From: Psammoneis japonica
Lineage: Eukaryota
NCBI GenBank assembly: GCA_008632985.1
Contig: QPGO01000218.1
Location: 62,001 to 117,546, forward strand
DNA length: 55,546 bases
Direction: 5' to 3'
Part shown: piece by piece, positions 1 through 55,546 of the stretch
Position numbering within the stretch: the stretch's first letter is position 1
How the letters are laid out: each line of letters begins with the position of its first letter
Position numbers and translations under genes: made by a program
The notes under the pieces: generated by a model
Told to the model about the DNA's origin: nothing
Databases searched by the model: none
The model's input: the letters and a program-made list of their open reading frames with translations, nothing else

Positions 1-460
1 ACAAAAAATGCACAAGCTTCCACCCCAGCAGCACCAGAGAACATGCTGGGGTTTCTGCAAGCAGAGCTGGGGGACAGCCGGGCACAGAGACGGTGTCGCA
101 GCTGATGCTCTGTGAGCAAACATTGCTCCCACCTTTGTTGCACTCTACACAACCATGGCCTACACTGTTGTGTTGTGCTTCAAGCCATTGTGCCAAACAT
201 TGCCACTGTGTTCTGAGCCACCTTGCTGGTCTCCAGGGGCAGGAAGGAGCAGGCACCCCCACCAGGCAGACAAGTGGCTCTGGGGCATTGGGGGCAGTTC
301 ATCTTGACACTTGACAACCATGCATGATGACTCCACAGCATCATGTTGCTTGGAACAGCATAGAGTGACAACAACAGTGTGGTTGGAAGCATGAGACGAG
401 CTGGGGAAGCAAAAACACACCAACCGACAATGGGAAAACCAAGAGAAGAATTCAACTAAT
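1..460. repeat. Edge of a TpA/CpG-depleted, TG/CA-rich degenerate repeat domain
   Basis: Same composition as the decayed TE blocks downstream (few TA, abundant TG/CA). No coherent protein. Confidence 0.55.
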
Positions 461-861
461 CATGACACACTTCTGCGCCTACAATCCTAGCTTTTTGTTT
501 TTGTTTTGGGCTTACCCTGTTGGATGGCTTGGAATGATGAAGCAGCAGCTGTCGGATCTCACGCCTCACCGTACTCCAACTCAAACAGAAAAGTATTTCT
601 TTGTATTGCTGTCGTCGGTTATCTCAACGGGTTGTGATTTTGCACATCACGGACCCAAAACCATCTGTACGGTAGACCTACTTAGCAGGTAGTCACTAGT
701 GCATAGTATTGCAACAACTATGCCACCATCGAAGCGCAATTCAAAAAGTAGGAACGGATGCATGATGTTATACTCTATCAAACGATCCTTAGTTCAAGCT
801 GCTGCAATAAGTTATGGTATCCTTTCTCGACCTCCGAATCAGTCACGAGCTGATGATTCGT

Positions 862-2474
862 TCACTGGAAAGCGTCTGGCTCATCCGTGAAGAGCGATCC
901 AGGTTTTGAGTCAACGGCTTCAGCACCCCCTGTACCATCATCGTCGTCAAGCATTTCCTCGCGCGGAATCGAATCCATGTCTTTTTCAGTAGCGGTCGAG
1001 GTCCCAGTAGCAAACATGCTTTGTAATGACTTCTTAGTGTTGAGCCGCTTCGTCTCGGCACTTACAAAGAATTTAAGCAAATTGCAGCGCTCCGCGTGAT
1101 CTTTGGCCTCAAGTATCTTTTGCATAGTCAAGGTTTGTTCAAGTAAAAGGGGTTTCATTTCTATCGCCATTCGCTTCTGCAGCTCTTGGATCTCTTGCTG
1201 GAGCGCAGGTGACAGCTCTTGAAACCCAATCGCACTAGAGTCAAGAAGTTACAAAGAGAAATAAGCAAAGAAAACACTTCACGTGACAACACTATAACGC
1301 CGTATCATGCACCTACCTTGGAAGCTCTTCGTCCTTCAGGCCCTTTTCCTTCGTTAGGAACTCAGCCAGTTTCTCTTGAAAATCACGCTGCAATTCATTC
1401 TGTCTTGAAACAAGACGCTGCTCTGCGTAGCTTTGCCAAAGCCGGATGGTGTGCCACAGACCATCAGATCCAGCTCCGGGTTTCAAGGCCAATGCATCGA
1501 CGCTAGCACGAGTAAAGCGAACATCTTCTTCCAGTTCATGCTGAATTTCTACCAATTCGGCAAAAGCGTCTCGGAGGGCCTTCTCTTCTTTGGAGAAAGA
1601 TTTTCCCGCAGCTTTAACGACAGCTCCATAGACATCATTAGAATGTCAGACGACGCTTCTTCTTCCGTTGCATCCTTTGTGTCATCTGTGATTGTTCCTT
1701 CCACTTTTAGATAAGTATCCCGCGATTCCCATGCTTCAGGGTTCAAAATTCGGTGTAGCTTCACCCGCCCAGTAACTTTATGATTGCATATATACTTAAT
1801 TTGATCCTCCGTTTGCTCGCTTACTTCCTTTAAGTCCTCCAGCTCGAAGAGCACTCCAGTTTCCGCAAATCGTCCAGATTCTGTAGGATGTGACATGGAT
1901 ACACAAACCGCTTGTTCCGTTCATAAGAATATCAGTATACATCTGCGGTATCGCGGCTCGAAAATGTTCAGAACGTGTTGCGAGTTTGGGGTGTAAACAA
2001 TTCCACCTAAAGGAAATAGTGGCAGAATCTCCGCTCCCTTTCCATCGATTAACGAACGCAAAAAACGACCCTTGAGTGAATTCACGCAAACAGTCTATCA
2101 ACAGGGAATAAAATCCAAGTCTTTCGATAAAGCACTTACGTCGCGAACAGAAGAAACGTCTGAAGATTTTCCACCTGTAACCGAGGGGAGCCAAGAGACG
2201 CTGTCGATTCCTTGACTAAGCGGGCCATCATTTTCAAGCTCGTCGTCATCACTAACCGCCATTTTTCTGCAGGCATTCGCGCTTGGCAAAACACTCCTAT
2301 CCAAACGAGGAACGACATTGAAAGCTGACGTCTTCACTAGAATGCCACGAGAATGCGGCACCTTCCTCTCGCCCCCCTGACATTGATTCTAGACGCTCCC
2401 TGAGGAGAGAACGCCGCAGAGTACAACGCCGAATTACTGCCAACTAAGAGAACAGCGAACTGAGATATTTTCAT
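862..2474 (-). CDS. Plastid-targeted LON peptidase N-terminal (substrate-binding) domain protein; spliced, with apparent frameshifts
   Basis: Reading across frames gives ILPLFPLGGIVYTPNSQHVLNIFEPRYR(Q)MYTDILMNG...MSHPTESGRFAETGVLF, a LON_substr_bdg-like motif. The N-terminus MKISQFAVLLVGSNSALYSAAFSP resembles a bipartite signal. Intron about 1219-1314. Several 1-bp indels near 1895-1945. Confidence 0.75.
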
Positions 2475-2891
2475 AGTCAAAACTTCTGGCGTTCAGTTCA
2501 ATCTTTGACAAATCTCCAAGTAGATGCAAACGATCGAAACTTCCATGTAGAAGCAGCGGTAGCTACAGTAGTCGTTTTTTCTGGTATGCTGTCGAACAAC
2601 GATGACAGCTCACTCCCAACTCTCATCGCAACCACTGATCACAGCGACACCACAGAACGAACAAAACGACGATGACTTGGACGACTGACAGGTCACTGAA
2701 CACAGACCGCGACAAGATCGGCTGGCGACGGCCAGATCGATGATGATTCTCGCGCCCTTTTTCTCACGAGTTCTTCGAAATTAGAAATTCGCGCCATTCC
2801 ATCGTCAATCGTCACTTCTTCTTGGAGCTGGCATGGACCTGCCTCTCTGGATGTAGAAACGTTTCTTCTTGGACTATTTTGCCTTTAGGCT

Positions 2892-3158
2892 TGCCTGCAG
2901 GAGCTTAGTGCGGGATTCATAGTCGAGAAAAGCGTCAGAATCAATCGATTGTCACTTCAAATCACATGCTGTTAGACTGAGGTTGACTACAATAGAGTGA
3001 TTGAACAAGAGATTGAATCGATAGAGTGCTTTTACTGCCTGCAGGAACTGAGTGCTGTCCAGAAATGCGTCAGCCACTCGATTGCCTTTTCAAGTCATAC
3101 GGCACCGTTGGCTGAGGCTGACTAAAAAAGAGTGATCGAAAAAAGATTGAATCGATAG
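2892..3158. repeat. Diverged direct repeat, two copies (2892-3024 and 3036-3158)
   Basis: Both copies start tgcctgcagga and end gattgaatcgatag, and share internal blocks (gcgtcag, tcgattg, ctgagg.tgacta, agagtgat.gaa). Confidence 0.8.
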
Positions 3159-3228
3159 TTTCTTTTCGGTGTTGATTCTAATACGCAACTTCCCCATGAT
3201 TTGGGTGTCAATGACCGTGAGGTCTCCG

Positions 3229-11043
<7,815 letters not shown>

Positions 11044-11475
11044 GGACTGGTGTAGGTGCAATCAGAGATTAGAACTCGGCGATGAAACTGCTAAGGTTAA
11101 TATAAAAGTAGTTGCGTAAGGTCGATCTCTAGTACAGTAGGTACTGTAGAGGTAGCGCCATTGTGCAAGGTGCGGACGAAGCGGCAAGCGCCGCCGCGAG
11201 AGCCAGAAATTCTTGACGTACGATTGCAAGACTTCGTGTCTGTCATTCATCCGATCTCCACAGTGACGTGCAATCCGAATCCCGATGACGCCTTTTACGA
11301 ACTCCGCGTCAAGTTGCAGGTGGCGCGTCACGATCTGTCTGTGATTCGTGACACCCACTGCTGGCATTTTCGTTTTTGCAAGAGCGAACAAAGATCGAGA
11401 GCATCATCACCGCAGCCATCACAATTCCATCATAAGTTTTGATTGCCGTTGCGTTTCGATCCTTCTGACTAGATC

Positions 11476-14058
11476 ATGTTATCAAGAGGCTTATCAAGTC
11501 GATGGCTGTCCTCTGCGGTGGCGAGGGAGTGTCGTCGGTCGTTTTCTGTCGGAGTCAGCTCGTCGCTGCCGTATCTTTCTCCAACACACCGCCATGCTTC
11601 CCCGTCCGTGGCGAGACGCCATTGGTTATCAACGGCGGTGGCGCAAGAGCAGCCTCAAGAGGTGGTTTCGACAAAGACGACTGCCGCTGATACTCCCTTT
11701 GTGTCGACCGCTGAGCGCAAGTACGAGTTCTTTGAGAACGTGGAAATCACCGATTCAGGTGTCGCTGTGATTCGCTTTGACTGCCCCGGAAAGCCCGTCA
11801 ATACCATTTCATTCAAGCTCAAGGACGAAGCCAAGGTCTTGTGGGACAAGGAGATCGAGGGAAACTCGAACGTCAAGGCCATTGTGTTTGCGTCGGCAAA
11901 GCCAAACATGTTCATAGCCGGGGCAGACATTTTCGACATCAAGAGCATTGAGAACAAGCAGGATTTGGTGCCGCTCATTCAAGACGGACTCGAGTTCTTT
12001 CAGAAAATGAAAGCCAAGAAAATTCCCATGGTGTGTGCTATTGATGGCCCTGCGCTTGGCGGAGGCTTAGAGTGGGCCTTGTGGTAAGTGAAGTCTTGTA
12101 GTAACTGCGTTGTGTGCGATGAGCGGTTGTTACTGGATTTCGTTGTAGCTAATCACAAAAGGTATTTTTCTCACCCAAATTACCAAAAACAGGTGCGACT
12201 ACAGAATCTGTACCGACTCATCTAAAACCAAGATGGGTCTACCCGAAGTCAAGCTCGGCCTCTTGCCCGGCTTTGGTGGTACCCAGAATCTACATGAACT
12301 CGTCGGATTGCAGGCGGCAATGGATATGATGCTAACAGGCAAAGAAATTAGACCGGATAAGGCCAAGAAGATGGGTCTTGTCGATTTGGTTGTCGCACCG
12401 CCGTCTCTGGAGCAGGTGGCTATTGATTCCGCTGCGGCACTCGCTGATGGATCACTCAAGGTGAAACGTAAGAAAAAGAGTCTTATGAATCGTTTCATTG
12501 AGGACACGTCGGTCGGACGAAACATGATGTGGAAGAAGATTAACGAAATGGTACAGAAGAACACCAACGGAAACTACCCTGCTCCCTTTAGCATCATACA
12601 GTGTGTCCAACATGGACTGGCGGATCCAAAGTCGAGGTTTCGGAACGAGAGGGAGCAATTCGCCAAACTGGCGGCGACGAGCGAGTCTGAAGCTCTCATT
12701 GGAATCTTTGATGGGATGACGCAAATGAAGAAACACTCCTTTGGAGAGGGGGTGGCCTTGGACGTGCAAAAGATTGCCGTCATGGGGGCCGGCCTTATGG
12801 GGGCTGGTATTGCGCAGGTCTCGGCGGACAAGGGATACGGCGTATTGTTGAAGGACCGTGACGCAGCCGCCGTTGGACGGGGCATGTCGTACATGCAGGA
12901 CAATTGGAACAAGAAGCTCAAGAGGCGTCGCATGACCAAGTTTCAGTACAACACTAACGAATCCAACGTAACGCCTCTTTCGGACGAGGTGGAATCTTGG
13001 AAGCGTCATTTTTCCAAGGCCGATTTGGTTATTGAAGCCGTCTTTGAAGATTTGGATCTCAAGAAGAAGATTGTGGCAGACGTTGAGACTGTCACTCCCG
13101 CACATTGTATTTTTGCCACAAACACGTCCGCTATTCCGATTGCAGACATTGCCGTAGGTGCCAGTCGCCCCGAAAGCATCATTGGTATGCATTATTTTTC
13201 ACCCGTGCCGTCAATGCCGCTCCTGGAGATCATTCCGCATGCTGGAACCAGCGATGTTGCCCAAGCCACTGCATTTGAAGTAGGAACCAAGCAGGGCAAA
13301 ACATGCATTCTGGTCAAAGACGTACCAGGCTTTTACGTCAATCGGTGTCTGGGTCCCTTCCTCGTTGAGGTATGTGCCGCTTAGTCTGGTACAAACTGAA
13401 GAATCGAATCTATTGTTGCTCACTCACGTTTTTGTCATGTATTCCGCAGGTATCAGCTTTGATACAGGACGGAGTTTCTCTCGAAGCTCTCGATAAGTCA
13501 ATGAAAAAGTTCGGCATGCCCGTTGGACCAATTACACTTCTCGACGAGGTGGGTATTGATGTGGCTTCGCACGTGGCGACCTTCTTGTCAAATGCTGACT
13601 TGGGTAAGCGAATGGATGGCGGAGATCCAACTCTCTTGAGCAACATGATTGGCAAAGGCTGGATGGGTAAGAAGTCTGGTCAGGGTTTCTACACCTACGA
13701 CGGGAAGAAGAAGACCATAAACTCAGAGGTCAAGTCCTATGTCGGCCAATTTGTTAAGTCGGACCTCAAATTGAAGGAGGAGGAGATTCAAGATCGCATG
13801 GTTTCTAGATTTGTCAACGAAGCTGCCAAGTGCCTCGAAGATGATATCATTGCCGATCCCGTTGTCGGAGATATCGGTCTTGTCTTTGGCACCGGTTTCG
13901 CGCCGTTCCGTGGTGGACCATTCCGTTACCTTGACACGGTTGGCGTGGACAACTATGTTGGCAAAATGAACGGCTTCGCCGAAAAATACGGACACCAGTT
14001 TGAGCCTTGCCAGCTTTTGAAAGACTATGCGTCATCGGGCAAGAAGTTTCACAAATAG
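11476..14058 (+). CDS. HADHA: Mitochondrial trifunctional enzyme alpha subunit (enoyl-CoA hydratase / 3-hydroxyacyl-CoA dehydrogenase)
   Basis: Mitochondrial-type presequence. Motifs FIAGADI, GPALGGGLE, GLPEVKLGLLPGFGGTQ, GAGLMGAGIA, ATNTSAIPI and GMHYFSPV. Introns at 12084-12192 and 13370-13449. Confidence 0.95.
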
Positions 14059-14245
14059 AGATGCTTCAGTATCGCAATCACGGCGTGGCCTCGCAACTCA
14101 AACTATAAGACTAAACTAGGTGCACGTCTTGTAAGCGTCGCTTTGTTACAGTACAAGAAGTTTGCTTTGCTTTGCTCAATTTACTCTGCGTTACTATATT
14201 CGTGTCTCACTGCGAGTGTTTTGAGACGGGTCTCGTCGAGATCAC

Positions 14246-16500
14246 TCAAGTCCGATGGACAACAAATGCCTTTCCGGTTGCTTTCTGGGTAGCTTTGAGT
14301 GCTCCAAGAGTACCACTCCCAGAGCTCCCGTCTGCAACTGCTTGAGAAGCAAGTCGTCCTTCAGCTCTTTCGCGTGCAATTTGTTTCAGCTTCCTTTCTT
14401 CGTTCTTCTTTCCGCTACCATGGCCATGAAATTGGTAGCACAGCTCCCGGTAAGCTTCTTTCCTAGTCAACAGTCGTCCATGCTCGTCACGATACTCGAG
14501 TTTAATTTCACGGTTTGCAAATTCACGGTCCTTTTCTGTAGCCCCCCTACCGATCTTGACAACCTTATCGAGATCAAGCTTCTCGTAGTCTTCATAAGTG
14601 CGTTCATCGTTTGCACGGCCTCGAAGCTCTTCTTTTCCGGCGTGTTTTCCAGTGATTTCTCCAGTGTGTTTTAGCATTCCGAGGGCACCTGCGAGACCTC
14701 GGCCCATTGGAACAGCCGAAGTGGTCGTTTCGTCAAATCCTCCGGTATGCGGCAGAGGCTCCTCGGTGACATCCTTGGCGAGTTCTTCAATATCCACATC
14801 CTCATCCATAGCATCGTCTGAGGGTTCCGCAGCTTCGCTTTCCTTTTTACTGACTTCGACGCCATCCCTAGTTTGCTCTTTCTTTGCTTCCTTCCGTTCC
14901 ATCTGCTCCGCTCGAACTCGAAGCGCCCGTGTAAACTCTCGGGTATCATTGACCGCAAATGTTACTCCACCGCTGCTCGCGCTTTCATCTCGCTGGGGTT
15001 TGGAGCTTTGAACCTCCCGAACAATAGCATCGGCTCCACCGGATTTTGGCTTCTGCTGATCACTCGACATTTCCTTCAGTCGGCGTAAGCGGCGAGCCTT
15101 TGCCAGCGCAGCATCCAGAAAAGCGTCATCCGGTTCCTCGTCGACACTAGGTTTCATCTCCTTTGGCTTTTGTTTGAAAGCCAACGCCGTACGGACGTTG
15201 CCTTTCTCCATAATCCTGTCGTACTTGGATCGCTTCGATTCATCGGGGGAAGGAAGAGAGTTATTCTTTGATGATGCAGTCGTTGTAGCATCCGCAGATT
15301 CGTCTTCGTCGCTATCTGACCGACGGCGTTTTCGTCCAGAGCTTTTCTTGCTGACCGCTGTTTCTTCCAGCGTTTCCAGCAAACTCTTTTCCGGCACTTC
15401 TTCATCGCTCTCTTCTACATCTTTTTTGCGGTGACGTTTCTCTTTCTTCTTTTTATGCTTTTTGAACTTGGTATCCTTCTTCTTTTTCTTTTTTGACTTG
15501 TTCAGTAAAGCGTCTTCTTCCGCTGTCATGAAATCTGAAGCAGTAACGTCAGCCTGAGTTGGAATGAGAGACACGGCCTTGCCCTCTTGAAAAGCAAACA
15601 AGTCGTCACCCCGTTATTATCGGCCGAGGAAGGCTCTCCGATTCTAAAGCCAGGTCGTTTCTTCCGGCCAGAAACTTCTTCAGGTCCGGCTTGTCCACGC
15701 GACAGCCGAGATGGCCCTTGTGTTCCACCAAGCTCCTCGAACTCATCATCATCAAAACCAGCATACCCGCCGGCACGCCCCATTCCTAACTCTGCTTGGC
15801 GCTTCTTTCGCAGTCCTTCCTTCTGGACCTGTCGTTCCGACAACTCCACATTCTCCAGGGTCAGAGAGTTTTCGTTGAGGCCTACAACTTTTGAAGCTTG
15901 ATCATCCCTAGTTTTCAAGAGCGGTGCATCAGCCAGGGTCATAATGGTGGTAGATCCTGCTTCCAACTCGGACACTCCATGCGCCACCTCCATTCCATCC
16001 AAGTCGCGTTCGCTGTACTCTGCCCCGAGGGATTGTTTGATGGTCTTTTTCTTCTTCTGCTTTTTCGGTTGACTCTTCTGGGATCTCATCTTGGCCGCCC
16101 AAGACGTTGCCGTCGATCCCTCTTCTTCTCCAAGAGACTTTGCAGCAAAGGTCGACGCGATGCCCTCCTGTACTTGCCGCTTCAGCTTGGAACGTTCCAG
16201 TCGCTTCGTGATTTCATCCTCCTCTCCCGCGTTCACAGCTGGTTTGTGCAGAGCCTGACGGGCCGACTTCCCGTCATCCTTCCCAGCTGTATCACGTAGA
16301 GGAGCCAGCCCGAGCTTCTTTCTTAACTCGTTTGTTCCATCCACAGACAACTCAATCACTTCTTTTTGTTCGCCAGCATCATTGACGTCTCTGTTCGCAG
16401 CTGGAGTAGTCGAGACTCCGCGGAGTGGAGCCAGTCCCAGCTCAGCACGAAGTGCGTTCGTCTCTTCTACGGACAACTCCACTATTTCTTCCGATGGCAT
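14246..16500 (-). CDS. SART1: U4/U6.U5 tri-snRNP-associated protein 1 (SART1/Snu66)
   Basis: Two N-terminal HIND-like repeats (ELSVEETNALRAELGLAPL) and C-terminal KLEYRDEHGRLLTRKEAYRELCYQFHGHGSGKK. Frameshift in a G run near 15610 joins ORFs 15526-16500 and 14246-15601. Confidence 0.92.
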
Positions 16501-16983
16501 CTTTTCTGTAGCATACGATAGTTAAGTCAGTTGTACCCGTCTGGGACTATTCATACGCGATGCCAAAGAGGGCGGCAACATCCACCAACCATTGAACATG
16601 GACATCGCGATCGAACATACACATTGGACATCGAACCTGCTGGTGGGCGTTTACCGGGCAACAGCAAGACGATGGATATTGAATCGCTCGACTAAAACTA
16701 AAAGTCGATCCTACTGTACTGACATACTACTGTGCAAGTATGTAGAGTTTGTACCATTTTCTGCAGCAGAAGTTGTGACTCAGTCTCTTGGCGGGAAGGA
16801 AAAAATCCAAATCTTTTTATTCGACGTGCCGACCGCCGGTGTCCATACCAATACCTTGCGTTTCCAACACCATCCATCCTCAAGACGAGAGGAGGGCGAC
16901 ACTTAGAACAAAGGAAATAGTCACACGCTGCCTGCAGATCAAGCACGACTAGCCGACAAGCGAATAAACGGGGTCACATCACC

Positions 16984-17949
16984 ATGCATTTCTTCACCTC
17001 AACTACTTTGGCTACTGCTTTTGCACTCGTCTCGTCCCCCTTGCCTTGCTATGGATTCGGACCCAGCAAGTTTCCGAGTCGAGTTGCGGCCGGTCGTGCT
17101 TGTGTGAACAAAGCTCTTTTTCAAAGCAAGGATTTCAACTCGTCTGCCTCTAGCCGTGATGATTCGAGAAGGAATTTCTTCTCAACTCTGGCGACATCGT
17201 TCGCTGGTGTGTCAATTGCGACGACCGTGCTACCAAATGTTGCTTTGGCCGCGTCGGACAAGGTGTTAGTGCTGGGTGGAACAGGATTCGTCGGATCGCG
17301 CGTTGTTAGTCAGTTGAAAGAGTTGGGTGTCGATGTCGTTGCCACGTCCCACGATGGTCGAGATGGGACTGTGGCTCTCGATGTAACAACGAGTGCAAAT
17401 GTGGCGACTGATGTGGAGAAATTGGCCAGCGGATGTTCAGCTGTCATCTCAACCATTGGTGCTATTGGTACTCCAAATGACGGACGAGTCAATGCCGCCA
17501 CTGGTCTTGCCGCCCAAGGCGCTAAAGCCGCCGGTGTCAAACACTTTGTTTACATCAGTGTTGCTCCCGAAGTCAGAAAGTCCACAAAGGGAGTAGGCTT
17601 CTTGGAGGACTACATGAAGGGAAAGGGGTTTAGCGAGGACGCCATCAAGAGCAACTTTGACGAGGGATCATATTCAATCATTGAACCCACCTTTATTTAT
17701 GGCGGTGACAGTTTCTCACTTAATCCACCACGAGTGGCGAGTGGATACGGACAAATCGTAGAGGGCCTTCTGTCCTCCGGGCCATTTCGGGCTGCAGCTG
17801 GCGTGTCACCGGGGTTGATTGGAGTAGCGCTGGAACCTCCTGTCAAAGTCGAAGTCGTGGCTGGTGCAGCGATAGCTGGTGCTCTGGGCAAAGCAGGCGC
17901 TACTCTGGACACCTACGACAAAATTAATGACGCGGCCAATGCACTTTAA
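16984..17949 (+). CDS. Plastid-targeted NAD(P)-binding Rossmann (atypical SDR) protein
   Basis: Signal peptide, transit region, an SRRNFF...ALA segment, then VLVLGGTGFVG and PTFIYG. Single exon. Confidence 0.85.
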   Translation: MHFFTSTTLATAFALVSSPLPCYGFGPSKFPSRVAAGRACVNKALFQSKDFNSSASSRDDSRRNFFSTLATSFAGVSIATTVLPNVALAASDKVLVLGGTGFVGSRVVSQLKELGVDVVATSHDGRDGTVALDVTTSANVATDVEKLASGCSAVISTIGAIGTPNDGRVNAATGLAAQGAKAAGVKHFVYISVAPEVRKSTKGVGFLEDYMKGKGFSEDAIKSNFDEGSYSIIEPTFIYGGDSFSLNPPRVASGYGQIVEGLLSSGPFRAAAGVSPGLIGVALEPPVKVEVVAGAAIAGALGKAGATLDTYDKINDAANAL

Positions 17950-18111
17950 GCGACACCGCATGATGATATTTAAAGACAGTCACGCGCTTTCAGGTTGTAA
18001 AGGCTGCAGCAGTGCTGAATGAATTTCAATTTGTGTAGAATTCAGTGAAGAATTATAAAAGCTATGCTACGCCCCATGAAACGCAATGAAGCGAGAGCGA
18101 CAACAACAGTT

Positions 18112-19207
18112 TCAGACACTGACAGTTTCTTCGAGCGTCTCTGCTCCTTGATCCTCCATGGCTGGTTTCGTTTCATCAGTCTGCGGTTCGTCGGTAGTTG
18201 CGTTTGTTGAATTGGTCGAAGAACGCCCTTTGCAACTCCACACAAAGTCAACTGAATTCAACTGCTCTATCCGGTCCTGCGATAAGTAGGAATGTTTCCC
18301 TTGCAGATGGAGGCGATACTGTTCCCTTTGCTTAGCGGTCCACTTGCCTAACTTTTTATTTGCGGGATAGTGTTGAGGTACCTTGGTGTGTCCATGTGTA
18401 TTTTTGAACTCTTAATGCCCTCCCCCCGCATTGAATCAAATACAGTGTCAGTTGTGCTTACTTTCGACACCAGAGCATACGACGAACACGGAGTTTTCCT
18501 TCCAACTACTCAAACGTACCTATTAGTTCTTCATACCGCTTGTCCCAACCCGGTCGTTCGCGAACTTTCCAAGTAAAGCCGACTTCGTTCAGAAGCTCCA
18601 TCCTCTCGTCAGTCATTGAGGATGTCTTTCCCTCCATTCGGAACTTGTACTGGCGACGCTGGTCAGCCACCCAATCACACAAACCCTTAGAGTTCATGTG
18701 CGACCGCGATACTAACACGTGTCCTGTCTCACTACGAAAATGCTTTAATTTCTCATAGTTTTTCTTCCATAACTCAGCTCCCCGAATCACCCAGGGAAAC
18801 TGCATGTAATCCAGAACTGCCACCTGCTTTTGGGTCAAGGTTGATGTTGATGGGTCTTGTGAATAGAGTTTGTACTGGTCACGCTGCTCCTTCATCCACT
18901 GGTGGAGTGGCTTCCGTTCCTCGTCGCTAGCCTTGACGTTAAAGTCGCCGTTCTCGGACTTGTACAAGAGCAAGTCGACAACCATTTGATTCCATTTTGT
19001 GTTGTAGTCTTGATTGCTCTCGAGCGATACTGTGGCAGCGTCACCAACCGCGTTAGCTGATGCTTGCGTCCTCGTTCCTTTGCGGCTTGCTTTCTTTTTC
19101 TTCTTTTCAGAAGCTTCCTCCTCACAGGCTCTGTCCTCGTTGCCCTCTGCTGCTTTTCGTTTATTCCTTGTAACTGGCGGCGGACTGACACTGCGAACGG
19201 GCATCAT
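18112..19207 (-). CDS. Helicase-associated (HA) domain repeat protein
   Basis: Three W..Y..L..F....GH..VP......L..WV..QR..Y...R...L...GF.W repeats. Intron 18411-18519; exon 2 reads EFKNTHGHTKVPQHYPANKKLGKWTAKQREQY. Confidence 0.88.
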
Positions 19208-19856
19208 TTTCAAATCTTACTTCTGGGTTGGCTTTTCAATATTGTATCTCTGAACTTCGGAGCTTCGCTGTTGCAAGGTAGTACAGTAGATCTCTCCTCC
19301 CAGAATTTACTGTATCGCAACCCGTTGTGTCATGGCCGCGTTCAACGCTTCGTCGCACGCCTCGTGAGAAGCTGTGCCTCCCTTTTTCGGGGTGGGTCAA
19401 AAGGTGGGTCAAAAATTGCAATTTTGGACCCAATTGGGTTCAAAATCCAAATTTAAAACCCAAGTTGGTAAAATTGAGAGTTCGCCGCACCTGTAGGTGC
19501 GAGTGCTGTTGATGAGCGCGGCGACATGGCAGCTCTTATTAGGCGACGACCCGATACCGGTAGGGCCCTCTCTACTCTAGAGGGCGGGCCCTCTCTAGTA
19601 GAGAGGAGCAGAGCCAGCTACACTCTCTCTCTAGTAGAGAGAAGAATTAGCAAAGCTTTCATCGCCTAATAAATGAGCCGTTCTGAGGGAGAAAAAGAGG
19701 CCCTCTCTTTTAGAATCAGAGGAGATGAAGATTACAGTATAAGAAATCTGCATGACTTACAGGTAGGGTAAGGCAATTCTTCCAATGTCTGTACCTTGAT
19801 TTATTACCTACAGTCTTCGTGCCAACCACGTTCTCAGTCGTGGCAGGACTTTGACA

Positions 19857-20969
19857 CTAGCTCTGTTCCAGGAAGTATGGGTGCTTCCAATAACTCAGAA
19901 CCTCCAATAAATACGTTTCTATCAGTCTCCCTCCGAGTGGTATGCGCAAAATCACCGCCAGAAGCTTTCGAACGCAAGGATGCGACACAGTTTCCCACAC
20001 TGGAGCCCGTAACAGGCACAACATAATTCTCATTCGTCGCCGCTTCATTTCGTCACAAGAACTTCCATCTGCGCCCGACATGGCCAAACAACGAACTGAA
20101 GCCAGTTCAAAGCACAATGCAACCAGCCACGATTGCAATTTTGGGCGTGAACGCCCATTTACTGATCTGGCATTTCGTGCCTCCACATTTGCCCAATAAA
20201 GCGGGCGACAAACACTCAGCGCTTCTCCTACCATGAGTAGCATCCTCTGCGTAGTCGCACTTCGACAAGGCAGATCTTTAGTTCTACTGCATACCCTCCG
20301 GCCAGTCCTTCTTCCCGAGTACTTCTGCCGTCTTTCTCTACAAGCCTCATCTTCAATCGAGTTAGAAATAAGGTCGTCTCCGGGGACATACAATCCACCG
20401 CGACGCAAAATTCCAGCGTGTCGAAGGTGGCACCATCCAATGGTTCTCCAATACGAGAAAAGCAGAGCTGTCCTCAGCAAAAACTTGGTTCGTTCCACAT
20501 AGAGCCGAAGAAAAGAAGCGCCATCTCCAGAGATAACAGAGTCTTCACCTGGTGAAGACAATTCCATCATTGCCGGAAGCAAACATTGCAGTATGGTCAA
20601 AGCCAGACGAATTGCAGTGGCGTGAGTACATTCACCATTTCCAACCTTTACAGTTGTACCGTAAGGATTTTGAAGCGCTTGATCCCCAACTGCGATTTCG
20701 ACAGTCATTCGATGCAGAGAAAGAAACCCATAAAGAATTTCTCTCCATCTGCTCGTCGGAAACCTGCCACTGCTGTTGGAAAAGGGAGTCCAATACAACA
20801 GGCTAGTCGCCGTATCATCCCATTGTTGCAAAGTCCGATAGTTTCGTTTTGCAAACGACTTATAGCATGCCCATATACTCTCTTCTGCTACAGTCGCCTC
20901 TCTCAATTTTTTATTCGATGAATTCCTGTTGACGTCTCTGGCTGCCCGTGCGTCACCGCGATTCTCCAT
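19857..20969 (-). CDS. PEX16: Peroxisomal membrane protein PEX16-like
   Basis: GEALSVCRPLYW, SWLVALCFELAS, DEMKRRRMRIMLCLLRAPVW and IPLGGRLIETYL...YWKHPYF match the Pex16 C-terminal pattern. Confidence 0.78.
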   Translation of the reverse strand: MENRGDARAARDVNRNSSNKKLREATVAEESIWACYKSFAKRNYRTLQQWDDTATSLLYWTPFSNSSGRFPTSRWREILYGFLSLHRMTVEIAVGDQALQNPYGTTVKVGNGECTHATAIRLALTILQCLLPAMMELSSPGEDSVISGDGASFLRLYVERTKFLLRTALLFSYWRTIGWCHLRHAGILRRGGLYVPGDDLISNSIEDEACRERRQKYSGRRTGRRVCSRTKDLPCRSATTQRMLLMVGEALSVCRPLYWANVEARNARSVNGRSRPKLQSWLVALCFELASVRCLAMSGADGSSCDEMKRRRMRIMLCLLRAPVWETVSHPCVRKLLAVILRIPLGGRLIETYLLEVLSYWKHPYFLEQS

Positions 20970-21444
20970 TATTTGAATATCGGCACACACTGATCAAGAG
21001 ACTGAAACGCTTCATTGACTACTGATGAGACAACTTTTTCATAACGCATGGGATTGTTATGATTGGATCTTGTCGCTGTGATGCGGACGACGTTTGCGGT
21101 CGGCACATTATTTGCTCATTGCGCTTTATTTCTACCTTACAACAGTAATGCATTTTCGACTCATTCGACTCATTCGACTGAGGCTCCCGACGACTCCTCC
21201 CTCCTCCCCGCACTCCCCAGCGAGAGCTGAAGTCACTTCTACTACTACCTAGTTAGTAGAGCCTGTCTTTTTTTATGGAGCCTCGCGTCCTAACATCACT
21301 GATGCTGATAGCTAAGTGAAACATACCCGTCGGGACCACCAACAGTCGACAAAACGAAATAATTACACCTGCATCTCAACATGAGACGCGGGTTCCAGGT
21401 GAAGGGGAACAGACAAACGACGCTCCTAAGTCAGTCTACACAAC

Positions 21445-22763
21445 TTATCCTACACACAGTTTCACCAGGGACTCGGCCGCGTAATCTACGTCTTCATCAT
21501 CAACATCCATGTGAGTTACTGCGCGAAAGAGCTCTCCTCCTCGGCTGTAGCCTCCAATAAGTTTCACGCCATGCTCGGAGTCTAGACGCATGCACAATTC
21601 TTCCTTCGTAACTAGAGAGTTTTCCGGCATTGCAAAGTAGATGATGTTTGAATCTATCGATCCGTTTCTCAGTACACGGAAGCTATTTCGACTGAGTTCC
21701 GTGGCCAATCGTTTGGCTCTGTCGTGATCATGCTGCAGACGTTCAACATGATGTCGAACGGCATGCATTCCCATGCAAGCTACTACGCCCGCTTGGCGCA
21801 TCCCTCCCCCGCATCGTTTTCGTGCTCGTTTCGCCAAACGAATAAACTCCGTTGGTCCAACCAACACGCTTCCCAGCGGAGCCCCAAGTCCTTTGGAGAG
21901 ACACACGGAAACACTGTCTGCTGCTCTGCACAAGGAGGCCACAGACACCCTTGCGCAACCGCAGAATTGAAAATCCGCGCTCCGTCAATGTGCAGAGCTA
22001 CCTGCAGTTCCTCAGTGAGTTTCCCCATCGCTTCGATGTAAGCTGGAGGAAGGGCAACGCCACCCATCATATTGTGGGTGTTTTCCAAACACAAGACTGT
22101 AGTTTTTGCGTAATGATCGTCGTTGTCGAGCCGAAAGGCATCACGGATTTCGTCTTCGTTCATGGTGCCGTCTTGGTTTTCCTGCACCTGCCGCGTGTGA
22201 ATGCCACCAAGATTCGCAGCATTTCCTCCTTCATAGAGACATATATGCGAGTTTTCCCTACAATGATCTTTCCAGCAGTTTCACGGCCATTCACGGGCGT
22301 TTGAAGAAGTTCAATGTGAGATGAAGGGACGACGAGAAAGTGGATAAAAACAACCAATGGCCTCATACCTCGGATGCTCGGCCATGACAGTGCGCCAAAG
22401 AGCAACAAGATTAGACATTGTGCCAGTCGGTACGTACAAGGCGGCGTCCTTTTCAAAAAGATTCGCCATGTAATCTTCTAGTTCCAAAATGCTTGGATCT
22501 TCACCAAGAACATCGTCTCCAGTGGGGGCATGCAGCGCGCACTCTAACATTGCTTTTGTCGGCTTTGTGACTGTATCGCTTCTCAAATCAACAATCCTAC
22601 TTTTCGTACAAGATGACTTTCGCCTTGTGTCCTTCCGGTGCGAGTCTGAGTCTGAGGGAAAATGCTGGCGGCACGAAAGTGATGAAAAAGATAATCGCGT
22701 TGTCGGCGAAAAGTGGCGTTGCCAACGTTTCAACACCGACGCACATAGTCTAAATCCAAGCAT
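21445..22763 (-). CDS. Low-specificity L-threonine aldolase (GLY1/ltaE family); intron plus apparent frameshifts
   Basis: [44 protein letters not shown] and [14 protein letters not shown]...GGGMRQAG are spread across frames. Confidence 0.9.
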
Positions 22764-23864
22764 CGTGGTACCACCTCCAATTTAGCGGTTGGCTCTTGCC
22801 ATTTGCTATTGTATCATTTTGCAGAACCCTTGAGAATCCACGAAGGCAAAGAAAAGATCCAGCATAGTACCACCCACCCACCCCTCCTCGCACGACCTAC
22901 AGACTGCAGACACCCAGCCACCGGCCGCATCTTGAAGAATCTCACGAAGGCCTAAACTTGTGCTTTTCGCTAACTTGCCGTCATCAATCAAAGAGTCTAT
23001 CACAAGCGTTAGAAGTCGCCTAAAGCTCATCGAGTTGAATACAATGGCTATCCAGCAGTTCCTCACATCCAGCCACGGTTACATAATGAGTAGGATTTGT
23101 ACAGTAGAATTCGTTGAAACACACTGTACGACGTCAGCAAGAACATCTGTTACACTTGGCAGTAGATCGAGATATGAGGCGTCATAGTCGTACAAACGTC
23201 GTATAGTCGTAGTGGGTAGAACCGACTTCAACTACGAGATACATCATCGCACATTGAACTTCCACAAGATGTCGTTCCCGCTGACGTTCATAACCTCACC
23301 GGTGTGATGCCGCTGCTGTTAGCAGCACATCCCAATGTAGAACGCACGAGCGAACGATGACGTGTCAAGTAAATCGAGACGAGCGATCTACAACGTGTCG
23401 GGTCCGTCAATCATGCACGGAAGTTTGCTTCAACCCTCATTTTTCATGAGATCTGAACTTTTGCAAAGGAAGACTCTCCAGCCATCTCGACACAAAGCAT
23501 CGCCAGTTGCAGCTGAGACAACATCTGCGGGGACCAGAATGCACTGGTCGCAGAGTCTGCAGAGACCGGGAAACACCGGTTGCAGATTTGTCATTTCGCA
23601 TTCATTGTCATTCATTGCACTCTTGACACACTGAAGATTCATTGCACACACTCGTCCAGAAAACACTGGAAGTGGACCCTGCAGTGACTGGGAACACCAG
23701 TTGCAGGTCGGATCATCTGCCATCTGTTGATCATGTTGACTTTACTCAGATTGTTCTCATTGCAAGTCTCATGGGTCGTCGTGTTATCTGGTGTGCACCT
23801 GTTGCTGCGTTGTTGGCTCAACTTGTCTTTGCGCAGTGTGAGCCTGCCGTTGCAAGCTGTCTCA

Positions 23865-24632
23865 TGGATGACAGCAACACCAGGCACCGAGACAACACAA
23901 ACAGACGTTTTGAGAAGCTTCATTGCAGGAATGGAAACGAGCACGTCTCTTGGGTTTGTTTGGTGTGTGACAGATTGTCAAAACCGTCTCAGACTGCTCG
24001 ACTTTCTGTCAATGGATTGAATGAAGCCAGACACCTGTCAACTCCATCTGAATGGAACCAAGTGTCGGAAGACCTGCAAGATTGTCATCGCATCGATGAC
24101 GACCATGTTCCACGGGATTGCCGATGGATTTCCAACCTGTCACTTTCACCAAGAGCTCGACATGTTGTTCCGAACGACAACAGAAGGTCTGAAGGATTCA
24201 CTTGTTGCAGGCCTTGTAAAAGAAGTCTCTGCACTGCTTCTATGTCTTGTGGATGACAGCAACACCAGGCACCGAGACAATGTAAACAGACGTTTTGAGA
24301 AGCTTCATTGCAGGAATGGAAACGAGCACGTCCCTTGGGTTTGTCAGGTGTGTGACAGTTTGTTAAAACTGTCTCAGACCACTCGACTTTCCATCAATGG
24401 ATTGAATGAAGCCAGACACCTGTCAACTCCATCTGAATGGAACCAAGCATCGGAAGACCCACACGATTGTTGTCGCATCGATGACGACCACATTCCACGG
24501 GATTGCCGATGGATTTCCAACCTGCCACTTTCGCCAAGAGCTCGACACATTGTTCCGAACGACAACAGAAGGTCTGAAGGATTCACTTGTTGCAGGCCTT
24601 GCAAAAGAAGTCTCTGCACTGCTTCTGTGCCT
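23865..24632 (+). repeat. 385-bp tandem duplication within the Helitron (23865-24249 and 24250-24632)
   Basis: Both copies start tggatgacagcaacaccaggcaccgagac and align throughout, with about 15 differing sites. Confidence 0.97.
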
Positions 24633-27600
24633 CCGTGCGCAATGGCAAATGATTGCTGTTTTGGAACACCACCACCTGAATTATCGTGTCTTACCGAAGC
24701 AGAACTAGCTTCATCGACACCTGTGAAAACACATGGCTGCTGCTTCAGTTTTGTCGGTGGCAAACAGAAGAAACTGCAAGGTGGTCTTTCCCATTGCAAG
24801 ATAAACACAAAGAGCATCGCCCGCACCATTGTGCACTTTGACGTGTTGAACCTTCATCAAAATGTGGTTGTGTTGGCATCCGGCAAAATGACACCAGAGC
24901 AAAGGCGAATGGCCAGACAAAAGAACAAAATCAGGACTCACCATGTAATGAGAGCACTAGAATGGCTTGTCCATCACCACGAGAATTGGATGAATCAAGA
25001 CATCGATCTAGAGGAAGTGCGAAGTAATTTACAGAATCCAGTTTTAGTGGACAATGGCAGTTTAGACGAAAGCGAAAATGCAAACATTGAAACCACGGAG
25101 TCCCACAGTGTTCATTTCCCCGATGGCACCGTTTCTTCAACAACTGGTGGACAACGTAATTTAGACAGCTTCAAAGACTTGGTGCACGATGCAGCTGCAA
25201 GCGGTTTTGACATTGAATTCAAAGCTGATCTTTTGAAAGAATCAGTCAGTGACTTTAAGGACAACAACCTGGCAAATGCTTGCTTGCTGCAATTTCCTTG
25301 TGGGCGTGGCGGCATTGATGAAACAAGAATGAAAGAAGACGGGAGTCTCGCCGACTGTGCAAATCTAGCACATTGCGCAGATCACTTGGCCCGCATTTCT
25401 CAGCCCCATTTCCACAAGCAACTCTTTGTTCTGACCCTGTGCAATCTGACTGTGAAGCAACGAATGGTGCACAGTGCTGGATGGAAAGCAAGAGACAAAA
25501 ATCAAGCCAGACAATTCTCAAATGAACTGACACAAGACGACATCGACAGACCGGTGAACGCAGGAATTGCACATTGGGACATCGTTTCTTAAGTGCAGTG
25601 GATGTGGTGTCGGCATCTGTTCCACATGCAAATGAAGCAGCAAAAAAAATGAGAAGAAATGCTGAAACCTGCCAACACCACTTTGGACAACCTGGAGCAT
25701 TTTTAACGACAAGCCCCGATGATGCCAATTCCTTTTTAGTTCAAATTCACACGGACATGCTCATCGACAAAGGCAGAGATGTGACAGAAATGTCGGATGA
25801 AGAATTGGCCGAAAAGGCCAAGGCAAGAAACGAGCTTCGTGTGGAGCACCCGGGTGTCACGGCTTTTGCATTCGAAATGTCATTGGAAATCGTCACAGAA
25901 GAAGCAACAGGATGGGACTTAAAAAGGAATTCACCCAGAGAAGATTTTGAATTCTACGTGGGGAGACCCTCCGCTTTCATAGCTGCAATGGAAGAACAAG
26001 GTAGACTCTCGGCACACGGTCACATTCAGGCATGGTTTGAAGACACAAACACAGCAAGAGACAATCTGCATTCTGACAACAGAGATTTTAGGCGTGATGG
26101 TAAAAGAACACTGTCCAAACTGACCAGTCGGATCTGCACAACTGGGTTGATGTGCAGCGAGGATTGCACTCGACTGTCCATCATAGAGACTTTTGATCAT
26201 GATTGCACTGTTAATCTTGCCTGTCGTGCTGTGCCTAAAATGGTCAGCAATCAGCAGCTTCGATGCCCAAGGCACAAGCACGGTCAGAAATCAAAAAACG
26301 GCATGTTCGCGCATTGCCCTCATTGTGCTAAATGCTGGACAAACCCAGAGTTTGTGGCATGTTATTTGTTGAGTGACAACCGCGTCCCTGGTCTGACTGC
26401 TTGTCCAGACAACACAACAAAGAGACTTGAAGCCATGTGCACTCAGTGTCAACAATCCGATGAGAATGGGACAATCGAGCCATGCACTCCAGATGCTGCA
26501 TGCAGCCATCACATGCATGCCAACATCGCTTGTTTTTCTAAGCTGAAACAATTTCCAAAAAATGGAAAAAATTCCGAGAATGAAATGACCACTGGTGGAA
26601 GCGCGCGCAAGCGTAAATTGCACGAGATGCAAAATGCCGATTGCCGTTTCAATCTCCCCGCTGCACACAGCAAATGCAATGTAATCAGGAAAGCTCATGA
26701 TGCAAAAATTAAGTGGTTCTCTTGGGATGGCTCATTCCGTTGTAGATGCGTCAAAGAAATTGTCCCCAAGAGGAGAAAATGCGATGCTTTCCAGAATGTG
26801 TCGTGCCCTGCAATCAGCAGATCTAAGCTGACATGCAACACAAACATCGCAACTCTGATGCCAGGCCCCTCTGCACAGTGCACCATTGAGCACACACTCA
26901 AAGACACCCAAAAGGACGACACTGCCACTTGCCAAGAAGTGCTGAATGTCACTGACAAACTGGTGACAGAGCTTAGAAAGCATTCTTCTGATGCAGCGGA
27001 AACTGTAAGAAGATTGCTCTGGAGTGCTCATGCTCACAACAAAACCAACGTCATCAGACCGCCGCTTGCATCGTGCATTGCAAGAAACAGTGGGCGTTTT
27101 CTAACTTCTCATCAAACTGCATGGTGTCCACTCAAAGACATCACAAACATGCTAGAGAACGAAACAGTGTCTGCAATGGTTTCGCATTTCGGGGAGACTC
27201 CGTTCTGTCAATGTTTGGCCTTACATTGTTTGTGTCGACCCACACAAATGGAACATCTGAGTCCGTTTGTGTTCTGCAGAGCCCAAGTCTTCCACTTTCA
27301 AAGCCTGTTTAAAGGACCCAACCCAACAGATGACAGCTGAGGAAAAAGAGAAACACATGCTCGGACTGAAAGTGGCCCAACTGCCATTCACAATGAACAA
27401 TGCGACTGCAGGACACAAGCTTCAAGGAAGCGGTGTCGACAATGTGTTTGTGCACAGCTGGAGCTGTGCACAAAACTGGGCACATGTCATGCTCTCCAGG
27501 GTTGAGACCAGAAATGGTCTGCATCTTTGGCAACCGCTGAAGAGAGATTTAAGTCTGTGCAGACTGCCGGACGGGCATGACGCCCTGCTCCGGTTGATGG

Positions 27601-27662
27601 AAGGAAGAAGTGTCACATGCTTCACCAACGAACAGCATGATGACATTTTGCAGTCCAATTGA
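23865..27662 (+). mobile_element. Decayed Helitron-like RepHel element (DUF6570-like region, HUH Rep, C-terminal Pif1 helicase fragment)
   Basis: Motifs LSPRAR...MANDCCFGTPPPELSCLTEAE, LLQFPCGRGG, FGQPGAFLTTSPDD, EEQGRLSAHGHI (HUH), CRFNLP, degenerate motif 3 QCTIEHTLK, and Pif1 end NATAGHKLQG...AHVMLSRVETRNGL. Termini not identified. Confidence 0.85.
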
Positions 27663-28461
27663 CAAATGGAACATTTTGATGCTGCATGTGGGAATTGTTT
27701 CTACATTTTGGAAAATGTTCCAGGCTTCACACGCGGGCTTGCAGGCGTGCCCGGCAACAACCGACAGAAAACAAAGGGTCCAATCTAATGAATCGGTGTT
27801 GGCACATTGTTGCAATGATGGACACACTCAGCAACCAGTGATGCACAACGTTGGGACAGTTCTCTTGTCATCCACCATAGAACGATCACACCAGAATCAT
27901 CAAAAAGGGGAAACCCACGTCTCTTCTTGTGACACATCCATGCACGAACACAAAAATTAAATCGCCATTTTTTGACACAACATTGGAACATTGATGTAGA
28001 ATCACGTCGCACATTAATTGATTGCGAACCCATCATTCAAGCGTGTGAATTTTTTAAAAAATGATTGGTGGCAAGTAAAGATCAAAGCTCTAAAATTTGA
28101 TGCTCGCGCGCATGGCAATCCAAACCAGCCCGGGTTCCACACCTCCTCACTTCGTGTCCAGAGTTCCCACCACAAAGGAGGAACCAACATGAGCCAATCT
28201 AGAGAGTTGCGCATCCGAAGGCAGCATGTGTAATTCTGGAGCACATGAGTCTTCGATGGCATTTAGACAAATGGCAACTCTAGGCGCACACCGTGTTGCA
28301 TCTAAGAAACTGTGACAAATTTTTGAGCTTTAACAACAGCCACACGTCCCGCTCTCCGCTCATCAATTCCGCGGCAGACTGTCATTTCGCCATGCCCCAA
28401 GTCGGAAATGAATCTTCAAACGAAGTCCCGGAACTTTCAACTCACAATGTGTCACATGCAG

Positions 28462-28875
28462 TTGGGGCTCACAAGAGATTTCAAGAAAGATTTTCGCTTT
28501 TTTTGAAAACCAGCCCTTGTCTTTCTTGTGGTCAATCACTTCACTGCACTTGGTTGGTGGTTCTGCGGAAAGATTCATTCCTTCTAACTTGATCTTTTTT
28601 GAACCGATTTCGTCATCCAATCCACAATCGTCATCCATCACCTTGACATGAAGGACCATGTTGTCGAGGCCAGGAATGTCTTCAAAAGTGAACGTTTCAC
28701 CGCACTCAGGATTCAAGTCGTTCTCCTTCTTGCTGGAAGTCTTCTTGCCGTATCCCTTGTCAAACAACATGTTGTCCTGCTCGAGTTCAAACTTTACATG
28801 TGGATCAGACTTTCCAATTTTGTCGGCATCGCGAAGGTCTGTGATCTTGTCGAGAAGGACGGTTGGCACGCCCAT
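28462..28875 (-). pseudogene. C2-domain protein gene, mutated by TA->TG/CA changes (probable stop loss)
   Basis: MGVPTVLLDKITDLRDADKIGKSDPHVKF...NDLNPECGETFTF...VKVMDDD..DDEIG is a C2 fold with the canonical DPYV read as DPHV. The probable original stop TAA now reads CAA at 28462-28464. Confidence 0.75.
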
Positions 28876-29295
28876 GGTTGCAATGTCTTTTGAACTCGCA
28901 TGCCAAGCTCTTCCCGTTTCGGTTGCTCTTGCTTTGCTCTCGGTTTGTATTATGGTTATGGTCGCTGGTGTCTGGTGTCGCCAAAAATGAACGGGAATCA
29001 TCAATCTAAAAATCTCACAAAAGATCGCGATCCTTTTGGCGGGAAACGCAATTGATTGTGTATATAATTTATGTACAAGAATGAAGATTTCATTACGTGG
29101 ATACTCATAAGAATTAAAACATTCAGCACTGAATAGTAAATACAAACTGAAAGAAACTGCTTTTTCGCCTTTCTCGCTCATTTCTCCAAAAATGTTGGCG
29201 GAAAGGTGGTCGAATTTGTTTTTGCATTATTCTGGATTTTTGATCTGGCTTGTCCTTCCTGTCGCATTCCCATCTCTCACCATTATTTGCGCATC

Positions 29296-29955
29296 ATGCA
29301 TTGGCTACCATACAGTCGTACCTCTCCTTCAGTTTCTCTGATCTTGTTCCTTTTGTTGGAAGGTACAGTGACGTTCAGTGGTAAAAATAGCACTTTCGCA
29401 GCCGCCTATATCTGCAGTGAGAATGACGATTGTCATAATAATGGTACTTGCGTCGGAGATTCCAGCGAAAGGCATTGTGAATGTACAATAGGATACATTG
29501 GACCGCAATGTACGAGATTTTGCCCAAAACCGTGCTTGAATCTTGGGGTGTGTTACGAGGAAGCCCCTCATTCTGAAAGCTTCAAGTGTAGGTGTCGTGC
29601 ATTTTTTAGCGGGGATGAATGTGAAACCCCGTACGTGAATTGCGGCGACGGCAGTCGGTGCTACAATGGTGGCAAATGTAAGAAGGACGACGAAGAAAAT
29701 CGTCACAGTTGCAAGTGTCCGGCATCAGCTAGCGGAAAACGTTGTGAGGTTATGGAGCTAGTTTCTTCCAACAGTAGCAGGCTCGAACTTGGCGCTGTCC
29801 TCAGTATTGTGGTGGTTTGCGGTTTGGCTATCGCTGGAGCGTCTCTTTGGTTAGCAAGGCGGAAACGACGAATGAAATACAAACGCGAGGACATGTTTGA
29901 CGAGAGAGACAGCATAATAGATAGAAGTGCGGTGGATGCGATTGAGCTTACATGA
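29296..29955 (+). CDS. EGF-like repeat single-pass membrane protein
   Basis: Signal-like N-terminus, three EGF-type Cys repeats (CHNNGTC..CECTIGYIGPQC; CLNLGVC..CRCRAFFSGDEC; CYNGGKC..CKCPASASGKRC), a TM helix, then a basic stop-transfer sequence. Confidence 0.88.
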   Translation: MHWLPYSRTSPSVSLILFLLLEGTVTFSGKNSTFAAAYICSENDDCHNNGTCVGDSSERHCECTIGYIGPQCTRFCPKPCLNLGVCYEEAPHSESFKCRCRAFFSGDECETPYVNCGDGSRCYNGGKCKKDDEENRHSCKCPASASGKRCEVMELVSSNSSRLELGAVLSIVVVCGLAIAGASLWLARRKRRMKYKREDMFDERDSIIDRSAVDAIELT

Positions 29956-30030
29956 ACACCAAGCAGGAGTTCCTTGCATGACGCATACAAATATCATTCA
30001 CCACGCTCAAAAACGCCTGACCATTCTAGC

Positions 30031-31572
30031 TCATAGCAACCCGCTATAATCGGCTCCCATGTATGCAGTGACGGTTTTGAGTCGGCCGTTGAGTGAATTC
30101 TCTTCCAACTTTATGTTTCCCCGAAAGCCTGCTGCGAGAGCCGCTTGTCCCAACGATTCTTTATTAGCGTTTCTCGGTAAATCATAAACAACGAGTCGAC
30201 TTTTTGTAGCACGCGCCGCAAGCTTTAGGAGATCAAGTCCGTTGATGAAATCACTTCCCCACCCATCCGCAACTTCATCCTTGGGCGTAAACTTTTTTTG
30301 AGTCGGTGGACCAGACGAGAATGTGTCGAAAAAATCGTCTCCAACGCCTCCATGAAGATCGTTTTGGAGTTGTTCGTCCTGCTCGCTCTCTTCTGGAACG
30401 CCAATATTTGACCCGACACAAATCTTCATATGCTTTTCCAGATCATAACCGTCCTTTCCGAGAGTGTTGTAGTCGACGCCGCCCCACGGCGGATCCATGA
30501 ACACTGCGTCGATGCGATCGGGTAAGAGATCCAACCCTCCAATTGGATATCCTTCGTGTATTTCCATTTCGGCTTGTGCTCGTCCAGCTTTTGGCTCGCA
30601 TGCTTCTTTTACTCTATCGCCATTCCTGTAGCAGTGCTCCATAATATGCATGGTACTGCATTCCACGAAAATGATCTTGTCTTTTGGAATGTCGTAGACC
30701 GCGGCATTGTGAGCCGCCATTCTGAGCTTTTCTCTATCTACGTCTACTGATACGACCAATGAAATGAGTTCACGCGATAGCTTCCCAAACGCAATTGAGT
30801 TTCCTCCACATCCGCAGAAAGCATCCAATACCACAATGCCTTGGGTGTTGCTTATGTCCGATCCTGGCAAGCCTCTACGAAAGGCGGTGGAATTGCTCAA
30901 CTCACCCACTCGAGAGGCTACATGATGCGCAATAACCTGAGGTGTGACAGAGAACCATCCCTCGGCATCCAACTGAATCCCCTGATCAAATCTTGAAAAA
31001 AGCCTTCGACGCTGCGCCCAGTACTTATCATGCACTACATCAGGGTGCGGATTGGCAATGGAATTATCCACCACCTGCGACTCACATACTGACCAACGGA
31101 GAGTGTCGTTCCCGTCCATCTGGAGCGTATGCTCTCCAGTGGACCGGGGAGCTCTAAGAACGGCAACGGATTGCTCTCTCGAAGAATCGTCGTCAACGAC
31201 CGGAACCCAGCAAGAAACGTCTGGTGCAAAGTGATATGGGGCAACATGGAAATGTCTATGGTTTGAATGCTCGTCTCTGTTGTTGTGAGCGTGTCCTTCA
31301 CCGGGAGCCCTTGCCGGAATGTCCCACAGTTCAACTCGTTGTGTGATAACTGTCATGTCCGCGTGTGCCTTGTTTCGTTTGCCCTGTTGGTGACCTCTGT
31401 GTTGCCGATTCGGATTCTGCACGCCTCCTCCTTTGTTGCGTTGCGGTGATTTCTTATTCCTAGCCCTATTATTTTTGCGCCGTCGATTGTTGTTGCTAGA
31501 CTTTGAGCCTCCACCAGCACCACCACCTGGAGCTAAGCGAGGCGGACTTTTGCCATTGCTATCAGAACTCAT
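30031..31572 (-). CDS. TGS1: Trimethylguanosine synthase (snRNA cap hypermethylase)
   Basis: KYWAQRRRLFSRFDQGIQLDAEGWFSVTP, VLDAFCGCGGNSIAF, VFMDPPWGG and LPRN. Start taken as MSSDSNGK. Confidence 0.93.
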   Translation of the reverse strand: MSSDSNGKSPPRLAPGGGAGGGSKSSNNNRRRKNNRARNKKSPQRNKGGGVQNPNRQHRGHQQGKRNKAHADMTVITQRVELWDIPARAPGEGHAHNNRDEHSNHRHFHVAPYHFAPDVSCWVPVVDDDSSREQSVAVLRAPRSTGEHTLQMDGNDTLRWSVCESQVVDNSIANPHPDVVHDKYWAQRRRLFSRFDQGIQLDAEGWFSVTPQVIAHHVASRVGELSNSTAFRRGLPGSDISNTQGIVVLDAFCGCGGNSIAFGKLSRELISLVVSVDVDREKLRMAAHNAAVYDIPKDKIIFVECSTMHIMEHCYRNGDRVKEACEPKAGRAQAEMEIHEGYPIGGLDLLPDRIDAVFMDPPWGGVDYNTLGKDGYDLEKHMKICVGSNIGVPEESEQDEQLQNDLHGGVGDDFFDTFSSGPPTQKKFTPKDEVADGWGSDFINGLDLLKLAARATKSRLVVYDLPRNANKESLGQAALAAGFRGNIKLEENSLNGRLKTVTAYMGADYSGLL

Positions 31573-31689
31573 CTTGCTTAGGACTCGCTTCCCTTTGTCA
31601 TTGTCGTGATATGTACCGCATTGAGATATGAGAAAAAAAAAGTACAGTATCAACGCACGTGTCTGGCCGTCGTTTACGTCACGAAAGAC

Positions 31690-33330
31690 AACGAGCAAGA
31701 ACATCATGACATGCATGCTGTCAACTCTTGGTGTCGGTGGCATGGTCGCGCTGCGACTCTCCCGGCACTGCAGCTGTGCTCACATTTGGGGAAATAGCAT
31801 GATTTTCTGAATTTCACTGTGGTGAAAATTGACAAGCACGCAACAAGCATGGTGGTGCACCAGGGTTTTGTTTCCTTGTCGCCCTCCCTCCTCGATGTTG
31901 CCTTCGTGCACACATCAAAGGCCAGGTGCTGCACCTTGGTGCAGAGCATGTTTTTGAGAACAGGACAAGCTGCCATCATGGGCAGATTGTCTGCACAAAC
32001 TGTTTTTGTTGCTTTGAACATGGGGGGCACTGCAAAAGGGGGCCCTTTTCTTTGACACTTTGTGGCTGTTTCTGAGAGTGCACATGCGGCGGGAAATGGC
32101 AACCACACACGCAACTTCTTGCACTGTCATTTCACTTGCAAAAATTCTCTTGCTGTTGTTGAGCAAAACAGTGCATTGTCTCTCTCAGTTTGGCCAGAGT
32201 TTGAGAAGAGGAGCTTGGTTCCCAGCTTCCAGGCTCTTTTGTCTGTGGCTTGAGTTGTCATCAAAGATTGACAAAAGTGCTGAACAGCAACCTCCACCTC
32301 ACTGCTGGGGTGCTGTTGGGGCACCACTTGCACAATGGCCCTGTGTGTGCAAAAGAGAACACCCCCAGAGAGAGAGACATGTTTGTTTTGTGGGCAGCCA
32401 AAGGAGAGGTTGTTGTGGCAGCAGGTTCACAAGAAAGCCAGCTGTCTTTGGGTTGATCAAGCTGCATTATTTTTGTCAGCAAGTGCCACACCATGATGTG
32501 TGTGCAGAAGGCTTGCAGCTCTGTGCACACAGCGTTGCAGAGAAAACTCTCAGCACTGCTGCACAAGTTTTTTGGCTGTGTTGTGCATGATGTGATTTTT
32601 GCAAATTCCCTCAACCTGAATGCTGATGCACATGTGCATGTAGTGCAGCACATTTTACACAACAACCAGCAGCCCACACAACTGTCAGCAAACACAGCAG
32701 GGGCAAAAGTTGTTGGCTCACCGAGAGGGGCAGGCCTCTGCTCCTGCCTCCTGCATCTGACTCAACCACCAGCACATGAGCCAATGGCACCGATGAAGTG
32801 AACAAACACTGATGCAGTAGAAAGGACACGCCAACACCTTCTTGTGGATAAGAGTGAGTGTAACAAAGCCAACGTGAACCCAATCGTTGCGCCTTGGTGC
32901 ATGAGATGCAGGCCTCTGCTCCTGCCTCCTGCGTCTGACTCAACCAGCACATGAGCCAATGGCACCGATGAAGTGAACAAACACTGATGCAGTAGAAAGG
33001 GCAAGCCAACACCTTCTTGTGGATAAGAGTGAGTGCAATGAAGCCAACGTGAACCCAATCGTTGCACCATGGTGCATGAGATGCAGGCCTCTGCTCCTCC
33101 TGCCTCCTGTGTCTCTGACTCAACCAGCACACGAGCCAATGGCACCGATGAAGTGAACAAACACTGATGCAGTAGAAAGGACAAGCCAACACCTTCTTGT
33201 GGATAAGAGTGAGTGTAATAAAGCCAACGTGAACCTAATCGTTGCGCCTTGGTGCATGAGATGCACCAACAAGGGTGGTGAGAATGACACGGTCACACAA
33301 GTGACGAGGGACAGACCACTGCTGGACCAC
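31690..33330. repeat. TpA-depleted degenerate repeat or TE remnant between TGS1 and the next gene
   Basis: Abrupt loss of TA, TG/CA-rich sequence, Cys/His-rich spurious ORFs. Contains a tandem array. Confidence 0.7.
32730..33265. repeat. Three tandem copies of a ~177-bp unit (starts 32730, 32908, 33083)
   Basis: The unit gcaggcctctgctcc...gagccaatggcaccgatgaagtgaacaaacactgatgcagtagaaagg...ggtgcatgagat occurs three times. Confidence 0.97.
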
Positions 33331-33455
33331 CCATTAATTTTTTGTCTCGTTCCTGGGGGGCGGAAGGGGTGAGGGGTGCAAAACAAAAAGGAAGAAGCGA
33401 TACTGTAGATAGAGTTACCATAGTTATCGATCAAGCCCCACTGGTGTCACTCGAA

Positions 33456-34772
33456 ATGGCCAAGGGCACCGCTAAGAAACGCCGTCAAGGCGAGACATGG
33501 ACTGGAGCGGATCATGCAACGCGCAAGGCGACCCAACAAGTCAAACGATCGACGGTCATGTCGTACAAGGATCGACGAGAGGCAGTCCTGGCTCGTGGCT
33601 CTCGTGACAAGATTGATGCTGGCAAACTAAGACTGCACATTTCCAAGACACAACGTGAGGTGGATCGTTTGCGAGAAAGACTTAGAGCTTGGGATGACGT
33701 GGAGGAGGAGAAAGAAAGATTGTTTCAGCTTGAAAAAGAGAAAAATCAAATAGCGGAAGAACCGTCAAAGAAAAAGAAGCGTGGACGACTTGGACCGGAA
33801 ACTTGGAAGCTGCGAGGAGCCGCACGTCCCGCGTGGGAAGTTTATGATTTTGACACTCGTTACAAAGACCCACACTTAGTAGAGCATGAAGAACACCAAC
33901 AAAAGTGTGCAAGAAGCAGAAATATACTTGTACTCTATAAGGGAAGACTCGGACAAGAAAATGTTGATGGCTTACCGCAGCCGCAAGGGAGAAAATATTT
34001 GGCGCTCTTGATGCAGCTGGGGATGTTGTGTCTGCAGGCAAAGAAATTCAAGGCTGCTCGGGGGACGTTCTTGGAATGCATGGATTTGGACGGTGCGGAT
34101 TCTCCCATTACCACAGCTCGATGCCAGCTTATGCGAATGTATATGGAAGCAAATCGACCAGACTCGGCACGGCGGTTGTGGGAGCGACTGCCCGACACGG
34201 ACTCTTCTGTGTGGATCCGATATTCCGCAGCACTTGTGGAATTCGTCAGTTGGAAGCTACTACAGGAAGAAGGCAGTACCAAGGAGAGCGCAGAAAAGCT
34301 TCTGGCAATGGCAATTCGTGCCAATGTCTTTTGCGCATATTACATTGCGCACCATGAAACATTCGAACGTGTAATGGAATACACAGAAGAAATCCAGGAC
34401 GCACCGGAAGATACGCTCGAAGAAGCTGTTGAATACTGTTGCAGTGAGCAAATGGGGGCCTGGGTCGGTACCGAAGGTGCGATCGAATGGCTTCGACAGA
34501 TTATCCTTCAGACTCTCAATGACGTGCCAAGTAGTCTGGATGGCATTGGTAGTGCTCTCACCGTTCAGGATTTGGATTGGAATAGTAAGCTAAAGAAAAT
34601 GGAGGATAATTTCGAGGCATCAGCGAAGGCAGCCACCGAGCAAGAAGCATCGAGAGGAACGGAGGACGAGGAGAGCGAGGAGCTAGACTTGTTAATGTAT
34701 ACAGGGATGTTTCGCACTGCAATGGACATGCTTGAAGACGCTGGTGCTTTTGTCGACGATTTGCGGCGGTAG
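33456..34772 (+). CDS. Uncharacterised protein with a basic/coiled-coil N-terminus and a TPR-like helical region
   Basis: Long clean ORF of normal composition starting MAKGTAKKRR. The LMQLGMLCLQAKKFKAARGTFLECMDLD segment looks like TPR helices. Confidence 0.75.
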   Translation: MAKGTAKKRRQGETWTGADHATRKATQQVKRSTVMSYKDRREAVLARGSRDKIDAGKLRLHISKTQREVDRLRERLRAWDDVEEEKERLFQLEKEKNQIAEEPSKKKKRGRLGPETWKLRGAARPAWEVYDFDTRYKDPHLVEHEEHQQKCARSRNILVLYKGRLGQENVDGLPQPQGRKYLALLMQLGMLCLQAKKFKAARGTFLECMDLDGADSPITTARCQLMRMYMEANRPDSARRLWERLPDTDSSVWIRYSAALVEFVSWKLLQEEGSTKESAEKLLAMAIRANVFCAYYIAHHETFERVMEYTEEIQDAPEDTLEEAVEYCCSEQMGAWVGTEGAIEWLRQIILQTLNDVPSSLDGIGSALTVQDLDWNSKLKKMEDNFEASAKAATEQEASRGTEDEESEELDLLMYTGMFRTAMDMLEDAGAFVDDLRR

Positions 34773-34842
34773 GCAGTCGAGATGACGATAGTGAAAAGAA
34801 TAAAAAATAGCATCATGATGATTAGAATCGGAGAACAACGAG

Positions 34843-36873
34843 CTATTGTTTAGACTGTTGTGGTTTCCAAAGTGCAAGGTCAATAAGCTTGTTTGAGAGT
34901 ATGCTCTTCGGATCAAATTCAGCACGGGCGGCATTAAACTGATGCACAGGGTAGCGATTACGCAAAGTGTCTTGCAAGTCCATAAGCGACCACACCGTAC
35001 TGGGTAGTTCCAACTTGGCCCAATGGCTAACAGCGTTCACGGGGTTTCCGACGTCCCGGAGCAAATCACAATACTGACCCTTGAAGCGCCTGGTAATCTC
35101 ACGTCGCTGCTTTTCATCTTCCGACGGCAAGTACATAATGATTCCAACCCACGAATGTAGCCCGTCCGGAGGCCCATGAGCCGGGGACATGTGCGAGGAT
35201 GATGATGACGTCCAGCGCTGCTCAATTGGTGAATGTGCGGGAATTCCCGCATCCTCGATACCAGACAGTAATCTCTCCATAAAGATCATATCATCCCCGT
35301 TGCTTTCAGAAGCCTTCCCTGTAGGAAAGCAAACCTCCCACACCCATTGCTGTTGGCATATGAGTTGAGGTGAAATGTATGTAAGGCAAAGCTGTGCCAC
35401 ACATCAAATCGTTTTTAATGTATTGAAAAAACTTACCTGACCACCGCAGTCAAACTGAAGAAGTTGATCGCTGGGCTTCGTTTGGTATCCTTCACTTCGA
35501 CGCCAAAACTCGGCCTCTGCCATATTGCACCGTTTCACGTGATCAACATTAAGTGGATCAACTGCCAGAAGTGCGTCTCGAAGCTCGCCAAATCCCATTC
35601 CCTGCATGGATTCGTTGGTATATGGTTCTGCTGTTCTAGCGGATAACTTCTGCAGTAAGCTTCTGAGGGGTTCAAAACGACTTTTTTCATCCGACGCTGT
35701 ATTTCTTGGGACTTGCGTGTCAACAGTGTCTTCTGGATCATTCGTTACGACAACAACCGCATCCGCATAAGGCACCCACATATAGCGAACGTGCTTGTGA
35801 GCCTTCAACAGTGAGTTTAGCCGAGCCTTTGCATCCTTTCTCGTCAATACATAGGTATGCTCAACGAGTTGGTGGGCAGGGATGACTTGCATGGTTACTT
35901 CCGCAACGACACCAAGACAGCCCAATCCTACTTTCGCTAGTTGGAAGAGTTCCCCGTCGTCAGCGGTGAGCTCGACCGTCCTCGACCCGGTGTGACCAAT
36001 TTGAGCTTCGTCACATACTCATCGACTGGAGCAATACGTGCGCCAGTTCCATGTGCACCAACCTGGACAAACCCTCCCATTTGCTGTTCTGCAATGCTTG
36101 CAAGGTTTGGAAGAGTAAGGCCGTGAGATCGGAGGGCGTCCACCACCTATATGGTAGCAGTGCTTGACTAAGATTCAATTCTGATTAAGGAAAGACTATG
36201 TAAAGTTCCTGTGGGTACGTACCTGGCTAACACGAGCTCCCGCTTGAACAGTGACAGTCATGTTTTCCTTGTTCACATTGATGATTCTGTCCAAGTTGGA
36301 CAGACAAACCATACCACCGGCTCGAAAACCAATCCCATTGGGGCTTAATGCTGAACCCAATGGCCTGAGAGGTTTCCCTTCTTCATTGCACTTTCTTACA
36401 ATGTTTTCCAATTCCTCAATCGTTTCCGGCTCCCAGTAGTTCTCGTTGGCAACGTGAACCGCATGAGTACCACTCCAATTCAACAACATCGTAGTTTCAT
36501 CTTCCTCGTCTCGTTCGTGTATCTCTTTGCTGTTGCTAGGTGATGTTTCCCCTTCGGTTGACTTCCCGTCACGGATATTGATTGACCCTTCCAGAGCAGT
36601 GTCATATCGCATTGGAAGGAAAGCTGCCGAAGCTGCGAGAAGTCCCGCACCCATCAGTAGATTGCTAAAGTCCATCGTGGAGTGATTATCATGGTTCCCG
36701 CGACAGCTAGATTTTGAAGGTAATGTATGAACAGCAAAGAGTCCTTTGTTACAATTTTGTAGAAGATATTGATTCAGCCTAGGGATTGTATGCTGACCAC
36801 TGCGATACCTTGGCGCGGAAATGCCAGACAAGGGTAGGCCACGCCGCGTTGACAGTCTAACTGATGTTGTCAT
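34843..36873 (-). CDS. GLDH: L-galactono-1,4-lactone dehydrogenase (ascorbate synthesis, mitochondrial)
   Basis: NWSGTH, RPLGSALSPNG, LPNLASIAEQQMGGFVQVGAHGTGA, FDCGGQQWV, IPAHSPIEQRW, SWVGIIMYLP and HWAKLE. Introns at 36147-36222 and 35350-35436. Frameshift near 35979. Confidence 0.94.
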
Positions 36874-37287
36874 CTGAACGCTCTACGCTTTCCTCCTAAG
36901 AATTCCTGTTGAAATCTTTTGAAGAAAAGCTTAAGCACGAGGTTCCCTCACAGTAATGCGTCGTTACTGTTGCTTTTGCAAGTCGAAGGCTTAAAGCTTC
37001 TAGTAGAGAAACGCAACGGAGAGAGGAGAGAGAGCGATGAGGTTGGTACACGCTAGAGATAGAATGGCGTGATGTGTGTGATGTGCGGTGATTTTCTGGA
37101 TTTTTTGCTGATGCGATTTGGATGATGATTCCTTCACTGACGTGATCGCGCGCATCGAGTGTCTTTTTTGCAGCGAGCATGAAGGGTGGTGGGTGCTGTA
37201 CACTGCATGTATTAATAGCGTTGGCTTATTGATTGTGCTGGTGTTGGACCAAAGTGAAAGGGGGTGCCTGGGCTTGAGTTCTCGATT

Positions 37288-38115
37288 ATGAATACGAATG
37301 TAGTTGACGGCGACGCCAGCAAGAACAACCTGCTTCAGACCTTGATAGAGACATGTGACTCCATAACAAAAACAGCACTGTCGTGTCGCACCCTGCTTGG
37401 GAGTCGAAAACAGAATGTTACGAAATTGGAAAACGTCGGATCTGTATATCAGCAGCAGTTGGAGCTCGAACGGTGGCTCGAAGGAAACATTCTGGACTAT
37501 CGTGCGGCTATTGCTCGGCTCTCGGAACACGACGAAGAACAAAGGAGCAGGATGGACAACGGAAGGCGGGGCCAAGGAGACGCTATTCTCCGAGAAAGAA
37601 TCCATCGACTTGAGGACGAGCTGCTTACAGAGTCGTCCTGTCGGCAGGAGAAAATTCTGCTTACAAGGCTGGAAAGGGCCTCAACCGCACAGCAAGCGGT
37701 CAAGTTGCGGCAGAACGATGGATGAAGGAGTCTCCGAGGTTCGTCCTACTAGTAGCGAGTTTTATGATCAAGCGGAAAGCAAGAGGAAGCTTCGCCACGA
37801 GGCGCTAAAAAGCCGCGACGGCCAGGTTAGCACAGCACTGGACAAATTGCGTCGTGTGCATGCGATGAACAAGCAACTAAAATCTCTTGAAGGCACGAGG
37901 CAAGCGCTACAAAAAGGAAGCAGGGAGCTTTGGTATCAAAGATGTCTTCACTTTCCAGAGAAACGATCAGATTATCCAATGACGAGACGGAGGGACAAAT
38001 TGAGAAGGAGAACAAGATGTTAAGACGCGCGTTATCAGATATTATGGTGGGAAGCAGCCTGGATTGGTACTGCGATGAAAGACTAAGGAACACCATGATG
38101 AGACTAGAAGGATGA
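37288..38115 (+). CDS. Coiled-coil protein with a CENP-H/Mcm16-like C-terminus (two apparent frameshifts)
   Basis: Three overlapping coiled-coil ORFs join to about 275 aa, ending LRRALSDIMVGSSLDWYCDERLRNTMMRL, which resembles the CENP-H C-terminal LILGSxxxWxxDxxL motif. Confidence 0.55.
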
Positions 38116-38181
38116 CTATACCCCAAAACTTGTCATACTTCAATCTCTATATAACAAACTCTAAGGGTGTAAAACTCAAGT

Positions 38182-41100
38182 CTATCGTTCCGGTCGTGCG
38201 GAAAAATCTGCCAACTTTAAGTTGCGACATTCGAAAGAATACGAGGAAAACTTCACCGAGATATCTCCGACCAATGGCAAGCGCGGCTTTTCAGGGTTCT
38301 CAAAACAAAGCGGTTTCAGGAGAGCCTTCTGATCTTCTTCGCAAAGGAACTTTACGATCATGCGAACAATCCCGAGACTGGATCCATCACCAAATCTTGA
38401 GCAAACCACTGACAAATCTTGGGAAGCAACACGGAAACACCGAAGCCATTGCTTCGCGTTGAGACTTGAACACTGCCTTGGAGATATGATGCTGACGCTT
38501 GATTCAATTGTTCTTCAAGATATGCAGCCTTGTAGATGGGTACGGAGGCAGGATTACTTCTGGATCCGCAGTTGAGTGCAAAATTTATCCTGTAGTCTGC
38601 TTGAGTGAGGGCGAACCGAAATTGCGACTTGGGAAGGACGAACTTGGATATGAACTGAGACGGGTAGTTCATGGATGCCCTGATAATGTTGTGCTCCAAT
38701 TCTGTCAACGAGAAGATATCGTCTGAGCACTGGTAAGCCACCATGTTGAAATAATTCAACCACTTGAAGGCTGAATCGGGAGTACCCAAGGCAAGGAATG
38801 CGTGCATTATCATGACATGGTAGAGATTTAGGAAGAAGGCCAGCTTTTCTCTTTCGTTCAAAACATTCACGTCGACTTCCTTTAGTCGCGCTGTACTATT
38901 GAGAAATGCCACCAGTTTGTGCGCTTGTGAGTCTACTTTCGGGTCTAACGCTCGTACCAAAGCATCCTCTACCACAGCCGCCGCGCTTAAACCCTTGCAC
39001 GCCGCAGTGAAAGAAAATTTTCGGCAATTCAAAATTCGCCGCTGTTTACAGCTCCACAGAGAGCTCTTGTGAAGGTACTCTTCTGTTGGATCGTCAACAC
39101 TAAAGAGGATATCCGAGTTGACACTTCTTTTCTCTTCCGTTTCTTTTGTAGCTGCCGATTTCCCACGCCGAGCCTTATTATTCGAGTTAGACGACTTGAC
39201 TTTGAGAATTTGCGACATCAGTTGATTTCGTTCAGACTCTCCCGCGAACATAAGATAGATGGTTCGACCTATCGTTTCGATTGCAAGAAAGCTGTACCGC
39301 GGGAAACAAGGGCATTCCTCCGTTGCAAGTCTCGCGACGTTGACAATGCTCTTCAGAGACATGCGAAAGTTTGGTTTGTTCTTTGTGGGTTGATAAAACG
39401 ATAAGTGTCGGTCAGTGAGCTGAACCCATTCTTCAATCCAGTGATGCTCGCTGAGTGCACGGGCACAGTAACCTGAAGCAAGAACCGGTCGCGACGTATT
39501 TGCTGGAGACACCGGCTTTTTTAGAAAAAGCGAATCCATGTCCGTCCTCAACTTCTTGAATCGATTAGCTTCACCAGTCACTCCTAAGGAGTTTTGAATC
39601 GATGAGTCGGCAATCATTTGACCCATGATGCGCCTTCCTCGTTCCAACGATGACATGCGTGGGGAACAGAATGCTCCTACCGCCTTCTTCTCTATGTCTG
39701 CATTAAAAATGTTCTCAAATTGTGATACGGTACGAAAGACAGTCTCTGACCCTTGATGTAAATTGAAAGCATAAGTAGTGATGTACTTGCCCTTGGAGGA
39801 GGAAAAATCTCGACCCATGCAGGACAGAAAAAGTCCAAGTCCACCATTGACAGAGTCTCTGGTGTCGAATCTTTCGCCGTTGTTTGTACCGAGTCAAAGT
39901 AAAACAGTTCATCATCTTCGACACCGAGGCTAGCATCCCCAGCTTCGTTAGTATCAAAGAAACGAGTAAGATCGCTGTCTGACTCTCCTCTGTCCGTGAA
40001 ATCCGCACCGCTCTCTTGCCTGTCGAGAGTCGACAGCTGTCCAAAGGATGTTGCTGATCTTGCCAAAGGCCTAGCCTTGCCCCACGGTAGAATATCCTCT
40101 GTTTCCGATTCCGATTCTTCCCCTTCGTCATGCATGACATGGTGTCCCAGGAACTTCATCTACCGTTATAGAGAACATTGTTGGCCAATAGGTGTAATTG
40201 TTTACAATGCACCAGCCATAGCAAACAACAACACTCACCTGCAAGTCAAATATATATTTGTTCTCGTTTCTAACGTGCCTTTCTTCTTTGGACACGGGTT
40301 TCTCATACATAACAATACTAAGAAAAGAGCTCCCCCAGAACGTTCTAAGGTCAAGGTCCTTTGTGACTGGGAGGTTGACGACACGCCAGTCTGGGATATC
40401 TAGATACATGCTATAAAAAGCGAAGGAATACGTGTCGTTCACGTTCCAATTTCCTTCACTTCTTCCTGCCTTCCTAGCAGCTTTCGAAGACTTTGTCTCC
40501 TGGAATATCTCGTTTATCGGAGGCGGGGTCTCACCCGATTTCGTAACAATGACATCATCAAAGAACTGCCAAGCGGGAAAAACTATTCTCGCAGCTTCAA
40601 CGCCTTTGCTGTCACCGAAGGAATAGTTTAAGTCGCTATTGAAACTTCGAACAAGGTTAAGTAAGACACTGCACATCCTTTGGGGAAAAAAGGAAACAGA
40701 TGATGAGGAGCTCCTGCGAGAATCGATTGGTTGGTAGTCGTGACCAAAGCAATTGACATACCCTTTTCCAACCAAGCCTAGTTTCATTTGATCTGATACT
40801 TCCCCGCCAGCATACACTGTGCCCTTTGGGACGTACTTGAATTTCCCCTGAAGCTGACATATAAGCTAATGAATTGGCCAACCGAGCAAAGAAATGTGCG
40901 TGAGTTTTTCATTAGTGGCAGTACATCATTCTCCTCAGTGCGAGACCTTCAAACTTACGCGTCGTTTTTTCTTTGAAAAGATCTTTTCGTTATAATATGA
41001 ATCATCCGTTGGGTCGGGAGGCCGTAAGACAATCAGCAGCTTTCCAACAAAAAGATCGGTTTCCACGGGAACGCCGACCCTTGAGTTCAGAGGGAAATCC

Positions 41101-41759
41101 ATCTTTTGACCGTCTTTCTGGGTGATCGTCACAGCAAGAGACGGGAACTTCGGCGGAATCGAATCCTCTGTCGTACTCTTTCCTGGCTTAGTGGATCTTC
41201 CGTCGAGAGCAGGGTTAACTGAATCAGTGTCAATGAATGTCTCTATGCCCTTCTTCCCTTCAGTTTCCACAGCCAGGTCTGGATTTGCAAACATGGACGC
41301 TACAGCCAACCTTCCTTCAGCAGTAGCAAGAATGTCGCCTGTAACCAAGAGCAGATCTGCCCCGCCATTCAGACGAATTGCAGCACAGAACAATTCGACA
41401 GATGACAAAGAGAAAGACGAGGCGAATCTCACTAACGAAGCATCTCGACTTTTGCATCTTGCAACGACGTCACGGATGTCGTCATCTTTAACAACCAGCA
41501 TCCCAGAAGGCATAAAGGTTTCAGATACTGTCAATGTATATTCTCGGAAGACGATGAAAAGTATAAGCCCACCAGTAGATTGAAGATCATCAGTTTGTTC
41601 CACTAACACCGCGGCGGATGCATCACTGTCGCGCGATTCAAGAACAAACTTTTCGGGGAAAAGAAACATTATCATTTCCGCATCAGACTGGGGTTGCTTT
41701 GATTCCAGGGTGATCACATTATGTCGAGCCTCAGCAGATTGATTAACCCCCATAGCCAT
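38182..41759 (-). CDS. DUF1769 + PH-like + DUF547 domain protein (spliced, apparent frameshifts)
   Basis: PVETDLFVGKLLIVLRP...FSKKKRR and YSFAFYSMYLDIPDW (DUF1769-like); EKLAFFLNLYHVMIMHA...FSLTELEHNIIR...DYRINFALNCGSRSNP (DUF547-like). Start codon uncertain. Confidence 0.8.
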
Positions 41760-42436
41760 GATAATCAGCAAGAGCTATCGCGTCGACTGTTCAGTAGTAC
41801 CACACACGCGACAAAGAGAGTAGAAGAGTACTTCACTTCCGTAAAATATAAGGAGAGGTGAAGTTACGGTAGTCTCTCTAGAGGTACTCCTTGGGCACAG
41901 TACATACAGATCTCTTTTCGGCGTGCACTCCCAGCTTGGGCTGATCGGCGTGGCGAAACTCTCGTACGGGCGGTATGTACCGTAAATCGCGCAGGTTCCG
42001 GTATGCACTGTACGTACATGCACGACTTACGTCATTTCTTCCCCGTGCCCTCGCCCACGATTGCATACTCGTGACATTTTCTTCATTTCCCTGATTGACT
42101 GAAGATAAATTATTTTATAAGAAATGAAAATAAAATAAGCGCATTTCCGCTACCCAACCACCACCAAATCAAAATCGCCTCGACGTGCACGGAGCGGATC
42201 GGAGCGCCACGTTGAACTTTCCTTCCAACTTCCAACCACCACGTAAATTGAAATCCTTCTGAAAGGTCGCAGCGCAGTTCGCAGTCATCACAACATACAT
42301 ACAACACAGGCCACAACACACATTGCGTTGTGTTGCGAGTCACTTCAATTACATGTGTAAAACCACAGCAGCAGAGACATCTAGCGACAGAAAGGACTTG
42401 TCTGCAAGAATAGGAGCCGCCACGACGAATCCTGGA

Positions 42437-44043
42437 ATGCGAAGGGGAAAACGCGACAAAGAAGGCAAGTTTGTGCCTCCTACAAAGAAACCAGGGCGGA
42501 GTCGCATTAAGAAGAAATCAAAGTCGCTTCAAAAGCACGGGTCTGATGGCAAATCAGGTGGTATAGAAGCGTTGATACCCTCCTTGATCGGTGTTGTAAT
42601 TCTTGTGGTGTCAGCCATGGCAAAACTGGGTTTTCGTGGACGAGCTTCTGTCGCCGGTGTTGACCTTGGAACTACTAACAGCGTTATTTGTGTTCAACAG
42701 CCGTCGAAAACTGTTGGCGAGATCGTGTGTATGCCCGACCCCAATAGCGGTTCGCCTATCATTCCATCGGTTATTTCCTTCCTGGAGCACCCCGATAGAA
42801 CCGGCAGAAATGACAAAAAAGTACCGCTTCTGGATCCGCATCCTTCTCAAGTTGTCGTTGGTCGTGAAGCCAAACATCGCATCGACACACATCCACACCA
42901 TACATTATACAACGCCAAGCGTGTTCTTGGTAGATCTTTCACGGATGATGCGGTCCGGGACTTACGCAATGAAGTCGAGTTCGAAATCATACGTGAAATC
43001 GAGGAAAGTGACTTGGACTCTACCTCTGACAGAGGCGGCGTGATGTTTCGGGTACCGCATCATCACAACTCTGAGTTGTCCTCCATACTACTGAAGCCTC
43101 AGCAAGTGGGGTCTTACATCGTACATCACCTTATTGAAATCACGAAACTCAATTTAGGTCATGAGAACGTCAAGGCTGCGGTGATTGCAGTTCCAGCTAA
43201 ATTCAATTCTTATCAGCGTCAAATGACCGTGGAAGCATTTAAGATAGCCGGCGTGACGGTTTCGCGAATACTGGAGGAACCAACCGCAGCCGCCTTAGCG
43301 TATGGCCTCGACAAAAAAGAAAACGTGGACTACATACTAGTCTATGATTTTGGGGGTGGGACGCTCGATGTGAGCATACTCCATGTTAGCAACGACGGCT
43401 TCGTTGATGTCATGGGCAGCGATGGCGACGATCGACTTGGTGGTGCCGATTTTGATGCTGCCGTCGCACACTTTTTGCTTAGGAATCAGGGCGGCCAAGA
43501 TGTGGTGGATCGAGTGGCGAAGATCCTGGGACAGTTTGAGATCCAGTTTCAAGTTTCCGATTCCGGTGATGTGGAAGAGGCGTTGGATGAGGCTTGCCCA
43601 GTGTTAAGAAACGTGTCGCTTTGTACAGTTTCCTCGTTTCATACTCTTGGGGAGAAAATGAAAGTAGAACTTTCTTCATATCCAAATGAAAACGTGGAAG
43701 TCCGCGCTGAATGCTTAAGCCCTCCAATTCAGAGCTCCATGCCTGCCACATTGGCGGACTTTTGTGAATCGCTACGATCCTATCCATTATCACTGACAAG
43801 CTTGCAGTACAATGACCTTGCACGACCCCTTATTTGACAGGTCCAAGCTCCCTATCGAGAGGCTGCTGGACGATTTGGGCTTGCGTAAAGAAGAAATCGA
43901 TGAAGTGGTGATGGTAGGTGGTACAACACGAATGCCACAGATACGAGAGTTGGTGAAAGAGGTGTTGGTCATGGAAACTCTCAATACCCACATCGATCCC
44001 GATTTTGACAGTCGCGTACGGTGCAGCATCAGTAATTGATTAA
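42437..44043 (+). CDS. Membrane-anchored Hsp70 ATPase-domain-only protein (HSPA13/STCH-like)
   Basis: TM segment, then [48 protein letters not shown] and [11 protein letters not shown]. Ends at [17 protein letters not shown] after correcting 1-bp insertions near 43830 and 44005. No substrate-binding domain. Confidence 0.88.
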
Positions 44044-46070
44044 AGAAACACTCGTTTCGCTTAGGTTAGGTTTGCAACGAAAATTAGAATTGCATTCCTA
44101 GTTATCTGCATACAGGATGCCTTGATTGATTCTCTCTTCATTCTCTTTTATTTAGATTGGCTAATCAAGTCTGAGGAACTACCAAAAGCTGGGGTAGACA
44201 CCTGTTCCCCTTGTGAGATCGATGCTGTGGGTTTGGTTTTAAGAATCAAATGAGAGCATTTTTAACGCCAGTCGCACCAACAGCTTGACGATCGGTTTTG
44301 TGGACCACCATGACTCTTTTTGCCAACAGGAAAGATGCAAAAAGTTGGCTCTGAACTTGCATCGAGCAATGCAAGAAACTCTCCACTGGCACTGGGGATG
44401 CAGGCACTGATGATGCAAGAGCGGCCCAAGATGCCGCTTCAACTGGCGCTCTAGCTCCAAGCAGCTGGGATTCGACAAAAGGGCAGCCACAACTTTCTGG
44501 CAGTGTCACACTGCAACCAGCCCTCTCTCTCTCTCTAGAAGGACGACTCTGTCTTGAGCCATTTCATGTGTGTTGCAAAGAAAAGGGCACTGGCAGAACA
44601 TTGCACAGTGATGGCTGTGGCTCCACAATTGGCAAGTGACATGTTCACCTCAACCACTGCACTCCCTTTGCTTTGCCTGCATTGCAAAACCACACAGCAG
44701 TTTCAAAACCATGCCTGACATTGAAAACATGTTGGCATCAACTCTTTGAGGTGCATGTTCATTGCCATGCTCTGTCATGGCCAATCACCATCATCTCTCA
44801 TCTCCGCACCACTTTGCCAGAGGTGACATGATTGCGGCAAGAAAAAGGCAGACAAACCTCTGAAGAAAGATTTCATGTCCACCAAACAAAGCAAGTGTCA
44901 CTCTTTTTCTACATCATCCATCATCTGCATGAAGCATCTGCTAACTTGTCATGTGGTGGCCACCAGTGTGGCTGCAAAATGTCATGCTGTGAGAATGGAA
45001 AGACCCACGACCCACCAGTGGAAACTGTGCAGGGCTGCCCAAACTCTGTCATTGCATTGTGGCCATGTGTGAGTCCAAAATGTGGATGGGCAAATGCATC
45101 AAGCCAGTTGTTGCAGCCAAGCAGACAGCAGAGAAAACATTTCCACAACACAGAGAGAAACAATCAAGCAACAAAGCTTTTGATTGTCTCAGTTCTGCAC
45201 AGAACACAAGAAGCAAGTGTTTTTGTGAAAGATCTCAAAGTTTGCTGAGTGCAACAAACATGAACAAAAGAGATGGGCTTGCCAATCTGCTGGCCCCTCA
45301 ATGGGATGCTCTCCTCCTTTTTTGATTGTCAGTGCAGTGCATCATGCACATCTCTGCAATCAAGCAGGGAGCTGACAAATGCTGTTGAGACATGCACAAA
45401 ACATGCCCTCTGACTGAAAAAACAAAATTCTGTTCACAATGGTGGGGGGCTTGGTGCCACACAAACAGGCTGCTGCTTTTTGCAAGGTCAACAAGAGTGC
45501 AACATAAAATCATTGCCATGCTTGGTGCAAGGGACAAGAGCTCATGCTTCCCTTCCTTGTGGTGTGCTTGCAAGTGCTTTTTAAATGCACAACTTTGTCT
45601 GTTCAGTGCAAAGCTGTCAAACCGGCAAGTCAATGTTGCAAAAGGAGGGAGAGCCCCGTTGGTCAGTCACAACAATGGCTGTGGGTTGCCAGTGGTGTTG
45701 CTGCACACTGTGATTTGTGTGACAACAGGTGCCTGCCAATGCTGAGTGACAAATCATGCAAACCCAATGATTTGCTCCAAAGAGTGAGATGAAACTGAAA
45801 GGTGAGAGATTGCTGACAGTGAAACCTCACTCATGAAGAGTTGCAAAATGAGCTGCATCATTGGCCACTGCATTTTTTCTTCAACACATCCAGGTTCTTT
45901 ACATTTCCCACAACCTGGATGCTGTTCCAACAAAAGCATCAAGAAAATTGCATGCACTGCACAAAGCAGCAGAAATTTCACTTGCGTGCTGCAGAAGCAG
46001 TGCACACAGCTGCAAGAAGCCCCCCAGTTGTTGGAGTTTTGCAGCTTGCCAGCCAGTGTGCATTTAGTGT

Positions 46071-47808
46071 TGCCAATCCTGAGCTTGCTGTGTGGCTTGC
46101 AAACACATTTCCTCTGTGCCATCATCTGCTTTTGCCATGTCAACCAGGTGCAGAAGCCAAAAGGTCAAAGGGAGCGCAAGACCCACAACTCAACCCAAGT
46201 TGAGAACACAAATCCACCATGTTGTTCACAATCATCAGCACATCTTACACTGCAATGTTGACTGTCCATCCTGCAAAAACTGCCTTTCACCACAATGTCC
46301 CAACACACTCCTTTGCACAAGTCATCAATTGGTTGGCCTCAGGAGGCACATCAAAAAGCATGATGGGAGGACGACACTTGGAAACCATGCCATTTAAACT
46401 CTGCCAACAAATGACCACCATTGCTGTTGAGCAAAGCACAACCCCATTTCACATGCCCAACCTTGCAACATTTCCATGGTTTAATCTGCTTTTTCTCATT
46501 CTGCACAAAGCTTGCACTCTCAGGGTTTTTGTTGAAACCACAAGTGTCCAACACATGCAATGCCACCTTGGCAACATTGGAGCAATTGCCACCCCCAGTG
46601 CAACCTGCTGATGTGTGTCTTTCAAGACATGCCAACATTCCTTCTTGGTGCCTTCTGTTGGTGTTGCAACCAACAACTTGTCCTTTTCTTTGTCATGGGT
46701 GTTGTGAGCATCCTTGCCAAACCCATCTTCTTTGTTGGCAATTTCTTCTGGGACAATCATCATGCCACAGGATGCTTTTGCCATCTCAACAGTGCCAGCA
46801 AACCAACCACAATGACATTGAAGCACCTCTCCTTCATCTTGATGAATGTGTGCTGACTGCTTTCAAGCCTTGACTGCCTGAACATGTGAGCACATCTTCT
46901 TCTCATTTGCATCAAACAAAGTTGACTTGACAATTTCCAACAGCACCACCACACCCCCCCACTCTTTCACCACTCTTGCACACTCTGTTGCTGCTCCTTC
47001 AATCTTGTGACAAAGGCCTTTGCACAGTGTCCCACAATTGCGTTGAATGCCCTTGCCTTCTGTGTCTTGTAGAATGTGATCTGTTCACACATGGTGATCA
47101 CATTGCTTGCCCCAGATTGTCTTGTCCTTCTTCAATGTGGCATCTCCCAATGAACACTCTGGCTCTTTTGTGGCATGCTCTCCTGCCTCAGTGATGCCAG
47201 CACCTGCATCTCCAGCCCAAACATTCTTCCAACACACTTGCTGATCTTCTTGACGGTTTCTGTGCAACCATCTGCCTGTGAACCCAACTCAGCAATGGCA
47301 TCATGCACCCACTCCTTTGAATCTTTTGTGCTTCTGCATCTGGCGCAGTCCTTGAGATTGTTTCTTTGCCCTTGTCCACCAGCTGGCTTGTTTGTTGCCA
47401 CAATCTGCCACATGAGACATGCCTTTGGATTCTTGATGACTTCCCAGCCCCCATGCTCTTGTTCCTGATGACTTCTCAGCCTTTTCCTTTGACCCACACT
47501 GCTCCTTTGAGTGTCATGCTGTGACTTTTTAGCTTCTGTGTTGGAGTTTCACAGCTTGCCGACTGGCACATGTTTGGTCTTGCCAACCCCAAACTCACTG
47601 TGTGGCTTGCAAACACAACCCCAATGCTTGTCATCTGCTGTTGCCATGTCAGCCAGTGCAGAAGCTAAAAAGTGAGCAGAAGACCTGCAACTCAACCCCA
47701 AGTCATGAATGCAAATCTGCCACAAAGTCCACAGTCATCAGTGCATCATGCACTGCAACATTGTTTGTCTGTCTTGCAAAAACTGCCTCTCACCAAAATG
47801 TTCCAACA
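46071..47808. repeat. Diverged ~230-bp direct repeats (46071-46305 and 47581-47808)
   Basis: Shared blocks ctgtgtggcttgcaaacaca, ttgccatgtca, gtgcagaagc, caactcaaccc and tgcaaaaactgcct.tcacca.aatgt.ccaaca. Confidence 0.85.
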
Positions 47809-48979
47809 GCACCTCTTGAGCCACAGCAACCTCAATCTTTTCTTTCACCAACTGCACATTGCATGCAGATGAGTCAAGAGTGAGTTTTTGCTTGCAGTTT
47901 GTTCCCTTTCTCATTGCCACACCCGCATGGCTTCTTTGGCACTGCAGTGGTGATGACTTGTGTGGCTGCCACTGGTGGCTCCACTGCACTGTCTGGTGCT
48001 TCAGCATTGGTCACTGCCCCAAGAACTCCTCCTCTTTTCAGAGCAGCTCAGCTGTGTAGACTCCTGTCTACCTTTTCTCTAGTTCCTTTTTTCTGGAGAA
48101 GGGCTGGCTCTGGCCATCTCAGAGGACTCCCACCCCCATTTGGTTGGCACAACTCTCAAAGCAGCAGGGCAGTCTCAGCTCTGATCTTGCCTCTGATGAC
48201 ACTGCCATGGCAGCTGGATTGTCTGCAATGGCAAGCAGTCTGGCAAATGCCACTGCAGCACTTTTCACATGCATCCTTGTTGCTGACAATGGTGTTCAGC
48301 TCTCCCCTGTGGCCCATCTGAGTGCTGTGCTGCTCAAGCAAAGCTCATCAGTGGCAAGGCAATTCTGTTGGCTTGGGTGCACACCTCACCTTCCTCTGTT
48401 GTGGCAGCCACTTGGCCTGACTCTGTCATTGTGGCAGCCTCTGGTCCAAGTGTTGCAGCCACCAGTGCCACCCATGTTGTCTTGCCAAAGTTGTGGAGTG
48501 CAACATGCCCATGCTGAATGCTGGCTCTGGGACATGCTGTGCCTCCATCATCTGCCTCTCCTTGTTGTCTGCCAGCCATGTCATTCATGCATGACTCATG
48601 TCATTCTTTCAGTTCTCTAAAACTGTCAGACTCTTTCAGCCATGCCTTTGTTGTGTGTGCTTTGACAAGACCCAAGCCCTTTCTTGGCTGGCGGTTCACA
48701 GCAGCACCCCAGCAGCAGACATCAGCTGCCTTTTGGCTTTGTTTGCAGGCTCTGTCTTTGGCAGTCATGTGGTCCTTGCCCAGAGCACTGTGAGAGTGAC
48801 TTGCCAGTTCCATCCCAACCTTTTGGAGGCCCAGGCAGGTGCAAAGATCCAGTGCACTCTCTCTCAAATGAGGCCTGAGTGTGCCAACTGTTTGATGTGC
48901 AGCTTCATCAAATCAGTGATGCAGAGCACTGCAGCCATGCCAGCATCACATCACACCAATCAGACCCCACCTGCATTGC

Positions 48980-51850
48980 GCAAGTGAAAAAAATGGATTG
49001 GTGCTCTCATGACCAATCTTTTGTTGGCTTCACACCCAGAAAAAGCAATTGCTCTGCAGAATTCTGTGGCAATTTGGTGCTGAGCTTAGCCAAGACTTTT
49101 CTGTCTCCCCAACAGCAATCCCCAACCTCACATTCATGACTGCAGCATTGGTGCAACAAAGTGAATTGGAAGAAAGAACTCCTGTTGTTGTCTCTGTTGA
49201 AAGAGGCCCGCGACAATGCTCCAAGTGCTTTCAGCAACAAAAAATGTGGAGTCAACCTTTGCCACTTTCCAACAGGTTCAAGAAGTGCCAAGACTGTGAA
49301 ACTTCATTGTTGGAGACCAGTTTGTTGTTGGGCCAAGTGTGGGTGACTTTCAGAGACTGCCTCATGAAAAAAAGCTGAAACCATTTTGCTCTAAAAAATG
49401 ACTGCCTCAACCAAAAGCAAAGTTTGTTGAGGTGGAGTCTGGCTCACATGTGGTTGAGCACAGTGGCAACAAAGAGTCACTGCAAGGTGTGCTGAAAGAG
49501 GTGCCCCCCCCCCCAGCTGCAAAAAAGTGTGCATGGAAAAGATTCTATGTTTTGTGAGTTGCGTGGCATCTGTGCAGCACAAAGATCATCAATGGCAAGA
49601 TGTTGAGCAGTGGGAACATGACAACACACACAAACATCAGTCTTTCTTATCTCACTCTTTTCTTGTGGGGAGAAACAGGTGATGGCCTCATGTGAAAGGG
49701 GGGAAGGACCAAAAATTGCTGAGGGTGGGGTTGAAAACAGCTGCCAAAAATTGTTTCAGAAAGTGTTTTGAAAGGTGCTCATTCTTGCCATGTCTGCCGT
49801 GCATTGACAACAGTTTTGTGCCAAAGGGATGAAGTGCCGCTTCTGAATGGAAGCTCCACAACCAGTCAATTGGCAACAACTGCACATGTGCTTGCAGGCT
49901 CTGTCACTTGCAACCTTGTTTTGCTGGATCAAGATGAGTCCAAGTGCTGCAAGTGCTGGATTGTCAGCTTGGCCAACATTGCCATCAAAGCTTTCAGAGC
50001 ACATGGGGGGCTGGTTCTTCATCAGATGCAAGAATTGCACTTGGGATGATTGCCATGTGTTGCTGGAAGCAACAGCCAGAATTGTTTGGACTTGAAGAAG
50101 AACCTGCCATCTGCACACCAGTCAAGAAGCTGTTTGGGTTGAATGAACAACCCAGGCCTTGATGATGGCAAAAAAGCAGTGCTGCCATTGGCAATCTTGG
50201 CAAAAAACCAAAGAATGACTCAATGGAGGGCAAAGCTTTTTGAAGTGGAGCCCAACTCATGTGCAGTTGAGCACAACAATGACAAAGAGGAGCCACTGCA
50301 AGGATGACTTAAAGTGGTGCTCCCAGTTGCAAAAAAGGTGAGCAAAGAAAATTCCGCACAGCTCCAAGCTGAGAAGGAGTCTTGTCCAGAGCTGCTTGGC
50401 ATCTGCACAAAGAGTTTCCATTTGCACTGTGCAAGCAAAACAGCAAAGTGTGCAAGGCTGGACACAATTGTCTGCTGTCCACACCAGACTCTTTGGTGAG
50501 GTCTGCATGTGCACCCTTGCCCACTGTCTTTTGTGCGCGCACCATTGTTCTTGATCATTTTGTTGAACCCCGCCATGACCAACATGAGAAAGTGCCACTT
50601 GATCTTGTTTTGCACTCTTTCCCTGTTGTGTGCAATGGATGATGGCTGCAGAAGAGACAGACTAAATCACCAAAGGCAAGATTGAAGACACCACAAAATT
50701 GTCTCAAAAGCATTGGAAGGTGCCCATTCTTGCTGCAGGGCACAAAAAAAAGTTTCTGGGAGAGAAACACCACAAAGAAGGGAGAAGCCACTTTTCTGAC
50801 AATTTTGCAGTTGCTTGGTCTGGTGAAGCAAGATGCTTTGCATTGCAACATGCCGTTGACAGCACTGCCAAAGCAACCAGCAATGGGCACAATGTGTGTG
50901 CTGCAAATGTGCACCAACAGCCTCCACACACCCAAGAGCAGCATTTCAATGTGAAGGTGTGGCAACAGATCTGTCATTTTTGTCACAAGAGTCTCTTGAA
51001 CTTGCCCTTGGAATGCTCCAAAGAAGCAAAAACTGCTGGCTGTCCGGAGCAACTCATTGTCAAATTTGTCAAAAGCACGCTTTGCTCCAGTGTGCAACTT
51101 TGCACATGAAGGGTCGTGTGTGTGCAATGCAAAACTCCATTTTTTTGTCTTTTGGTGTGCAGGGGGGTTCATTGATGGTGGCACTGTGCCACAAAACACA
51201 AAAAGTTGCACATTTTAGAGAAAAAGTTGCAGCACTGTGTTGTCAAGCAACTCAACTGGCTGCATGGCATTTTTCATGCTTTGCAATTTCCCCTCTGAGA
51301 AAAGAACTTCAACTTTGATGATGTGACATGCCAGATGTGCACAAAAAGCTGCAAAATGTTTCAGAGATCTGAGCTGGAAAGCACCCCCAACTGACTTGAT
51401 GCTTGTTTGCACTTCTCATTTTTGCCAATCACCAGCTGCAAGAAGGTGTTGCTCAAAACAGTCTGCTGGGCATGGCAGCACATCATGGGCAGGGGCAGGG
51501 CATTCTTCCACCAGCTCAACGTGCCAGTGTTCAACTCCCCACAATGCGTTGCTGGTGACTCTGCAGAAGTTGAAAAGTCTGGCATCCTTTGAGAATTTTT
51601 CTCAATGCTTTGAGCTGTCAGCCCCAAGCACAGATGATGATGCACCATGGACAACTGCAAAAAATGTTTTTGTTGTTCTCCAGGGCACAACGTGGAGAAG
51701 AACACCAAGCATGAGCTGCTCTGGGGGAGAACTTAGATTTCCTGTTGCACATCAGATTGATGAAAAATCCATGGCGCAAACCTCAGCAGCCAATGACTTC
51801 TCATCGAGGTTGCAGTTGCCACCCTAAAACCACCACTTGTGCTGGTCTTC
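48980..51850 (-). mobile_element. Possible decayed Plavaka-like DNA transposase remnant
   Basis: Scattered minus-strand fragments (CGELNTG, FDKFDNELLRTASSFCFFGAF, VWRLLVHI, FGDLVCLFCSH, ESFDGNVGQ...LIQQNKVASD) recall the motif order of Plavaka-type transposases. Heavily degenerate, recognised by eye only. Confidence 0.35.
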
Positions 51851-52699
51851 AAAAGCTCCCACACAGCTTGGCTTGAGCATGTGCAGTGCACGGCAAAGGA
51901 GGGAGGCTGCAATCATGAGTTGCTTGCCAAAGAGGAGGATGCAATCAAACACTGTTTCTTCCAGCACTTTTTGTTTTTGGTCCTGTGAGCTTGAGTGGCT
52001 TGTGCATGTCAAGCACAAAAACAGGACAGATGGACAAGTGGCAGATTGGGCTGTTTTTTTTTTTGCTGCGTGCGCAACATTTGGTGAAGTCAACCTCACT
52101 TGGCAAAGTTGACAGTCATCTCTTGATGACATTTGACATCATTGATGACTCTGCTGTGATGATCCTCATTGCCTCTCAATGAATTCAGCAGGGCTGTCTG
52201 CAGCATGCATTGTCAAGCAGGAAGAAGCACACATGTTTTCACAACTGCACATTGTTGCGTGCATCAGTTGCACTGCAATCATGGGTGCATGCAAAGGACA
52301 GACAAATCACACAGATTTGATCAGATGTCAAAAACTGCAAATGTCATCAATCAATGATGTTGACACACAATTTGTCAGTGCTTGTTGCACTGCAATCAGA
52401 TTTTCTGAATGGCCTTTGGAGCAAATGGCACACTTTGGGCCGTTGAGAGCTCCTTCAGAGAAATCCAAAATTGCAGCACAAAAAATCCAATCTCATGATT
52501 TTCTGCTTTTTGTGATTTGCTCCACTTTCATTTGCACTCATTCTTCAAGCATGGTGCATTGTGTGCATGCACCACAGAAGGCAAGTGCACAAAATTGAAG
52601 CTTTCACCCAATGCGACTGATGCCAAGTCTTCTGTCAAGTGAGGGACAGTTGCTCTGGTGCCCCTGAAAATGATTTCCAAGCCAAAGTTGCTCAAATGA

Positions 52700-55546
52700 A
52701 GCCAGTGCCTCAAGATGGAGCAATCTTTTTATCCTGAAGACAAGAAGAGTTGCACCCACACAATCAATGTCAAGAACTGCAACCAGCGGGGAGTCTGCTC
52801 CAAGTGTGTCAAATTCTTGAAGACTTGCCATTGATGCTTGGTTGGCCAGAACATGCAAAAGCAAGCCAACAAGTTCCATCTGATGCAATCAATGAAAAAC
52901 AGCAAGTTTCCAAGTGCATCAAATTCTTGAAGACTTGCTGTCAACTTTTGGATGGACAAAATGTGCAGAAGCAAGCCAACAAGTTCCATCTGATGCACAT
53001 GTTGTTGCAGGAGATGCTCTCCAAGTTTTTGAGAACAAGGCTGCAAAAACACATTTGCTTCAAAGAGGCAAAGACGCCTTTGAAAAATGCCTGTGTTTCC
53101 TTTCCAACCATGTTTCCCCCAAAGAGTGCACTTCAAAATCAGAAACGGCATCTGTGGCATGATCTCAAGAAGCCATCAGAGACCATGAAGATCTGCAAAG
53201 CTGCCACTTGGACTCAGGAAGGAATGAACAAATGTCTCAAGTTCCACCCTCTTTTTGTGCCAAAGCAGAATCTAGAGGACAAAGATGAGCTTGAGAACAT
53301 TGTCTGCAACCTTGCACCTCATTGATGGTGCTGTCAGTCAAGCTCACAAGGTCTGGAAGTTCACATTTGACTGGACTAATGTCAAATCTGATCACAACAG
53401 CAAGGCTGGGTTAAAGTCAAAGATGGGCTCAATTGCAGCTCCAAAAATGGTTGCCAATCTGGTGCCGAACATTCTGATTCCAAGATGTGGTTCAATCATT
53501 GCACATGGGCCACTCATGACATGGATCAATGTTGGGTTGATGGAAGACTGGCAAACTGATGCTGAGAGAACTTTGAACAAAACCCAAAACAGCAATGTTC
53601 AAATGGCAATTGCAGGTGGTCTTGCATTGTGACACTGAAAATGCCTTTCCAAAGGAAGAGTTGAATGCCATGATCACTCAGCCAGTCAACAAAACCCTCA
53701 AGACAAGTTCCTTGACATGTGACAAAAAGCACAAGGGCAGACATTCTGACTGTGATGCACTTGGCAAAGAAAACTTCCAATTTGAGTGCAAATGATGCAC
53801 AGTTGTTTTGAAAAATGACCAGCTTCTGTTGAGGAGTCTTGCACATGACTGGATGTCAGCAAGCCCAGAAAAGGCCAAAGCAACTCACACAGGTCCAGCA
53901 GTCATTGCTCACATGAACCCCTCTTTGAGAAAAGAGAGGGGTGAGACTCTGCATGTTCTTCTTGATGGTGAAACATCATCAACTGCAATTTTGTGCAAAT
54001 TCACGTGGAAATTGAGAACCAAAGAATCTGCCACCAAGACTTGGAAAACCAAGGGTGGACTCTTTGCAACTGACAGCAAATGCAAAATGCAGTTCTTGTC
54101 ACCTGAATTTGACAAGCACAAGCCCATTGACAAGACAACACATGCTCATGGCATGCCCTCTTCTTCGTGTTGATGTGATGTGATCATGGGACACAACCTG
54201 ATGAGCAGTCTTGGAGTCACACTCAGCTCCACAAATGTGATTAGAAGATGCTGTTGTGCCAACAAAGAATGTTGGCACTTTCTTTGATGCTGATGTCTTC
54301 AAGCTGATTGCCAACCACATTGAAGAGTCTGGTGCTGTGAATGGTCTCAATGGCAAGACCAATGGCACCAGGATCCTTGATGCCAACTGTCATGCTGGCA
54401 ACCTCATTGATGTGGCTGACAGCCACAGAGTCACATCTCACCCCAGGAGAACAGAAGCAACTGAACTCTCTTTTAAAAAGATTTGAAAAGCTTTTTGACA
54501 GTTCCTCAGGTGTGTGGAAAGGAAAACCAGCAGATCTCATGTTGAAATTGGGCATGACTCCACATGATTTGGAGCCATTTCCCACACCACAAGCCTTGGA
54601 GGCAACTGCTTGAAAGGAAGCAGGCAGACTCTGTGAAGCAGGAGTCTCAAAGAAAAAAAATGGACCACTCTGAATGGGCAGCTCCAACCTTTGTTCAACC
54701 CAGGAAAAATGATCAAGTTCGGTTCCCACCCAACTTTTAAAGAGCTGAGAGGGAGGCTGATGTGCACTCCACACCCTTTGCCCAATGTTTGGGATGCACT
54801 GCAGAAACTTGAAGGTTTCATGCATGTGACCTCATTTGATTTGACCACGAGATGCTGTCACATCAAGCTGACATGGGGTGCATGTGTCATTTGTGCATGA
54901 TGGTGATGCTGCAGGGCAAATGTGAATGTTGCAGACTCCTTGTGAGAATTTCCCCCCATCATTTTTTGAGAACACATGGGCAAACTCATGGCAGGTTTAG
55001 AGTTTGTCAAAACTTGCTGTGTTGATGTCATGCTGTGCCTGACAAAAAGTGACTTCAAAGATCAACTCCAGAAACTTGAGGAGACATTCACATGGCTCAA
55101 ACAAGCCAGTTTGAAGGTCAGTTCCAAGAAGTCCTTTTCAGCTGAGCATGATGCAGACTGTCCAGGCTTTCATGTCACCCAAAATGGTGTTGCACCACCC
55201 CCCATGAAAGTGGGGGCAATTCAAGCAACTGCAACTCCCAAAACTCACAAGGAGCTGCAATGTTTTGTTTGTGTGGTCAATTGTTGTCAAGACATGTGGC
55301 CTCAACAATCTCATGCACTTGCTCTCCTCTTGCCAAACTCACCCAAACAAAGGTTGAGTGGCAATGGATGAGCACGGAACAAAAAGCTTTCAAAAATGTG
55401 AAGAGTTGTGTCAAAGGACGTGTCATCATCACACCCAAATTTTGACAAACTCTTTGAGCAGTGTGCCAAAGGAAAAAAATTCTAAACTGGGAGCAGTCAC
55501 ATCACAAAACAATCAACCTGTTGCTTTCCACCGCTGCAGGTTAAAT
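52700..55546 (+). mobile_element. Decayed Ty3/Gypsy LTR retrotransposon (gag-protease-RT-start of RNase H), running off the window end
   Basis: gag-like FPPKSALQNQKRHL..LKKP; protease LHVLLDGETSS...WKTKGGLFAT...PEF; RT SEWAAPTF, PHPLPNVWDALQKLEGFMHVTSFDLTTRCCHIKL and LMAGLEFVKTCCVDV; RNase H start LGAVTSQNNQPVAF. Confidence 0.88.
52801..52997 (+). repeat. 110-bp-period tandem duplication in the gag region
   Basis: caagtg..tcaaattcttgaagacttgc...aagcaagccaacaagttccatctgatgca occurs at 52801 and 52911. Confidence 0.9.

What the first reader, a model, noticed from the sequence alone, without database searches (positions are those of the whole stretch)
23400..55546. Candidate RIP-like genome defence: repeat-targeted TpA->TpG/CpA (A->G) hypermutation
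Seen: in the repeat domains (about 23400-28900, 31690-33330, 44220-end, also 1-460) TA is nearly absent while TG/CA is abundant, and flanking genes have normal TA. Conserved Tyr in the Helitron and Gypsy proteins read as Cys or His (FPCGRGG, AHVMLSR, PHPLP, CCHIKL), i.e. TAY->TGY/CAY. Known: fungal RIP and 5mC deamination are C->T processes; RIP creates TpA, and CpG decay does not consume it. Inference: a process converts A:T to G:C at TpA on both strands, only in repeats. Candidate mechanisms are a DNA-acting adenosine deaminase (TadA/ADAT-like), a mutagenic modified base, or Pol eta-type error-prone repair in methylated chromatin. I know of no description of this in diatoms.
Basis: partly seen in the sequence, partly recalled or inferred. 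Interest (0 to 1): 0.95.

Follow-up and report, generated by a model that had tools for sequence, protein, structure and literature searches.

The report
TpA-erasing hypermutation of diatom transposons
In this diatom-like genome, transposon DNA has had nearly every TA step rewritten to TG or CA, on top of ordinary CpG decay; this unusual A-to-G mutation process has so far been reported only in one 2026 preprint on an unrelated alga.

Summary
In 44220-55546, TA o/e is 0.05 and CG o/e 0.10, with TG/CA about 1.8-2.0 (flanks 0.57-0.60 and about 1.0). Edges are sharp to about 100 bp and the YpR total is unchanged, so only transitions are involved. Independent accurate-read contigs hold the same sequence, so it is not a long-read artefact.

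Polarity is shown. Conserved Tyr survives at 1 of 19 columns (Cys 10, His 4) in the Helitron and Gypsy proteins. Two tandem copies inside the Helitron differ by nine TG<->CA double changes (null mean 0.33).

New here:
- The process prefers 5'-TAY-3' (TAT, TAC >> TAG > TAA).
- It runs far ahead of CpG decay in the young Helitron.
- It covers a single-copy flank.
- It recurs in an unrelated environmental contig whose flanking gene is diatom-like.

The claim of no precedent is outdated: a 2026 preprint shows de novo TpA-only A:T>G:C hypermutation of integrated viruses in Bigelowiella natans. My seven searches found no description in diatoms. The enzyme is unknown; DNA adenine deamination is the leading guess.

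The parts
1..460 (.). Edge of a TA/CG-depleted repeat remnant, cut by the window start
   Evidence: TA o/e 0.16 and CG o/e 0.16, with 4 TA and 5 CG in 460 bp. Counts become normal from about 500.
23400..28340 (+). Helitron, multi-copy at least in its 3' part. TA is strongly depleted and CpG only mildly.
   Evidence: Pfam finds DUF6570 (24021-25592, E 2.8e-14) and Helitron_like_N (25526-27340, E 8.2e-9). There are 24 relatives at 26-46% identity. TA o/e is 0.18 and CG 0.64. X1 depth is 1148-1486 over 27001-28334 against about 57 at single copy. Conserved Tyr is kept at 1 of 9 columns.
23858..24626 (+). Internal tandem duplication (2 x 384 bp, 92.4% identical) that records mutation since the duplication
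   Evidence: There are 29 differing bases. Eighteen form 9 TG<->CA double sites, 3 are TA<->CA, 2 are CpG-type and 6 are other. The permutation null has mean 0.33 and maximum 4 in 20,000. Site classes: 0 TA/TA, 14 CG/CG.
26879..26893 (+). Pair of nearly invariant Tyr (residues 452 and 456 of ORF 25526-27340), now Cys (TGC) and His (CAC). I take them to be the catalytic Tyr pair of the Rep domain; that assignment is recalled, not tested.
   Evidence: Y452 and Y456 are nearly invariant among the 16 relatives in alignment A1. The window codons are TGC and CAC. The invariant His329/His331 are kept.
27261..27662 (+). C-terminal helicase remnant of the Helitron, with AHVMLSR
   Evidence: The ORF is and the peptide lies at 27480-27500. 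Pfam gives no hit. That the motif is a Tyr-containing helicase motif is recalled, not tested.
28345..28900 (-). TA-depleted stretch at single-copy depth with normal CpG, carrying a C2-domain ORF (28363-28821). It is either leakage of the process beyond the repeat or a captured fragment.
   Evidence: It has 3 TA against 21.3 expected (Poisson p 1e-6), and no gene window of equal size has fewer than 7. CG is 27 against 32.5 expected. X1 depth is 69 for the bin, and one contig at depth 50.6 has 0 differences. Pfam C2 scores E 2.1e-10. It reads SDPHVK where the aligned synaptotagmin structures have SDPY/FVK.
31690..33330 (.). Unclassified TA/CG-depleted non-coding element between two host genes, with roughly 178-bp tandem units at 32730-33265
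   Evidence: TA o/e is 0.14 and CG 0.30. The direct repeats are 93% identical. Their differences include 4 TA<->TG/CA, 5 CG<->TG/CA and 1 TG<->CA pair. X1 depth is 64-70.
44220..55546 (.). Main domain of degraded mobile DNA, essentially free of TA and CG. It runs off the window end.
   Evidence: TA o/e is 0.05 (39 TA) and CG 0.10 (61 CG), with TG 1.97 and CA 1.75. No credible Pfam domain appears in 150 ORF pieces. X1 depth is about 57-65 over 44343-45676 and 654-686 over 45677-47000.
53800..55546 (+). Ty3/Gypsy remnant (protease, RT, start of RNase H) with frameshifts, continuing beyond the window
   Evidence: tblastn with 16 intact relatives gives hits only here. The relatives carry RVP/RVT_1/RT_RNaseH/Integrase_H2C2/rve. 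ORF 54970-55368 has 815 hits at E<=1e-3. Conserved Tyr is kept at 0 of 10 columns (C 6, H 3, F 1) and Arg at 3 of 12 (Q 4 as CAA, W 1 as TGG, C 1 as TGC, K 2, E 1).

Best explanation
Shown. Mobile-element DNA in this diatom-like nuclear genome has undergone a domain-restricted mutational process that turns TpA into TpG or CpA (A:T to G:C). It acts on both strands, is fastest where the adenine is followed by a pyrimidine (5'-TAY-3'), and acted after an internal duplication arose within the Helitron. A slower CpG to TpG/CpA decay is superimposed.

Consequences. The TpA process hardly creates stop codons and removes TAA and TAG, so it leaves long open frames. It still kills the proteins by turning Tyr into Cys or His, including the nearly invariant Tyr pair of the Helitron Rep.

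Inferred. The agent is an enzyme recruited to silenced or foreign chromatin. The most likely candidate is a DNA-acting adenine deaminase of the TadA/ADAT2 fold (A to inosine, which is read as G). This would be the same kind of process seen de novo in Bigelowiella natans. CpG loss would be ordinary 5-methylcytosine deamination in methylated transposons.
For: Composition and budget.
- TA o/e is 0.05-0.18 inside the domains against 0.57-0.60 outside.
- Edges are sharp.
- The YpR total is about 24% inside and outside.

Reality.
- X1 contigs at single-copy depth match the depleted domains at 96.6-100%.
- A second island was found in an independent metagenome assembly, L032 5501-8500. Its TA o/e is 0.03-0.06 with normal flanks, and it has no blastn similarity to the window. 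The best named relative of its flanking gene is Seminavis robusta at 49% identity.

Polarity.
- Helitron: Tyr kept at 1 of 9 columns against 152 of 204 for other residues, p 2e-4. The replacement codons are TGC, TGT and CAC.
- Gypsy: Tyr kept at 0 of 10 against 107 of 172, p 1e-4.

Action after the duplication, on both strands.
- Nine TG<->CA double differences lie between the tandem copies (null mean 0.33).
- There are 0 TA/TA sites against 14 CG/CG sites, so these pairs derive from TA.

Context.
- Sites where both strands read TAY (RTAY) retain 1 TA in total across the four domains.
- Residual TA lies in YTAR at 36 of 66 sites (Helitron) and 29 of 39 (main domain), against 261 of 1401 in genes (p 3e-10 and 2e-13).
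- Products partition as predicted: OR 2.4 (p 9e-16), 2.0 and 3.5, against 1.29 in genes.
- The hazard fit orders TAT, TAC >> TAG > TAA, with LRT chi2 of 70 and 67 on 3 df.
- L032 replicates this: 7 of 8 residual TA are YTAR (p 4e-5) and the product OR is 1.84 (p 0.01).
- GC o/e rises to 1.33 and AT falls to 0.78, as TAC>TGC and TAT>TGT predict.

Precedent. In the B. natans mutation-accumulation lines, 231 of 302 mutations fell in two integrated viral regions. All but one were A>G or T>C, and those all lay at TpA. An ADAT2-like candidate was named (bioRxiv 10.64898/2026.01.13.699255; Results and Discussion read).
Against: - No enzyme, modified base or de novo event was observed here.
- No whole genome is held, so neither the proteome nor genome-wide targeting could be examined.
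- The runs test found no strand-coordinated clustering of TG versus CA outcomes (z 0.21, p 0.83). A processive single-strand deaminase might have left such clustering.
- The gene-based background used for the context expectations is not the true ancestral TE composition. Genes themselves show a weak product partition (OR 1.29, p 0.001).
- The 31690-33330 domain shows no context effect (LRT 1.6; only 1 of 14 residual TA is YTAR).
- A>G on one strand cannot be told from T>C on the other, so the mutated base is unknown.
- Among the displayed single-copy-depth differences inside depleted domains, the window has the derived state at 7 sites and X1 at none. This could mean ongoing mutation, but also a small share of long-read miscalls at modified bases.
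- The L032/L034 island is not more diverged than its flank (0.81% against 1.76%). Activity is therefore not visible once TA is exhausted.
Confidence: 0.6

Rival explanations
1. Modified-thymine route. The T of R-T-A in silenced DNA is enzymatically modified, for example oxidised by a TET/JBP-type dioxygenase to 5-hydroxymethyl- or 5-formyluracil. It then mispairs with G, giving T>C, which is the same mutation read from the other strand.
For: The data fix only the motif TAY/RTA, not which base is hit. That dinoflagellate 5-hydroxymethyluracil sits preferentially at TpA, and that 5-formyluracil is mutagenic towards T>C, is recalled and not checked here.
Against: No call here supports a modified T. 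The only experimental precedent interprets the change as A deamination, also without proof. Illumina-type contigs read plain bases, so no stable odd base is implied.
Confidence: 0.15
2. Error-prone repair synthesis (Pol eta type) in methylated or heterochromatic DNA. Repeated excision repair in transposon chromatin inserts G opposite T.
For: The known Pol eta hotspot WA includes TA (recalled). CpG decay in the same domains implies frequent T:G repair.
Against: AA is not depleted: o/e is 1.30 in the main domain against 1.12-1.27 in genes, so the motif is TA and not WA. The young Helitron has lost most of its TA while CpG is only mildly reduced. Since the internal duplication, TA conversion is at least 0.875 per copy against 0.06 for CpG. 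TA loss therefore does not follow CpG repair. The single-copy flank has normal CpG.
Confidence: 0.07
3. RNA-level A-to-I editing of transposon transcripts (ADAR- or ADAT-like), fixed in the genome through reverse transcription.
For: U is favoured 5' of the edited A in ADAR editing (stated in the preprint's Discussion). The Gypsy element replicates through RNA.
Against: The Helitron is a DNA transposon and is affected. Both strands are hit: Tyr>Cys 10 and Tyr>His 4, and TG 11.4% against CA 11.7%. Tandem copies inside one element diverged by TG<->CA pairs. A flank at single-copy depth is affected. TAG is among the most resistant contexts, the opposite of the recalled ADAR 3'-G preference.
Confidence: 0.04
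4. Sequencing or assembly artefact. Modified bases in transposon DNA are miscalled by a long-read base-caller, so TA and CG are really present.
For: The window is a long-read-type assembly with homopolymer indel errors at six places. At 7 displayed single-copy-depth sites in the depleted domains the window has TG/CA where X1 has TA or CG, and the reverse occurs at none.
Against: X1 contigs match the depleted domains with 0 to 12 differences per 348-550 bp, far too few to restore TA. An unrelated metagenome contig, and its 98.8%-identical copy from another sample, show the same island. Five of 37 database relatives of the Gypsy ORF are also nearly Tyr-free.
Confidence: 0.03
5. Adaptive avoidance. 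The elements themselves evolved to avoid TA and CG, for example to escape a host nuclease or silencing reader, so the composition is selected rather than imposed by mutation.
For: Dinucleotide avoidance is known in viruses (search listings). Much of the multi-copy Helitron family appears to share the TA-poor state, because the high-depth contigs match at 85% or better.
Against: The changes destroy conserved residues, including the nearly invariant Rep Tyr pair and RT motifs. Non-coding domains and a neighbouring C2 ORF are affected. Shared TA loss among copies is also expected from a deterministic conversion, since YTAY always gives YTGY.
Confidence: 0.03

Closest known systems
TpA-restricted A:T>G:C hypermutation of integrated viral DNA in Bigelowiella natans (Mettrop et al., bioRxiv 10.64898/2026.01.13.699255, 2026)
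   Same: Transitions occur only at TpA and give TpG or CpA depending on the strand. They are confined to integrated foreign DNA beside normally mutating host DNA. The long-term footprint is TpA loss with CpA+TpG gain, and TpA-poor CDS are enriched for reverse transcriptase and DDE domains. An ADAT2-like deaminase was proposed.
   Different: That work is in a rhizarian alga and rests on de novo mutations in mutation-accumulation lines. Its targets are an NCLDV and a virophage that still hold 3.3% and 9.2% TpA. Here the host is diatom-like, the targets are a Helitron and a Gypsy element, depletion is near saturation, and the evidence is a historical footprint only. The main text of the preprint mentions no CpG, flanking-base context, Helitron or diatom.
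Fungal repeat-induced point mutation (RIP)
   Same: A mutational rather than purely epigenetic inactivation of mobile DNA. It involves dinucleotide-specific transitions on both strands and sharp domain edges, and may leak into neighbouring single-copy DNA.
   Different: RIP is C:G>T:A, mostly CpA>TpA, and so enriches TpA (abstract listing of PMC2621366). Here the direction is the reverse and TpA is erased. Dependence on duplication, and a C5-methyltransferase-like RID enzyme, could not be tested.
5-methylcytosine deamination (CpG decay) in methylated transposons
   Same: This explains the second half of the pattern: CG o/e 0.10-0.30 in the old domains, and Arg CGN read as CAA, TGG or TGC.
   Different: It cannot remove TpA. 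In the young Helitron and the single-copy flank, TpA is lost while CpG is mildly reduced or normal. That diatom transposons are CpG-methylated is recalled, not checked.
TadA/ADAT2-ADAT3 tRNA adenosine deaminases and the adenine base editors derived from them
   Same: T (U) lies 5' of the target adenine. The pyrimidine preference at +1 resembles the U-A-C of the bacterial tRNA-Arg anticodon loop (recalled). DNA activity of ADAT2 in amphioxus and trypanosomes is cited in the preprint.
   Different: No such enzyme was seen or tested here. The natural substrates are tRNA loops, not chromosomal DNA.
APOBEC3 and ADAR editing of retroelements in animals
   Same: Deaminase-based restriction that leaves dinucleotide-specific hypermutation in mobile elements.
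   Different: APOBEC gives C>U on minus-strand cDNA. ADAR acts on dsRNA and is recalled to prefer a 3' G. Both leave strand-asymmetric footprints in retroelements only. Here both strands and a DNA transposon are affected.

Membership tests
TpA-restricted hypermutation of integrated foreign DNA (B. natans type) | Changes are A>G or T>C transitions at TpA | tested here: met
   The YpR total is conserved. Tyr became TGY or CAY at 14 of 19 conserved columns. There are 9 TG<->CA and 3 TA<->CA sites between the tandem copies. This is a historical footprint, not de novo events.
TpA-restricted hypermutation of integrated foreign DNA (B. natans type) | Both strands are hit, giving TpG and CpA products | tested here: met
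   TG is 11.43% and CA 11.66% in the main domain. Tyr>Cys occurs 10 times and Tyr>His 4 times.
TpA-restricted hypermutation of integrated foreign DNA (B. natans type) | Confined to foreign or mobile DNA next to normal host DNA | tested here: met
   Edges are sharp within about 100 bp at six boundaries. The domains hold a Helitron and a Gypsy element.
TpA-restricted hypermutation of integrated foreign DNA (B. natans type) | Independent of copy number (the single-copy NCLDV is a target in B. natans) | tested here: inconclusive
   28345-28900 is at single-copy depth and TA-depleted, but it may be a fragment captured by the Helitron. There is no genome-wide view.
TpA-restricted hypermutation of integrated foreign DNA (B. 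natans type) | De novo, episodic occurrence in cultured lines at about 1000 times the background rate | not testable with these tools
   Only a lower bound is available from the tandem copies. Conversion is at least 0.875 per TA per copy, against 6 other differing bases in 384 columns.
Fungal RIP | C:G>T:A at CpA, creating TpA | tested here: not met
   TpA is erased (o/e 0.05) and CpA/TpG are enriched (o/e 1.75 and 1.97).
Fungal RIP | Requires duplicated sequence and a RID-type methyltransferase homologue | not testable with these tools
   No genome or proteome is held.
CpG decay by 5mC deamination | CpG loss with TpG/CpA gain, polarised from CGN codons | tested here: met
   CG o/e is 0.10. 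Arg is kept at 3 of 12 columns, and two of the three survivors are AGR codons. The losses read CAA x4, TGG and TGC. The presence of 5mC itself was not tested.
ADAR-type RNA hyperediting fixed by retrotransposition | Sense-strand A>G only, retroelements only, 3' G favoured | tested here: not met
   A Helitron is affected and both strands are hit. TAG is among the slowest contexts.
Pol eta WA-hotspot mutagenesis | A mutated after A or T (WA) | tested here: not met
   AA o/e is 1.30 in the main domain against 1.12-1.27 in genes.
TadA/ADAT2-like adenine deaminase acting on DNA | T at -1 and a pyrimidine at +1 of the target A | tested here: met
   The hazard order is TAT, TAC >> TAG > TAA. The RTAY class is emptied. 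L032 replicates the pattern. That this matches the enzyme's preference is recalled.
TadA/ADAT2-like adenine deaminase acting on DNA | An enzyme with this fold and DNA activity present in the organism | not testable with these tools
   No genome is held.
Helitron | Rep (HUH with a Tyr pair) plus a helicase | tested here: met
   Helitron_like_N scores E 8.2e-9 and DUF6570 E 2.8e-14. The invariant His329/331 are kept, while Tyr452/456 are replaced. Pfam does not recognise the helicase. The element termini were not determined.
Ty3/Gypsy LTR retrotransposon | Protease-RT-RNase H-integrase order, and LTRs | tested here: inconclusive
   Protease, RT and the start of RNase H are matched in that order by tblastn to relatives with the full order. 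The integrase and LTRs lie beyond the window or were not found.

The most novel reading that the evidence does not exclude
Diatoms and chlorarachniophytes share an ancient, RIP-like but chemically opposite genome defence. A chromatin-guided DNA adenine deaminase reads 5'-TAY-3' in silenced mobile or viral DNA and rewrites it to TGY on either strand. This kills proteins through Tyr>Cys/His while leaving reading frames open. The TAY motif and the footprint in environmental contigs would then give a direct handle for finding the enzyme, a natural DNA adenine editor, and for mapping the system across SAR lineages.
Probability: 0.35. Interest if true: 0.92.

Novelty: new member of a known kind. Interest (0 to 1): 0.78.

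Why it matters
Mutational genome defence was thought to be essentially fungal (RIP) and cytosine-based, and no natural enzyme that edits adenine in chromosomal DNA is established.

One 2026 preprint shows TpA-only A:T>G:C hypermutation in a rhizarian alga. This window shows the same footprint, driven to near completion, in transposons of a diatom-like genome, and it adds three usable facts:
- a 3'-pyrimidine context (TAY);
- kinetic separation from CpG decay;
- recurrence in an independent environmental contig with a diatom-like flanking gene.

If the process is shared, it affects several things:
- how diatom transposon landscapes and ages are read, because divergence-based dating will be wrong;
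- gene prediction, because dead elements keep long open reading frames and lack Tyr;
- the search for a natural DNA adenine deaminase.

Tried and rejected
- Whole genome: none is held. I therefore made no genome-wide scan, no TE family consensus and no deaminase search.
I scanned the 150 ORF pieces of at least 52 aa instead and found no credible domain in 44220-55546. The Gypsy identity came only from the exhaustive HMMER search and tblastn.
- Self-comparison of the window gave only 5 repeat pairs, so polarisation from within-window copies was limited to two tandem duplications.
- Strand-coordinated clustering: runs tests on the TG/CA outcome were null for the informative RY class (z 0.21). 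Only one of 16 tests was nominally significant (the RR class of the main domain, z -3.14).
- RNA: no RNA holder is listed for the stretch. X2 behaves as RNA because it skips GT..AG introns. It has no cover over the depleted domains, which I do not use as evidence on expression.
- L032 against L034: the island is not more diverged than its flank (0.81% against 1.76%), so there is no sign of continuing hypermutability there.
- Of the 41 metagenome loci, only 5 have a 1-kb window with TA o/e below 0.3 (L032, L034, L036, L037, L038), with L026 at 0.36. By their record names these fall into three metagenome records. The other 35 are ordinary.
- Earlier notes of this scan returned only phage cases that do not bear on this finding.
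- Literature: seven searches found no description in diatoms or other stramenopiles. They cover open-access papers and bioRxiv only.

Full report
**Observation.**
- TA observed/expected is 0.05 in 44220-55546 (39 TA in 11.3 kb), 0.18 in 23400-28340, 0.14 in 31690-33330 and 0.16 in 1-460. In the three gene blocks it is 0.57-0.60.
- TG and CA rise to 1.5-2.0.
- Counts per 100 bp place the edges within about 100 bp at 460, 23400, 28900, 31700, 33300 and 44250.
YpR steps are 23.5-24.5% of dinucleotides in genes and 24.0-25.7% in the depleted domains. In the main domain TA+CG falls from 9.6-10.0% to 0.88% while TG+CA rises from 13.9-14.5% to 23.1%. That is what transitions alone at TA and CG would produce.

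**Is it real?**
No whole genome is held. One study holds the stretch.
- Run X2 skips three short GT..AG introns, so it behaves as RNA.
- Run X1 has an even word depth of about 55-58. It agrees with X2 against the window at six homopolymer indels (35979, 37008, 37709, 37937, 38391, 39802). The window is therefore a long-read-type assembly and X1 an accurate-read data set.
- X1 contigs at single-copy depth cover 28418-28842 with 0 differences, 32043-32390 with 12, 44126-44490 with 5 and 44612-45160 with 7 plus 3 gaps. That is far too few to restore TA.

Limits of this check:
- X1 may come from the source organism, and its library type is not on record.
- Only 40 of 235 difference rows were printed.

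Among the 21 printed rows inside depleted domains, the window has CA/TG where the other sequence has TA at 6 sites, and where it has CG at 6 sites. The reverse occurs once. At single-copy depth the count is 7 to 0. This may reflect continuing mutation or a small share of miscalls at modified bases, and I cannot tell which.

**What the domains are.**
- 23400-28340 is a Helitron. Pfam finds DUF6570 and Helitron_like_N, and there are 24 relatives at 26-46% identity.
- Depth of 1148-1486 over 27001-28334 shows roughly twenty copies of its 3' part at 85% likeness or better.
- In 44220-55546, Pfam recognises nothing credible in 150 ORF pieces.
- An exhaustive HMMER search with ORF 54970-55368 found 815 relatives. 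The ten I scanned carry RVT_1, most also RT_RNaseH, and some also protease and integrase domains.
- tblastn with 16 of these relatives finds one remnant only, at 53800-55546 on the + strand. It runs protease, RT, start of RNase H, with frameshifts.
- 31690-33330 and 1-460 are unclassified.
- The host is diatom-like. The best named relatives of the DUF547 gene at 38358-39893 are Odontella aurita, Seminavis robusta and a Pseudo-nitzschia model, at 42-47% identity.

**Polarity.**
Where 16 Helitron relatives agree at 70% or more, the window keeps 152 of 204 non-Tyr residues but only 1 of 9 Tyr (Cys 4, His 1, Phe 2, Gln 1; Fisher p 2e-4).
- The replacement codons are TGC, TGT and CAC.
- The two nearly invariant Tyr452 and Tyr456 are now Cys and His, while the invariant His329/331 remain. 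I take these Tyr to be the Rep catalytic pair; that assignment is recalled, not tested.
- Other changes fit the same chemistry across codon borders: Lys>Glu, Thr>Ala and Ser>Gly, each preceded by T, plus Val>Ala as GCA and Leu>Pro as CCA.

Over the Gypsy remnant the picture is the same.
- Tyr is kept at 0 of 10 columns (Cys 6, His 3, Phe 1), against 107 of 172 for other residues (p 1e-4).
- Arg is kept at 3 of 12, and two of the three survivors are AGR codons without CpG. The losses read CAA four times, TGG once and TGC once.

So both TA>TG/CA and CG>TG/CA are polarised from functional ancestors.

**Action after the internal duplication, on both strands.**
The Helitron contains a 2 x 384-bp tandem duplication at 92.4% identity.
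- Of its 29 differing bases, 18 form nine adjacent TG<->CA double differences. Three are TA<->CA, two are CpG-type and six are other.
- Placing the same differences at random gives a mean of 0.33 such sites and never more than 4 in 20,000 trials.
- The two copies share 14 intact CG sites, show only 2 CG conversions, and have no site that is TA in both. The TG<->CA pairs must therefore descend from TA converted on opposite strands in the two copies.
- This gives at least 0.875 conversions per TA per copy, against 0.06 per CpG and six other differences in 384 columns. Since the duplication, TpA has mutated more than an order of magnitude faster than CpG and far faster than other bases.

**Context.**
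TA survival depends on its neighbours.
- Sites where both strands read TAY (R-TA-Y) retain 1 TA in the Helitron domain and 0 in the other three domains.
- Sites where neither strand does (Y-TA-R) hold 36 of 66 residual TA in the Helitron domain and 29 of 39 in the main domain, against 261 of 1401 in genes (p 3e-10 and 2e-13).
- Products sort as predicted for TAY>TGY. TG predominates in Y-YR-Y and CA in R-YR-R, with odds ratios 2.4 (p 9e-16), 2.0 and 3.5, against 1.29 in genes.
- A four-parameter hazard fit orders TAT, TAC >> TAG > TAA (LRT chi2 of 70 and 67 on 3 df). It is not significant for the small 31690-33330 domain.
- The rise of GC (o/e 1.33) and fall of AT (0.78) follow from TAC>TGC and TAT>TGT.
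- Tyr>His occurs mostly after a purine (3 of 4 cases). Tyr>Cys after a pyrimidine accounts for 7 of 8 pyrimidine-preceded cases. This is the expected direction, but the numbers are small.

Caveats:
- The background is gene DNA, not the true ancestral elements.
- The motif could equally be read as R-T-A with the T as the target.
- A runs test found no strand-coordinated clusters (z 0.21).

**Beyond repeats and beyond this window.**
- 28345-28900 lies at single-copy depth. It has 3 TA against 21.3 expected, while no gene window of that size has fewer than 7. Its CpG is normal, at 27 against 32.5 expected.
- That stretch carries a C2-domain ORF that reads SDPHVK where the aligned synaptotagmin C2 structures have Tyr or Phe. 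It is either leakage or a captured fragment.
- Five of 37 aligned database relatives of the Gypsy ORF have Cys or His at three or four of the four Tyr columns and almost no Tyr overall, while four of them keep most of their Arg. P0053 has 0 Tyr in 397 residues.
- I fetched 41 metagenome loci around relatives of P0053. Five have a 1-kb window with TA o/e below 0.3.
- L032 holds a 3-kb Gypsy RT/RNase H island (TA 0.03-0.06, CG 0.15-0.33) between normal flanks. It has no nucleotide similarity to the window.
- L032 repeats the context rule: 7 of 8 residual TA are YTAR (p 4e-5) and the product odds ratio is 1.84 (p 0.01). Its YpR total is conserved.
- Its flanking histidine-kinase gene is closest to Seminavis robusta among named sequences, at 49% identity.
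- L034 is the same locus from another sample at 98.8% identity, and its island is not more diverged than the flank (0.81% against 1.76%). That fits a process that stops when TA runs out.
- I cannot say whether L032 comes from a different species than the window.

**Comparison with what is known.**
Seven literature searches returned one relevant paper, bioRxiv 10.64898/2026.01.13.699255. I read its abstract, Results and Discussion and searched it for terms.
- In Bigelowiella natans mutation-accumulation lines, 231 of 302 nuclear mutations fell in an integrated NCLDV and a virophage.
- All but one were A>G or T>C, and those all lay at TpA. The rate was about 1000 times background, in only some lines.
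- TpA-poor CDS were enriched for reverse transcriptase and DDE domains, and an ADAT2-like protein was proposed.
- Its main text does not mention CpG, flanking context, Helitrons or diatoms.

The present case is therefore a new member of that just-described kind, in another SAR lineage and on transposons.
- It is not RIP, which makes TpA (listing).
- It is not ADAR-like, because a DNA transposon is affected, both strands are hit and TAG is resistant.
- It is not Pol eta-like, because AA is not depleted.
- CpG decay explains only the CG half.

**Mechanism and verdict.**
Shown: a TA-specific, domain-restricted, two-strand transition process with a TAY preference. It acted after a duplication internal to the Helitron and is faster than CpG decay.

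Inferred: enzymatic adenine deamination in DNA of silenced chromatin (my estimate is about 0.45 for the enzyme class), with a modified-thymine route as the main rival. A defence role is plausible but untested.

The process hardly makes stop codons and removes TAA and TAG. Dead elements therefore keep long open frames (523 and 604 aa in the Helitron), which will mislead gene callers and divergence-based TE dating.

Noticed in passing
window 35979, 37008, 37709, 37937, 38391, 39802: The window differs from both X1 (DNA) and X2 (RNA-like) by single-base homopolymer indels at these six places. These are probably residual long-read assembly errors, which would explain broken host reading frames in 35.4-39.9 kb.
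   Followed up: partly
window 28222, 28225, 32161, 32165, 32260, 32329, 32330: At single-copy-depth X1 contigs inside depleted domains, the window carries the derived TG/CA state and X1 the TA or CG state at 7 sites, and never the reverse, among the rows shown. This points to ongoing mutation between samples or haplotypes, or to a few long-read miscalls at modified bases.
   Followed up: partly
window 28363-28821 (-): A small C2-domain ORF lies next to the Helitron at single-copy depth. It is almost TA-free with normal CpG and has only one Tyr in 152 residues. It reads SDPHVK at the conserved SDPY/FVK position of the aligned synaptotagmin structures.
   Followed up: partly
window 24021-25592 and 25526-27340 (+): The Helitron keeps open frames of 523 and 604 aa although 8 of 9 conserved Tyr are gone. 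TA>TG/CA hardly creates stops and removes TAA and TAG, so an open frame is no sign of activity here.
   Followed up: yes
proteins P0027, P0053, P0033, P0048, P0025: These database relatives of the Gypsy ORF have Cys or His at the conserved Tyr columns and 0-0.9% Tyr overall, and four of the five keep most of their Arg. Their sources could not be traced.
   Followed up: partly
L032 5501-8500; L034 1-2500; also L036, L037, L038, L026: Environmental contigs that fall, by their record names, into three metagenome records carry TA-free or TA-poor Gypsy islands beside normal DNA. Several loci have TAY well below TAR, as in a partly mutated state.
   Followed up: yes
window 46029-46308 and 47539-47812; 45677-47000: A 285-bp direct repeat at 75% identity lies inside a stretch with X1 depth of about 654-686, roughly a dozen copies in the genome. 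It is possibly LTR-like and was not classified.
   Followed up: no
window 3229-11061 (-): A Prp8 gene is read in four long ORF pieces with short gaps. This and the three 76-87-nt GT..AG introns skipped by X2 show an intron-poor nuclear genome.
   Followed up: no
window gene blocks: Host DNA itself shows a weak version of the product partition (TG in Y-YR-Y, CA in R-YR-R; OR 1.29, p 0.001) and TA o/e of about 0.57-0.60. This may be codon bias or a low genome-wide level of the same process.
   Followed up: no

Follow-up and report, generated by a model that had tools for sequence, protein, structure and literature searches.

A 385-bp tandem duplication inside a dead Helitron of a diatom carries a site-by-site record of hypermutation at TpA dinucleotides. 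Most likely, a local tandem duplication (known from the assembly) was followed, independently in each copy, by the loss of TpA through A:T->G:C transitions, a loss which is restricted to certain zones, prefers T-A-Y and probably reflects the deamination of adenine. The following steps are proposed: (i) a segment of 385 bp would have been duplicated in tandem inside the dead, internally deleted Helitron; (ii) after the duplication, each copy would have lost about nine tenths of its TA via A:T->G:C transitions at TpA; (iii) hits on the A of the + strand would give TG and hits on the A of the - strand CA, so that a site struck on different strands in the two copies would today read TG in one and CA in the other; and (iv) the process would work in place in the chromosome, taking single sites on either strand, confined to particular zones and sparing the DNA of the host.

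The DNA under analysis (the window) is a stretch of 55,546 nucleotides. It is gene-dense, with long open reading frames (ORFs), and contains a PRP8 gene at 3229-11061. For the four pieces of this gene, identity amounts to 82-97% with two diatom entries (Pseudo-nitzschia multiseries and MMETSP 'Dacty..') and to 58-91% with further stramenopiles and with a cryptophyte, a plant and a fungus; none of the proteins listed is identical. Judging by these identities, the host is a diatom (stramenopile).

At 23858-24633, Tandem Repeats Finder (TRF) reports an array with 2.0 copies of a 385-bp unit (91% matches, 0% indels, score 1335), and a separate repeat search returned the same pair (Table 1). Since 385 = 3x128+1, the frame of copy 1 is shifted at the junction and, in consequence, the duplication itself breaks the frame. 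The part of a full-length relative (P0150) that aligns with copy 1 comprises residues 21-196. A short similarity (CTGT..) recurs on either side of the array and at its junction.

Table 1. Position of the features discussed in the text.
Feature	Position	Strand	Basis or remark
Helitron-like insertion, 5148 bp	23042..28189	+	Run X1 contig across the empty site; Pfam
TA-poor zone inside the insertion	23390..27950		11.2 TA/kb; TAY/TAR 0.32; CG at the usual level of the family
Copy 1 of the 385-bp unit	23858..24242	+	TRF, gap-free comparison; codes for ~128 N-terminal residues of the Helitron protein
Copy 2 of the 385-bp unit	24243..24627	+	TRF, gap-free comparison; shares its frame with the DUF6570 region downstream
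ORF piece 1, N-terminal region and DUF6570	24243..25592	+	P0150 residues 21-599
ORF piece 2, Helitron_like_N / Rep region, different frame	25526..27340	+	P0150 residues 464-1104
ORF piece 3, C-terminal end of the helicase	27261..27662	+	P0150 residues 1782-1911
TA- and CG-poor zone, at least 11 kb	44545..55546		Internal diverged repeats with TG<->CA doubles
TG<->CA doubles (n=9)	23863/4, 23896/7, 23995/6, 24007/8, 24063/4, 24075/6, 24086/7, 24106/7, 24163/4		
TA-versus-CA/TG singles (n=4)	23898, 23979, 24217, 24242		
CG-versus-TG/CA singles (n=2)	23985, 24148		
Polarised double	24086/7		Copy 1 CAT / copy 2 TGT; consensus Tyr 14/15; ancestral codon needed TAT
Polarised double	23896-8		ACA / GTA after AAC / AAT; consensus Ile 11/15; ancestral codon needed ATA after T
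Polarised double	24063/4		Copy 1 GTG / copy 2 GCA; consensus Val 9/15; ancestral codon needed GTA
Polarised double	24075/6		Copy 1 CTG / copy 2 CCA; consensus Leu 9/15; ancestral codon needed CTA

In a gap-free comparison of 23858-24242 with 24243-24627, the copies differ at 30 of 385 positions. Eighteen of these positions form nine double differences in which TG stands against CA; the remainder are the four TA-versus-CA/TG singles, the two CG-versus-TG/CA singles, 3 other transitions and 3 transversions. If every double derives from TA, 22 of the 30 differing positions are of the TpA type. The original prediction had put the TG/CA sites at about 8 of ~15 differing sites: the doubles themselves stand, and all six examples quoted for them were found, but the counts do not, the exact figure being 9 of 21 sites. 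The four sites which it described as having TA left in one copy were all found as quoted, with TA kept in copy 1 at 24217 and 24241 and in copy 2 at 24283 and 24364. When 30 random substitutions (26 transitions and 4 transversions) were placed on copy 1 in 20,000 simulations, the mean number of doubles was 0.32 and the maximum was 4; no simulation produced at least nine, the number observed. The excess of TG<->CA doubles between the copies is real and lies far past chance expectation.

TG and CA are, in any case, also the products of CG->TG and CG->CA, and the doubles could have arisen from ancestral CpG through the deamination of methylated cytosines on opposite strands, that is, by the classical decay of 5-methylcytosine (5mC). 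The polarity of the repeat sites was read from a protein alignment with 16 relatives, in which the consensus residue indicates the codon needed. This comparison with relatives, which had been put forward as a check, polarises four of the nine doubles (Table 1): all four need TA and none needs CG. The other five fall in Ile/Val or variable columns and hence receive no polarity from the relatives, which means that a minority of the doubles could derive from CG. Three of the four TA-retaining singles can also be polarised and, each time, it is the copy with TA that bears the consensus residue (Ile, Leu in 11/15 and Met in 11/16); the fourth is synonymous. The two CpG-type singles of the repeat speak for some CpG decay, and one of them, at 23985, is a genuine CpG->TpG change (CCG->CTG in copy 2, with Pro as consensus in 12/15). 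The restored peptide 'QVSEDL.DYYRIDDDYIP' that had accompanied the claim of a TA ancestor goes too far, since the Cys that precedes the H/C site is conserved in relatives (consensus 'CY') and is no former Tyr.

The columns of the whole element lead in the same direction. Against the 16 relatives, the mismatches comprise 24 explained by TA only, 4 by CG only and 43 by neither, next to 171 matching columns. Against 22 other full-length relatives, the corresponding numbers are 29, 5 and 61 (n=95), next to 284 matching columns, and the ratio of 29:5 has a binomial p of 3.9e-5. In the latter set, a Tyr consensus marks 19 columns, of which one still reads Tyr in the element while 13 read Cys, 3 His and 2 Phe; of 25 Arg-consensus columns, by contrast, 21 retain Arg (Fisher p = 2.3e-7 for Arg versus Tyr). 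Conserved Tyr residues are mostly kept in 16 of 16 relatives that come from metagenomes (7 to 15 per locus), while the copy in the window keeps 0 of 15. Another relative (P0004, a JGI record) bears the same damage, all 13 Tyr being replaced (6 by Cys, 5 by His and 2 by Phe) and all 20 Arg being intact; the hypermutated Helitron copy in the window is thus not unique.

A third line of evidence comes from the classes of sites. No TA is common to both copies, whereas 14 CG are. Under a model with one loss probability per copy and a random strand for each hit, the counts for TA (9 opposite, 4 one-sided and 0 intact sites) agree with p = 0.91 per copy (goodness of fit 0.81), while those for CG (9 opposite, 2 one-sided and 14 intact sites) are rejected (goodness of fit 5.7e-7): with 14 CpG intact in both copies, nine double hits are impossible at one rate. 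The TA fit implies ~9 hidden sites altered identically in both copies, and three such sites are visible by means of the consensus (24423, 24525 and 24546); taken together, they allow most of the TA loss in the repeat to postdate the duplication.

Outgroup proteins, whole-element columns and site classes all favour ancestral TA over CG, and support the claim that a palindromic TA was struck on opposite strands in the two copies. They also bear out the suggestion that mutation went on independently after the duplication, with ~91% of TA lost per copy. A CpG origin of the doubles has some further facts on its side, namely 4 CpG-type positions among the read variants described below and the near absence of CG from the zone at 44.6-55.5 kb. 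Nevertheless, in view of the polarised doubles, the retained Arg residues, the intact CpG sites and an element that matches 16 unmutated relatives in CG density (35.5/kb versus 32.1/kb pooled over them), this origin is largely refuted and there is only a very slim chance that it accounts for the doubles. In-place CpG decay of the Helitron, suggested by its CG odds ratio of 0.64 (observed/expected dinucleotide frequency) versus ~1.0 in the host, was likewise rejected, as the 16 relatives are at an equal level (0.27-1.21, a range that brackets the value of the element).

The context of the loss was determined by counting the base 3' of the A on both strands, for the Helitron versus its 16 relatives and for the zone at 44.6-55.5 kb versus the host. 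The survival of TA in the Helitron and in that zone, respectively, is (i) 0.56 and 19% for TAA; (ii) 0.39 and 14% for TAG; (iii) 0.18 and 2.4% for TAC; and (iv) 0.06 and 1.9% for TAT, the context effect in the Helitron comparison having a chi-square p of 5e-9. The TAY/TAR ratio is 0.32 in the Helitron zone and 0.17 in the second zone, versus 1.25-1.29 in the host and 0.80-1.56 in the 16 relatives. By these counts, the target is T-A-Y. Changes of Tyr to Cys outnumber those of Tyr to His 13:3 (p = 0.02), and raw frequencies are 94/kb for TG and 106/kb for CA; a strand bias deduced from the 13:3 excess was dropped, since the T-A-Y preference predicts such an excess for TAY codons. No strand-coordinated clusters were found among the 29 polarised sites (12 runs versus 13.4 expected in a runs test). 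A comparison of the 5' neighbours of mutated and retained sites was set aside, being confounded by the ascertainment of the sites.

The repeat also offers a measure of relative rates. Since the duplication, 6 differences have accumulated at ~325 other positions and 2 at 16 CpG sites, while ~91% of the TA sites changed in each copy. As a rough estimate from small counts, the mutability of TpA per base is ~100-130x that of other positions and roughly 35x that of CpG; for CpG in the repeat it is, with the same roughness and small counts, ~3x that of other positions.

The window contains four zones that are poor in TA and rich in TG and CA: 1-400, the interior of the Helitron, 31701-33100, and ~44545 to the end of the window. 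Host blocks have 36-40 TA/kb. The odds ratios of the element are 0.18 for TA, 1.74 for TG and 1.47 for CA, and the TA value compares with 0.33-0.83 in the 16 relatives. The loss of TA is local, as it is confined to the interior of the insertion and the three other zones, and non-coding DNA of the host is spared. It could be argued that nothing is targeted, and that TpA is highly mutable throughout the genome but the result is visible only in dead DNA because selection shields the host; TA is indeed moderately under-represented inside the long ORFs of the host (odds ratio 0.53). Against this, the introns and spacers of the host, 6.7 kb of sequence beyond the long ORFs, contain 50.5 TA/kb, with odds ratios of 0.70 for TA and 1.03 for CG. 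The edges of the zones are, furthermore, sharp: TA occurs every ~15 bp until 23389 and then only twice in the following 830 bp, and the other edge lies at ~44545. The first 348 bp of the very same insertion are undepleted (63 TA/kb), which means that the element was not treated alike throughout. General mutability of TpA is therefore very unlikely as an explanation, and zone restriction is retained as part of the preferred reading.

The zone at the end of the window shows the same TA signature taken almost to completion. Within 44600-55546 (10,947 bp), 35 TA and 50 CG are found versus 1260 TG and 1283 CA, that is, 3.2 TA/kb, and diverged repeats internal to the zone differ by 10 and 4 TG<->CA doubles. 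CG is also lost here (4.6/kb versus 58.6/kb in the host), and so a second process, or a wider specificity, must have acted in this zone; 5mC decay at CpG is probably active there. A Pfam search with 71 ORFs (19 + 52) of the zone at 44.5-55.5 kb gave nothing credible, only sub-threshold matches to unrelated families. A homologue search with the ORF at 54970-55371 found none; in a protein atlas, the same ORF falls among reverse-transcriptase clusters (30 of 30 matches, the best at 0.96) and, as a lead only, it is possibly a remnant of a reverse transcriptase.

With respect to the element that houses the repeat, a contig of run X1 matches the window up to 23041, and of its next 30 letters 29 are those of 28190-28219. 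This contig represents an empty site, ...AATA joined to TGAGCC..., with the insertion between A and T and no target-site duplication, and the joined flanks form a single open frame on the minus strand. The segment 23042-28189 is thus taken to be a 5148-bp insertion that coexists with the empty site in one sample. DUF6570 (Pfam, E = 2.8e-14) lies in a broken frame with the repeat at its start, and Helitron_like_N (Rep; PF14214, E = 8.2e-9, above the curated cut-off) follows beyond a frameshift. Of the Pif1-type helicase, the alignment with full-length relatives covers just the final ~130 residues (31 of 43 conserved columns match), and the ORF at 27261-27662 has no Pfam match. The insertion is degenerate, with two frameshifts and a deleted helicase core (residues ~1105-1781 of full-length relatives are absent). 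Its protein relatives include 29 at up to 53% identity and 800 cluster representatives, the full-length ones being ~1900 aa long. Canonical Helitrons begin with 5'-TC and end with CTRR-3'; such termini were not found in the insertion, whose ends read CAATGG... and ...CCAACA.

Three runs (X1-X3) of one sample, possibly the source of the assembly itself, provided short contigs of ~100-300 nt, and those of run X1 were compared with 23000-25600. All 20 variant positions listed are transitions: 9 are TA<->TG/CA singles, 6 make up three TG<->CA doubles, 4 are of CpG type and 1 is of another type. One of the three doubles is due to cross-mapping between the two units of the repeat. The same type of difference thus separates other versions of this Helitron DNA in the sample, and these may be alleles or paralogous copies.

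Such versions raise the question of whether the repeat is an artefact of the assembly, in which two diverged haplotypes or paralogues were set in tandem. The sample does hold further versions, as 119 of 380 contigs are 95-99% and 111 are 90-95% alike; a 100-nt contig shows 5 differences from copy 2, on which it lies, and none among the contigs listed spans the junction of the copies. On the other hand, the array is exactly head to tail and gap-free, and the CTGT.. similarity at the flanks and the junction is what slippage or unequal exchange would give. Contigs cover 30 of 30 bins, the junction included, and a joint lacking one unit was not reported, although this point is weak because the contigs are short. 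An artefact is, all in all, quite improbable. Were the repeat an artefact, the units would still descend from one sequence and the inference on mutation would hold, but the statement that it took place after a duplication would not. A true local duplication remains the reading followed here.

Regarding the chemistry, the direction TA->TG/CA, the specificity for TpA, the preference for a 3' pyrimidine, the action on either strand one site at a time and the restriction to zones are shown by the sequence. The change itself would come about when an enzyme, probably a DNA adenine deaminase, converts adenine in DNA to hypoxanthine, which replication then reads as G. The candidates would be a tRNA-adenosine-deaminase-like enzyme (ADAT2/TadA-type) or another deaminase aimed at silenced foreign DNA; no deaminase gene was found in the 55,546-nt window. 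Enzymes that deaminate the adenosine of tRNAs see A after a 5' U or T (U33-A34). Dioxygenases of the TET/JBP type exist, as does the miscoding of oxidised thymine. The T of TpA could accordingly be oxidised by such a dioxygenase (to 5-hydroxymethyl- or 5-formyluracil) and miscoded as C: the products are identical by sequence, T->C on one strand being A->G on the other, and the favoured context would read R-T-A on the other strand. Nevertheless, a 5' T together with a 3' pyrimidine resembles the context of tRNA adenosine deaminases and of a TadA-derived editor described as preferring 'YAC' (PMC13109818), which makes chemistry on the thymine side rather unlikely and adenine deamination the probable route.

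Changes at the RNA level, that is, ADAR-type editing of double-stranded RNA fixed through reverse transcription, would share the 5' preference, since ADAR is stated to favour a 5' U (bioRxiv 10.64898/2026.01.13.699255), and one heavily mutated zone may carry the putative reverse-transcriptase remnant. But the 3' preference observed is for a pyrimidine, Helitrons have no RNA intermediate, and the tandem units diverged from each other on one DNA molecule, with TG and CA outcomes in each. The anatomy of the repeat excludes RNA editing for the tandem repeat, and its probability as a general account is negligible. The lack of an RNA stage and the presence of both units on one molecule show that the process acts on DNA in place.

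The tandem repeat amounts to a built-in comparison of before and after, which shows action on the chromosome itself, the use of both strands and the site-by-site mode, and which also yields the relative rates. A:T->G:C change at TpA opposes the usual GC->AT bias, and the T-A-Y preference offers a handle for the search of the enzyme; a natural DNA adenine deaminase would be relevant to base editing. Tyr, Ile, Val and Leu codons disappear from hypermutated transposons, which evade Pfam, and so the annotation of repeats in such genomes needs mutation-aware searches. The finding of the signature in a diatom, from a group of dominant marine primary producers, suggests a process which is widespread or has evolved repeatedly. 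More speculatively, and with considerable doubt, a diatom genome-defence system might mark transposons and foreign DNA and erase T-A-Y by adenine deamination; it might be homologous to that of Bigelowiella and form part of an old, SAR-wide 'adenine RIP' which, together with CpG decay, leaves old insertions free of TA and CG. If so, DNA free of TA and CG would evade domain searches and may account for a large share of the 'dark', unannotated repeats in diatom genomes.

Several known systems can be compared with the case described here. As a Helitron, the insertion has DUF6570, Helitron_like_N and an A/T insertion site without target duplication, but it differs in its ends (CA... and ...ACA instead of TC...CTRR) and in the deletion of the helicase core. 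Like fungal RIP, the process makes transitions in a dinucleotide context, in place and on both strands, and turns transposon genes into pseudogenes. Unlike it, the direction is the opposite: RIP changes C->T mostly at CpA and creates TpA, whereas in the diatom Helitron TpA is destroyed and CpA/TpG are created. In the element, TA is depleted while TG and CA are in excess, and Tyr codons are lost, not gained, which is not the pattern of RIP. 5mC deamination at the CpG of silenced transposons also leaves TG and CA as end products in silenced DNA only; its substrate, nevertheless, is CG, whereas that of the repeat is TA, and CG was rejected as the source of most differences. TadA, ADAT2-ADAT3 and the DNA adenine base editors derived from TadA deaminate A after U or T, a likeness which concerns the context only.

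The closest likeness is to the chlorarachniophyte Bigelowiella natans, for which TpA->TpG/CpA hypermutation has already been described once, in a 2026 preprint. According to it, 231 of 302 nuclear point mutations in mutation-accumulation lines fell in two integrated viral regions; those in the viral regions were nearly all A->G or T->C, all of these being on TpA; and the genome holds 124 clusters that are poor in TpA, rich in CpA+TpG and enriched in transposon domains (bioRxiv 10.64898/2026.01.13.699255). An ADAT2-like enzyme was proposed for B. natans, and DNA activity of ADAT2 was cited in amphioxus and Trypanosoma (bioRxiv 10.64898/2026.01.13.699255). Both systems share (i) A->G / T->C changes on TpA that give TpG or CpA according to the strand, in foreign DNA only (Mettrop et al., 2026); (ii) normal rates in host DNA, with an excess of two to three orders of magnitude in the foreign DNA; and (iii) the clusters left behind, poor in TpA and rich in CpA+TpG. 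They differ in the host (a rhizarian versus a diatom), in the target (an insert from a giant virus or virophage versus a Helitron and unidentified repeats) and in the evidence, which consists of de novo mutations in lines for B. natans and of the sequence signature alone for the diatom. The terms 'diatom', 'CpG', 'Helitron' and 'trinucleotide' have 0 occurrences in the main text of the preprint (bioRxiv 10.64898/2026.01.13.699255), and no report of TpA->TpG/CpA hypermutation in diatoms was found in the literature, as judged by titles and the openings of abstracts. The preference for a 3' pyrimidine, the near-saturation and the loss of CpG in the oldest zone are features of the diatom window which are absent from the preprint text. 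New here, then, are the diatom host, the transposon as target, a preference for T-A-Y, the distinction from CpG decay and the estimate of the rate.

The degenerate 5148-bp Helitron insertion (window 23042-28189), whose interior is poor in TA, is not uniform in composition. Its first 348 bp (23042-23389) are rich in CG and in TA (63 per kb), and the rest of the insertion differs. Seven TA sites within this segment carry TA to TG/CA variants in the short contigs assembled from run X1, the reads of one sample which is possibly the source of the assembly. In consequence, other versions of the segment have been mutated and the window copy of it is unmutated. One X1 contig connects both flanks of the Helitron (23041|28190; 29 of 30 letters equal) and, therefore, the empty site is also present in the sample. 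When joined, the flanks form a single minus-strand open frame, approximately 125 codons long, suggesting that the insertion disrupts a small host ORF. As for the coding capacity of the element itself, approximately 680 residues of the helicase core are missing from this copy (residues ~1105-1781 of P0150, a full-length relative of the Helitron protein; window 27340-27261 region), and the leftover C-terminal helicase piece aligns well (31 matches in 43 conserved columns).

Other parts of the window are also TA-poor, including two short zones that are low in CG as well and rich in TG/CA (see the table). Separately, TA and CG are both nearly absent from a zone of at least 11 kb (44545-55546) that extends beyond the end of the window: dinucleotide counts for 44600-55546 are TA 35, CG 50, TG 1260 and CA 1283, and the few TA that remain in the zone are chiefly in TAA/TAG. 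A Pfam search with 71 ORFs of this zone gave no credible family; as a lead only, the ORF at 54970-55371 was placed among reverse-transcriptase clusters in a protein atlas. Regarding the host, the PRP8 gene has an identity of 82-97% to two named diatom entries, which puts the host within the diatoms.

Host gene, short TA-poor zones and tandem repeat in the window
Feature	Position	Strand	Description
PRP8 gene	3229-11061	-	Split by three short introns into four long ORF pieces
TA-poor zone	1-400		TA 7.5 per kb, CG 10 per kb; TG/CA-rich
TA-poor zone	31701-33100		TA 6.4 per kb, CG 16.4 per kb; TG/CA-rich
Tandem repeat, unit ~175-180 bp	32725-33285		In zone 31701-33100; between TGS1-like gene and next ORF

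Among the relatives of the Helitron, the protein P0004 (JGI record, 866 aa; 49% identity) keeps none of 13 conserved Tyr (replaced by 5 His, 6 Cys and 2 Phe) and all 20 conserved Arg; judged from its residues, its damage matches that of the window's Helitron. In three metagenome loci carrying relatives (L010, L012 and L004) the TA odds ratio is on the low side (0.33-0.37), but the Tyr codons are retained and TAY/TAR is 0.94-1.04; the scarcity of TA in these loci resembles ordinary composition rather than hypermutation.

Follow-up and report, generated by a model that had tools for sequence, protein, structure and literature searches.

TpA is lost faster than CpG in transposon DNA of the diatom Psammoneis japonica

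The window, by which we mean the whole stretch of 55,546 nucleotides analysed here, covers positions 62001-117546 of contig QPGO01000218.1 in the 91.4-Mb assembly of the diatom Psammoneis japonica (GCA_008632985.1). A diatom origin is borne out by 24 silicon-transporter matches, of which the best scores 697 bits, and by two host genes whose named matches are from diatoms. Its gene-rich parts encode Prp8, Pex16, Hsp70 and other proteins, and over positions 1-23864 the observed to expected ratio (o/e) is 0.55 for TpA and 0.97 for CpG. Further features are collected in Table 1.

Table 1. Features of the window, in window coordinates
Positions	Strand	Feature	Basis or detail
23041-28188	+	Recently inserted, non-autonomous Helitron copy of 5148 bp; over its full length TpA o/e 0.23, CpG o/e 0.70	Copies, X1 empty site, composition
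23041-23400		Left end of the Helitron, TpA largely retained	23 TA, o/e 0.94
23858-24632	+	Local 385-bp tandem duplication	
24246-27647	+	RepHel relic spread over three frames	Residues 1-440, 443-1008 and 1746-1863 of P0001
31700-33290		Small block, low TpA (0.14) and low CpG (0.28)	175-180 bp tandem repeat inside
44220-55546		Old block, low TpA (0.05) and low CpG (0.10), reaching the contig end	No ORF of at least 220 aa
52700-55546	+	Pol relic of a Ty3/gypsy-type LTR retrotransposon	Similarity of about 70% to younger copies, in which RT-RNaseH-integrase frames persist

The first-pass annotation had pointed to the interval 23865-27700 as one where TA is scarce and many CpG survive, and the counts bear this out. 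The interval holds 46 TpA (o/e 0.17) and 135 CpG (o/e 0.64), against 109-156 TA and 187-253 CG in nine genic tiles of the same length and minima of 226 TA and 177 CG among 1000 base shuffles, CpG being also somewhat under the chance level. The old block, described by the same annotation as deprived of both dinucleotides, indeed contains only 39 TpA and 61 CpG. The targets examined here are transposons, not viruses: TpA lies at 0.05-0.23 in the transposon blocks against 0.55 in genic DNA, and three transposon families are affected.

According to our analysis the Helitron is wider than the interval noted first. Its bounds come from a contig of a sequencing run (X1), which joins position 23040 directly to 28189 at a depth of 56, equal to that of the flank and typical for single-copy DNA, and whose flanks differ from the window by 1 substitution in about 1540 bp and by 9 in 2534 bp. 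The insertion is therefore polymorphic and recent, and X1 may represent another strain or another haplotype. The right flank (28189-28950) is also low in TpA (0.19); a spreading of the loss from the Helitron into it was considered and rejected, X1 being free of the insertion and identical over 28418-28842.

The relic inside the element is 44-46% identical to P0001, a RepHel protein of 1866 aa, of which about 740 residues (1009-1745) are absent; Helitron_like_N and DUF6570 domains are found in the element, and its longer homologues include 55 outside RepHel proteins, most of them with PIF1. By these protein matches the element is a Helitron; it is young and internally deleted. Its 1014 relic codons include only 2 for Tyr, compared to 3.3% Tyr in the outside homologues, with Cys and His raised. 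The two units of the tandem duplication carry 15 CG and 2 TA (23858-24242) and 16 CG and 2 TA (24243-24632); 14 CpG are common to both, and the six motifs quoted in the first-pass annotation (accga, gacgt, ctcga, atcga, cacgg, ccgaacga) are all present in each unit. The units differ by 9 CA/TG, 3 CA/TA and 2 CpG changes, 3 other transitions and 3 transversions.

Fourteen copies of the Helitron, the window one included, occur in the assembly at 94-100%; a single further relative reaches 79%, and a sister family reaches about 67%. Several of the copies contain N gaps. Thirteen were taken for the analysis, L004 being dropped as a near-duplicate (0.2%) of L003, and the first local duplicate was skipped in the alignment against double counting. 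Only 2-6 transversions in 1650 bp separate the copies.

Both TA and CG can decay to CA/TG, so the direction of change is decided by those sites where the copies show CA/TG only. There are 80 such columns, beside 141 with TA in some copy and 182 with CG in some copy, and no site has both TA and CG among the copies. Of the 55 outside RepHel proteins, 49 served to score polarity. Among the 61 scorable CA/TG-only sites the better fit was TA at 42 and CG at 3, with 16 ties, and the controls behaved correspondingly: of 70 known TA sites 54 fitted TA and 8 CG, and of 114 CG-containing sites 15 fitted TA and 80 CG. By this scoring the CA/TG-only sites were TpA. In the 14 columns where at least 60% of homologues have Tyr the copies show Cys 97 times, His 38, Phe 13 and Tyr 2 times. 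Sites resembling the reverse change, CA/TG>TA, number only 3. The 28 of 182 CG-containing sites with CG in just 1-3 copies are gains, and 7 of them join the TA class, which brings the final sets to 228 TA-type and 154 true CpG sites. An apparent R-C-G context of CpG loss was an artefact of these 28 gain sites, and no clear context is seen on the 154 true ones.

Three conserved Tyr columns are Cys in 13 of 13 copies, and 21 of 58 CA/TG-only sites are lopsided among the copies. Part of the TpA loss is therefore inherited from a donor that had already been hit before the burst, and some cells of the alignment do not represent independent events. Few losses are fixed in all copies, and these show no clear side (TA better at 8 and CG better at 7 of 376 sites at a threshold of 2; 4 and 1 at a threshold of 4).

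The rates differ strongly. Across 13 copies the TA-type sites comprise 671 TA, 869 TG, 817 CA, 8 CG and 7 other cells, and the CpG sites 1574 CG, 116 TG/CA and 5 other cells, so that retention amounts to 671/2365 (28% of TA, TG, CA and CG cells) for TA and to 1574/1690 (93%) for CG. The Poisson-corrected ratio of the two loss rates is 17.1 (site bootstrap 13.6-22.0), and it is 8.2 on the strictest set, the 119 sites where two or more copies have TA. In transposon DNA of this diatom TpA changes to TG/CA roughly ten times faster than CG decays, in agreement with the original suggestion that TpA erosion precedes or outpaces the loss of CpG. The window copy alone keeps 34 of 147 TpA and 89 of 94 CpG within 23865-27700. 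TpA is not lost evenly along the element: survival is patchy within copies (p 0.002), and 99 of 206 TA cells are kept across copies in 23100-23349 against 5 of 78 in 24100-24349.

The moderately low CpG o/e of the window Helitron is mostly an effect of the denominator. Over 3873 columns its CpG number went from 156 before the loss to 153 now, gains offsetting losses, and G+C rose from 42.8 to 47.3%; with the count nearly constant, most of the drop of CpG o/e from 0.88 to 0.71 is arithmetic. The pre-loss TpA o/e of the Helitron was 0.73. When a loss of TA only is simulated on genic DNA, CpG o/e falls from 0.99 to 0.90, or to 0.86 if every TA is lost; the value of 0.10 in the old block needs therefore a real loss of CpG. 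CpG o/e is thus a misleading measure in TpA-depleted DNA, where the G+C shift and the exchange of Tyr for Cys/His also distort transposon annotation.

We extended the comparison to a genome sample of forty 10-kb stretches picked blind as to position. In these 400 kb TpA o/e is under 0.3 in 203, not every TpA-poor kilobase being annotated. The distribution is L-shaped: 88 kb combine TpA under 0.25 with CpG of at least 0.5, 106 are low in both, and CpG under 0.5 with TpA of at least 0.3 occurs in 0 of the 400 sampled kb. Since no kilobase is poor in CpG only and the two ratios correlate (Spearman 0.79), both losses share one territory, and CpG loss is nested inside TpA loss. The initial description of the two as uncoupled thus holds for the rate, but not for the choice of targets.

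Older copies have lost more CpG. Among 16 copies of the LTR family to which the old block is related, the kept CpG fraction falls with private transversions (rho -0.76): young copies keep 0.89-0.99 of CpG and 0.10-0.54 of TpA, in four copies that carry 3-5 private transversions per kb the CpG fraction is 0.60-0.76, and one distant relative keeps 0.03 of CpG and 0.02 of TpA. Per-copy retention set against divergence, a comparison proposed by the first-pass annotation, gives for three families pooled rho -0.60 for CpG and -0.45 for TpA, with TpA retention below that of CpG in 40 of 40 copies; within either Helitron family the age trend is not significant. The old-block relic and its nearest copy, L089, are separated by 43 transversions in 2828 bp and have 1 CpG and 3 TpA in common, against 17 CpG and 13 TpA that are private, a mostly private content that is as expected at turnover balance. 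Together with the absence of the Helitron from the X1 allele, the trend in the LTR family agrees with the idea that the two blocks are younger and older stages.

The signature of the TpA loss is sharp. Scored per strand, A>G is found in a fraction of 0.359 of cells when the 5' base is T, and in 0.012, 0.004 and 0.003 after A, C and G. The 3' base matters as well: loss is 0.51 in TAC and 0.47 in TAT against 0.23 in TAG and 0.19 in TAA (TAY about three times TAR). A small tail outside TpA follows the same rule, with A>G at 71 of 847 sites before a pyrimidine and 14 of 906 before a purine (p 7.5e-12), and the asymmetry recurs in 11 young LTR copies and in 10 sister-Helitron copies. When 158 depleted kb are compared with 166 normal ones, the four flank classes give 1.19, 2.55, 2.55 and 4.04, and an additive two-strand model predicts 2.62 for the middle ones; the values fit an independent action on each strand. 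Both strands are struck alike (869 TG, 817 CA), and the changes at the 228 sites are nearly exclusively transitions, 1686 TG/CA and 8 CG cells against 7 others. No runs of same-strand changes were found: 404 of 815 neighbours within 20 bp agree, compared to 415 under the null, and the result is also null at 50, 150 and 1000 bp. As for cytosine, C>T occurs at 117 of 3428 CpG and at 21 of 8171 CpC/CpT, a difference of about 13 times (CpA was omitted as circular).

From our analysis we suggest that two processes of very different speed probably act on the same silenced transposon DNA, a fast host A:T>G:C mutator and a slow decay of CpG. That the loss of TpA is separate from 5mC decay we consider very probable, even if in two of three families copies that keep more TpA also keep more CpG (rho 0.82 and 0.64; 0.08 in the main family), which speaks somewhat against a full separation. 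The fast process converts A:T to G:C at single TpA sites on either strand, with a nearly obligatory 5' T and an about threefold acceleration by a 3' pyrimidine. It strips most TpA while a copy is still young, swaps Tyr for Cys or His, raises G+C and creates some new CpG. The slow one, CpG>TpG/CpA and most likely deamination of 5mC, empties CpG in old copies only, and a single upstream mark (heterochromatin, 5mC or small RNA) may direct both. Pure transitions, the 5'-T rule and independent strand hits point to a base-modifying step, most simply adenine deamination, in which a host enzyme would turn DNA adenine into hypoxanthine, read as G. A>G and T>C chemistry leave the same trace in sequence, and we regard adenine as the probable target.

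The assembly contains TadA-like, ADAT2-like and ADAT3-like deaminase genes, the last two labelled from motifs, and a TadA-type domain fused to a 2OG-Fe(II) oxygenase; these TadA/ADAT-type genes look like housekeeping ones. Two genes have an editase domain. One of them is called ADAT1 in its matches, and the other (G000:C79) belongs to a separate diatom-wide group, keeps the HAE, PCG and CSDK motifs and has no RNA-binding domain that we could see. The latter, which might act on RNA:DNA hybrids, is a candidate for the TpA mutator, as a lead only, and it is rather improbable that any enzyme named here is the actual one. On the side of cytosine there are 27 C5-methyltransferase matches. In a check for DNMT5, two frames matched PF00145 weakly, and an SNF2 domain was absent from the six that were scanned. 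In Phaeodactylum loss of DNMT5a accompanies global methylation loss and transposon overexpression, according to the accessible text of PMC9998398.

The strongest competitor places the lesion on thymine. A T in R-T-A, converted to 5-hydroxymethyl- or 5-formyluracil to mark silencing, would miscode as C; the signature can equally be read as R[T>C]A, pure transitions agree with it, and a thymine mark is present on dinoflagellate repeats. A search for TET/JBP in the assembly gave no match, its control being silent too. With no positive sign in its favour, we consider this explanation unlikely.

A further explanation makes TpA loss a by-product of 5mC decay, where a T:G mismatch would call for long-patch error-prone repair of the Pol eta type that mutates nearby TA/AA. 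The order of 5' bases, T > A > C, G, resembles the WA motif preferred by Pol eta, both losses share a territory, and mismatches once repaired are traceless. Pol eta yields, however, also many transversions, against 7 non-transition cells here. The expected proximity is missing as well: TpA loss is not enriched within 15 bp (p 0.58) or 30 bp (p 0.22) of the copy's own CpG losses, with a weak excess only within 60 bp (445 of 586 against a null of 431, p 0.02), one of three distances. With strand runs also lacking and 88 of 400 kb having lost TpA at CpG o/e of at least 0.5, such an origin seems quite improbable, and the initial view that TpA erosion is no mere by-product of CpG decay stands at local scale.

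Changes made in RNA, by A-to-I editing or reverse-transcriptase error, and written back by transposition could find their enzyme in one of the two editase-domain genes. Helitrons move without an RNA intermediate, neither strand is hit in preference to the other and the copies are nearly star-like (largest pairwise concordance at TpA sites 0.67, null 95% limit 0.69), so that this origin is largely refuted and hardly to be believed. Equally hard to believe is that no mutator exists and native composition, selection against TpA, GC-biased conversion or assembly chimeras are responsible: genic TpA is also low (0.55) and several copies have N gaps, but the pre-loss TpA o/e was 0.73, conserved Tyr is destroyed, neither conversion nor errors of assembly would fall selectively on TpA-Y, and the independent run X1 agrees, 114 of the 123 places listed being transitions, with the kinds of change alike.

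A loss faster than CpG decay, locally independent of it and marked by T-A-Y removes the simplest dull explanation and provides an assay: a candidate enzyme must reproduce 5' T >> A > C, G and 3' C/T about 3 times A/G. Taken together, the two rates work as a clock with two hands by which diatom transposon copies can be dated, and a natural DNA adenine deaminase, if true, would be of interest for base editing.

Among known systems, deamination of 5mC in methylated transposons (DNMT5 in diatoms) matches the CpG>TpG/CpA change that is present here and grows with age, but only 7% of CpG is lost in the Helitron family and TpA cannot become CpA/TpG in this way. Fungal RIP, with its RID/DNMT4-type enzyme, is alike in making dinucleotide-specific transitions confined to repeats and in inactivating transposons. 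It is known for strand bias, premeiotic timing and its dependence on a sexual cycle and homologous pairing. Its direction is opposite, since RIP makes TpA from CpA and here ancestral TpA is lost, and the one-strand runs of RIP are not seen among our 815 neighbours. Diatoms possess DNMT4 relatives of RID, as the accessible text of PMC9998398 reports.

TadA/ADAT and ADAR enzymes share the strong 5' U/T preference. In the accessible parts of the respective articles, TadA8.20 favours UA on RNA, with UAU highest and UAG also edited well (PMC12027372), and ADAR can edit dA in DNA/RNA hybrids, the human enzyme being best at TAG (PMC5389660). TAG is slow here, unlike in both of them, and this counts against the adenine-deamination view.

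In Bigelowiella natans, integrated NCLDV and virophage DNA undergoes TpA hypermutation (Mettrop et al., bioRxiv 10.64898/2026.01.13.699255). According to the accessible text of this preprint, the change is likewise TpA>TpG/CpA, nearly transitions only, and strikes invading DNA on both strands; transposase and RT domains are over-represented in the TpA-poor sequences there; and the mutator, about 1000-fold in rate and active in some lines only, is proposed to be an A-deaminase, with an ADAT2-like candidate. That study deals with a rhizarian, mutation-accumulation lines, two viral insertions and 124 clusters genome-wide. Here the host is a diatom, the targets are DNA and LTR transposons, and about half of the sampled kilobases are affected; a 3'-pyrimidine rule, low off-TpA activity and a measured relation to CpG loss come in addition. 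The main text of the preprint contains no 'CpG', 'diatom' or 'Helitron' and no analysis of flanking context, although its supplements may hold context data. No diatom report of TpA hypermutation was found in the literature searched, most subscription papers lying outside the search, and that literature contains a single report, with no enzyme assigned, of natural A:T>G:C mutation targeted to chromosomal DNA. We may even suggest, tentatively and with odds rather against it, that diatoms and chlorarachniophytes share a defence enzyme which needs no decay of cytosine, deaminates DNA adenine at T-A-(C/T) in silenced repeats and accounts for the rewriting of about half the genome here, G000:C79 being a candidate. 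What our analysis contributes is the difference between the two rates, a CpG o/e corrected for arithmetic, the nesting of CpG loss in TpA loss, the rule on flanking bases and the tests that spoke against coupling.

The host C2-domain frame to the right of the Helitron insertion (window 28189-28950) is low in TpA (observed/expected 0.19), and the insertion itself was considered as the cause. The independent sequencing run X1, whose contig carries no Helitron at this site, has the identical low-TpA state over 28418-28842, and the insertion is therefore ruled out. At its left end (window 23041-23400) the Helitron retains TpA, as do several other copies adjoining normal DNA; this is an edge effect and points to a possible chromatin boundary.

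Two further Helitron copies, on contigs C44 and C35 (L003 and L004), are 0.2% apart, and their flanks are the same sequence on both sides over the full extent of the stretches compared. They could be alleles or a segmental duplicate, or a copy that had already been mutated may have transposed very recently. Three other stretches (L064, L080, L086) have G+C of 0.52-0.60 and TpA of only 0.05-0.25, yet CpG of 0.75-0.97, and these blocks may be young large elements.

Over window 32043-32390, within a small TpA/CpG-poor block, 12 of 348 positions differ between X1 and the window, whereas the adjacent genes show 9 differences in 2534; alleles could be diverging faster inside this depleted block, or the X1 sequence could come from a paralogue. 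At the block's margin, directly upstream of a TPR gene, lies a tandem repeat.

Features located in the window and elsewhere in the assembly (G000)
Feature	Position	Description
Tandem repeat	window 32725-33285	175-180 bp unit, 3 copies
Silicon transporter	G000:C38:226311-230342	one open frame, 1511 aa, 3 silicon-transporter domains
TadA-type deaminase domain	L043:313-1785 (G000:C79)	fused to 2OG-Fe(II) oxygenase (DIOX_N + 2OG-FeII_Oxy)
Second editase-domain (PF02137) gene	G000:C79:344558-345390 (L115, L116)	separate from ADAT1-like gene

C5 DNA methyltransferase has 27 matches in the assembly, several grouped on C297, C301, C10 and C28 and some broken; a mobile element may carry them. The TadA-type fusion probably serves base salvage. 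As for the C79 editase, its best 120 matches share no sequence with the best 120 of the ADAT1-like gene, and the Pfam entries of its matches include no dsRNA-binding domain. It retains the catalytic motifs, and those of its 248 matches that bear names are diatoms.

Follow-up and report, generated by a model that had tools for sequence, protein, structure and literature searches.

Replacement of both catalytic tyrosines of a Helitron-like Rep within a tract of TpA-to-TpG/CpA mutation in Psammoneis japonica

Does the segment at 26860..26920 of the window, the whole 55,546-nucleotide stretch of Psammoneis japonica DNA analyzed here, encode the two-tyrosine (Y2) motif of a Helitron-type Rep in which both catalytic tyrosines have been replaced, and if so, what replaced them? 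The original prediction read QCTIEHTLK as Rep motif 3, with one tyrosine converted to cysteine and the other to histidine, and the + strand does encode this peptide: cag TGC acc att GAG CAC aca ctc aaa occupies 26876-26902 and is read in the same frame as a stop-free ORF of 604 codons (25526-27340, + strand). A search with this ORF gave 800 relatives at E≤1e-3, the strongest match reaching 3.4e-143, and the Pfam domain Helitron_like_N matched residues 22-167 with 36.4 bits (cut-off 28.9); the scores of the relatives for this domain were 55-61 bits. We aligned 36 full-length relatives carrying DUF6570, Helitron_like_N, and PIF1 (alignment A1). The relatives have a complete Rep and PIF1 architecture and a Walker A motif, and the full-length ones are only 37-43% identical to the window copy. 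This alignment placed motif 3 at the predicted positions and not elsewhere, and it defined the following sites.

26015..26023, + strand: HUH motif H164-G-H166, kept; both His columns are invariant in alignment A1 (36 relatives)
26879..26881, + strand: first catalytic-motif Tyr position, now TGC (Cys452); Tyr in 36/36 relatives
26888..26890, + strand: motif Lys position, now GAG (Glu455); Lys in 33/36 relatives
26891..26893, + strand: second catalytic-motif Tyr position, now CAC (His456); Tyr in 35/36 relatives
26900..26902, + strand: motif lysine K459, kept (AAA); invariant column of alignment A1 (36/36)

Relatives only rarely carry Cys or His at these sites. In a wider query-anchored alignment, the first position was Tyr in 113 of 119 rows (Cys in 4, His in 1, and Ala in 1) and the second was Tyr in 114 of 118 (Cys in 3 and Ser in 1); four relatives, P0030, P0044, P0140, and P0150, have a normal tyrosine content yet Cys at one Y2 position. 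The vicinity of the motif aligned without gaps, the window reading GPSAQCTIEHTLKDTQKDD and the closest relative, P0011, reading GPVSQYTIKYILKDTQKDD. Both TGC and CAC are one transition away from TAC, as had been proposed, and TAC was probably the ancestral codon at each catalytic site; this assignment rests on the protein relatives, since positions 26879 and 26891 are absent among the 40 listed of 92 variant places in a DNA sequencing run that contains the stretch (run X1, possibly the window's own assembly sample). The Glu455 codon is preceded by a T (att gag) and so can be reached from T|AAG by a TpA-to-TpG change, the ancestral codon at 26888-26890 presumably having been Lys.

The predicted fold agreed with this assignment. 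In the structure model (pLDDT 81.4), the HUH motif lies on a strand (162-171), and C452 and H456 lie on a helix (448-457). The first-ranked Foldseek match was Helraiser (7lcc_A, E-value of 0.018), with a Z of 14.8 and an rmsd of 5.3 over 297 aligned residues (chain residues 492-845); the next fold match, at a Z of 5.8, was likewise an HUH Rep, and the rows from Z 5.8 to 4.1 were mostly viral HUH Rep nucleases. At the level of sequence profiles, a Rep-only profile (A2) had no match at E≤10 among PDB sequences, and a full-length profile matched Helraiser through the helicase only. The data support reading the stretch as the Y2 motif of a Rep of Helitron type, located within a single helix and after a conserved HUH motif. 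The Y2 tyrosines of Helitrons form covalent 5'-phosphotyrosine links. In Helraiser the order is the same, with the HUH nuclease first, the two tyrosines next, and a PIF1-like helicase last, and its H593/H595 and Y727/Y731 mutants lost transposition (Grabundzija et al. 2016, PMC4778049; PDB 7lcc). The equivalence of C452 and H456 to Y727 and Y731 would rest on fold and motif order, since the HUH-to-Y2 spacing differs (288 residues here and 134 in Helraiser). In contrast to Helraiser, the window family has an N-terminal DUF6570 and about 150 additional residues between HUH and Y2, with invariant Cys/His columns in alignment A1 (H225, C227, C264, C267, H329, H331, C336, and C373), while the window copy itself is without both tyrosines and without the helicase core.

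The motif belongs to a larger element, the parts of which are given below together with the surrounding TA-poor tract.

23391..28343, + strand: Helitron-like element copy, multi-copy; approximate ends, from contig depth in run X1
23400..29000, no strand: TA-poor tract; left edge sharp at about 23400, right edge gradual
23858..24632, + strand: tandem duplication of about 385 bases in the N-terminal coding region, copies at 23858-24247 and 24243-24632
24273..25562, + strand: transposase N-terminal region including DUF6570 (tblastn, P0001 residues 31-469)
25562..27274, + strand: Rep (HUH nuclease) region (tblastn, P0001 residues 478-1043)
27274..27279, + strand: helicase-core deletion junction; P0001 residues 1044-1787 absent (tblastn)
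27279..27653, + strand: PIF1-like helicase C-terminal remnant (tblastn, P0001 residues 1788-1911 and P0005 residues 1767-1889)

Protein matches to transposase covered 23888-27653 (tblastn), with a Pfam score of 54.1 bits for DUF6570 in the N-terminal region. The summed contig depth in run X1 was 249-2614 over 23300-28343 versus 51-87 over 28344-29100, and a contig of high depth begins at 23391; the family depth is some 20-40 times that of single-copy DNA, and the copies differ mainly by transitions. A frameshift near 25562 separates the Rep (frame 2) from the N-terminal part (frame 3) in the tblastn matches. The fused C-terminal PIF1-like SF1 helicase is incomplete in the window copy, which retains its last 125 or so residues only, and at 27279/27280 the contigs of other copies continue into different sequence. 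Helitrons end in 5'-TC and in 3'-CTRR with a subterminal hairpin, and they insert at A|T; a clear Helitron terminus was not seen on reading 23280-23640. At 23.4-28.3 kb, a multi-copy Helitron-like (RepHel) transposon has left a dead copy with an internal deletion; both of its Y2 tyrosines are replaced, and it counts as a family relic rather than an active member. The frameshift and the lost helicase core may have left this copy dead or non-autonomous already before the tyrosines were lost. Thus, the suggestion that a tyrosine-dependent enzyme was disabled by its tyrosine codons being hit holds insofar as both residues are gone, but the damage is tract-wide and the frameshift and the helicase-core deletion may themselves have inactivated the copy. 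Used as single queries against metagenome contigs, the relatives P0011 and P0077 gave no confirmed DNA locus.

The composition of the tract points to a mutation process. The observed/expected ratio of TA was 0.06-0.25 over 23501-28000 and 0.18-0.28 over 28001-29000, compared with 0.4-0.8 in the flanks, and that of TG/CA in the tract was 1.4-2.1. The left edge (about 23400) falls where the high-depth repeat begins (23391), and apart from an overshoot to the right, where the tract runs about 650 bases past the repeat into single-copy DNA, the tract is confined to repeated DNA. The tandem duplicates are 92% identical over 390 bases, and their 31 differing positions, grouped from the difference list, make up 21 events: 9 with TG versus CA at the same step, 4 with TA versus TG/CA, 2 with CG versus TG/CA, and 6 others. 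The process acted after the internal duplication. Transitions accounted for 91 of the 92 variant places in run X1, and among the variant places listed, 34 events could be classified, with CA/TG in the window and TA in another copy in 15 of them and the reverse in 0. One such difference lies in the Rep ORF at codon 75, which is CAC in the window and TAT in another copy, in a column that is Tyr in 18 of the 36 relatives. No RNA runs containing the stretch were found among the sequencing runs listed. The internal duplication, the TAs still present in other copies, and the avoidance of RTAY among the surviving TAs (see below) together identify the process: tract-wide TpA-to-TpG/CpA mutation is the cause of the tyrosine loss, and it leaves the ORFs open.

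Some decay of CpG has also taken place, as a second component that is slower or separate. The CG observed/expected ratio was 0.53-0.77 in the tract, CG was nearly absent from the block at 44.5-55.5 kb, a TG-versus-CA difference could descend from CG, and 5 of the 34 classified events had TG/CA in the window and CG in the other copy. However, deamination of methylated CpG alone, without TpA, is very unlikely to be behind the TG/CA excess. TA was much more depleted than CG in the tract, the relatives have Tyr (TAY) and not Arg (CGN) at the Cys and His positions, TA was the state of the other copy in the 15 events given above, and TAC and TAT were lowered in the tract by 9.7 and 8.6 per kb, respectively.

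The loss of tyrosine extends throughout the element, and the active site was not singled out. The path through the element, 1,126 codons long, holds 2 Tyr and no in-frame stop, which agrees with the proposal that the mutagen would introduce no stops. No Tyr and no stop occurs in the 430 codons of the N-terminal region (24273-25562), and the 571 codons of the Rep region (25562-27274) contain 2 Tyr and 0 stops. The Rep ORF has 2 Tyr in 604 residues, while the relatives have 3.7% Tyr; in the host genes located at 30-31.8 and 33.3-34.8 kb, Tyr makes up 2.1-2.4% and the TA observed/expected ratio is 0.5-0.7. That an old, dead transposon would lose both tyrosines by chance through ordinary neutral decay fits its other lesions (the frameshift near 25562 and the helicase-core deletion) and its 37-43% identity to full-length relatives, but this explanation is highly improbable given which residues were lost and how. 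In majority-level columns, Tyr was kept in 1 of 14 and other residues in 168 of 234 (Fisher p=1.7e-6), and in conserved columns, Tyr was kept in 0 of 4 and non-Tyr residues in 88 of 101. The 13 replaced Tyr-majority columns carried Cys (8), His (2), Phe (2), or Gln (1), and 10 of the 13 were Cys or His encoded by TGY or CAY. The stop-free 1,126 codons, the depth of the TA depletion (0.06-0.25), which begins abruptly at the left boundary of the repeat, and the 9 of 21 duplicate differences with TG versus CA at one step likewise speak against neutral decay.

The surviving TAs revealed a bias of context, measured against the window's host DNA as a stand-in for the ancestral composition. None of the 53 surviving TAs in the tract at 23.4-29.0 kb was in an RTAY context (16.2 expected), and across all five tracts the count was 2 of 118 (about 36 expected), whereas 27 of the 53 were in a YTAR context (9.9 expected). 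The products were biased in the same way, with enrichments of 1.89-fold for RTGY and 1.71-fold for YTGY versus 1.25-fold for RTGR and 1.02-fold for YTGR, that is, 1.7- to 1.9-fold for TGY and 1.0- to 1.25-fold for TGR. At the 15 sites that are TA in other copies, the 3' neighbor was a pyrimidine in 7 and a purine in 8, in a sample biased toward slow sites. Since surviving TAs avoid RTAY, the target has the form 5'-TAY-3', which is the form of a Tyr codon, and these data support a 3'-pyrimidine preference of the mutator, in line with the TAY-directed mutagen of the original prediction. This preference accounts for tyrosine having been hit harder than the TA-containing stops. Stops too were depleted, with TAA and TAG at 10.7 and 6.7 per kb in the tract, compared with 17.0 and 16.3 in host DNA.

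We consider it highly probable that the locus holds a dead RepHel copy that was hypermutated at TpA, mainly at TAY, after insertion and that its Y2 tyrosines were converted in this way. The element would first have arrived at the locus; afterward, it and some 650 bases of its single-copy right flank would have been mutated by A:T-to-G:C transitions at TpA, yielding TpG where the A of the + strand was hit and CpA where the A of the - strand was hit. The process favors a pyrimidine 3' of the A, and since every Tyr codon is TAY, tyrosine is the most exposed residue. A change on the sense strand would turn Tyr into Cys (TGY) and one on the antisense strand would turn Tyr into His (CAY), so that Tyr would have become Cys at 26879 and His at 26891, both in a G-TAC context, the class without survivors. 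A change of TA to TG or CA makes no new in-frame stop and removes TAA and TAG (except when TAA becomes TGA), and therefore a dead gene stays open. The chemistry would presumably be adenine deamination on DNA, and we infer that the mutation is directed at repeats as a defense.

Helitrons move as DNA, and together with the spill-over into the flank and the independent hits on both strands in the two duplicates, this indicates that the changes were made in place on chromosomal DNA. The same three points leave A-to-G changes made on RNA by ADAR-like editing and then fixed via reverse transcription about as improbable as neutral decay, with the tract running some 650 bases into the single-copy flank. 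This explanation draws on the preference of ADAR enzymes for a 5' U, which Mettrop et al. (bioRxiv 10.64898/2026.01.13.699255) mention in their discussion. The least credible explanation is that the motif is real and undamaged, with Cys and His marking a Rep that is a functional variant or has been domesticated. In its favor, the long frame has stayed open, the HUH motif and the majority of the conserved residues survive, and a few relatives of normal tyrosine content carry Cys at one Y2 position. Against it, the copy carries a frameshift and an internal tandem duplication and has no helicase core, Tyr is lost far beyond the motif, long open frames are a product of the erasure of TA (TAA and TAG are lowered), and the family is repeated, its depth being some 20-40 times that of single-copy DNA and its copies being set apart mainly by transitions.

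Post-insertion TpA hypermutation of this kind has likenesses to two known systems. In ascomycete fungi, repeat-induced point mutation (RIP) mutates repeats tract-wise by transitions, inactivates transposons, and may leak into unique neighbors, and it makes TpA from CpA, raises the AT content, and creates stop codons. The direction in the window is opposite: TpA was destroyed, TG/CA was enriched, the GC content went up, and stops were removed, so that the hallmark of RIP, C:G-to-T:A change mostly from CpA to TpA, was not found in the window. The second likeness is the TpA hypermutation that Mettrop et al. (bioRxiv 10.64898/2026.01.13.699255) describe for integrated viral DNA of Bigelowiella natans, in which nearly all changes are A to G or T to C and are restricted to TpA. 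The strand that is hit decides between TpG and CpA, and the changes are limited to particular tracts, made up of foreign or repeated DNA. That work concerned a mutation-accumulation experiment with giant-virus and virophage inserts in a chlorarachniophyte (bioRxiv 10.64898/2026.01.13.699255), whereas what the window shows is a footprint already fixed, on a DNA transposon and in a different organism, with partial loss of CpG and spill-over into single-copy DNA. The main text of Mettrop et al. (bioRxiv 10.64898/2026.01.13.699255) does not mention tyrosine, stop codon, diatom, trinucleotide, context, or flanking. Among the papers listed for TpA mutation in diatom transposable elements and for diatom Helitron/RepHel elements, none describing the present pattern was found.

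The findings connect a mutation process about which little is known with a specific functional loss: the residues with which a Helitron cuts and joins DNA are gone, and the kind of single-step change that took this catalytic pair also took nearly all of the element's other tyrosines. The 3'-pyrimidine preference gives a sharper signature of the footprint, with RTAY lost first and YTAR last, which should aid the testing of candidate deaminases. As a tentative and rather doubtful generalization, the organism may have a DNA adenine mutator that is directed at repeats and prefers 5'-TAY-3', a "tyrosine eraser," for which the Tyr codon is the best coding target and TAA/TAG the worst. If this were true, enzymes that need a Tyr nucleophile, such as the HUH Rep and probably the tyrosine recombinases, would be killed, as probably would the YxDD box of reverse transcriptases. 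The residue of the process would be long, stop-free, Tyr-free ORFs, and Tyr counts in long transposon ORFs could map the process across the tree of life. A full-length RepHel protein without Tyr but with HUH and helicase motifs might also be a dominant-negative binder of transposon ends. Among 87 ORFs from around the other TA-poor blocks of the window (31.4-33.6 and 44.3-55.5 kb), the only ones to exceed a curated Pfam cut-off were two flanking host ORFs, a cap guanine-N2 methyltransferase ORF and a TPR ORF, and no reverse transcriptase with a YxDD box was recognized among them by these profiles.

Long predicted proteins without Tyr in databases can be artifacts of such a process and could serve as a cheap marker of it elsewhere. 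Tyr-free ORFs of this type are already present in public metagenome protein sets: P0155, a database relative, is an open RepHel ORF of 1,875 residues with HUH and Walker A motifs and 0 Tyr. It has His or Cys in 29 of 34 conserved Tyr columns, and the commonest difference among its near-identical copies is Cys versus His.

The stop-free 604-codon frame at 25526-27340 (+), hereafter the window ORF, matched Pfam Helitron_like_N with 36.4 bits (cut-off, 28.9), and a frame upstream of it (24021-25592) matched Pfam DUF6570. An exhaustive protein search with the window ORF returned 800 relatives at E ≤ 1e-3 (best, 3.4e-143), many of them about 1,900 residues long. Because three full-length relatives showed the Pfam domain order DUF6570, Helitron_like_N, PIF1, the element's family is, as judged from sequence, that of the Helitron-type RepHel transposases. 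This copy carried a frameshift near 25562 and lacked the helicase core (residues 1044-1787 of the protein relative P0001) in a tblastn comparison. In the public DNA sequencing run X1, stored as contigs and perhaps from the sample that gave the window assembly, the family reached a summed depth of 249-2614 versus 51-87 for 28344-29100, and thus the element is a multicopy repeat. Contigs from other copies diverged into unlike sequence at 27279/27280, the same point as the helicase-core deletion. In two contigs, 26150 was followed by two other letters and then by 27306, so an internal deletion of 1,155 bases, distinct from the one here, occurs in other family copies; after 26866, shortly 5' of the tyrosine motif, three contigs turned into unlike sequence.

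The original prediction held that both tyrosines of the Helitron Rep Y2 motif had been converted, one to Cys and one to His, and that the motif reads QCTIEHTLK; the same letters were found at 26876-26902 (+), as cag TGC acc att GAG CAC aca ctc aaa. We aligned the window ORF with 36 full-length relatives.

Motif residues of the window ORF (+) and their columns in the 36-relative alignment
H164 and H166, HUH motif residues: invariant columns
C452: Tyr in 36/36 relatives
E455: Lys in 33/36 relatives
H456: Tyr in 35/36 relatives
K459: invariant column

The family consensus at the motif was Y-x-x-K-Y-x-x-K, as predicted. When all rows covering the motif in a wider alignment were counted, the relatives were Tyr, and not Cys or His, at 113 of 119 rows for the first position (C, 4; H, 1; A, 1) and at 114 of 118 for the second (C, 3; S, 1). 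Four relatives of normal Tyr content had Cys at one of the two catalytic positions and may be lightly hit copies. The structure predicted for the window ORF from the 36-relative alignment (mean pLDDT, 81.4; pTM, 0.78) placed HUH on the beta-strand spanning 162-171; residues 452 and 456 fell within helix 448-457, separated by one turn. With this model, Foldseek ranked the Helraiser transposase 7lcc_A first, although weakly (E, 0.018), and VIA-align aligned 297 residues to it (Z, 14.8; rmsd, 5.3) over chain range 492-845, which includes Helraiser H593/H595 and Y727/Y731; the rows that followed had Z of 5.8 and below and were mostly viral HUH Rep nucleases. A Rep-only sequence profile had no match in the PDB. 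Helitron RepHel falls in the two-tyrosine (Y2) class of HUH enzymes (PMC6213432), and mutation of H593/H595 or Y727/Y731 abolishes Helraiser transposition (PMC4778049). The predicted fold, together with the order of the motifs, the geometry of the helix and the conservation, supports the equivalence of residues 452 and 456 with the Helraiser tyrosines. Between HUH and the tyrosine motif lie about 150 residues (225-373) with invariant His/Cys columns at H225, C227, C264, C267, H329, H331, C336 and C373; this insert is probably zinc binding and belongs to the window's Rep family, whereas Helraiser is without it.

Tyrosine loss was not confined to the motif. The window ORF had 2 Tyr in 604 residues (0.3%), compared with 3.7% over matching columns in the relatives (median, 22 Tyr), and Cys, His, Thr and Ala were increased. 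At the 14 Tyr-majority columns it kept a single Tyr and otherwise had C (8), H (2), F (2) or Q (1), with TGY and CAY codons, whereas 168 of 234 columns with another majority residue were kept (Fisher P = 1.7e-6); at the 80% conservation level, 0/4 Tyr and 88/101 other residues were kept. The protein path through 24273-25562, 25562-27274 and 27279-27653 held 2 Tyr and no stops in 1,126 codons; nearby host ORFs had 2.1 to 2.9% Tyr. Thus, Tyr loss spans the whole TA-poor tract (about 23.4 to 29.0 kb) and the active site is not singled out. Given its frameshift and missing helicase core, the element may already have been dead or nonautonomous when its tyrosines disappeared. A change of TA to TG or CA would create no new in-frame stop: TAG would become TGG or CAG, and TAA would become CAA or the stop TGA. 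Relative to host DNA, the tract was depleted of TAA (10.7 versus 17.0 per kb) and TAG (6.7 versus 16.3), with TGA at 42.6 versus 37.6. Three long frames stayed open in a dead gene because such changes cannot add in-frame stops and deplete TAA and TAG, in agreement with the earlier proposal of a mutagen that adds none.

The DNA bore the same signature. Over 23501-28000, the observed/expected ratio was 0.06-0.25 for TA, 1.4-2.1 for TG and CA, and 0.53-0.77 for CG, versus about 0.4-0.8 for TA in flanking host DNA, and the left edge of the tract was sharp, at about 23400. The element contained an internal repeat:

23858-24247 and 24243-24632: tandem duplication of 385 bases, 92% identical

The duplicates differed at 31 positions, which we grouped by hand from the difference list into 21 events: 9 TG versus CA at the same step, 4 TA versus TG/CA, 2 CG versus TG/CA and 6 other. 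Independent hits on either strand after duplication account for this pattern, and chance does not. Variant places between copies in X1 were transitions in 91 of 92 cases. Among 34 events classified from the 40 of these 92 places listed, the window had CA/TG and the other copy TA in 15, TG and CA were swapped in 6, the window had TG/CA versus CG in 5 and CG versus CA in 2, and 6 were other; the reverse case, TA in the window and TG/CA in the other copy, occurred 0 times. Among the 15 is codon 75, whose column holds Tyr in 18/36 relatives; with CAC in the window and TAT in the other copy, it shows a Tyr-to-His conversion directly for the window's family. The duplicates, the other copies and the deletion junction show the direction and timing of mutation. 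Neither catalytic codon was among the 40 listed places, so their ancestral state was taken from the protein relatives, and on that basis the conversion of both tyrosines is supported.

The mutagen had also been described as TAY directed, which the context of the tract's 53 surviving TAs bore out. With the window's host DNA serving as no more than a proxy for the ancestral composition of the element, survivors comprised 0 RTAY (16.2 expected), 27 YTAR (9.9 expected) and 26 mixed (26.8 expected); when the window's five TA-poor tracts were pooled, 2 of 118 survivors were RTAY versus about 36 expected. TG products, which retain the identity of the mutated strand, were enriched relative to host DNA 1.89-fold for RTGY and 1.71-fold for YTGY, versus 1.25-fold for RTGR and 1.02-fold for YTGR. 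With TGY enriched over TGR and RTAY survivors missing, what mainly governs mutation is a pyrimidine on the 3' side of the A that is hit (5'-TAY-3'). G precedes both catalytic codons (26879-26881 and 26891-26893); if originally TAC, they stood in G-TAC context, of the RTAY class and open to attack on both strands. The first was hit on the plus strand and became Cys, the second on the minus strand and became His. The intervening change of Lys to Glu (att GAG) is consistent with T|AAG mutated by the same rule in a less favored context. Thus, the observation is real and its original interpretation supported, and loss of the Y2 tyrosines is the expected local consequence of TpA-to-TpG/CpA hypermutation.

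The published account of such hypermutation that we found is a 2026 preprint on Bigelowiella natans (Mettrop et al., bioRxiv 10.64898/2026.01.13.699255), and its main text is silent on tyrosine, stop codons, diatoms and sequence context. As in that preprint, adenine deamination is inferred as the mechanism and defense as the role. New here are a Helitron Y2 case backed by structure, a context rule (TAY/RTAY), and evidence from the in-element duplication and the multiple copies for action in place after insertion.

TA depletion also extended beyond the element, and other parts of the window were TA poor.

TA-poor regions and neighboring genes
1-500: short TA-poor and CG-poor block at the window start
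28363-29226 (-): C2-domain ORF (Pfam C2, 46.1 bits), 0-1 TA per 108 bases over 28363-28902
30034-31779 (-): cap guanine-N2 methyltransferase-like gene
31900-33000: short TA-poor and CG-poor block between this gene and the next
33288-34769 (+): TPR gene
44501-55546: TA-poor block of 11 kb, to the window end; 36 TA left, CG observed/expected about 0.05-0.2, TG/CA about 2

Beyond the high-depth repeat, the tract continued for about 650 bases of single-copy DNA (28344-29000; depth, 51-87). C2 domains usually have DPY; the C2 part of the ORF at 28363-29226 had one Tyr and read SDPHVKF, which looks like hypermutation spilling into a host gene. Two contigs (depths, 34.8 and 29.6) covered 28238-28447 with 11 letters different, possibly as two haplotypes. 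The block at 44501-55546, where 26 of 36 surviving TAs lay in YTAR and 0 of 73 ORFs of at least 75 residues reached a curated Pfam cut-off, looks like an older, saturated tract; no Pfam family was found in the blocks at 31900-33000 and 1-500. TA loss was uncoupled from CG loss: TA was mostly gone over 23401-28000 with CG at 0.53-0.77, whereas both were gone over 44501-55546. Either TA is erased faster or two separate processes are at work.

Long Tyr-free RepHel ORFs also exist in public protein sets, which is likewise new. Among the 150 relatives listed, P0022 (1,355 residues) and P0077 (866 residues) had no Tyr, and P0089 had 9 in 1,570 residues. P0155, an open RepHel of 1,875 residues that shares a 90% cluster with P0022, had no Tyr and retained HUH (HAHILVW) and Walker A (GPGGSGKS); of 34 conserved Tyr columns, 16 carried H and 13 carried C in this protein, and it kept 507 of 633 other conserved columns. 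Searches of metagenome contigs with the relatives P0011 and P0077 as queries confirmed no DNA locus. These four entries (866 to 1,875 residues, from public assemblies) are, by their composition, probably hypermutated transposon relics, and Tyr-free gene-called entries could mislead family profiles. Among near-identical copies of P0155, C versus H was the commonest difference (8/24, 12/28, 4/7 and 4/10), followed by M versus T. Present codons for C and H are two base substitutions apart, and this difference is the one that independent TA-to-TG and TA-to-CA hits on a single Tyr codon leave.

What the first reader, a model, noticed from the sequence alone, without database searches (positions are those of the whole stretch)
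28462..28875. Host-type C2 gene partially hit by the TA mutagen, including stop-codon loss
Next to the Helitron, a compact C2 gene shows DPHV (canonical DPYV), NPECGE, EISCEP, MGVPTV (CCA from a probable CTA) and a CAA where the domain should end (probable TAA). Some TA sites survive (GYG, gta). This suggests spreading into flanking genes, as with RIP leakage, or targeting of a duplicated or captured gene copy. It is a potential source of gene death or innovation.
Basis: partly seen in the sequence, partly recalled or inferred. Interest (0 to 1): 0.72.

Follow-up and report, generated by a model that had tools for sequence, protein, structure and literature searches.

The report
Host gene damaged by TA-erasing mutation
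A small calcium-binding (C2) gene beside a jumping gene in a diatom-like genome has had its TA steps rewritten to CA or TG, which turned conserved tyrosines into histidine or cysteine and removed its stop codon, so a transposon-directed mutation process can also damage a neighbouring host gene.

Summary
Observation confirmed. The minus-strand ORF from ATG 28875 is a single C2 domain (Pfam 1.9e-12). It has 77 homologues, mostly 132-139 aa.

The window reads His/Cys/Cys at all three Tyr-majority columns; 0 of 77 homologues have Cys or His there. CAA sits where 52 of 77 homologues end. None shares the 33-codon extension.

Of 10 residues unique to the window, 5 revert to the column's majority state by one TA->CA/TG reversal. 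The 616 nt around the gene hold 3 TA against 23.4 expected. Six distinct orthologue CDSs hold 5-29.

Contigs of a public run reproduce this allele exactly. Summed contig depth falls from about 1000-2700 to about 50-96 near 28200, so the gene lies outside the repeat. A second haplotype differs at 11 sites in 28238-28447; at 9 it has TA where the window has CA/TG.

Whether the other allele keeps an intact coding core is unresolved.

The scan had already noted the general TpA-erasing process on other pieces of this genome. One 2026 preprint describes it in Bigelowiella.

The parts
28462..28875 (-). C2-domain coding sequence as the family defines it: 137 codons plus CAA at the family's stop position
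   Evidence: Pfam PF00168, E 1.9e-12, 47.8 bits against a cutoff of 22. 77 homologues, best 75% identity. Alignments.
28363..28461 (-). Read-through tail: 32 codons plus TGA, with no counterpart in any homologue
   Evidence: Homologue tails after column 135 are 0-6 residues in 77 of 77. tblastx matches of 27 related loci stop at or before 28468. The model gives pLDDT below 50 and no secondary structure for 138-169 (weak model, mean pLDDT 57.9).
28798..28800 (-). Codon 26 CAT (His), where 75 of 77 homologues have Tyr; reverts to TAT by one TA-type change
   Evidence: All six orthologue CDSs have TAC or TAT here.
28702..28704 (-). Codon 58 TGC (Cys), where 58 of 77 homologues have Tyr
28471..28473 (-). 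Codon 135 TGT (Cys), where 56 of 77 homologues have Tyr
28864..28866 (-). Codon 4 CCA (Pro), where 49 of 77 homologues have Leu; reverts to CTA
28462..28464 (-). CAA at the family's modal stop position; reverts to TAA
   Evidence: 52 of 77 homologues end here. In the codon alignment L002, L005 and L006 have TAA and L004 has TGA in this same column.
28203..28947 (.). Single-copy flank of the repeat that shares its TA depletion (the overhang of the mutated tract). The left limit is uncertain within 28188-28219.
   Evidence: Summed contig depth falls from about 1000-2700 to about 50-96. 8 TA starts remain in 28209-28947 against 28 expected. Normal TA density resumes from 28948.
28238..28447 (.). 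Block where two haplotype contigs differ at 11 sites; at 9 the other haplotype has TA and the window has CA or TG
   Evidence: contig depths 34.8 and 29.6. Contexts and binomial test (P 3.9e-06 over all sites; 1.9e-03 over C/G sites only).
23387..28202 (+). Helitron-like element (DUF6570 and Helitron_like_N ORFs), TA-depleted. Both termini are inferred, not proven.
   Evidence: PF14214, E 8.2e-09. PF20209, E 2.8e-14. TA 58 observed against 179 expected in 23500-28208. High summed depth up to about 28208. Sharp TA step at 23390.
28948..29300 (.). Intergenic promoter region between the C2 gene and the divergent EGF-like gene, where TA density is normal again
   Evidence: EGF domain PF00008, E 3.8e-09.

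Best explanation
This is one allele of an ordinary single-copy host gene for a small soluble C2 (Ca2+-dependent lipid-binding type) protein. It has been swept into a locally hypermutated tract that also covers the adjacent Helitron-like element.

In that tract A:T pairs at TpA steps were changed to G:C on either strand (TA->CA or TA->TG). Because Tyr codons, TAA, CTA and T|A codon junctions all contain TA, the coding read-out is Tyr->His (1), Tyr->Cys (2 sure, 2 possible), Leu->Pro, stop->Gln, and silent changes. Asp, Gly and Lys codons, including the Ca2+-binding aspartates, are untouched.

The tract is about 5.56 kb (23390-28947). It starts at the left end of the element. It runs 745-760 nt past the element's right end, through the whole convergently oriented C2 gene, and stops sharply 72 nt upstream of the ATG.

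Shown: the kind and direction of the changes, that the gene is unique DNA, and that the flanking changes are allele-specific.

Inferred: that the allele is crippled; that the chemistry is adenine deamination, as proposed for Bigelowiella; and that a domain (chromatin or transcript) rather than sequence repetition sets the limits.
For: 1. Direction and type.
- H/C/C sit at the three Tyr-majority columns, against 0 of 77 homologues with C or H there.
- Of 10 window residues seen in no homologue, 5 revert to the column's majority state by a single TA-type reversal. 2 more revert to Tyr, a minority state.
- In codon alignments with 6 orthologue CDSs, the window keeps TA at 0-1 of their 5-28 aligned TA sites. 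Orthologue pairs keep 2-8. The window shows TG/CA at 32-80% of those sites, against 0-40% between orthologues.

2. Not codon bias. Orthologue CDSs hold 5-29 TA (rho 0.24-0.69); the window holds 3 (rho 0.10). Other ORFs of the window hold 3.4 and 5.0 TA per 100 nt, against 0.72 here.

3. A real allele. An X1 contig matches 28418-28842 with 0 differences, and another matches 28238-28447 with 0 differences.

4. Unique DNA outside the repeat. Summed contig depth is about 1000-2700 up to 28208 and about 50-96 afterwards, against 55.5 over the neighbouring genes.

5. Allele-specific. 12 of the 14 substitutions listed between 28222 and 28843 have TA in the reads where the window has CA or TG.

6. The same process acted in the element. 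TA is 58 against 179 expected. 8 of 20 difference clusters between its two tandem copies are TG-versus-CA doubles.

7. Invariant aspartates D18, D24 and D81 and the nearly invariant D83 and D87 are kept.
Against: - C84 and C110 revert to Tyr, which only 3 and 1 of 77 homologues have at those columns. These two may be ordinary substitutions.
- 3 of the 10 unique residues (K93, the inserted E105, P106) are not TA-type.
- 2 of the 11 haplotype differences are not TA-type: 28340, and 28371, which is CG against CA.
- CA+TG enrichment over the gene is slight (15-19 per 100 nt, against 13-16 just outside the tract).
- No fading with distance, so a simple 'leak' model does not fit.
- The coding core 28418-28842 shows only one version in X1, at depth 50.6. 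The mutated core may therefore be on both haplotypes while its flanks are heterozygous. A single cis-spreading event does not explain that.
- At 28222 and 28225 the only X1 contig differs from the window.
- Both termini of the Helitron are inferred. A fold of 28090-28215 shows no significant hairpin (z 0.56).
Confidence: 0.8

Rival explanations
1. The C2 gene is a copy captured by the Helitron, a retrocopy, or another duplicate. It was then mutated because it is repeated DNA, not because of spreading.
For: - The fully depleted stretch (28332-28947, 616 nt) is about the size of a small transcript: CDS plus 72 nt upstream and 130 nt downstream.
- The gene has no intron.
- Helitrons are known to capture genes (recalled).
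Against: - Summed contig depth over the gene equals that of neighbouring genes, and no second version was laid at 80% likeness.
- The repeat's high depth ends near 28208, 255 nt before the CAA codon.
- Orthologues L001-L009 are intronless too, so lacking an intron says nothing here.
- There is no other copy in the window.
Confidence: 0.07
2. The His and Cys residues and the long tail are a lineage-specific, selected variant of a working protein, for example new metal or disulfide sites.
For: - The frame stays open for 170 codons.
- The Ca2+-binding aspartates are kept.
- X1 shows no other version of the core.
Against: - 0 of 77 homologues share any of the changes.
- Every one of the five sure changes is the one that a TA-specific mutator would make.
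- Silent and non-coding sites around the gene changed in the same way, and allele-specifically.
- The tail has no homologue.
Confidence: 0.05
3. The direction is the reverse: the other haplotype suffered RIP-like CA/TG->TA changes and the window is ancestral.
For: The haplotype differences alone do not give a direction.
Against: - The outgroup does: 75, 58 and 56 of 77 homologues have Tyr where the window has CAT, TGC and TGT.
- The window's tract is TA-poor relative to its own background. Adding the 9 TA-type sites to the window's own 4 TA starts gives the other haplotype 13 TA in 210 nt, at or above background.
Confidence: 0.03
4. Assembly or base-calling artefact in the window.
For: - The window differs from the only X1 contig at 28222 and 28225, and by 4 letters there.
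- It also differs at 29979 and 30121.
Against: Independent contigs of run X1 reproduce 28238-28447 and 28418-28842 letter for letter, including all altered codons from 12 to 138.
Confidence: 0.02

Closest known systems
TpA-specific hypermutation of integrated NCLDV and virophage DNA in Bigelowiella natans (Mettrop et al., bioRxiv 10.64898/2026.01.13.699255). I read the abstract, Results part 1 and the Discussion, and ran a term search.
   Same: - Almost exclusively TpA->TpG/CpA, on both strands.
- Confined to sharply bounded genomic regions.
- Leaves TpA-depleted sequence.
- Their NCLDV region was extended by about 21 kb on the basis of the mutation rate, so region limits need not equal element limits.
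   Different: - A different supergroup (a chlorarachniophyte against a diatom-like stramenopile).
- Their targets are single-copy viral integrations; here it is a multi-copy Helitron plus a host gene.
- The preprint's text holds no occurrence of 'diatom', 'flank' or 'heterozyg'. It reports no damaged host gene in the parts I read.
- Here no mutation rate is measured. There it was measured in mutation-accumulation lines.
Leakage of repeat-induced point mutation (RIP) into single-copy genes next to repeats. Examples are AvrLm6 of Leptosphaeria maculans and Neurospora flanks out to at least 930 bp (PMC2973834; passages seen).
   Same: - A repeat-directed point mutator alters unique DNA within about 1 kb of a mutated repeat and can inactivate a neighbouring gene.
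- The overhang here (745-760 nt) is of the same order.
   Different: - The chemistry and direction are opposite: RIP is C:G->T:A at CpA and makes TA; here TA is destroyed.
- RIP makes stop codons; here one is removed.
- In L. maculans the degree of RIP was proportional to proximity to the repeat. Here there is no decline with distance and the edge is sharp.
- RIP is fungal and premeiotic.
Small single-C2-domain proteins of diatoms and other protists. JGI names 31 of the 77 homologues 'Ca2+-dependent lipid-binding protein'.
   Same: - Same length up to the family's stop position and same domain.
- 48-74% identity to the 28 aligned homologues; 75% to the best hit.
- Invariant aspartates kept.
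   Different: - Three conserved Tyr replaced.
- Pro in the first strand.
- The stop codon is lost, adding 33 residues.

Membership tests
C2 domain (PF00168), small single-C2 protein family | Profile match above Pfam's gathering score | tested here: met
   47.8 bits against a cutoff of 22, E 1.9e-12, residues 10-103.
C2 domain (PF00168), small single-C2 protein family | Conserved acidic residues of the calcium-binding loops. Their role is recalled; their conservation was tested. | tested here: met
   D18, D24 and D81 are invariant and D83 and D87 nearly invariant in alignment A1. All are present in the window.
C2 domain (PF00168), small single-C2 protein family | Family-conserved Tyr at columns 26, 58 and 135, and an end two residues after column 135 | tested here: not met
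   The window has H, C, C and reads through. 0 of 77 homologues have C or H there, and 52 of 77 end at that position. The failure is what the mutation process predicts, so the gene is a damaged member, not a non-member.
TpA->TpG/CpA hypermutation (Bigelowiella type) | Changes almost only A:T->G:C at TpA, on both strands | tested here: met
   12 of the 14 substitutions listed in 28222-28843. 5 of 10 unique residues revert to the majority state by such a change, with both CA-type (codons 4, 26, 138) and TG-type (58, 135) present.
TpA->TpG/CpA hypermutation (Bigelowiella type) | TpA depletion together with CpA+TpG enrichment in a bounded region | tested here: met
   TA rho is 0.18 in 28501-29000 and 0.06-0.25 over the Helitron, against about 0.55 in the background. 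TG and CA rho reach 2.06 and 1.96 in the element. Enrichment over the C2 gene itself is slight.
TpA->TpG/CpA hypermutation (Bigelowiella type) | The target is foreign or selfish DNA | tested here: not met
   The C2 gene is a host-type, single-copy gene. Only its neighbour is a transposon.
TpA->TpG/CpA hypermutation (Bigelowiella type) | Measured, episodic rate about 1000-fold above background | not testable with these tools
   This needs mutation-accumulation lines or time-series resequencing.
RIP and RIP leakage | C:G->T:A transitions, mostly at CpA, raising TpA | tested here: not met
   The direction is the opposite, by outgroup.
RIP and RIP leakage | Mutation of unique DNA within about 1 kb of a mutated repeat | tested here: met
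   Overhang from 28188/28203 to 28947.
RIP and RIP leakage | Intensity falls with distance from the repeat | tested here: not met
   6 of 11 TA sites converted in 28209-28331 and 5 of 5 in 28332-28447. The CDS keeps 3 TA. The tract ends abruptly before 28948.
Helitron gene capture | The gene lies inside the element's termini and is multiplied with it | tested here: not met
   The high summed depth ends near 28208, and the gene's depth equals that of its neighbours. The tool warns that depth is not a copy number.

The most novel reading that the evidence does not exclude
A functional domain, not repeat homology or simple diffusion, sets the limits of the hypermutated tract.

The tract begins at the Helitron's 5' end with no overhang. 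It runs out of the 3' end in the element's direction of transcription. It covers the whole convergently transcribed C2 unit at full intensity and stops in the promoter gap.

That pattern would fit targeting by read-through or antisense RNA, or by a silent-chromatin domain. It would mean that an RNA- or chromatin-guided adenine mutator in diatoms can knock out host genes. The mix seen here suggests repeated rounds at one locus: an apparently shared mutated core with haplotype-specific flanks.
Probability: 0.2. Interest if true: 0.85.

Novelty: new variant of a known kind. Interest (0 to 1): 0.63.

Why it matters
This locus shows what the TA-erasing process costs the host. A conserved single-copy gene loses three conserved tyrosines and its stop codon because it sits beside a transposon.

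It also offers a natural before-and-after pair. The two haplotypes differ almost only at TA-type sites, so the targeting rule (repeat, transcript or chromatin domain), the timing and the strand choice of the mutator can all be tested at one small locus.

The process itself is known to me from print only in one 2026 preprint on an unrelated alga. Two full-text searches for it in diatoms listed no such paper.

A mutator that removes stop codons and makes Cys and His from Tyr is also an unusual source of protein change. This is the reverse of RIP, which creates stops.

Tried and rejected
- Whole-genome search for paralogues: no genome is held for this window.
- Earlier notes of the scan near this place, by sequence, by words and by 'haplotype': nothing.
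- Self-BLAST of 23000-29600 against the window: only an internal tandem duplication, and no second Helitron or C2 copy.
- RNA evidence: no RNA holder listed, so expression of either allele could not be examined.
- Run X3: nothing laid.
- Run X2:
  - It gave two contigs only, one over 28580-28898 and one from 29303 on. The parts without cover are no evidence.
  - The 28580-28898 contig (depth 3.3) has 11 differences (8 G>A, 2 C>T, 1 A>G). Only the position of 28843 was shown. At that depth the differences may be errors, so I do not build on it.
  - The 8:2 ratio fits the 7 TG and 3 CA sites of 28843-28898 better than the 19 and 23 of 28580-28842. This proves nothing.
- Synteny: tblastx of 27 metagenome loci against the window matched only the C2 gene, apart from one short chance-level hit at 52254-52304. 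Whether the locus is the gene's native place could not be tested this way.
- Helitron 3' hairpin: a fold of 28090-28215 is no better than shuffles (z 0.56). CTAG at 28199-28202 and A|TCTAC at 23386-23391 resemble Helitron termini only by recalled motifs.
- Structure model: mean pLDDT 57.9. This is too weak for a fold search or for statements on burial, so I used it only for the unstructured tail.
- Strand runs of CA-type against TG-type conversions along 28222-28865: a hand count over 19 sites gave 8 runs against about 9.8 expected. No clustering.

Full report
**What is there**

On the minus strand an ORF starts at ATG 28875 and reads MGVPTVLLDK...EISCEPQ. It then continues for 32 more codons to TGA at 28365-28363.

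Pfam finds one C2 domain: PF00168, E 1.9e-12, 47.8 bits against a cutoff of 22.

A search of the large protein collection returned 77 homologues with E up to 0.001 among 105 candidates.
- Most are 132-139 aa long.
- The best has 75% identity.
- 31 are named 'Ca2+-dependent lipid-binding protein' by JGI.
- The only hit that names an organism is from the diatom Cylindrotheca fusiformis, at 52% identity.
- No hit is identical to the window, so the organism's own proteins are not in that collection.

The neighbours are as follows.
- On the 3' side is a Helitron-like element on the + strand: DUF6570 at E 2.8e-14 and Helitron_like_N at E 8.2e-09.
- On the 5' side is a divergently oriented EGF-domain gene, followed by a cap guanine-N2 methyltransferase-like ORF.

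**Check of the observation**

I aligned all 77 homologues with the window.

| Column | Window | Homologues (of 77) |
|---|---|---|
| 26 | His (CAT) | Tyr in 75 |
| 58 | Cys (TGC) | Tyr in 58, Phe in 12, Trp in 7 |
| 135 | Cys (TGT) | Tyr in 56, Phe in 14, Trp in 4 |
| 4 | Pro (CCA) | Leu in 49, Val in 15, Pro in 0 |

- No homologue has Cys or His at any of the three Tyr-majority columns (0 of 77).
- After column 135, 52 of 77 homologues have exactly two residues and none has more than six. The window has two residues, then CAA, then 32 further codons.
- In a codon alignment with six distinct orthologue CDSs from metagenome contigs, L002, L005 and L006 have TAA and L004 has TGA in the very column of the window's CAA.

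**Are the changes the work of a TA-specific process?**

Ten window residues occur in none of the 77 homologues.
- Five revert to the majority state of their column by one reversal of TA->CA or TA->TG: P4 from CTA, H26 from TAT, C58 from TAC, C135 from TAT, and Q138 from TAA.
- Two more (C84, C110) revert to Tyr, which only 3 and 1 homologues have there.
- Three (K93, the inserted E105, P106) are not of this type.

Only three TA remain in the 414-nt CDS: GTA27, TAC42 and TTA97.

| Sequence | TA count | rho |
|---|---|---|
| Window CDS | 3 | 0.10 |
| Orthologue CDSs, about 400 nt | 5-29 | 0.24-0.69 |

- The two other host ORFs next door hold 3.4 and 5.0 TA per 100 nt, against 0.72 here.
- At sites where an orthologue has TA, the window keeps TA at 0-1 site. 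Orthologue pairs keep 2-8.
- At those same sites the window has TG or CA at 32-80%. Orthologue pairs show 0-40%.
- The invariant aspartates are untouched. That is expected of a process that follows codon content and not protein function.

**The tract**

TA starts in the window were mapped.
- Density is normal up to 23389.
- From 23390 to 28208 there are 58 TA against 179 expected.
- Between 28332 and 28947 there are 3 against 23.4 expected (Poisson 1.6e-07).
- Density is normal again from 28948: 32 against 21 expected in 28948-29500.
- CpG is not depleted over the gene (rho 0.87-0.90). It is moderately depleted in the element (0.53-0.77).

**Reads**

One public sample holds the stretch (runs X1-X3). 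Only Logan contigs were available.

- Summed contig depth is about 1000-2700 from 27300 to 28208. It is about 50-96 from 28209 on, and 55.5 over the neighbouring genes. I read this as repeat against unique DNA, with the repeat ending between 28187 and 28219. The tool warns that depth is not a copy number.
- Contigs identical to the window cover 28238-28447 (depth 34.8) and 28418-28842 (depth 50.6). The altered codons 12-138 are therefore real.
- A second contig (depth 29.6) covers 28238-28447 with 11 differences. At 9 of them it has TA where the window has CA or TG. One is CG against CA and one is of another kind. The chance of 9 or more of 11 is 3.9e-06 if any site could change, and 1.9e-03 if only C/G sites could.
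- Site 28843 is heterozygous in the same way, at depths 29.7 of 71.4. It is a silent ATT|ACA against ATC|ACA.
- At 28222 and 28225 the only X1 contig (depth 56) has TA where the window has CA, and it has four extra letters.
- In all, 12 of the 14 listed substitutions between 28222 and 28843 are of the TA type.
- Counting the window's own TA sites, conversion is 6 of 11 in 28209-28331 and 5 of 5 in 28332-28447.
- TA loss in the whole flank (8 left, 28 expected) is as deep as in the element (58 left, 179 expected).

There is thus no decline with distance, and the tract has a sharp far edge 72 nt upstream of the ATG.

On the left side of the element there is no overhang in the window's TA profile. 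The left terminus itself is only inferred.

**What stays open**

- In X1 the coding core 28418-28842 appears as one contig, bounded exactly by the heterozygous sites 28417 and 28843.
- Its depth (50.6) is nearer to collapsed neighbours (55.5-56) than to single-haplotype contigs (27-42).
- The mutated core therefore looks shared by both haplotypes, while both of its flanks are heterozygous.
- Contigs can drop variants, so a less mutated core on the other haplotype is not excluded.
- A low-depth X2 contig over 28580-28898 has 11 differences, 10 of them towards A or T. I could see only one position (28843) and do not build on it.
- Possible readings are an older round shared by both haplotypes plus a newer haplotype-specific round, or a short gene-conversion patch.
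- The window's own difference from X1 at 28222 and 28225 is unexplained.

**Mechanism**

Shown: A:T->G:C at TpA on both strands, in a bounded tract that includes unique host DNA.

Inferred:
- The allele is a loss-of-function or hypomorphic allele. It has three conserved aromatic residues replaced, a proline in the first strand, and a 33-residue tail. The tail is modelled without structure (low-confidence model).
- The chemistry may be adenine deamination, as the Bigelowiella preprint proposes. No enzyme is known.
- The shape of the tract points to a domain-type targeting rule. It has no overhang at the element's 5' end and a full-strength overhang past the 3' end. It ends in the promoter gap of a convergent gene. 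Read-through or antisense RNA, or silent chromatin, could set such a rule. This is a hypothesis only.

**Comparison and novelty**

The scan had already noted the TpA-erasing process on other pieces of this genome; 8 notes were shown. One of them led me to Mettrop et al. (bioRxiv 2026).
- The preprint documents TpA-only A:T->G:C hypermutation of integrated viral DNA in Bigelowiella natans.
- I read its abstract, Results part 1 and Discussion.
- Its text has no occurrence of 'diatom', 'flank' or 'heterozyg'.

Two full-text searches for the process in diatoms listed no such paper among the 15 and 12 rows shown. These were listings and abstract starts only.

RIP leakage into single-copy genes is the closest analogue in logic. 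Passages of PMC2973834 report at least 930 bp in Neurospora and an intensity proportional to proximity in L. maculans. Its chemistry and direction are opposite, and the distance decay is absent here.

I file this as a new variant of a known kind: collateral, partly allele-specific TpA hypermutation of a host gene.

A side result supports local activity of the process. The element's two tandem copies (23858-24247 and 24243-24632, 92% identical) differ at 20 clusters.
- 8 are TG-versus-CA doubles. That is the mark of one ancestral TA converted independently in each copy.
- 3 are TA versus CA/TG singles.

Noticed in passing
window 23858-24632: A tandem duplication of about 385 nt inside the Helitron-like element (92% identity). 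Of 20 difference clusters, 8 are TG-versus-CA doubles and 3 are TA versus CA/TG singles. An ancestral TA was therefore converted independently in each copy after the duplication.
   Followed up: partly
window 28189-28237: The only contig of run X1 here (depth 56) has T at 28222 and 28225, giving TA where the window has CA, and it has four extra letters after 28225. The window's version was not seen in the reads. This could be new conversions in the assembled culture, a third haplotype or an assembly error.
   Followed up: partly
window 44500-55546: An 11-kb block with TA rho 0.00-0.12 and CG rho 0.00-0.21, and with TG and CA near 2. Both self-complementary pyrimidine-purine steps are almost gone here, far more completely than in the Helitron.
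   Followed up: no
window 31700-33300: Another island poor in TA and CG. It starts directly upstream of the cap guanine-N2 methyltransferase-like ORF (PF09445, 30031-31779, minus strand). It may be a second case of a host gene bordering a mutated tract.
   Followed up: no
window 23386-23391 and 28199-28202: A|TCTAC sits exactly where TA depletion starts. CTAG sits inside the interval where summed contig depth drops. Both resemble Helitron termini by a recalled motif, but no significant 3' hairpin was found.
   Followed up: partly
window 28597-28599 (codon 93): The family's conserved Cys (67 of 77 homologues) is Lys (AAA) in the window. This change is not of the TA type.
   Followed up: no
L015-L017; L024:319-4296: In some metagenome relatives the same C2 domain is the N-terminal part of long proteins of 378-672 aa. 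One contig carries four C2 copies in a row.
   Followed up: no
window 28936-29056: A second contig (depth 27.2) differs from the window by five small insertions or deletions between 28964 and 29013. The haplotypes therefore also differ by ordinary indels in the promoter gap. From 29027 on only one version was laid, at depth 55.5.
   Followed up: no

Follow-up and report, generated by a model that had tools for sequence, protein, structure and literature searches.

TpA loss in degraded mobile DNA of a diatom follows a T-A-Y strand rule and suggests targeted hypermutation in place

In a 55,546-nt stretch of diatom nuclear DNA (the window), degraded mobile elements have had their TpA dinucleotides converted to TpG or CpA according to a sequence-context rule and after duplication in the genome, and this conversion is confined to mobile DNA. 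TpA depletion and CpA/TpG gain are clustered in an 11.3-kb block (B1) and in three more blocks. In-place targeted DNA hypermutation of silenced mobile DNA, together with ordinary methyl-CpG decay, probably accounts for this pattern, and an adenine deaminase is the likeliest cause of the TpA loss. From the pattern we infer that the process is enzymatically targeted, deaminates adenine, is linked with chromatin or methylation and serves defence. The PRP8 open reading frame (ORF) of the window has 91-94% identity to diatom-labelled proteins, and at most 83% to those of oomycetes and other ochrophytes. B1 and its parts are the following:

44220 to 55546 (11,327 bp), no strand: B1, the main hypermutated block, recognized by its observed/expected (o/e) ratios of TA, CG, CA and TG; it continues past the window end
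44220 to 44550, no strand: left-edge sub-block of B1, with TA scarce (4) and CG at normal density (10)
46029 to 46305 and 47539 to 47808, plus strand: dispersed repeat pair, 75% identical
52799 to 52997, plus strand: 110-bp tandem repeat, 83% identical
54637 to 55368, plus strand: Ty3/gypsy-type reverse transcriptase remnant in two frames (54637-54897 and 54970-55368), from protein matches

B1 contains 39 TA dinucleotides, when about 800 would be expected from base composition (o/e 0.05), or about 424 at the TA density of the adjoining genes, a surrogate baseline in which, as for the other expected counts, gene DNA stands in for the ancestral transposon composition. The initial annotation, which had counted a few dozen TA where several hundred were expected, was therefore right. 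CG was reduced to 61 copies (o/e 0.10, 90% lost), and CA and TG had risen nearly twofold (o/e 1.75 and 1.97); in mass balance, about 1030 CA plus TG were gained vs. about 385 TA and 597 CG lost. The GC fraction was not lowered (0.468 vs. 0.484) while TpA was nearly eliminated. Among the NA dinucleotides of B1 only TA was lost; CA and GA were not lowered thereby, and AA, whose runs had been described as undepleted, had an o/e of 1.30 vs. 1.17 in genes. The TA o/e was 0.50 in the gene-rich remainder of the window and 0.45-0.66 in the genes between the blocks, with no TAY deficit in the latter. The edges were sharp: depletion stopped within tens of bases of the block ends and the adjoining genes were spared. 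At the left edge of B1 the last dense TA lies at 44195, and the next 400 bp hold only 4 TA. Since TA is scarce and CG normal in the 44220-44550 sub-block, TA loss there runs ahead of CG loss. The CG loss, the CA/TG gain, the +2 effect described below, the further blocks and the identity of the blocks as degraded transposons go beyond the initial annotation.

B1 is a graveyard of degraded mobile elements, and so are the three smaller blocks. The 54970-55368 piece of the reverse transcriptase remnant had 815 protein matches at E≤1e-3 (best, 7e-21), and the long matches carry RVT_1, RT_RNaseH, rve and protease domains. The same signature of TA and CG loss was found at 1 to ~450, ~23400 to 28188 and ~31750 to 33300, where the features are:

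1 to 450, no strand: fourth depleted stretch, at the window start, with 3 TA and 4 CG per 400 bp
23041 to 28188, plus strand: Helitron-like insertion (Pfam DUF6570 and Helitron_like_N)
23041 to 23400, plus strand: undepleted 5′ ~350 bp of this insertion, with 26 TA, 30 CG and many RTAY
23858 to 24632, plus strand: 385-bp tandem duplication within the Helitron, 92% identical
31750 to 33300, no strand: third depleted block, located between two genes and containing three tandem copies of a 180-bp repeat at 32730-33265

The Helitron is absent from one run X1 contig, in which 23040 is joined to 28189. From about 23400 on, its TA o/e was 0.18-0.19 and its CG loss was partial (0.6-0.7). In the 31750-33300 block none of the 14 surviving TA was in an RTAY context. 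The Helitron and this block are earlier stages of the B1 signature. The 5′ end of the Helitron (23041-23400) looks multi-copy in run X1, as judged by summed contig depth, which is not a copy number, and yet it is unmutated, which argues against a simple rule by which a whole repeat or a whole element is targeted. Blocks of this kind are an annotation hazard: because the TAA and TAG stops have been lost, long spurious ORFs arise (57 of at least 90 aa in the 11 kb of B1), the real genes escape Pfam, and public databases already contain tyrosine-free "proteins" derived from such blocks.

The direction of change is from TA to TG or CA. At 15 conserved Tyr columns of the window, Cys was present in 10 and His in 2; the reverse transcriptase remnant contributed 6 Cys and 1 His in 7 columns, and the Helitron 4 Cys, 1 His, 2 Phe and 1 retained Tyr in 8. 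Arg was retained in 16 of 17 conserved Helitron columns. An independent metagenomic Helitron on an unrelated contig, L002, has a TA o/e of 0.02 and a CG o/e of 0.29; it retained 236 of 265 conserved positions and none of 10 conserved Tyr (7 Cys, 2 His, 1 Phe). Its close family members are not TA-depleted, and its relatives already have a CG o/e of 0.4-0.8. The undepleted relatives examined in full (L001, L003, L005, L008 and L010) retained 9-10 of the 10 Tyr, L007 retained 8 of 10, and L013, partly covered, 5 of 8. The repeat copies confirmed the type of change. In five copy comparisons there were 114 mismatches, among them 90 transitions and 25 adjacent CA/TG doubles; the dispersed pair of B1 accounted for 52 mismatches and 11 doubles, the 52799-52997 repeat for 15 and 4, and the 385-bp duplication for 31 (28 of them transitions) and 9. 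The differences between the Helitron and other run X1 contigs were also of the CA/TG type. Adjacent tandem copies have resolved one ancestral site differently, and hence the mutations occurred after duplication in the genome.

Survival of TA in B1 depended strongly on the flanking bases. As the initial annotation had proposed, most survivors are YTAR (29 of 39) and none is RTAY (0 of 39); the YTAR sites that it had cited are real to within one base (46395, 47666, 48618, 50663, 51216, 53273 and 54474). The remaining survivors comprise 7 YTAY and 3 RTAR. Against the 81.2 YTAR, 94.7 YTAY, 119.5 RTAR and 128.7 RTAY expected at the TA density found in the gene regions of the window, survival was 0.36, 0.07, 0.025 and 0, respectively, so that the comparison of NTAN tetramers in block and genes, by which that annotation would have been refuted had survival been uniform, gave values far from uniform. 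Both the YTAR excess over the rest (block vs. genes, Fisher p=3.7e-13) and the RTAY absence (Fisher p=1.2e-6) were significant. In the Helitron the order was YTAR 0.84, RTAR 0.52, YTAY 0.35 and RTAY 0.10. The ranking of the contexts was unchanged when unmutated Helitron relatives served as the baseline instead of gene DNA. The rates for the base following TA (k(+1)) were T 2.8, C 2.6, G 0.7 and A 0.3 in B1, and this order was repeated in the Helitron and in L002; TAG survival was 0.15, vs. 0.02 for TAC and TAT. Inclusion of the +2 position improved the fit (2dLL 61 and 38-40, 12 df), an A at +2 being protective, with TAAA and TAGA as the best survivors. The 16 (+1,+2) rates of B1 and of the Helitron were correlated (Spearman 0.88-0.91). 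The context dependence is thus strong and real, and two independent elements of the window reproduce it.

The strand on which the change occurs could be read from Tyr codons, a test that needs no guessing of ancestors. In the window plus L002, all 12 YTAY Tyr codons had become TGY and none CAY, and RTAY Tyr codons gave TG in 5 cases and CA in 4; the strand reading TAY is therefore the one that changed, as had been claimed. The repeat copies cited for that claim do differ in this way, with GTAA/GCAA at 23979, 24217 and 32861 and CTAT/CTGT at 24242. When TA was assumed to be ancestral, 2 of 10 asymmetric sites went against the rule (ATAA to ATGA in the 180-bp repeat, and TTAT to TCAC), and three YTAR sites at which the window has CA and another copy has TA are unpolarised. 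Both strands of B1 were hit about equally (336 RTGY vs. 306 RCAY). These data fit a strand rule of A to G in T-A-Y, with T-A-R much slower and T-A-R-A slowest, so that a TA persists only if each strand reads TAR(A). The description of YTAR as spared holds in that YTAR survives best of the four classes; it is better stated that both strands must read TAR, and best of all TARA.

Two processes would explain these observations. In the fast one, chromosomal TpA would be converted in place to TpG or CpA within the blocks; seen as A to G, it would act on the strand reading 5′-T-A-Y, on both strands about equally, and it would erase both the TAA and TAG stops and the Tyr codons, among them those of the two Tyr presumed to be catalytic in the Helitron nuclease. 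A DNA-acting adenine deaminase sent to silenced chromatin may produce it, with A turned into inosine and read as G. In the slow one, CpG would become TpG or CpA in the same blocks, and its simplest source would be deamination of 5-methylcytosine in methylated transposons; diatom LTR elements have been described as CpG-methylated (PMC2806351, in the portion available to us). L002, the Helitron and the 44220-44550 sub-block have lost TA largely without CG, which suggests that the slower CG process is separate. The CpG loss and TG/CA gain of B1 are accompanied by an extra loss of TCG (survival 0.05 vs. 0.10-0.13 for the other NCG, p=9e-4), which is unexpected from plain spontaneous 5-methylcytosine decay; the Helitron has no TCG bias.

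Because A to G on one strand is T to C on the other, the data are symmetric (each A to G in T-A-Y equals a T to C in R-T-A) and do not distinguish adenine deamination from a thymine-directed route, in which a TET/JBP-type oxidase or another modifier would mark the T in R-T-A of silenced DNA, for example as 5-hydroxymethyluracil, and mispairing with G would yield the transition. The enrichment of 5-hydroxymethyluracil at TpA in dinoflagellate DNA speaks for it, but erasing 95% of the sites would need a high miscoding rate of the modified T, and we consider this route unlikely. A single deaminase of dual specificity with a 5′-T preference, acting on C in T-C-G and on A in T-A-Y, would make one process of the TA and CG losses; these are confined to the same blocks, no other NCG is as depleted in B1 as TCG, and ADAT2 enzymes are said to deaminate A as well as C in DNA (cited in the available text of 10.64898/2026.01.13.699255). 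However, in the Helitron (TA 0.18 vs. CG 0.6-0.7) and at 44220-44550 the loss of TA was well in advance of that of CG, L002 combines a TA of 0.02 with a CG of 0.29 when its relatives are already at 0.4-0.8, the TCG bias is missing from the Helitron, and 230 of 231 de novo mutations reported for Bigelowiella natans in the same text were A:T to G:C. Such an enzyme is, in our judgement, a rather improbable source of both losses.

Editing could instead strike a transposition intermediate and not the chromosome, either RNA ahead of its reverse transcription (ADAR-like) or DNA in the form of single-stranded cDNA or rolling-circle molecules (APOBEC3-like). This is the classical route of retroelement hypermutation, and the block edges match element edges; against it, a Helitron, which is a DNA element, was affected, as were tandem repeats outside coding sequence, the 25 CA/TG doubles between copies place the mutations after genomic duplication, the strands were hit equally when one-strand intermediates would yield one product, and the Helitron insertion was untouched in its 5′ 350 bp. 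As to its ADAR-like form, ADARs act on RNA duplexes and favour a 3′ neighbour G (TAG), and no such preference was seen at the TA sites of the blocks, where TAG is among the slow contexts and a DNA transposon and tandem repeats were altered after duplication. We regard intermediate editing as very unlikely. Hardly more than a token probability is given to error-prone patch repair, in which G:T mismatches from methyl-CpG deamination would draw in mismatch repair, and a Pol eta-like polymerase working in it would mutate neighbouring A:T pairs at WA motifs, as in antibody hypermutation. It would account for CG and TA losses sharing blocks, but Pol eta targets AA as well as TA and makes many transversions, whereas AA was untouched, which argues against a general WA motif as the initial annotation had reasoned, and the copy differences were mostly transitions (90 of 114). 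Moreover, CG loss came after TA loss, and TA changes occur without CG changes in the B. natans text (10.64898/2026.01.13.699255). Least probable of all is that no hypermutation took place and that low UpA and CpG evolved under selection. Joint suppression of the two is described for cytoplasmic RNAs and RNA viruses (available part of PMC3829696), and selection of this kind is invoked for many RNA viruses and mRNAs. Here, however, conserved residues were destroyed (Cys or His has replaced Tyr in 12 of 15 columns, and the pair presumed to be catalytic is among these), repeats outside coding sequence were affected and their copies have independent CA/TG outcomes, the depletion (0.02-0.05) is far past known selective suppression, and close relatives in the same family are undepleted.

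If the TpA-directed hypermutation is confirmed, it would not be limited to one chlorarachniophyte and would be a genome-defence mode of diatoms, which are major phytoplankton; genetically tractable diatom species would then allow the responsible enzyme to be found by knock-out. The rule T-A-Y > T-A-R > T-A-R-A offers an assay for candidate enzymes and sorts true targets from noise in genome scans. A bolder form of the proposal, which we put forward tentatively, is that diatoms own an adenine-based counterpart of RIP, in which a chromatin- or RNA-guided enzyme would deaminate double-stranded DNA adenine at T-A-Y of silenced elements on both strands, with Tyr codons and two of the three stops gone in a short evolutionary time. 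The same signature is active today in a rhizarian alga, and for that reason the system, if true, would be of old origin and occur widely across the SAR supergroup. The enzyme would be a natural DNA adenine deaminase, of which we know none yet from any organism, and a natural A:T to G:C enzyme acting on DNA would be of interest for base editing.

In TadA, ADAT2-ADAT3 and fungal A-to-I mRNA editing a U or T precedes the target A, and RNA loops are the substrate. The likeness to TadA, which acts on UACG, that had been suggested from the sequence holds for the 5′ T, which is common to both, and fails beyond it: UACG is not mirrored here, TAT was lost at least as much as TAC, no +2 G preference was seen, and in the Helitron TACG (survival 0.15) was lost no faster than TACC (0.12) or TACT (0.10). 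RIP, as described for ascomycetes and, in a TCG-type form, for basidiomycetes (accessible text of PMC3318451), also makes dinucleotide-specific transitions in place, with sharp edges, and disables mobile DNA, but it turns C into T and creates TpA, whereas here A:T becomes G:C and TpA is destroyed; a RIP-type C:G to T:A change with a rise of TpA was not found in B1, where TpA is nearly gone. Methyl-CpG decay likewise converts CpG to TpG or CpA in transposon blocks and accounts for the CG half only. APOBEC3 enzymes, according to the part of PMC4866542 that deals with vertebrate retroelement cDNA, are also a deaminase-type defence with a genomic context signature; their substrate is a replication intermediate in which C becomes U on one strand, in contrast to the A:T pairs, both strands and post-integration action seen here.

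The closest system is that of B. natans, in which integrated viral DNA acquires de novo TpA to TpG or CpA mutations at a rate of ~6e-7 per site per generation, and for which an ADAT2-like candidate was put forward (Mettrop et al., 2026 preprint, 10.64898/2026.01.13.699255, from its available text, as are the following points). The hosts differ, B. natans being a chlorarachniophyte (Rhizaria) and the present one a diatom (Stramenopila), and so do the targets: a giant-virus and virophage insert with mild depletion (rho 0.45) there, and transposons with TA almost zero here. De novo rates were measured in B. natans, whereas the present analysis covers assembled contigs of one sample. B. natans has almost no G:C to A:T changes, whereas 90% of the CG of B1 are gone; the words CpG, flanking, context and trinucleotide do not occur in the main text of the preprint as available, and here there are a T-A-Y/+2 rule and CpG loss. 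Common to both are the change of TpA to TpG or CpA, its restriction to foreign or selfish DNA and the loss of TpA with gain of CpA and TpG; the TpA-poor "genes" of B. natans are rich in reverse transcriptase and transposase domains, and an adenine deaminase is suspected there too. A TA-erasing genome defence has so far been reported once only, in that unrelated alga.

In the main block of TA-poor, degraded transposon DNA (44220-55546), 39 TA steps were observed where about 800 are expected from base composition (observed/expected, o/e, 0.05); in the gene-rich remainder of the window the TA o/e was 0.50. The scarcity of TA over ~11 kb, which the initial annotation had noticed by a manual scan, was therefore borne out. 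With 61 sites (o/e 0.10), CG was nearly as depleted as TA; CA and TG were nearly doubled (o/e 1.75 and 1.97, respectively). By mass balance, ~385 TA and ~597 CG are missing from this block and there is a surplus of ~1030 CA plus TG; the changes GTA→GCA, ATA→ACA and TCG→TTG account for the minor shifts in GC, AT and TC. The annotation had captured the TA part of the signature; the CG loss, the gain of CA and TG, and the presence of the same signature on three further stretches were absent from it. The depleted stretches and the open reading frames discussed here are:

1-~450, stretch with the same signature
~23400-28188, depleted part of the insertion at 23041-28188
27341-27660 (+), frame after the Helitron Rep ORF
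~31750-33300, third block, a 180-bp tandem repeat in three copies
44220-55546, main block
54637-54897, upstream reverse transcriptase (RT) fragment in the main block
54970-55368, RT fragment of 133 aa in the main block

Because the TAA and TAG stops were erased, long ORFs run throughout the main block: its 11.3 kb carry 57 stop-to-stop ORFs of at least 90 aa, spread over all six frames. Gene prediction will yield spurious genes there.

The window (55.5 kb) is eukaryotic nuclear DNA that carries ordinary genes, i.e., PRP8 (four ORFs), enoyl-CoA hydratase/3-hydroxyacyl-CoA dehydrogenase, SART-1, Pex16, cap-guanine methyltransferase, a DUF547 protein and Hsp70. A 708-aa PRP8 ORF was 91-94% identical to diatom-labelled proteins (Attheya, Pseudo-nitzschia and the MMETSP entry 'Dacty...') and at most 83% identical to those of oomycetes, Aureococcus or Tribonema, and the best named relatives of a second, less conserved window protein were also diatoms; the source was therefore taken to be a diatom that lacks a close sequenced relative. 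Towards its 5′ end (10850-11014), the PRP8 gene carries GGA-rich tandem repeats with periods of 18, 30 and 36, which probably encode a Gly/Pro-rich N-terminal extension. The portion 22000-41999 was compared with the Logan contigs of two sequencing runs, X1 and X2, of one sample. Between 22253 and 41971 the X2 contigs omit segments of 76-115 nt with CT..AC ends, which correspond to GT..AG introns of minus-strand genes, so that run X2, labelled 'DNA?', probably represents the transcriptome of that sample. X2 contig cover was absent over 23.3-28.0 kb and 32.0-33.3 kb, a gap that is no evidence of silence.

When all 84 stop-to-stop ORFs of at least 70 aa in 44220-55546 were compared with Pfam, no credible family was found at E≤0.1. 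The RT that Pfam missed was revealed by a library-wide phmmer search alone: the ORF at 54970-55368 matched 815 proteins at E≤1e-3 (best 7e-21), the long homologues being Ty3/gypsy polyproteins with protease, RVT_1, RNase H and integrase domains, and the adjacent upstream ORF (54637-54897) aligned to the N-terminal half of this RT. DUF6570 and Helitron_like_N mark the block at 23-28 kb as a Helitron-like element, for which homologues were found. One X1 contig, with the depth of unique sequence, fuses position 23040 to 28189 and misses the 5148-bp insertion, which is therefore absent from one allele or strain; the insertion is polymorphic and presumably recent, though already TA-depleted. X1 gave 798 contig pieces on the 20-kb stretch, many of them on this element, and the summed X1 word depth, which does not measure copy number, reached 395-2319 over 22.7-28.7 kb versus 52-72 elsewhere, only a sign of a multi-copy family. 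By eye, the frame at 27341-27660 resembles the C terminus of a PIF1-type helicase ('...GHKLQGSGVD...HVMLSR...'); little helicase sequence precedes it, and the element may be internally deleted.

An ancestor could be obtained without guesswork by taking as ancestral the residue of those columns in which at least 60-70% of the homologues agree.

Conserved tyrosine columns and the residues now found in them
Window Helitron ORF: 8 columns, now 1 Tyr, 4 Cys, 1 His, 2 Phe
RT fragment 54970-55368: 4 columns, now 4 Cys
RT fragment 54637-54897: 3 columns, now 2 Cys, 1 His

Other residues of the window Helitron ORF were retained (Arg in 16/17, Trp in 6/6, Pro in 12/12 and His in 10/11 columns). The two Rep-domain tyrosines four residues apart, which we take from the Helraiser work to be the catalytic pair, are now Cys and His. 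A change of TAY to TGY or CAY is exactly a change of TA to TG or CA, and therefore TA was destroyed, rather than originally missing. Repeat copies differed at 114 positions in five comparisons, with 90 transitions, and included 25 adjacent double differences with CA in one copy and TG in the other, the trace left when an ancestral TA (or CG) is resolved separately in the two copies; such YR steps (Y, pyrimidine; R, purine) account for 69 of the 114 mismatched positions. When the window Helitron was compared with other X1 contigs, 7 of the 21 listed sites were CA/TG doubles, and at 6 a CA of the window was paired with a TA elsewhere. The mutations thus arose in the chromosome, after duplication.

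A metagenome scan with the single Helitron ORF yielded 103 pattern matches, none of which was confirmed. With the Helitron alignment, 22 loci were found in metagenome contigs, most of them with ordinary TA (o/e 0.5-0.8). One locus, L002, has 8 TA in 6671 bp (o/e 0.02), no RTAY and a CG o/e of 0.29. Its Helitron protein retains 236 of 265 conserved positions and 0 of 10 tyrosines (7 Cys, 2 His, 1 Phe); 9-10 of 10 are retained by the undepleted relatives examined in full (L001, L003, L005, L008 and L010), 8 of 10 by L007 and 5 of 8 by the partly covered L013. Since L002 is otherwise near-intact and yet has lost every tyrosine, the process can reach completion first, which argues for a fast, specific mechanism and not slow drift. 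Among the 22 loci, none was closely related at the DNA level to L002 or to the window Helitron, so that a DNA-level ancestor could not be built. Loci L003, L014 and L015 were not classed as hypermutated despite their lowish TA (0.32-0.38), their context mix being normal and their tyrosines kept. Tyr-poor, Cys-rich database proteins made up 8 of 150 RT matches, a sample biased by a query without Tyr, and also occurred among the Helitron matches (P0126, P0115 and P0128). Such transposon 'proteins', containing 0-1% Tyr and 4-5% Cys, are present in public collections (these three, P0162, P0273 and others; one example has 866 aa and zero Tyr), and probably derive from similarly hypermutated elements of other organisms.

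The TA steps that survive in 44220-55546 are 29 YTAR, 7 YTAY, 3 RTAR and 0 RTAY, where 81, 95, 120 and 129, respectively, are expected from the TA density of the window genes. Survival was not uniform, falling from 0.36 to 0 across these four NTAN classes, and the sparing of YTAR and lack of RTAY described in the initial annotation were confirmed (Fisher p = 3.7e-13 and 1.2e-6, respectively). The favoured strand, with the change written as A to G, is the one that reads T-A-Y. YTAY has TAY on the coding strand only, so the rule predicts that Tyr codons preceded by a pyrimidine become Cys and not His, and all 12 did so (7/7 in the window, 5/5 in L002). Purine-preceded Tyr codons (RTAY), in which both strands are good, gave 5 TG and 4 CA. 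When sites were polarised solely by assuming an ancestral TA, 8 of 10 agreed with the rule, the exceptions being ATAA→ATGA and TTAT→TCAC; the earlier claim that the TAY-reading strand is the mutated one thus stands. For the main block, a two-strand Poisson model put the rate constants by the +1 base at T 2.8, C 2.6, G 0.7 and A 0.3; the Helitron and L002 gave an identical order. Adding position +2 improved the fit significantly (2dLL 61 and 38-40, 12 df): survival was highest for TAAA and TAGA, at 0.51 and 0.33, respectively, in the main block and at about 1 in the Helitron, and the remaining TARB contexts survived at 0.03-0.11. The sixteen (+1,+2) rates of the main block correlated with those of the Helitron (Spearman 0.88-0.91) and of L002 (0.61-0.70). 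A strand bias relative to the coding direction was not convincing (RTGY versus RCAY 112:148 in the Helitron, p = 0.03, and 336:306 in the main block).

TA loss and CG loss are two processes rather than one, with TA loss always ahead. The o/e in the Helitron was 0.18-0.19 for TA versus 0.6-0.7 for CG, and within its first 330 bp the main block holds 4 TA and 10 CG. In L002 the gap between TA and CG is also wide, and the CG of its undepleted relatives is already 0.4-0.8. CG loss without TA loss was seen nowhere in the window. On the simplest reading, the CG decay would be a slow deamination of 5-methylcytosine in CpG-methylated silenced domains, and CpG methylation of diatom LTR elements has been described (PMC2806351). 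The extra loss of TCG in the old, main block does not fit this reading: on both strands TCG survival was 0.05 versus 0.10-0.13 for ACG, CCG and GCG (p = 9e-4), a roughly twofold stronger depletion and a bias absent from the younger Helitron. Arg→Gln changes in the RT fragment (4/6) were rejected as a sign of TCG-strand preference, because an ORF chosen to be stop-free cannot contain the alternative product TGA.

A plain repeat-induced rule fails to explain the initial ~350 bp of the Helitron insertion (23041-23400), which are apparently multi-copy and untouched: they contain 26 TA and 30 CG, are rich in RTAY and have many TA in the fastest contexts (GTAC, ATAC, GTAT), and TA falls to zero per 100 bp only from ~23400 onward. 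A chromatin domain or transcripts may thus provide the guidance. RIP makes TpA, and it was ruled out by the loss, not gain, of TpA. ADAR editing is unlike the present process, which is slow at TAG and hit DNA elements and tandem repeats after duplication. Mutagenesis by Pol eta at WA, already considered a poor fit in its general form, is also unlike it, as AA was spared and transitions were produced. From the analogy that had been drawn with bacterial TadA, which acts on the A in UACG, the 5′ T held and the remainder did not.

The literature searched for this signature, in diatoms or elsewhere, yielded one match, a 2026 preprint on Bigelowiella natans (10.64898/2026.01.13.699255). There, an integrated giant-virus region and a virophage region acquired 231 mutations in mutation-accumulation lines, 230 of them A→G or T→C at TpA, at a rate of ~6e-7 per site per generation and in some lines only; reverse-transcriptase and transposase domains were enriched among TpA-poor predicted genes, and an ADAT2-like adenine deaminase was proposed by its authors (10.64898/2026.01.13.699255). 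The words CpG, flanking, context and trinucleotide do not occur in the main text of that preprint (10.64898/2026.01.13.699255), nor were hypermutation, dinucleotide or TpA found in the main text of the papers checked on diatom transposons; neither these papers nor the literature searched yielded a report of this signature from diatoms. The present case is therefore TpA hypermutation in a further lineage, and it differs from that of B. natans in that another major lineage is concerned, the targets are transposons, saturation is reached and an extended motif is reproducible.
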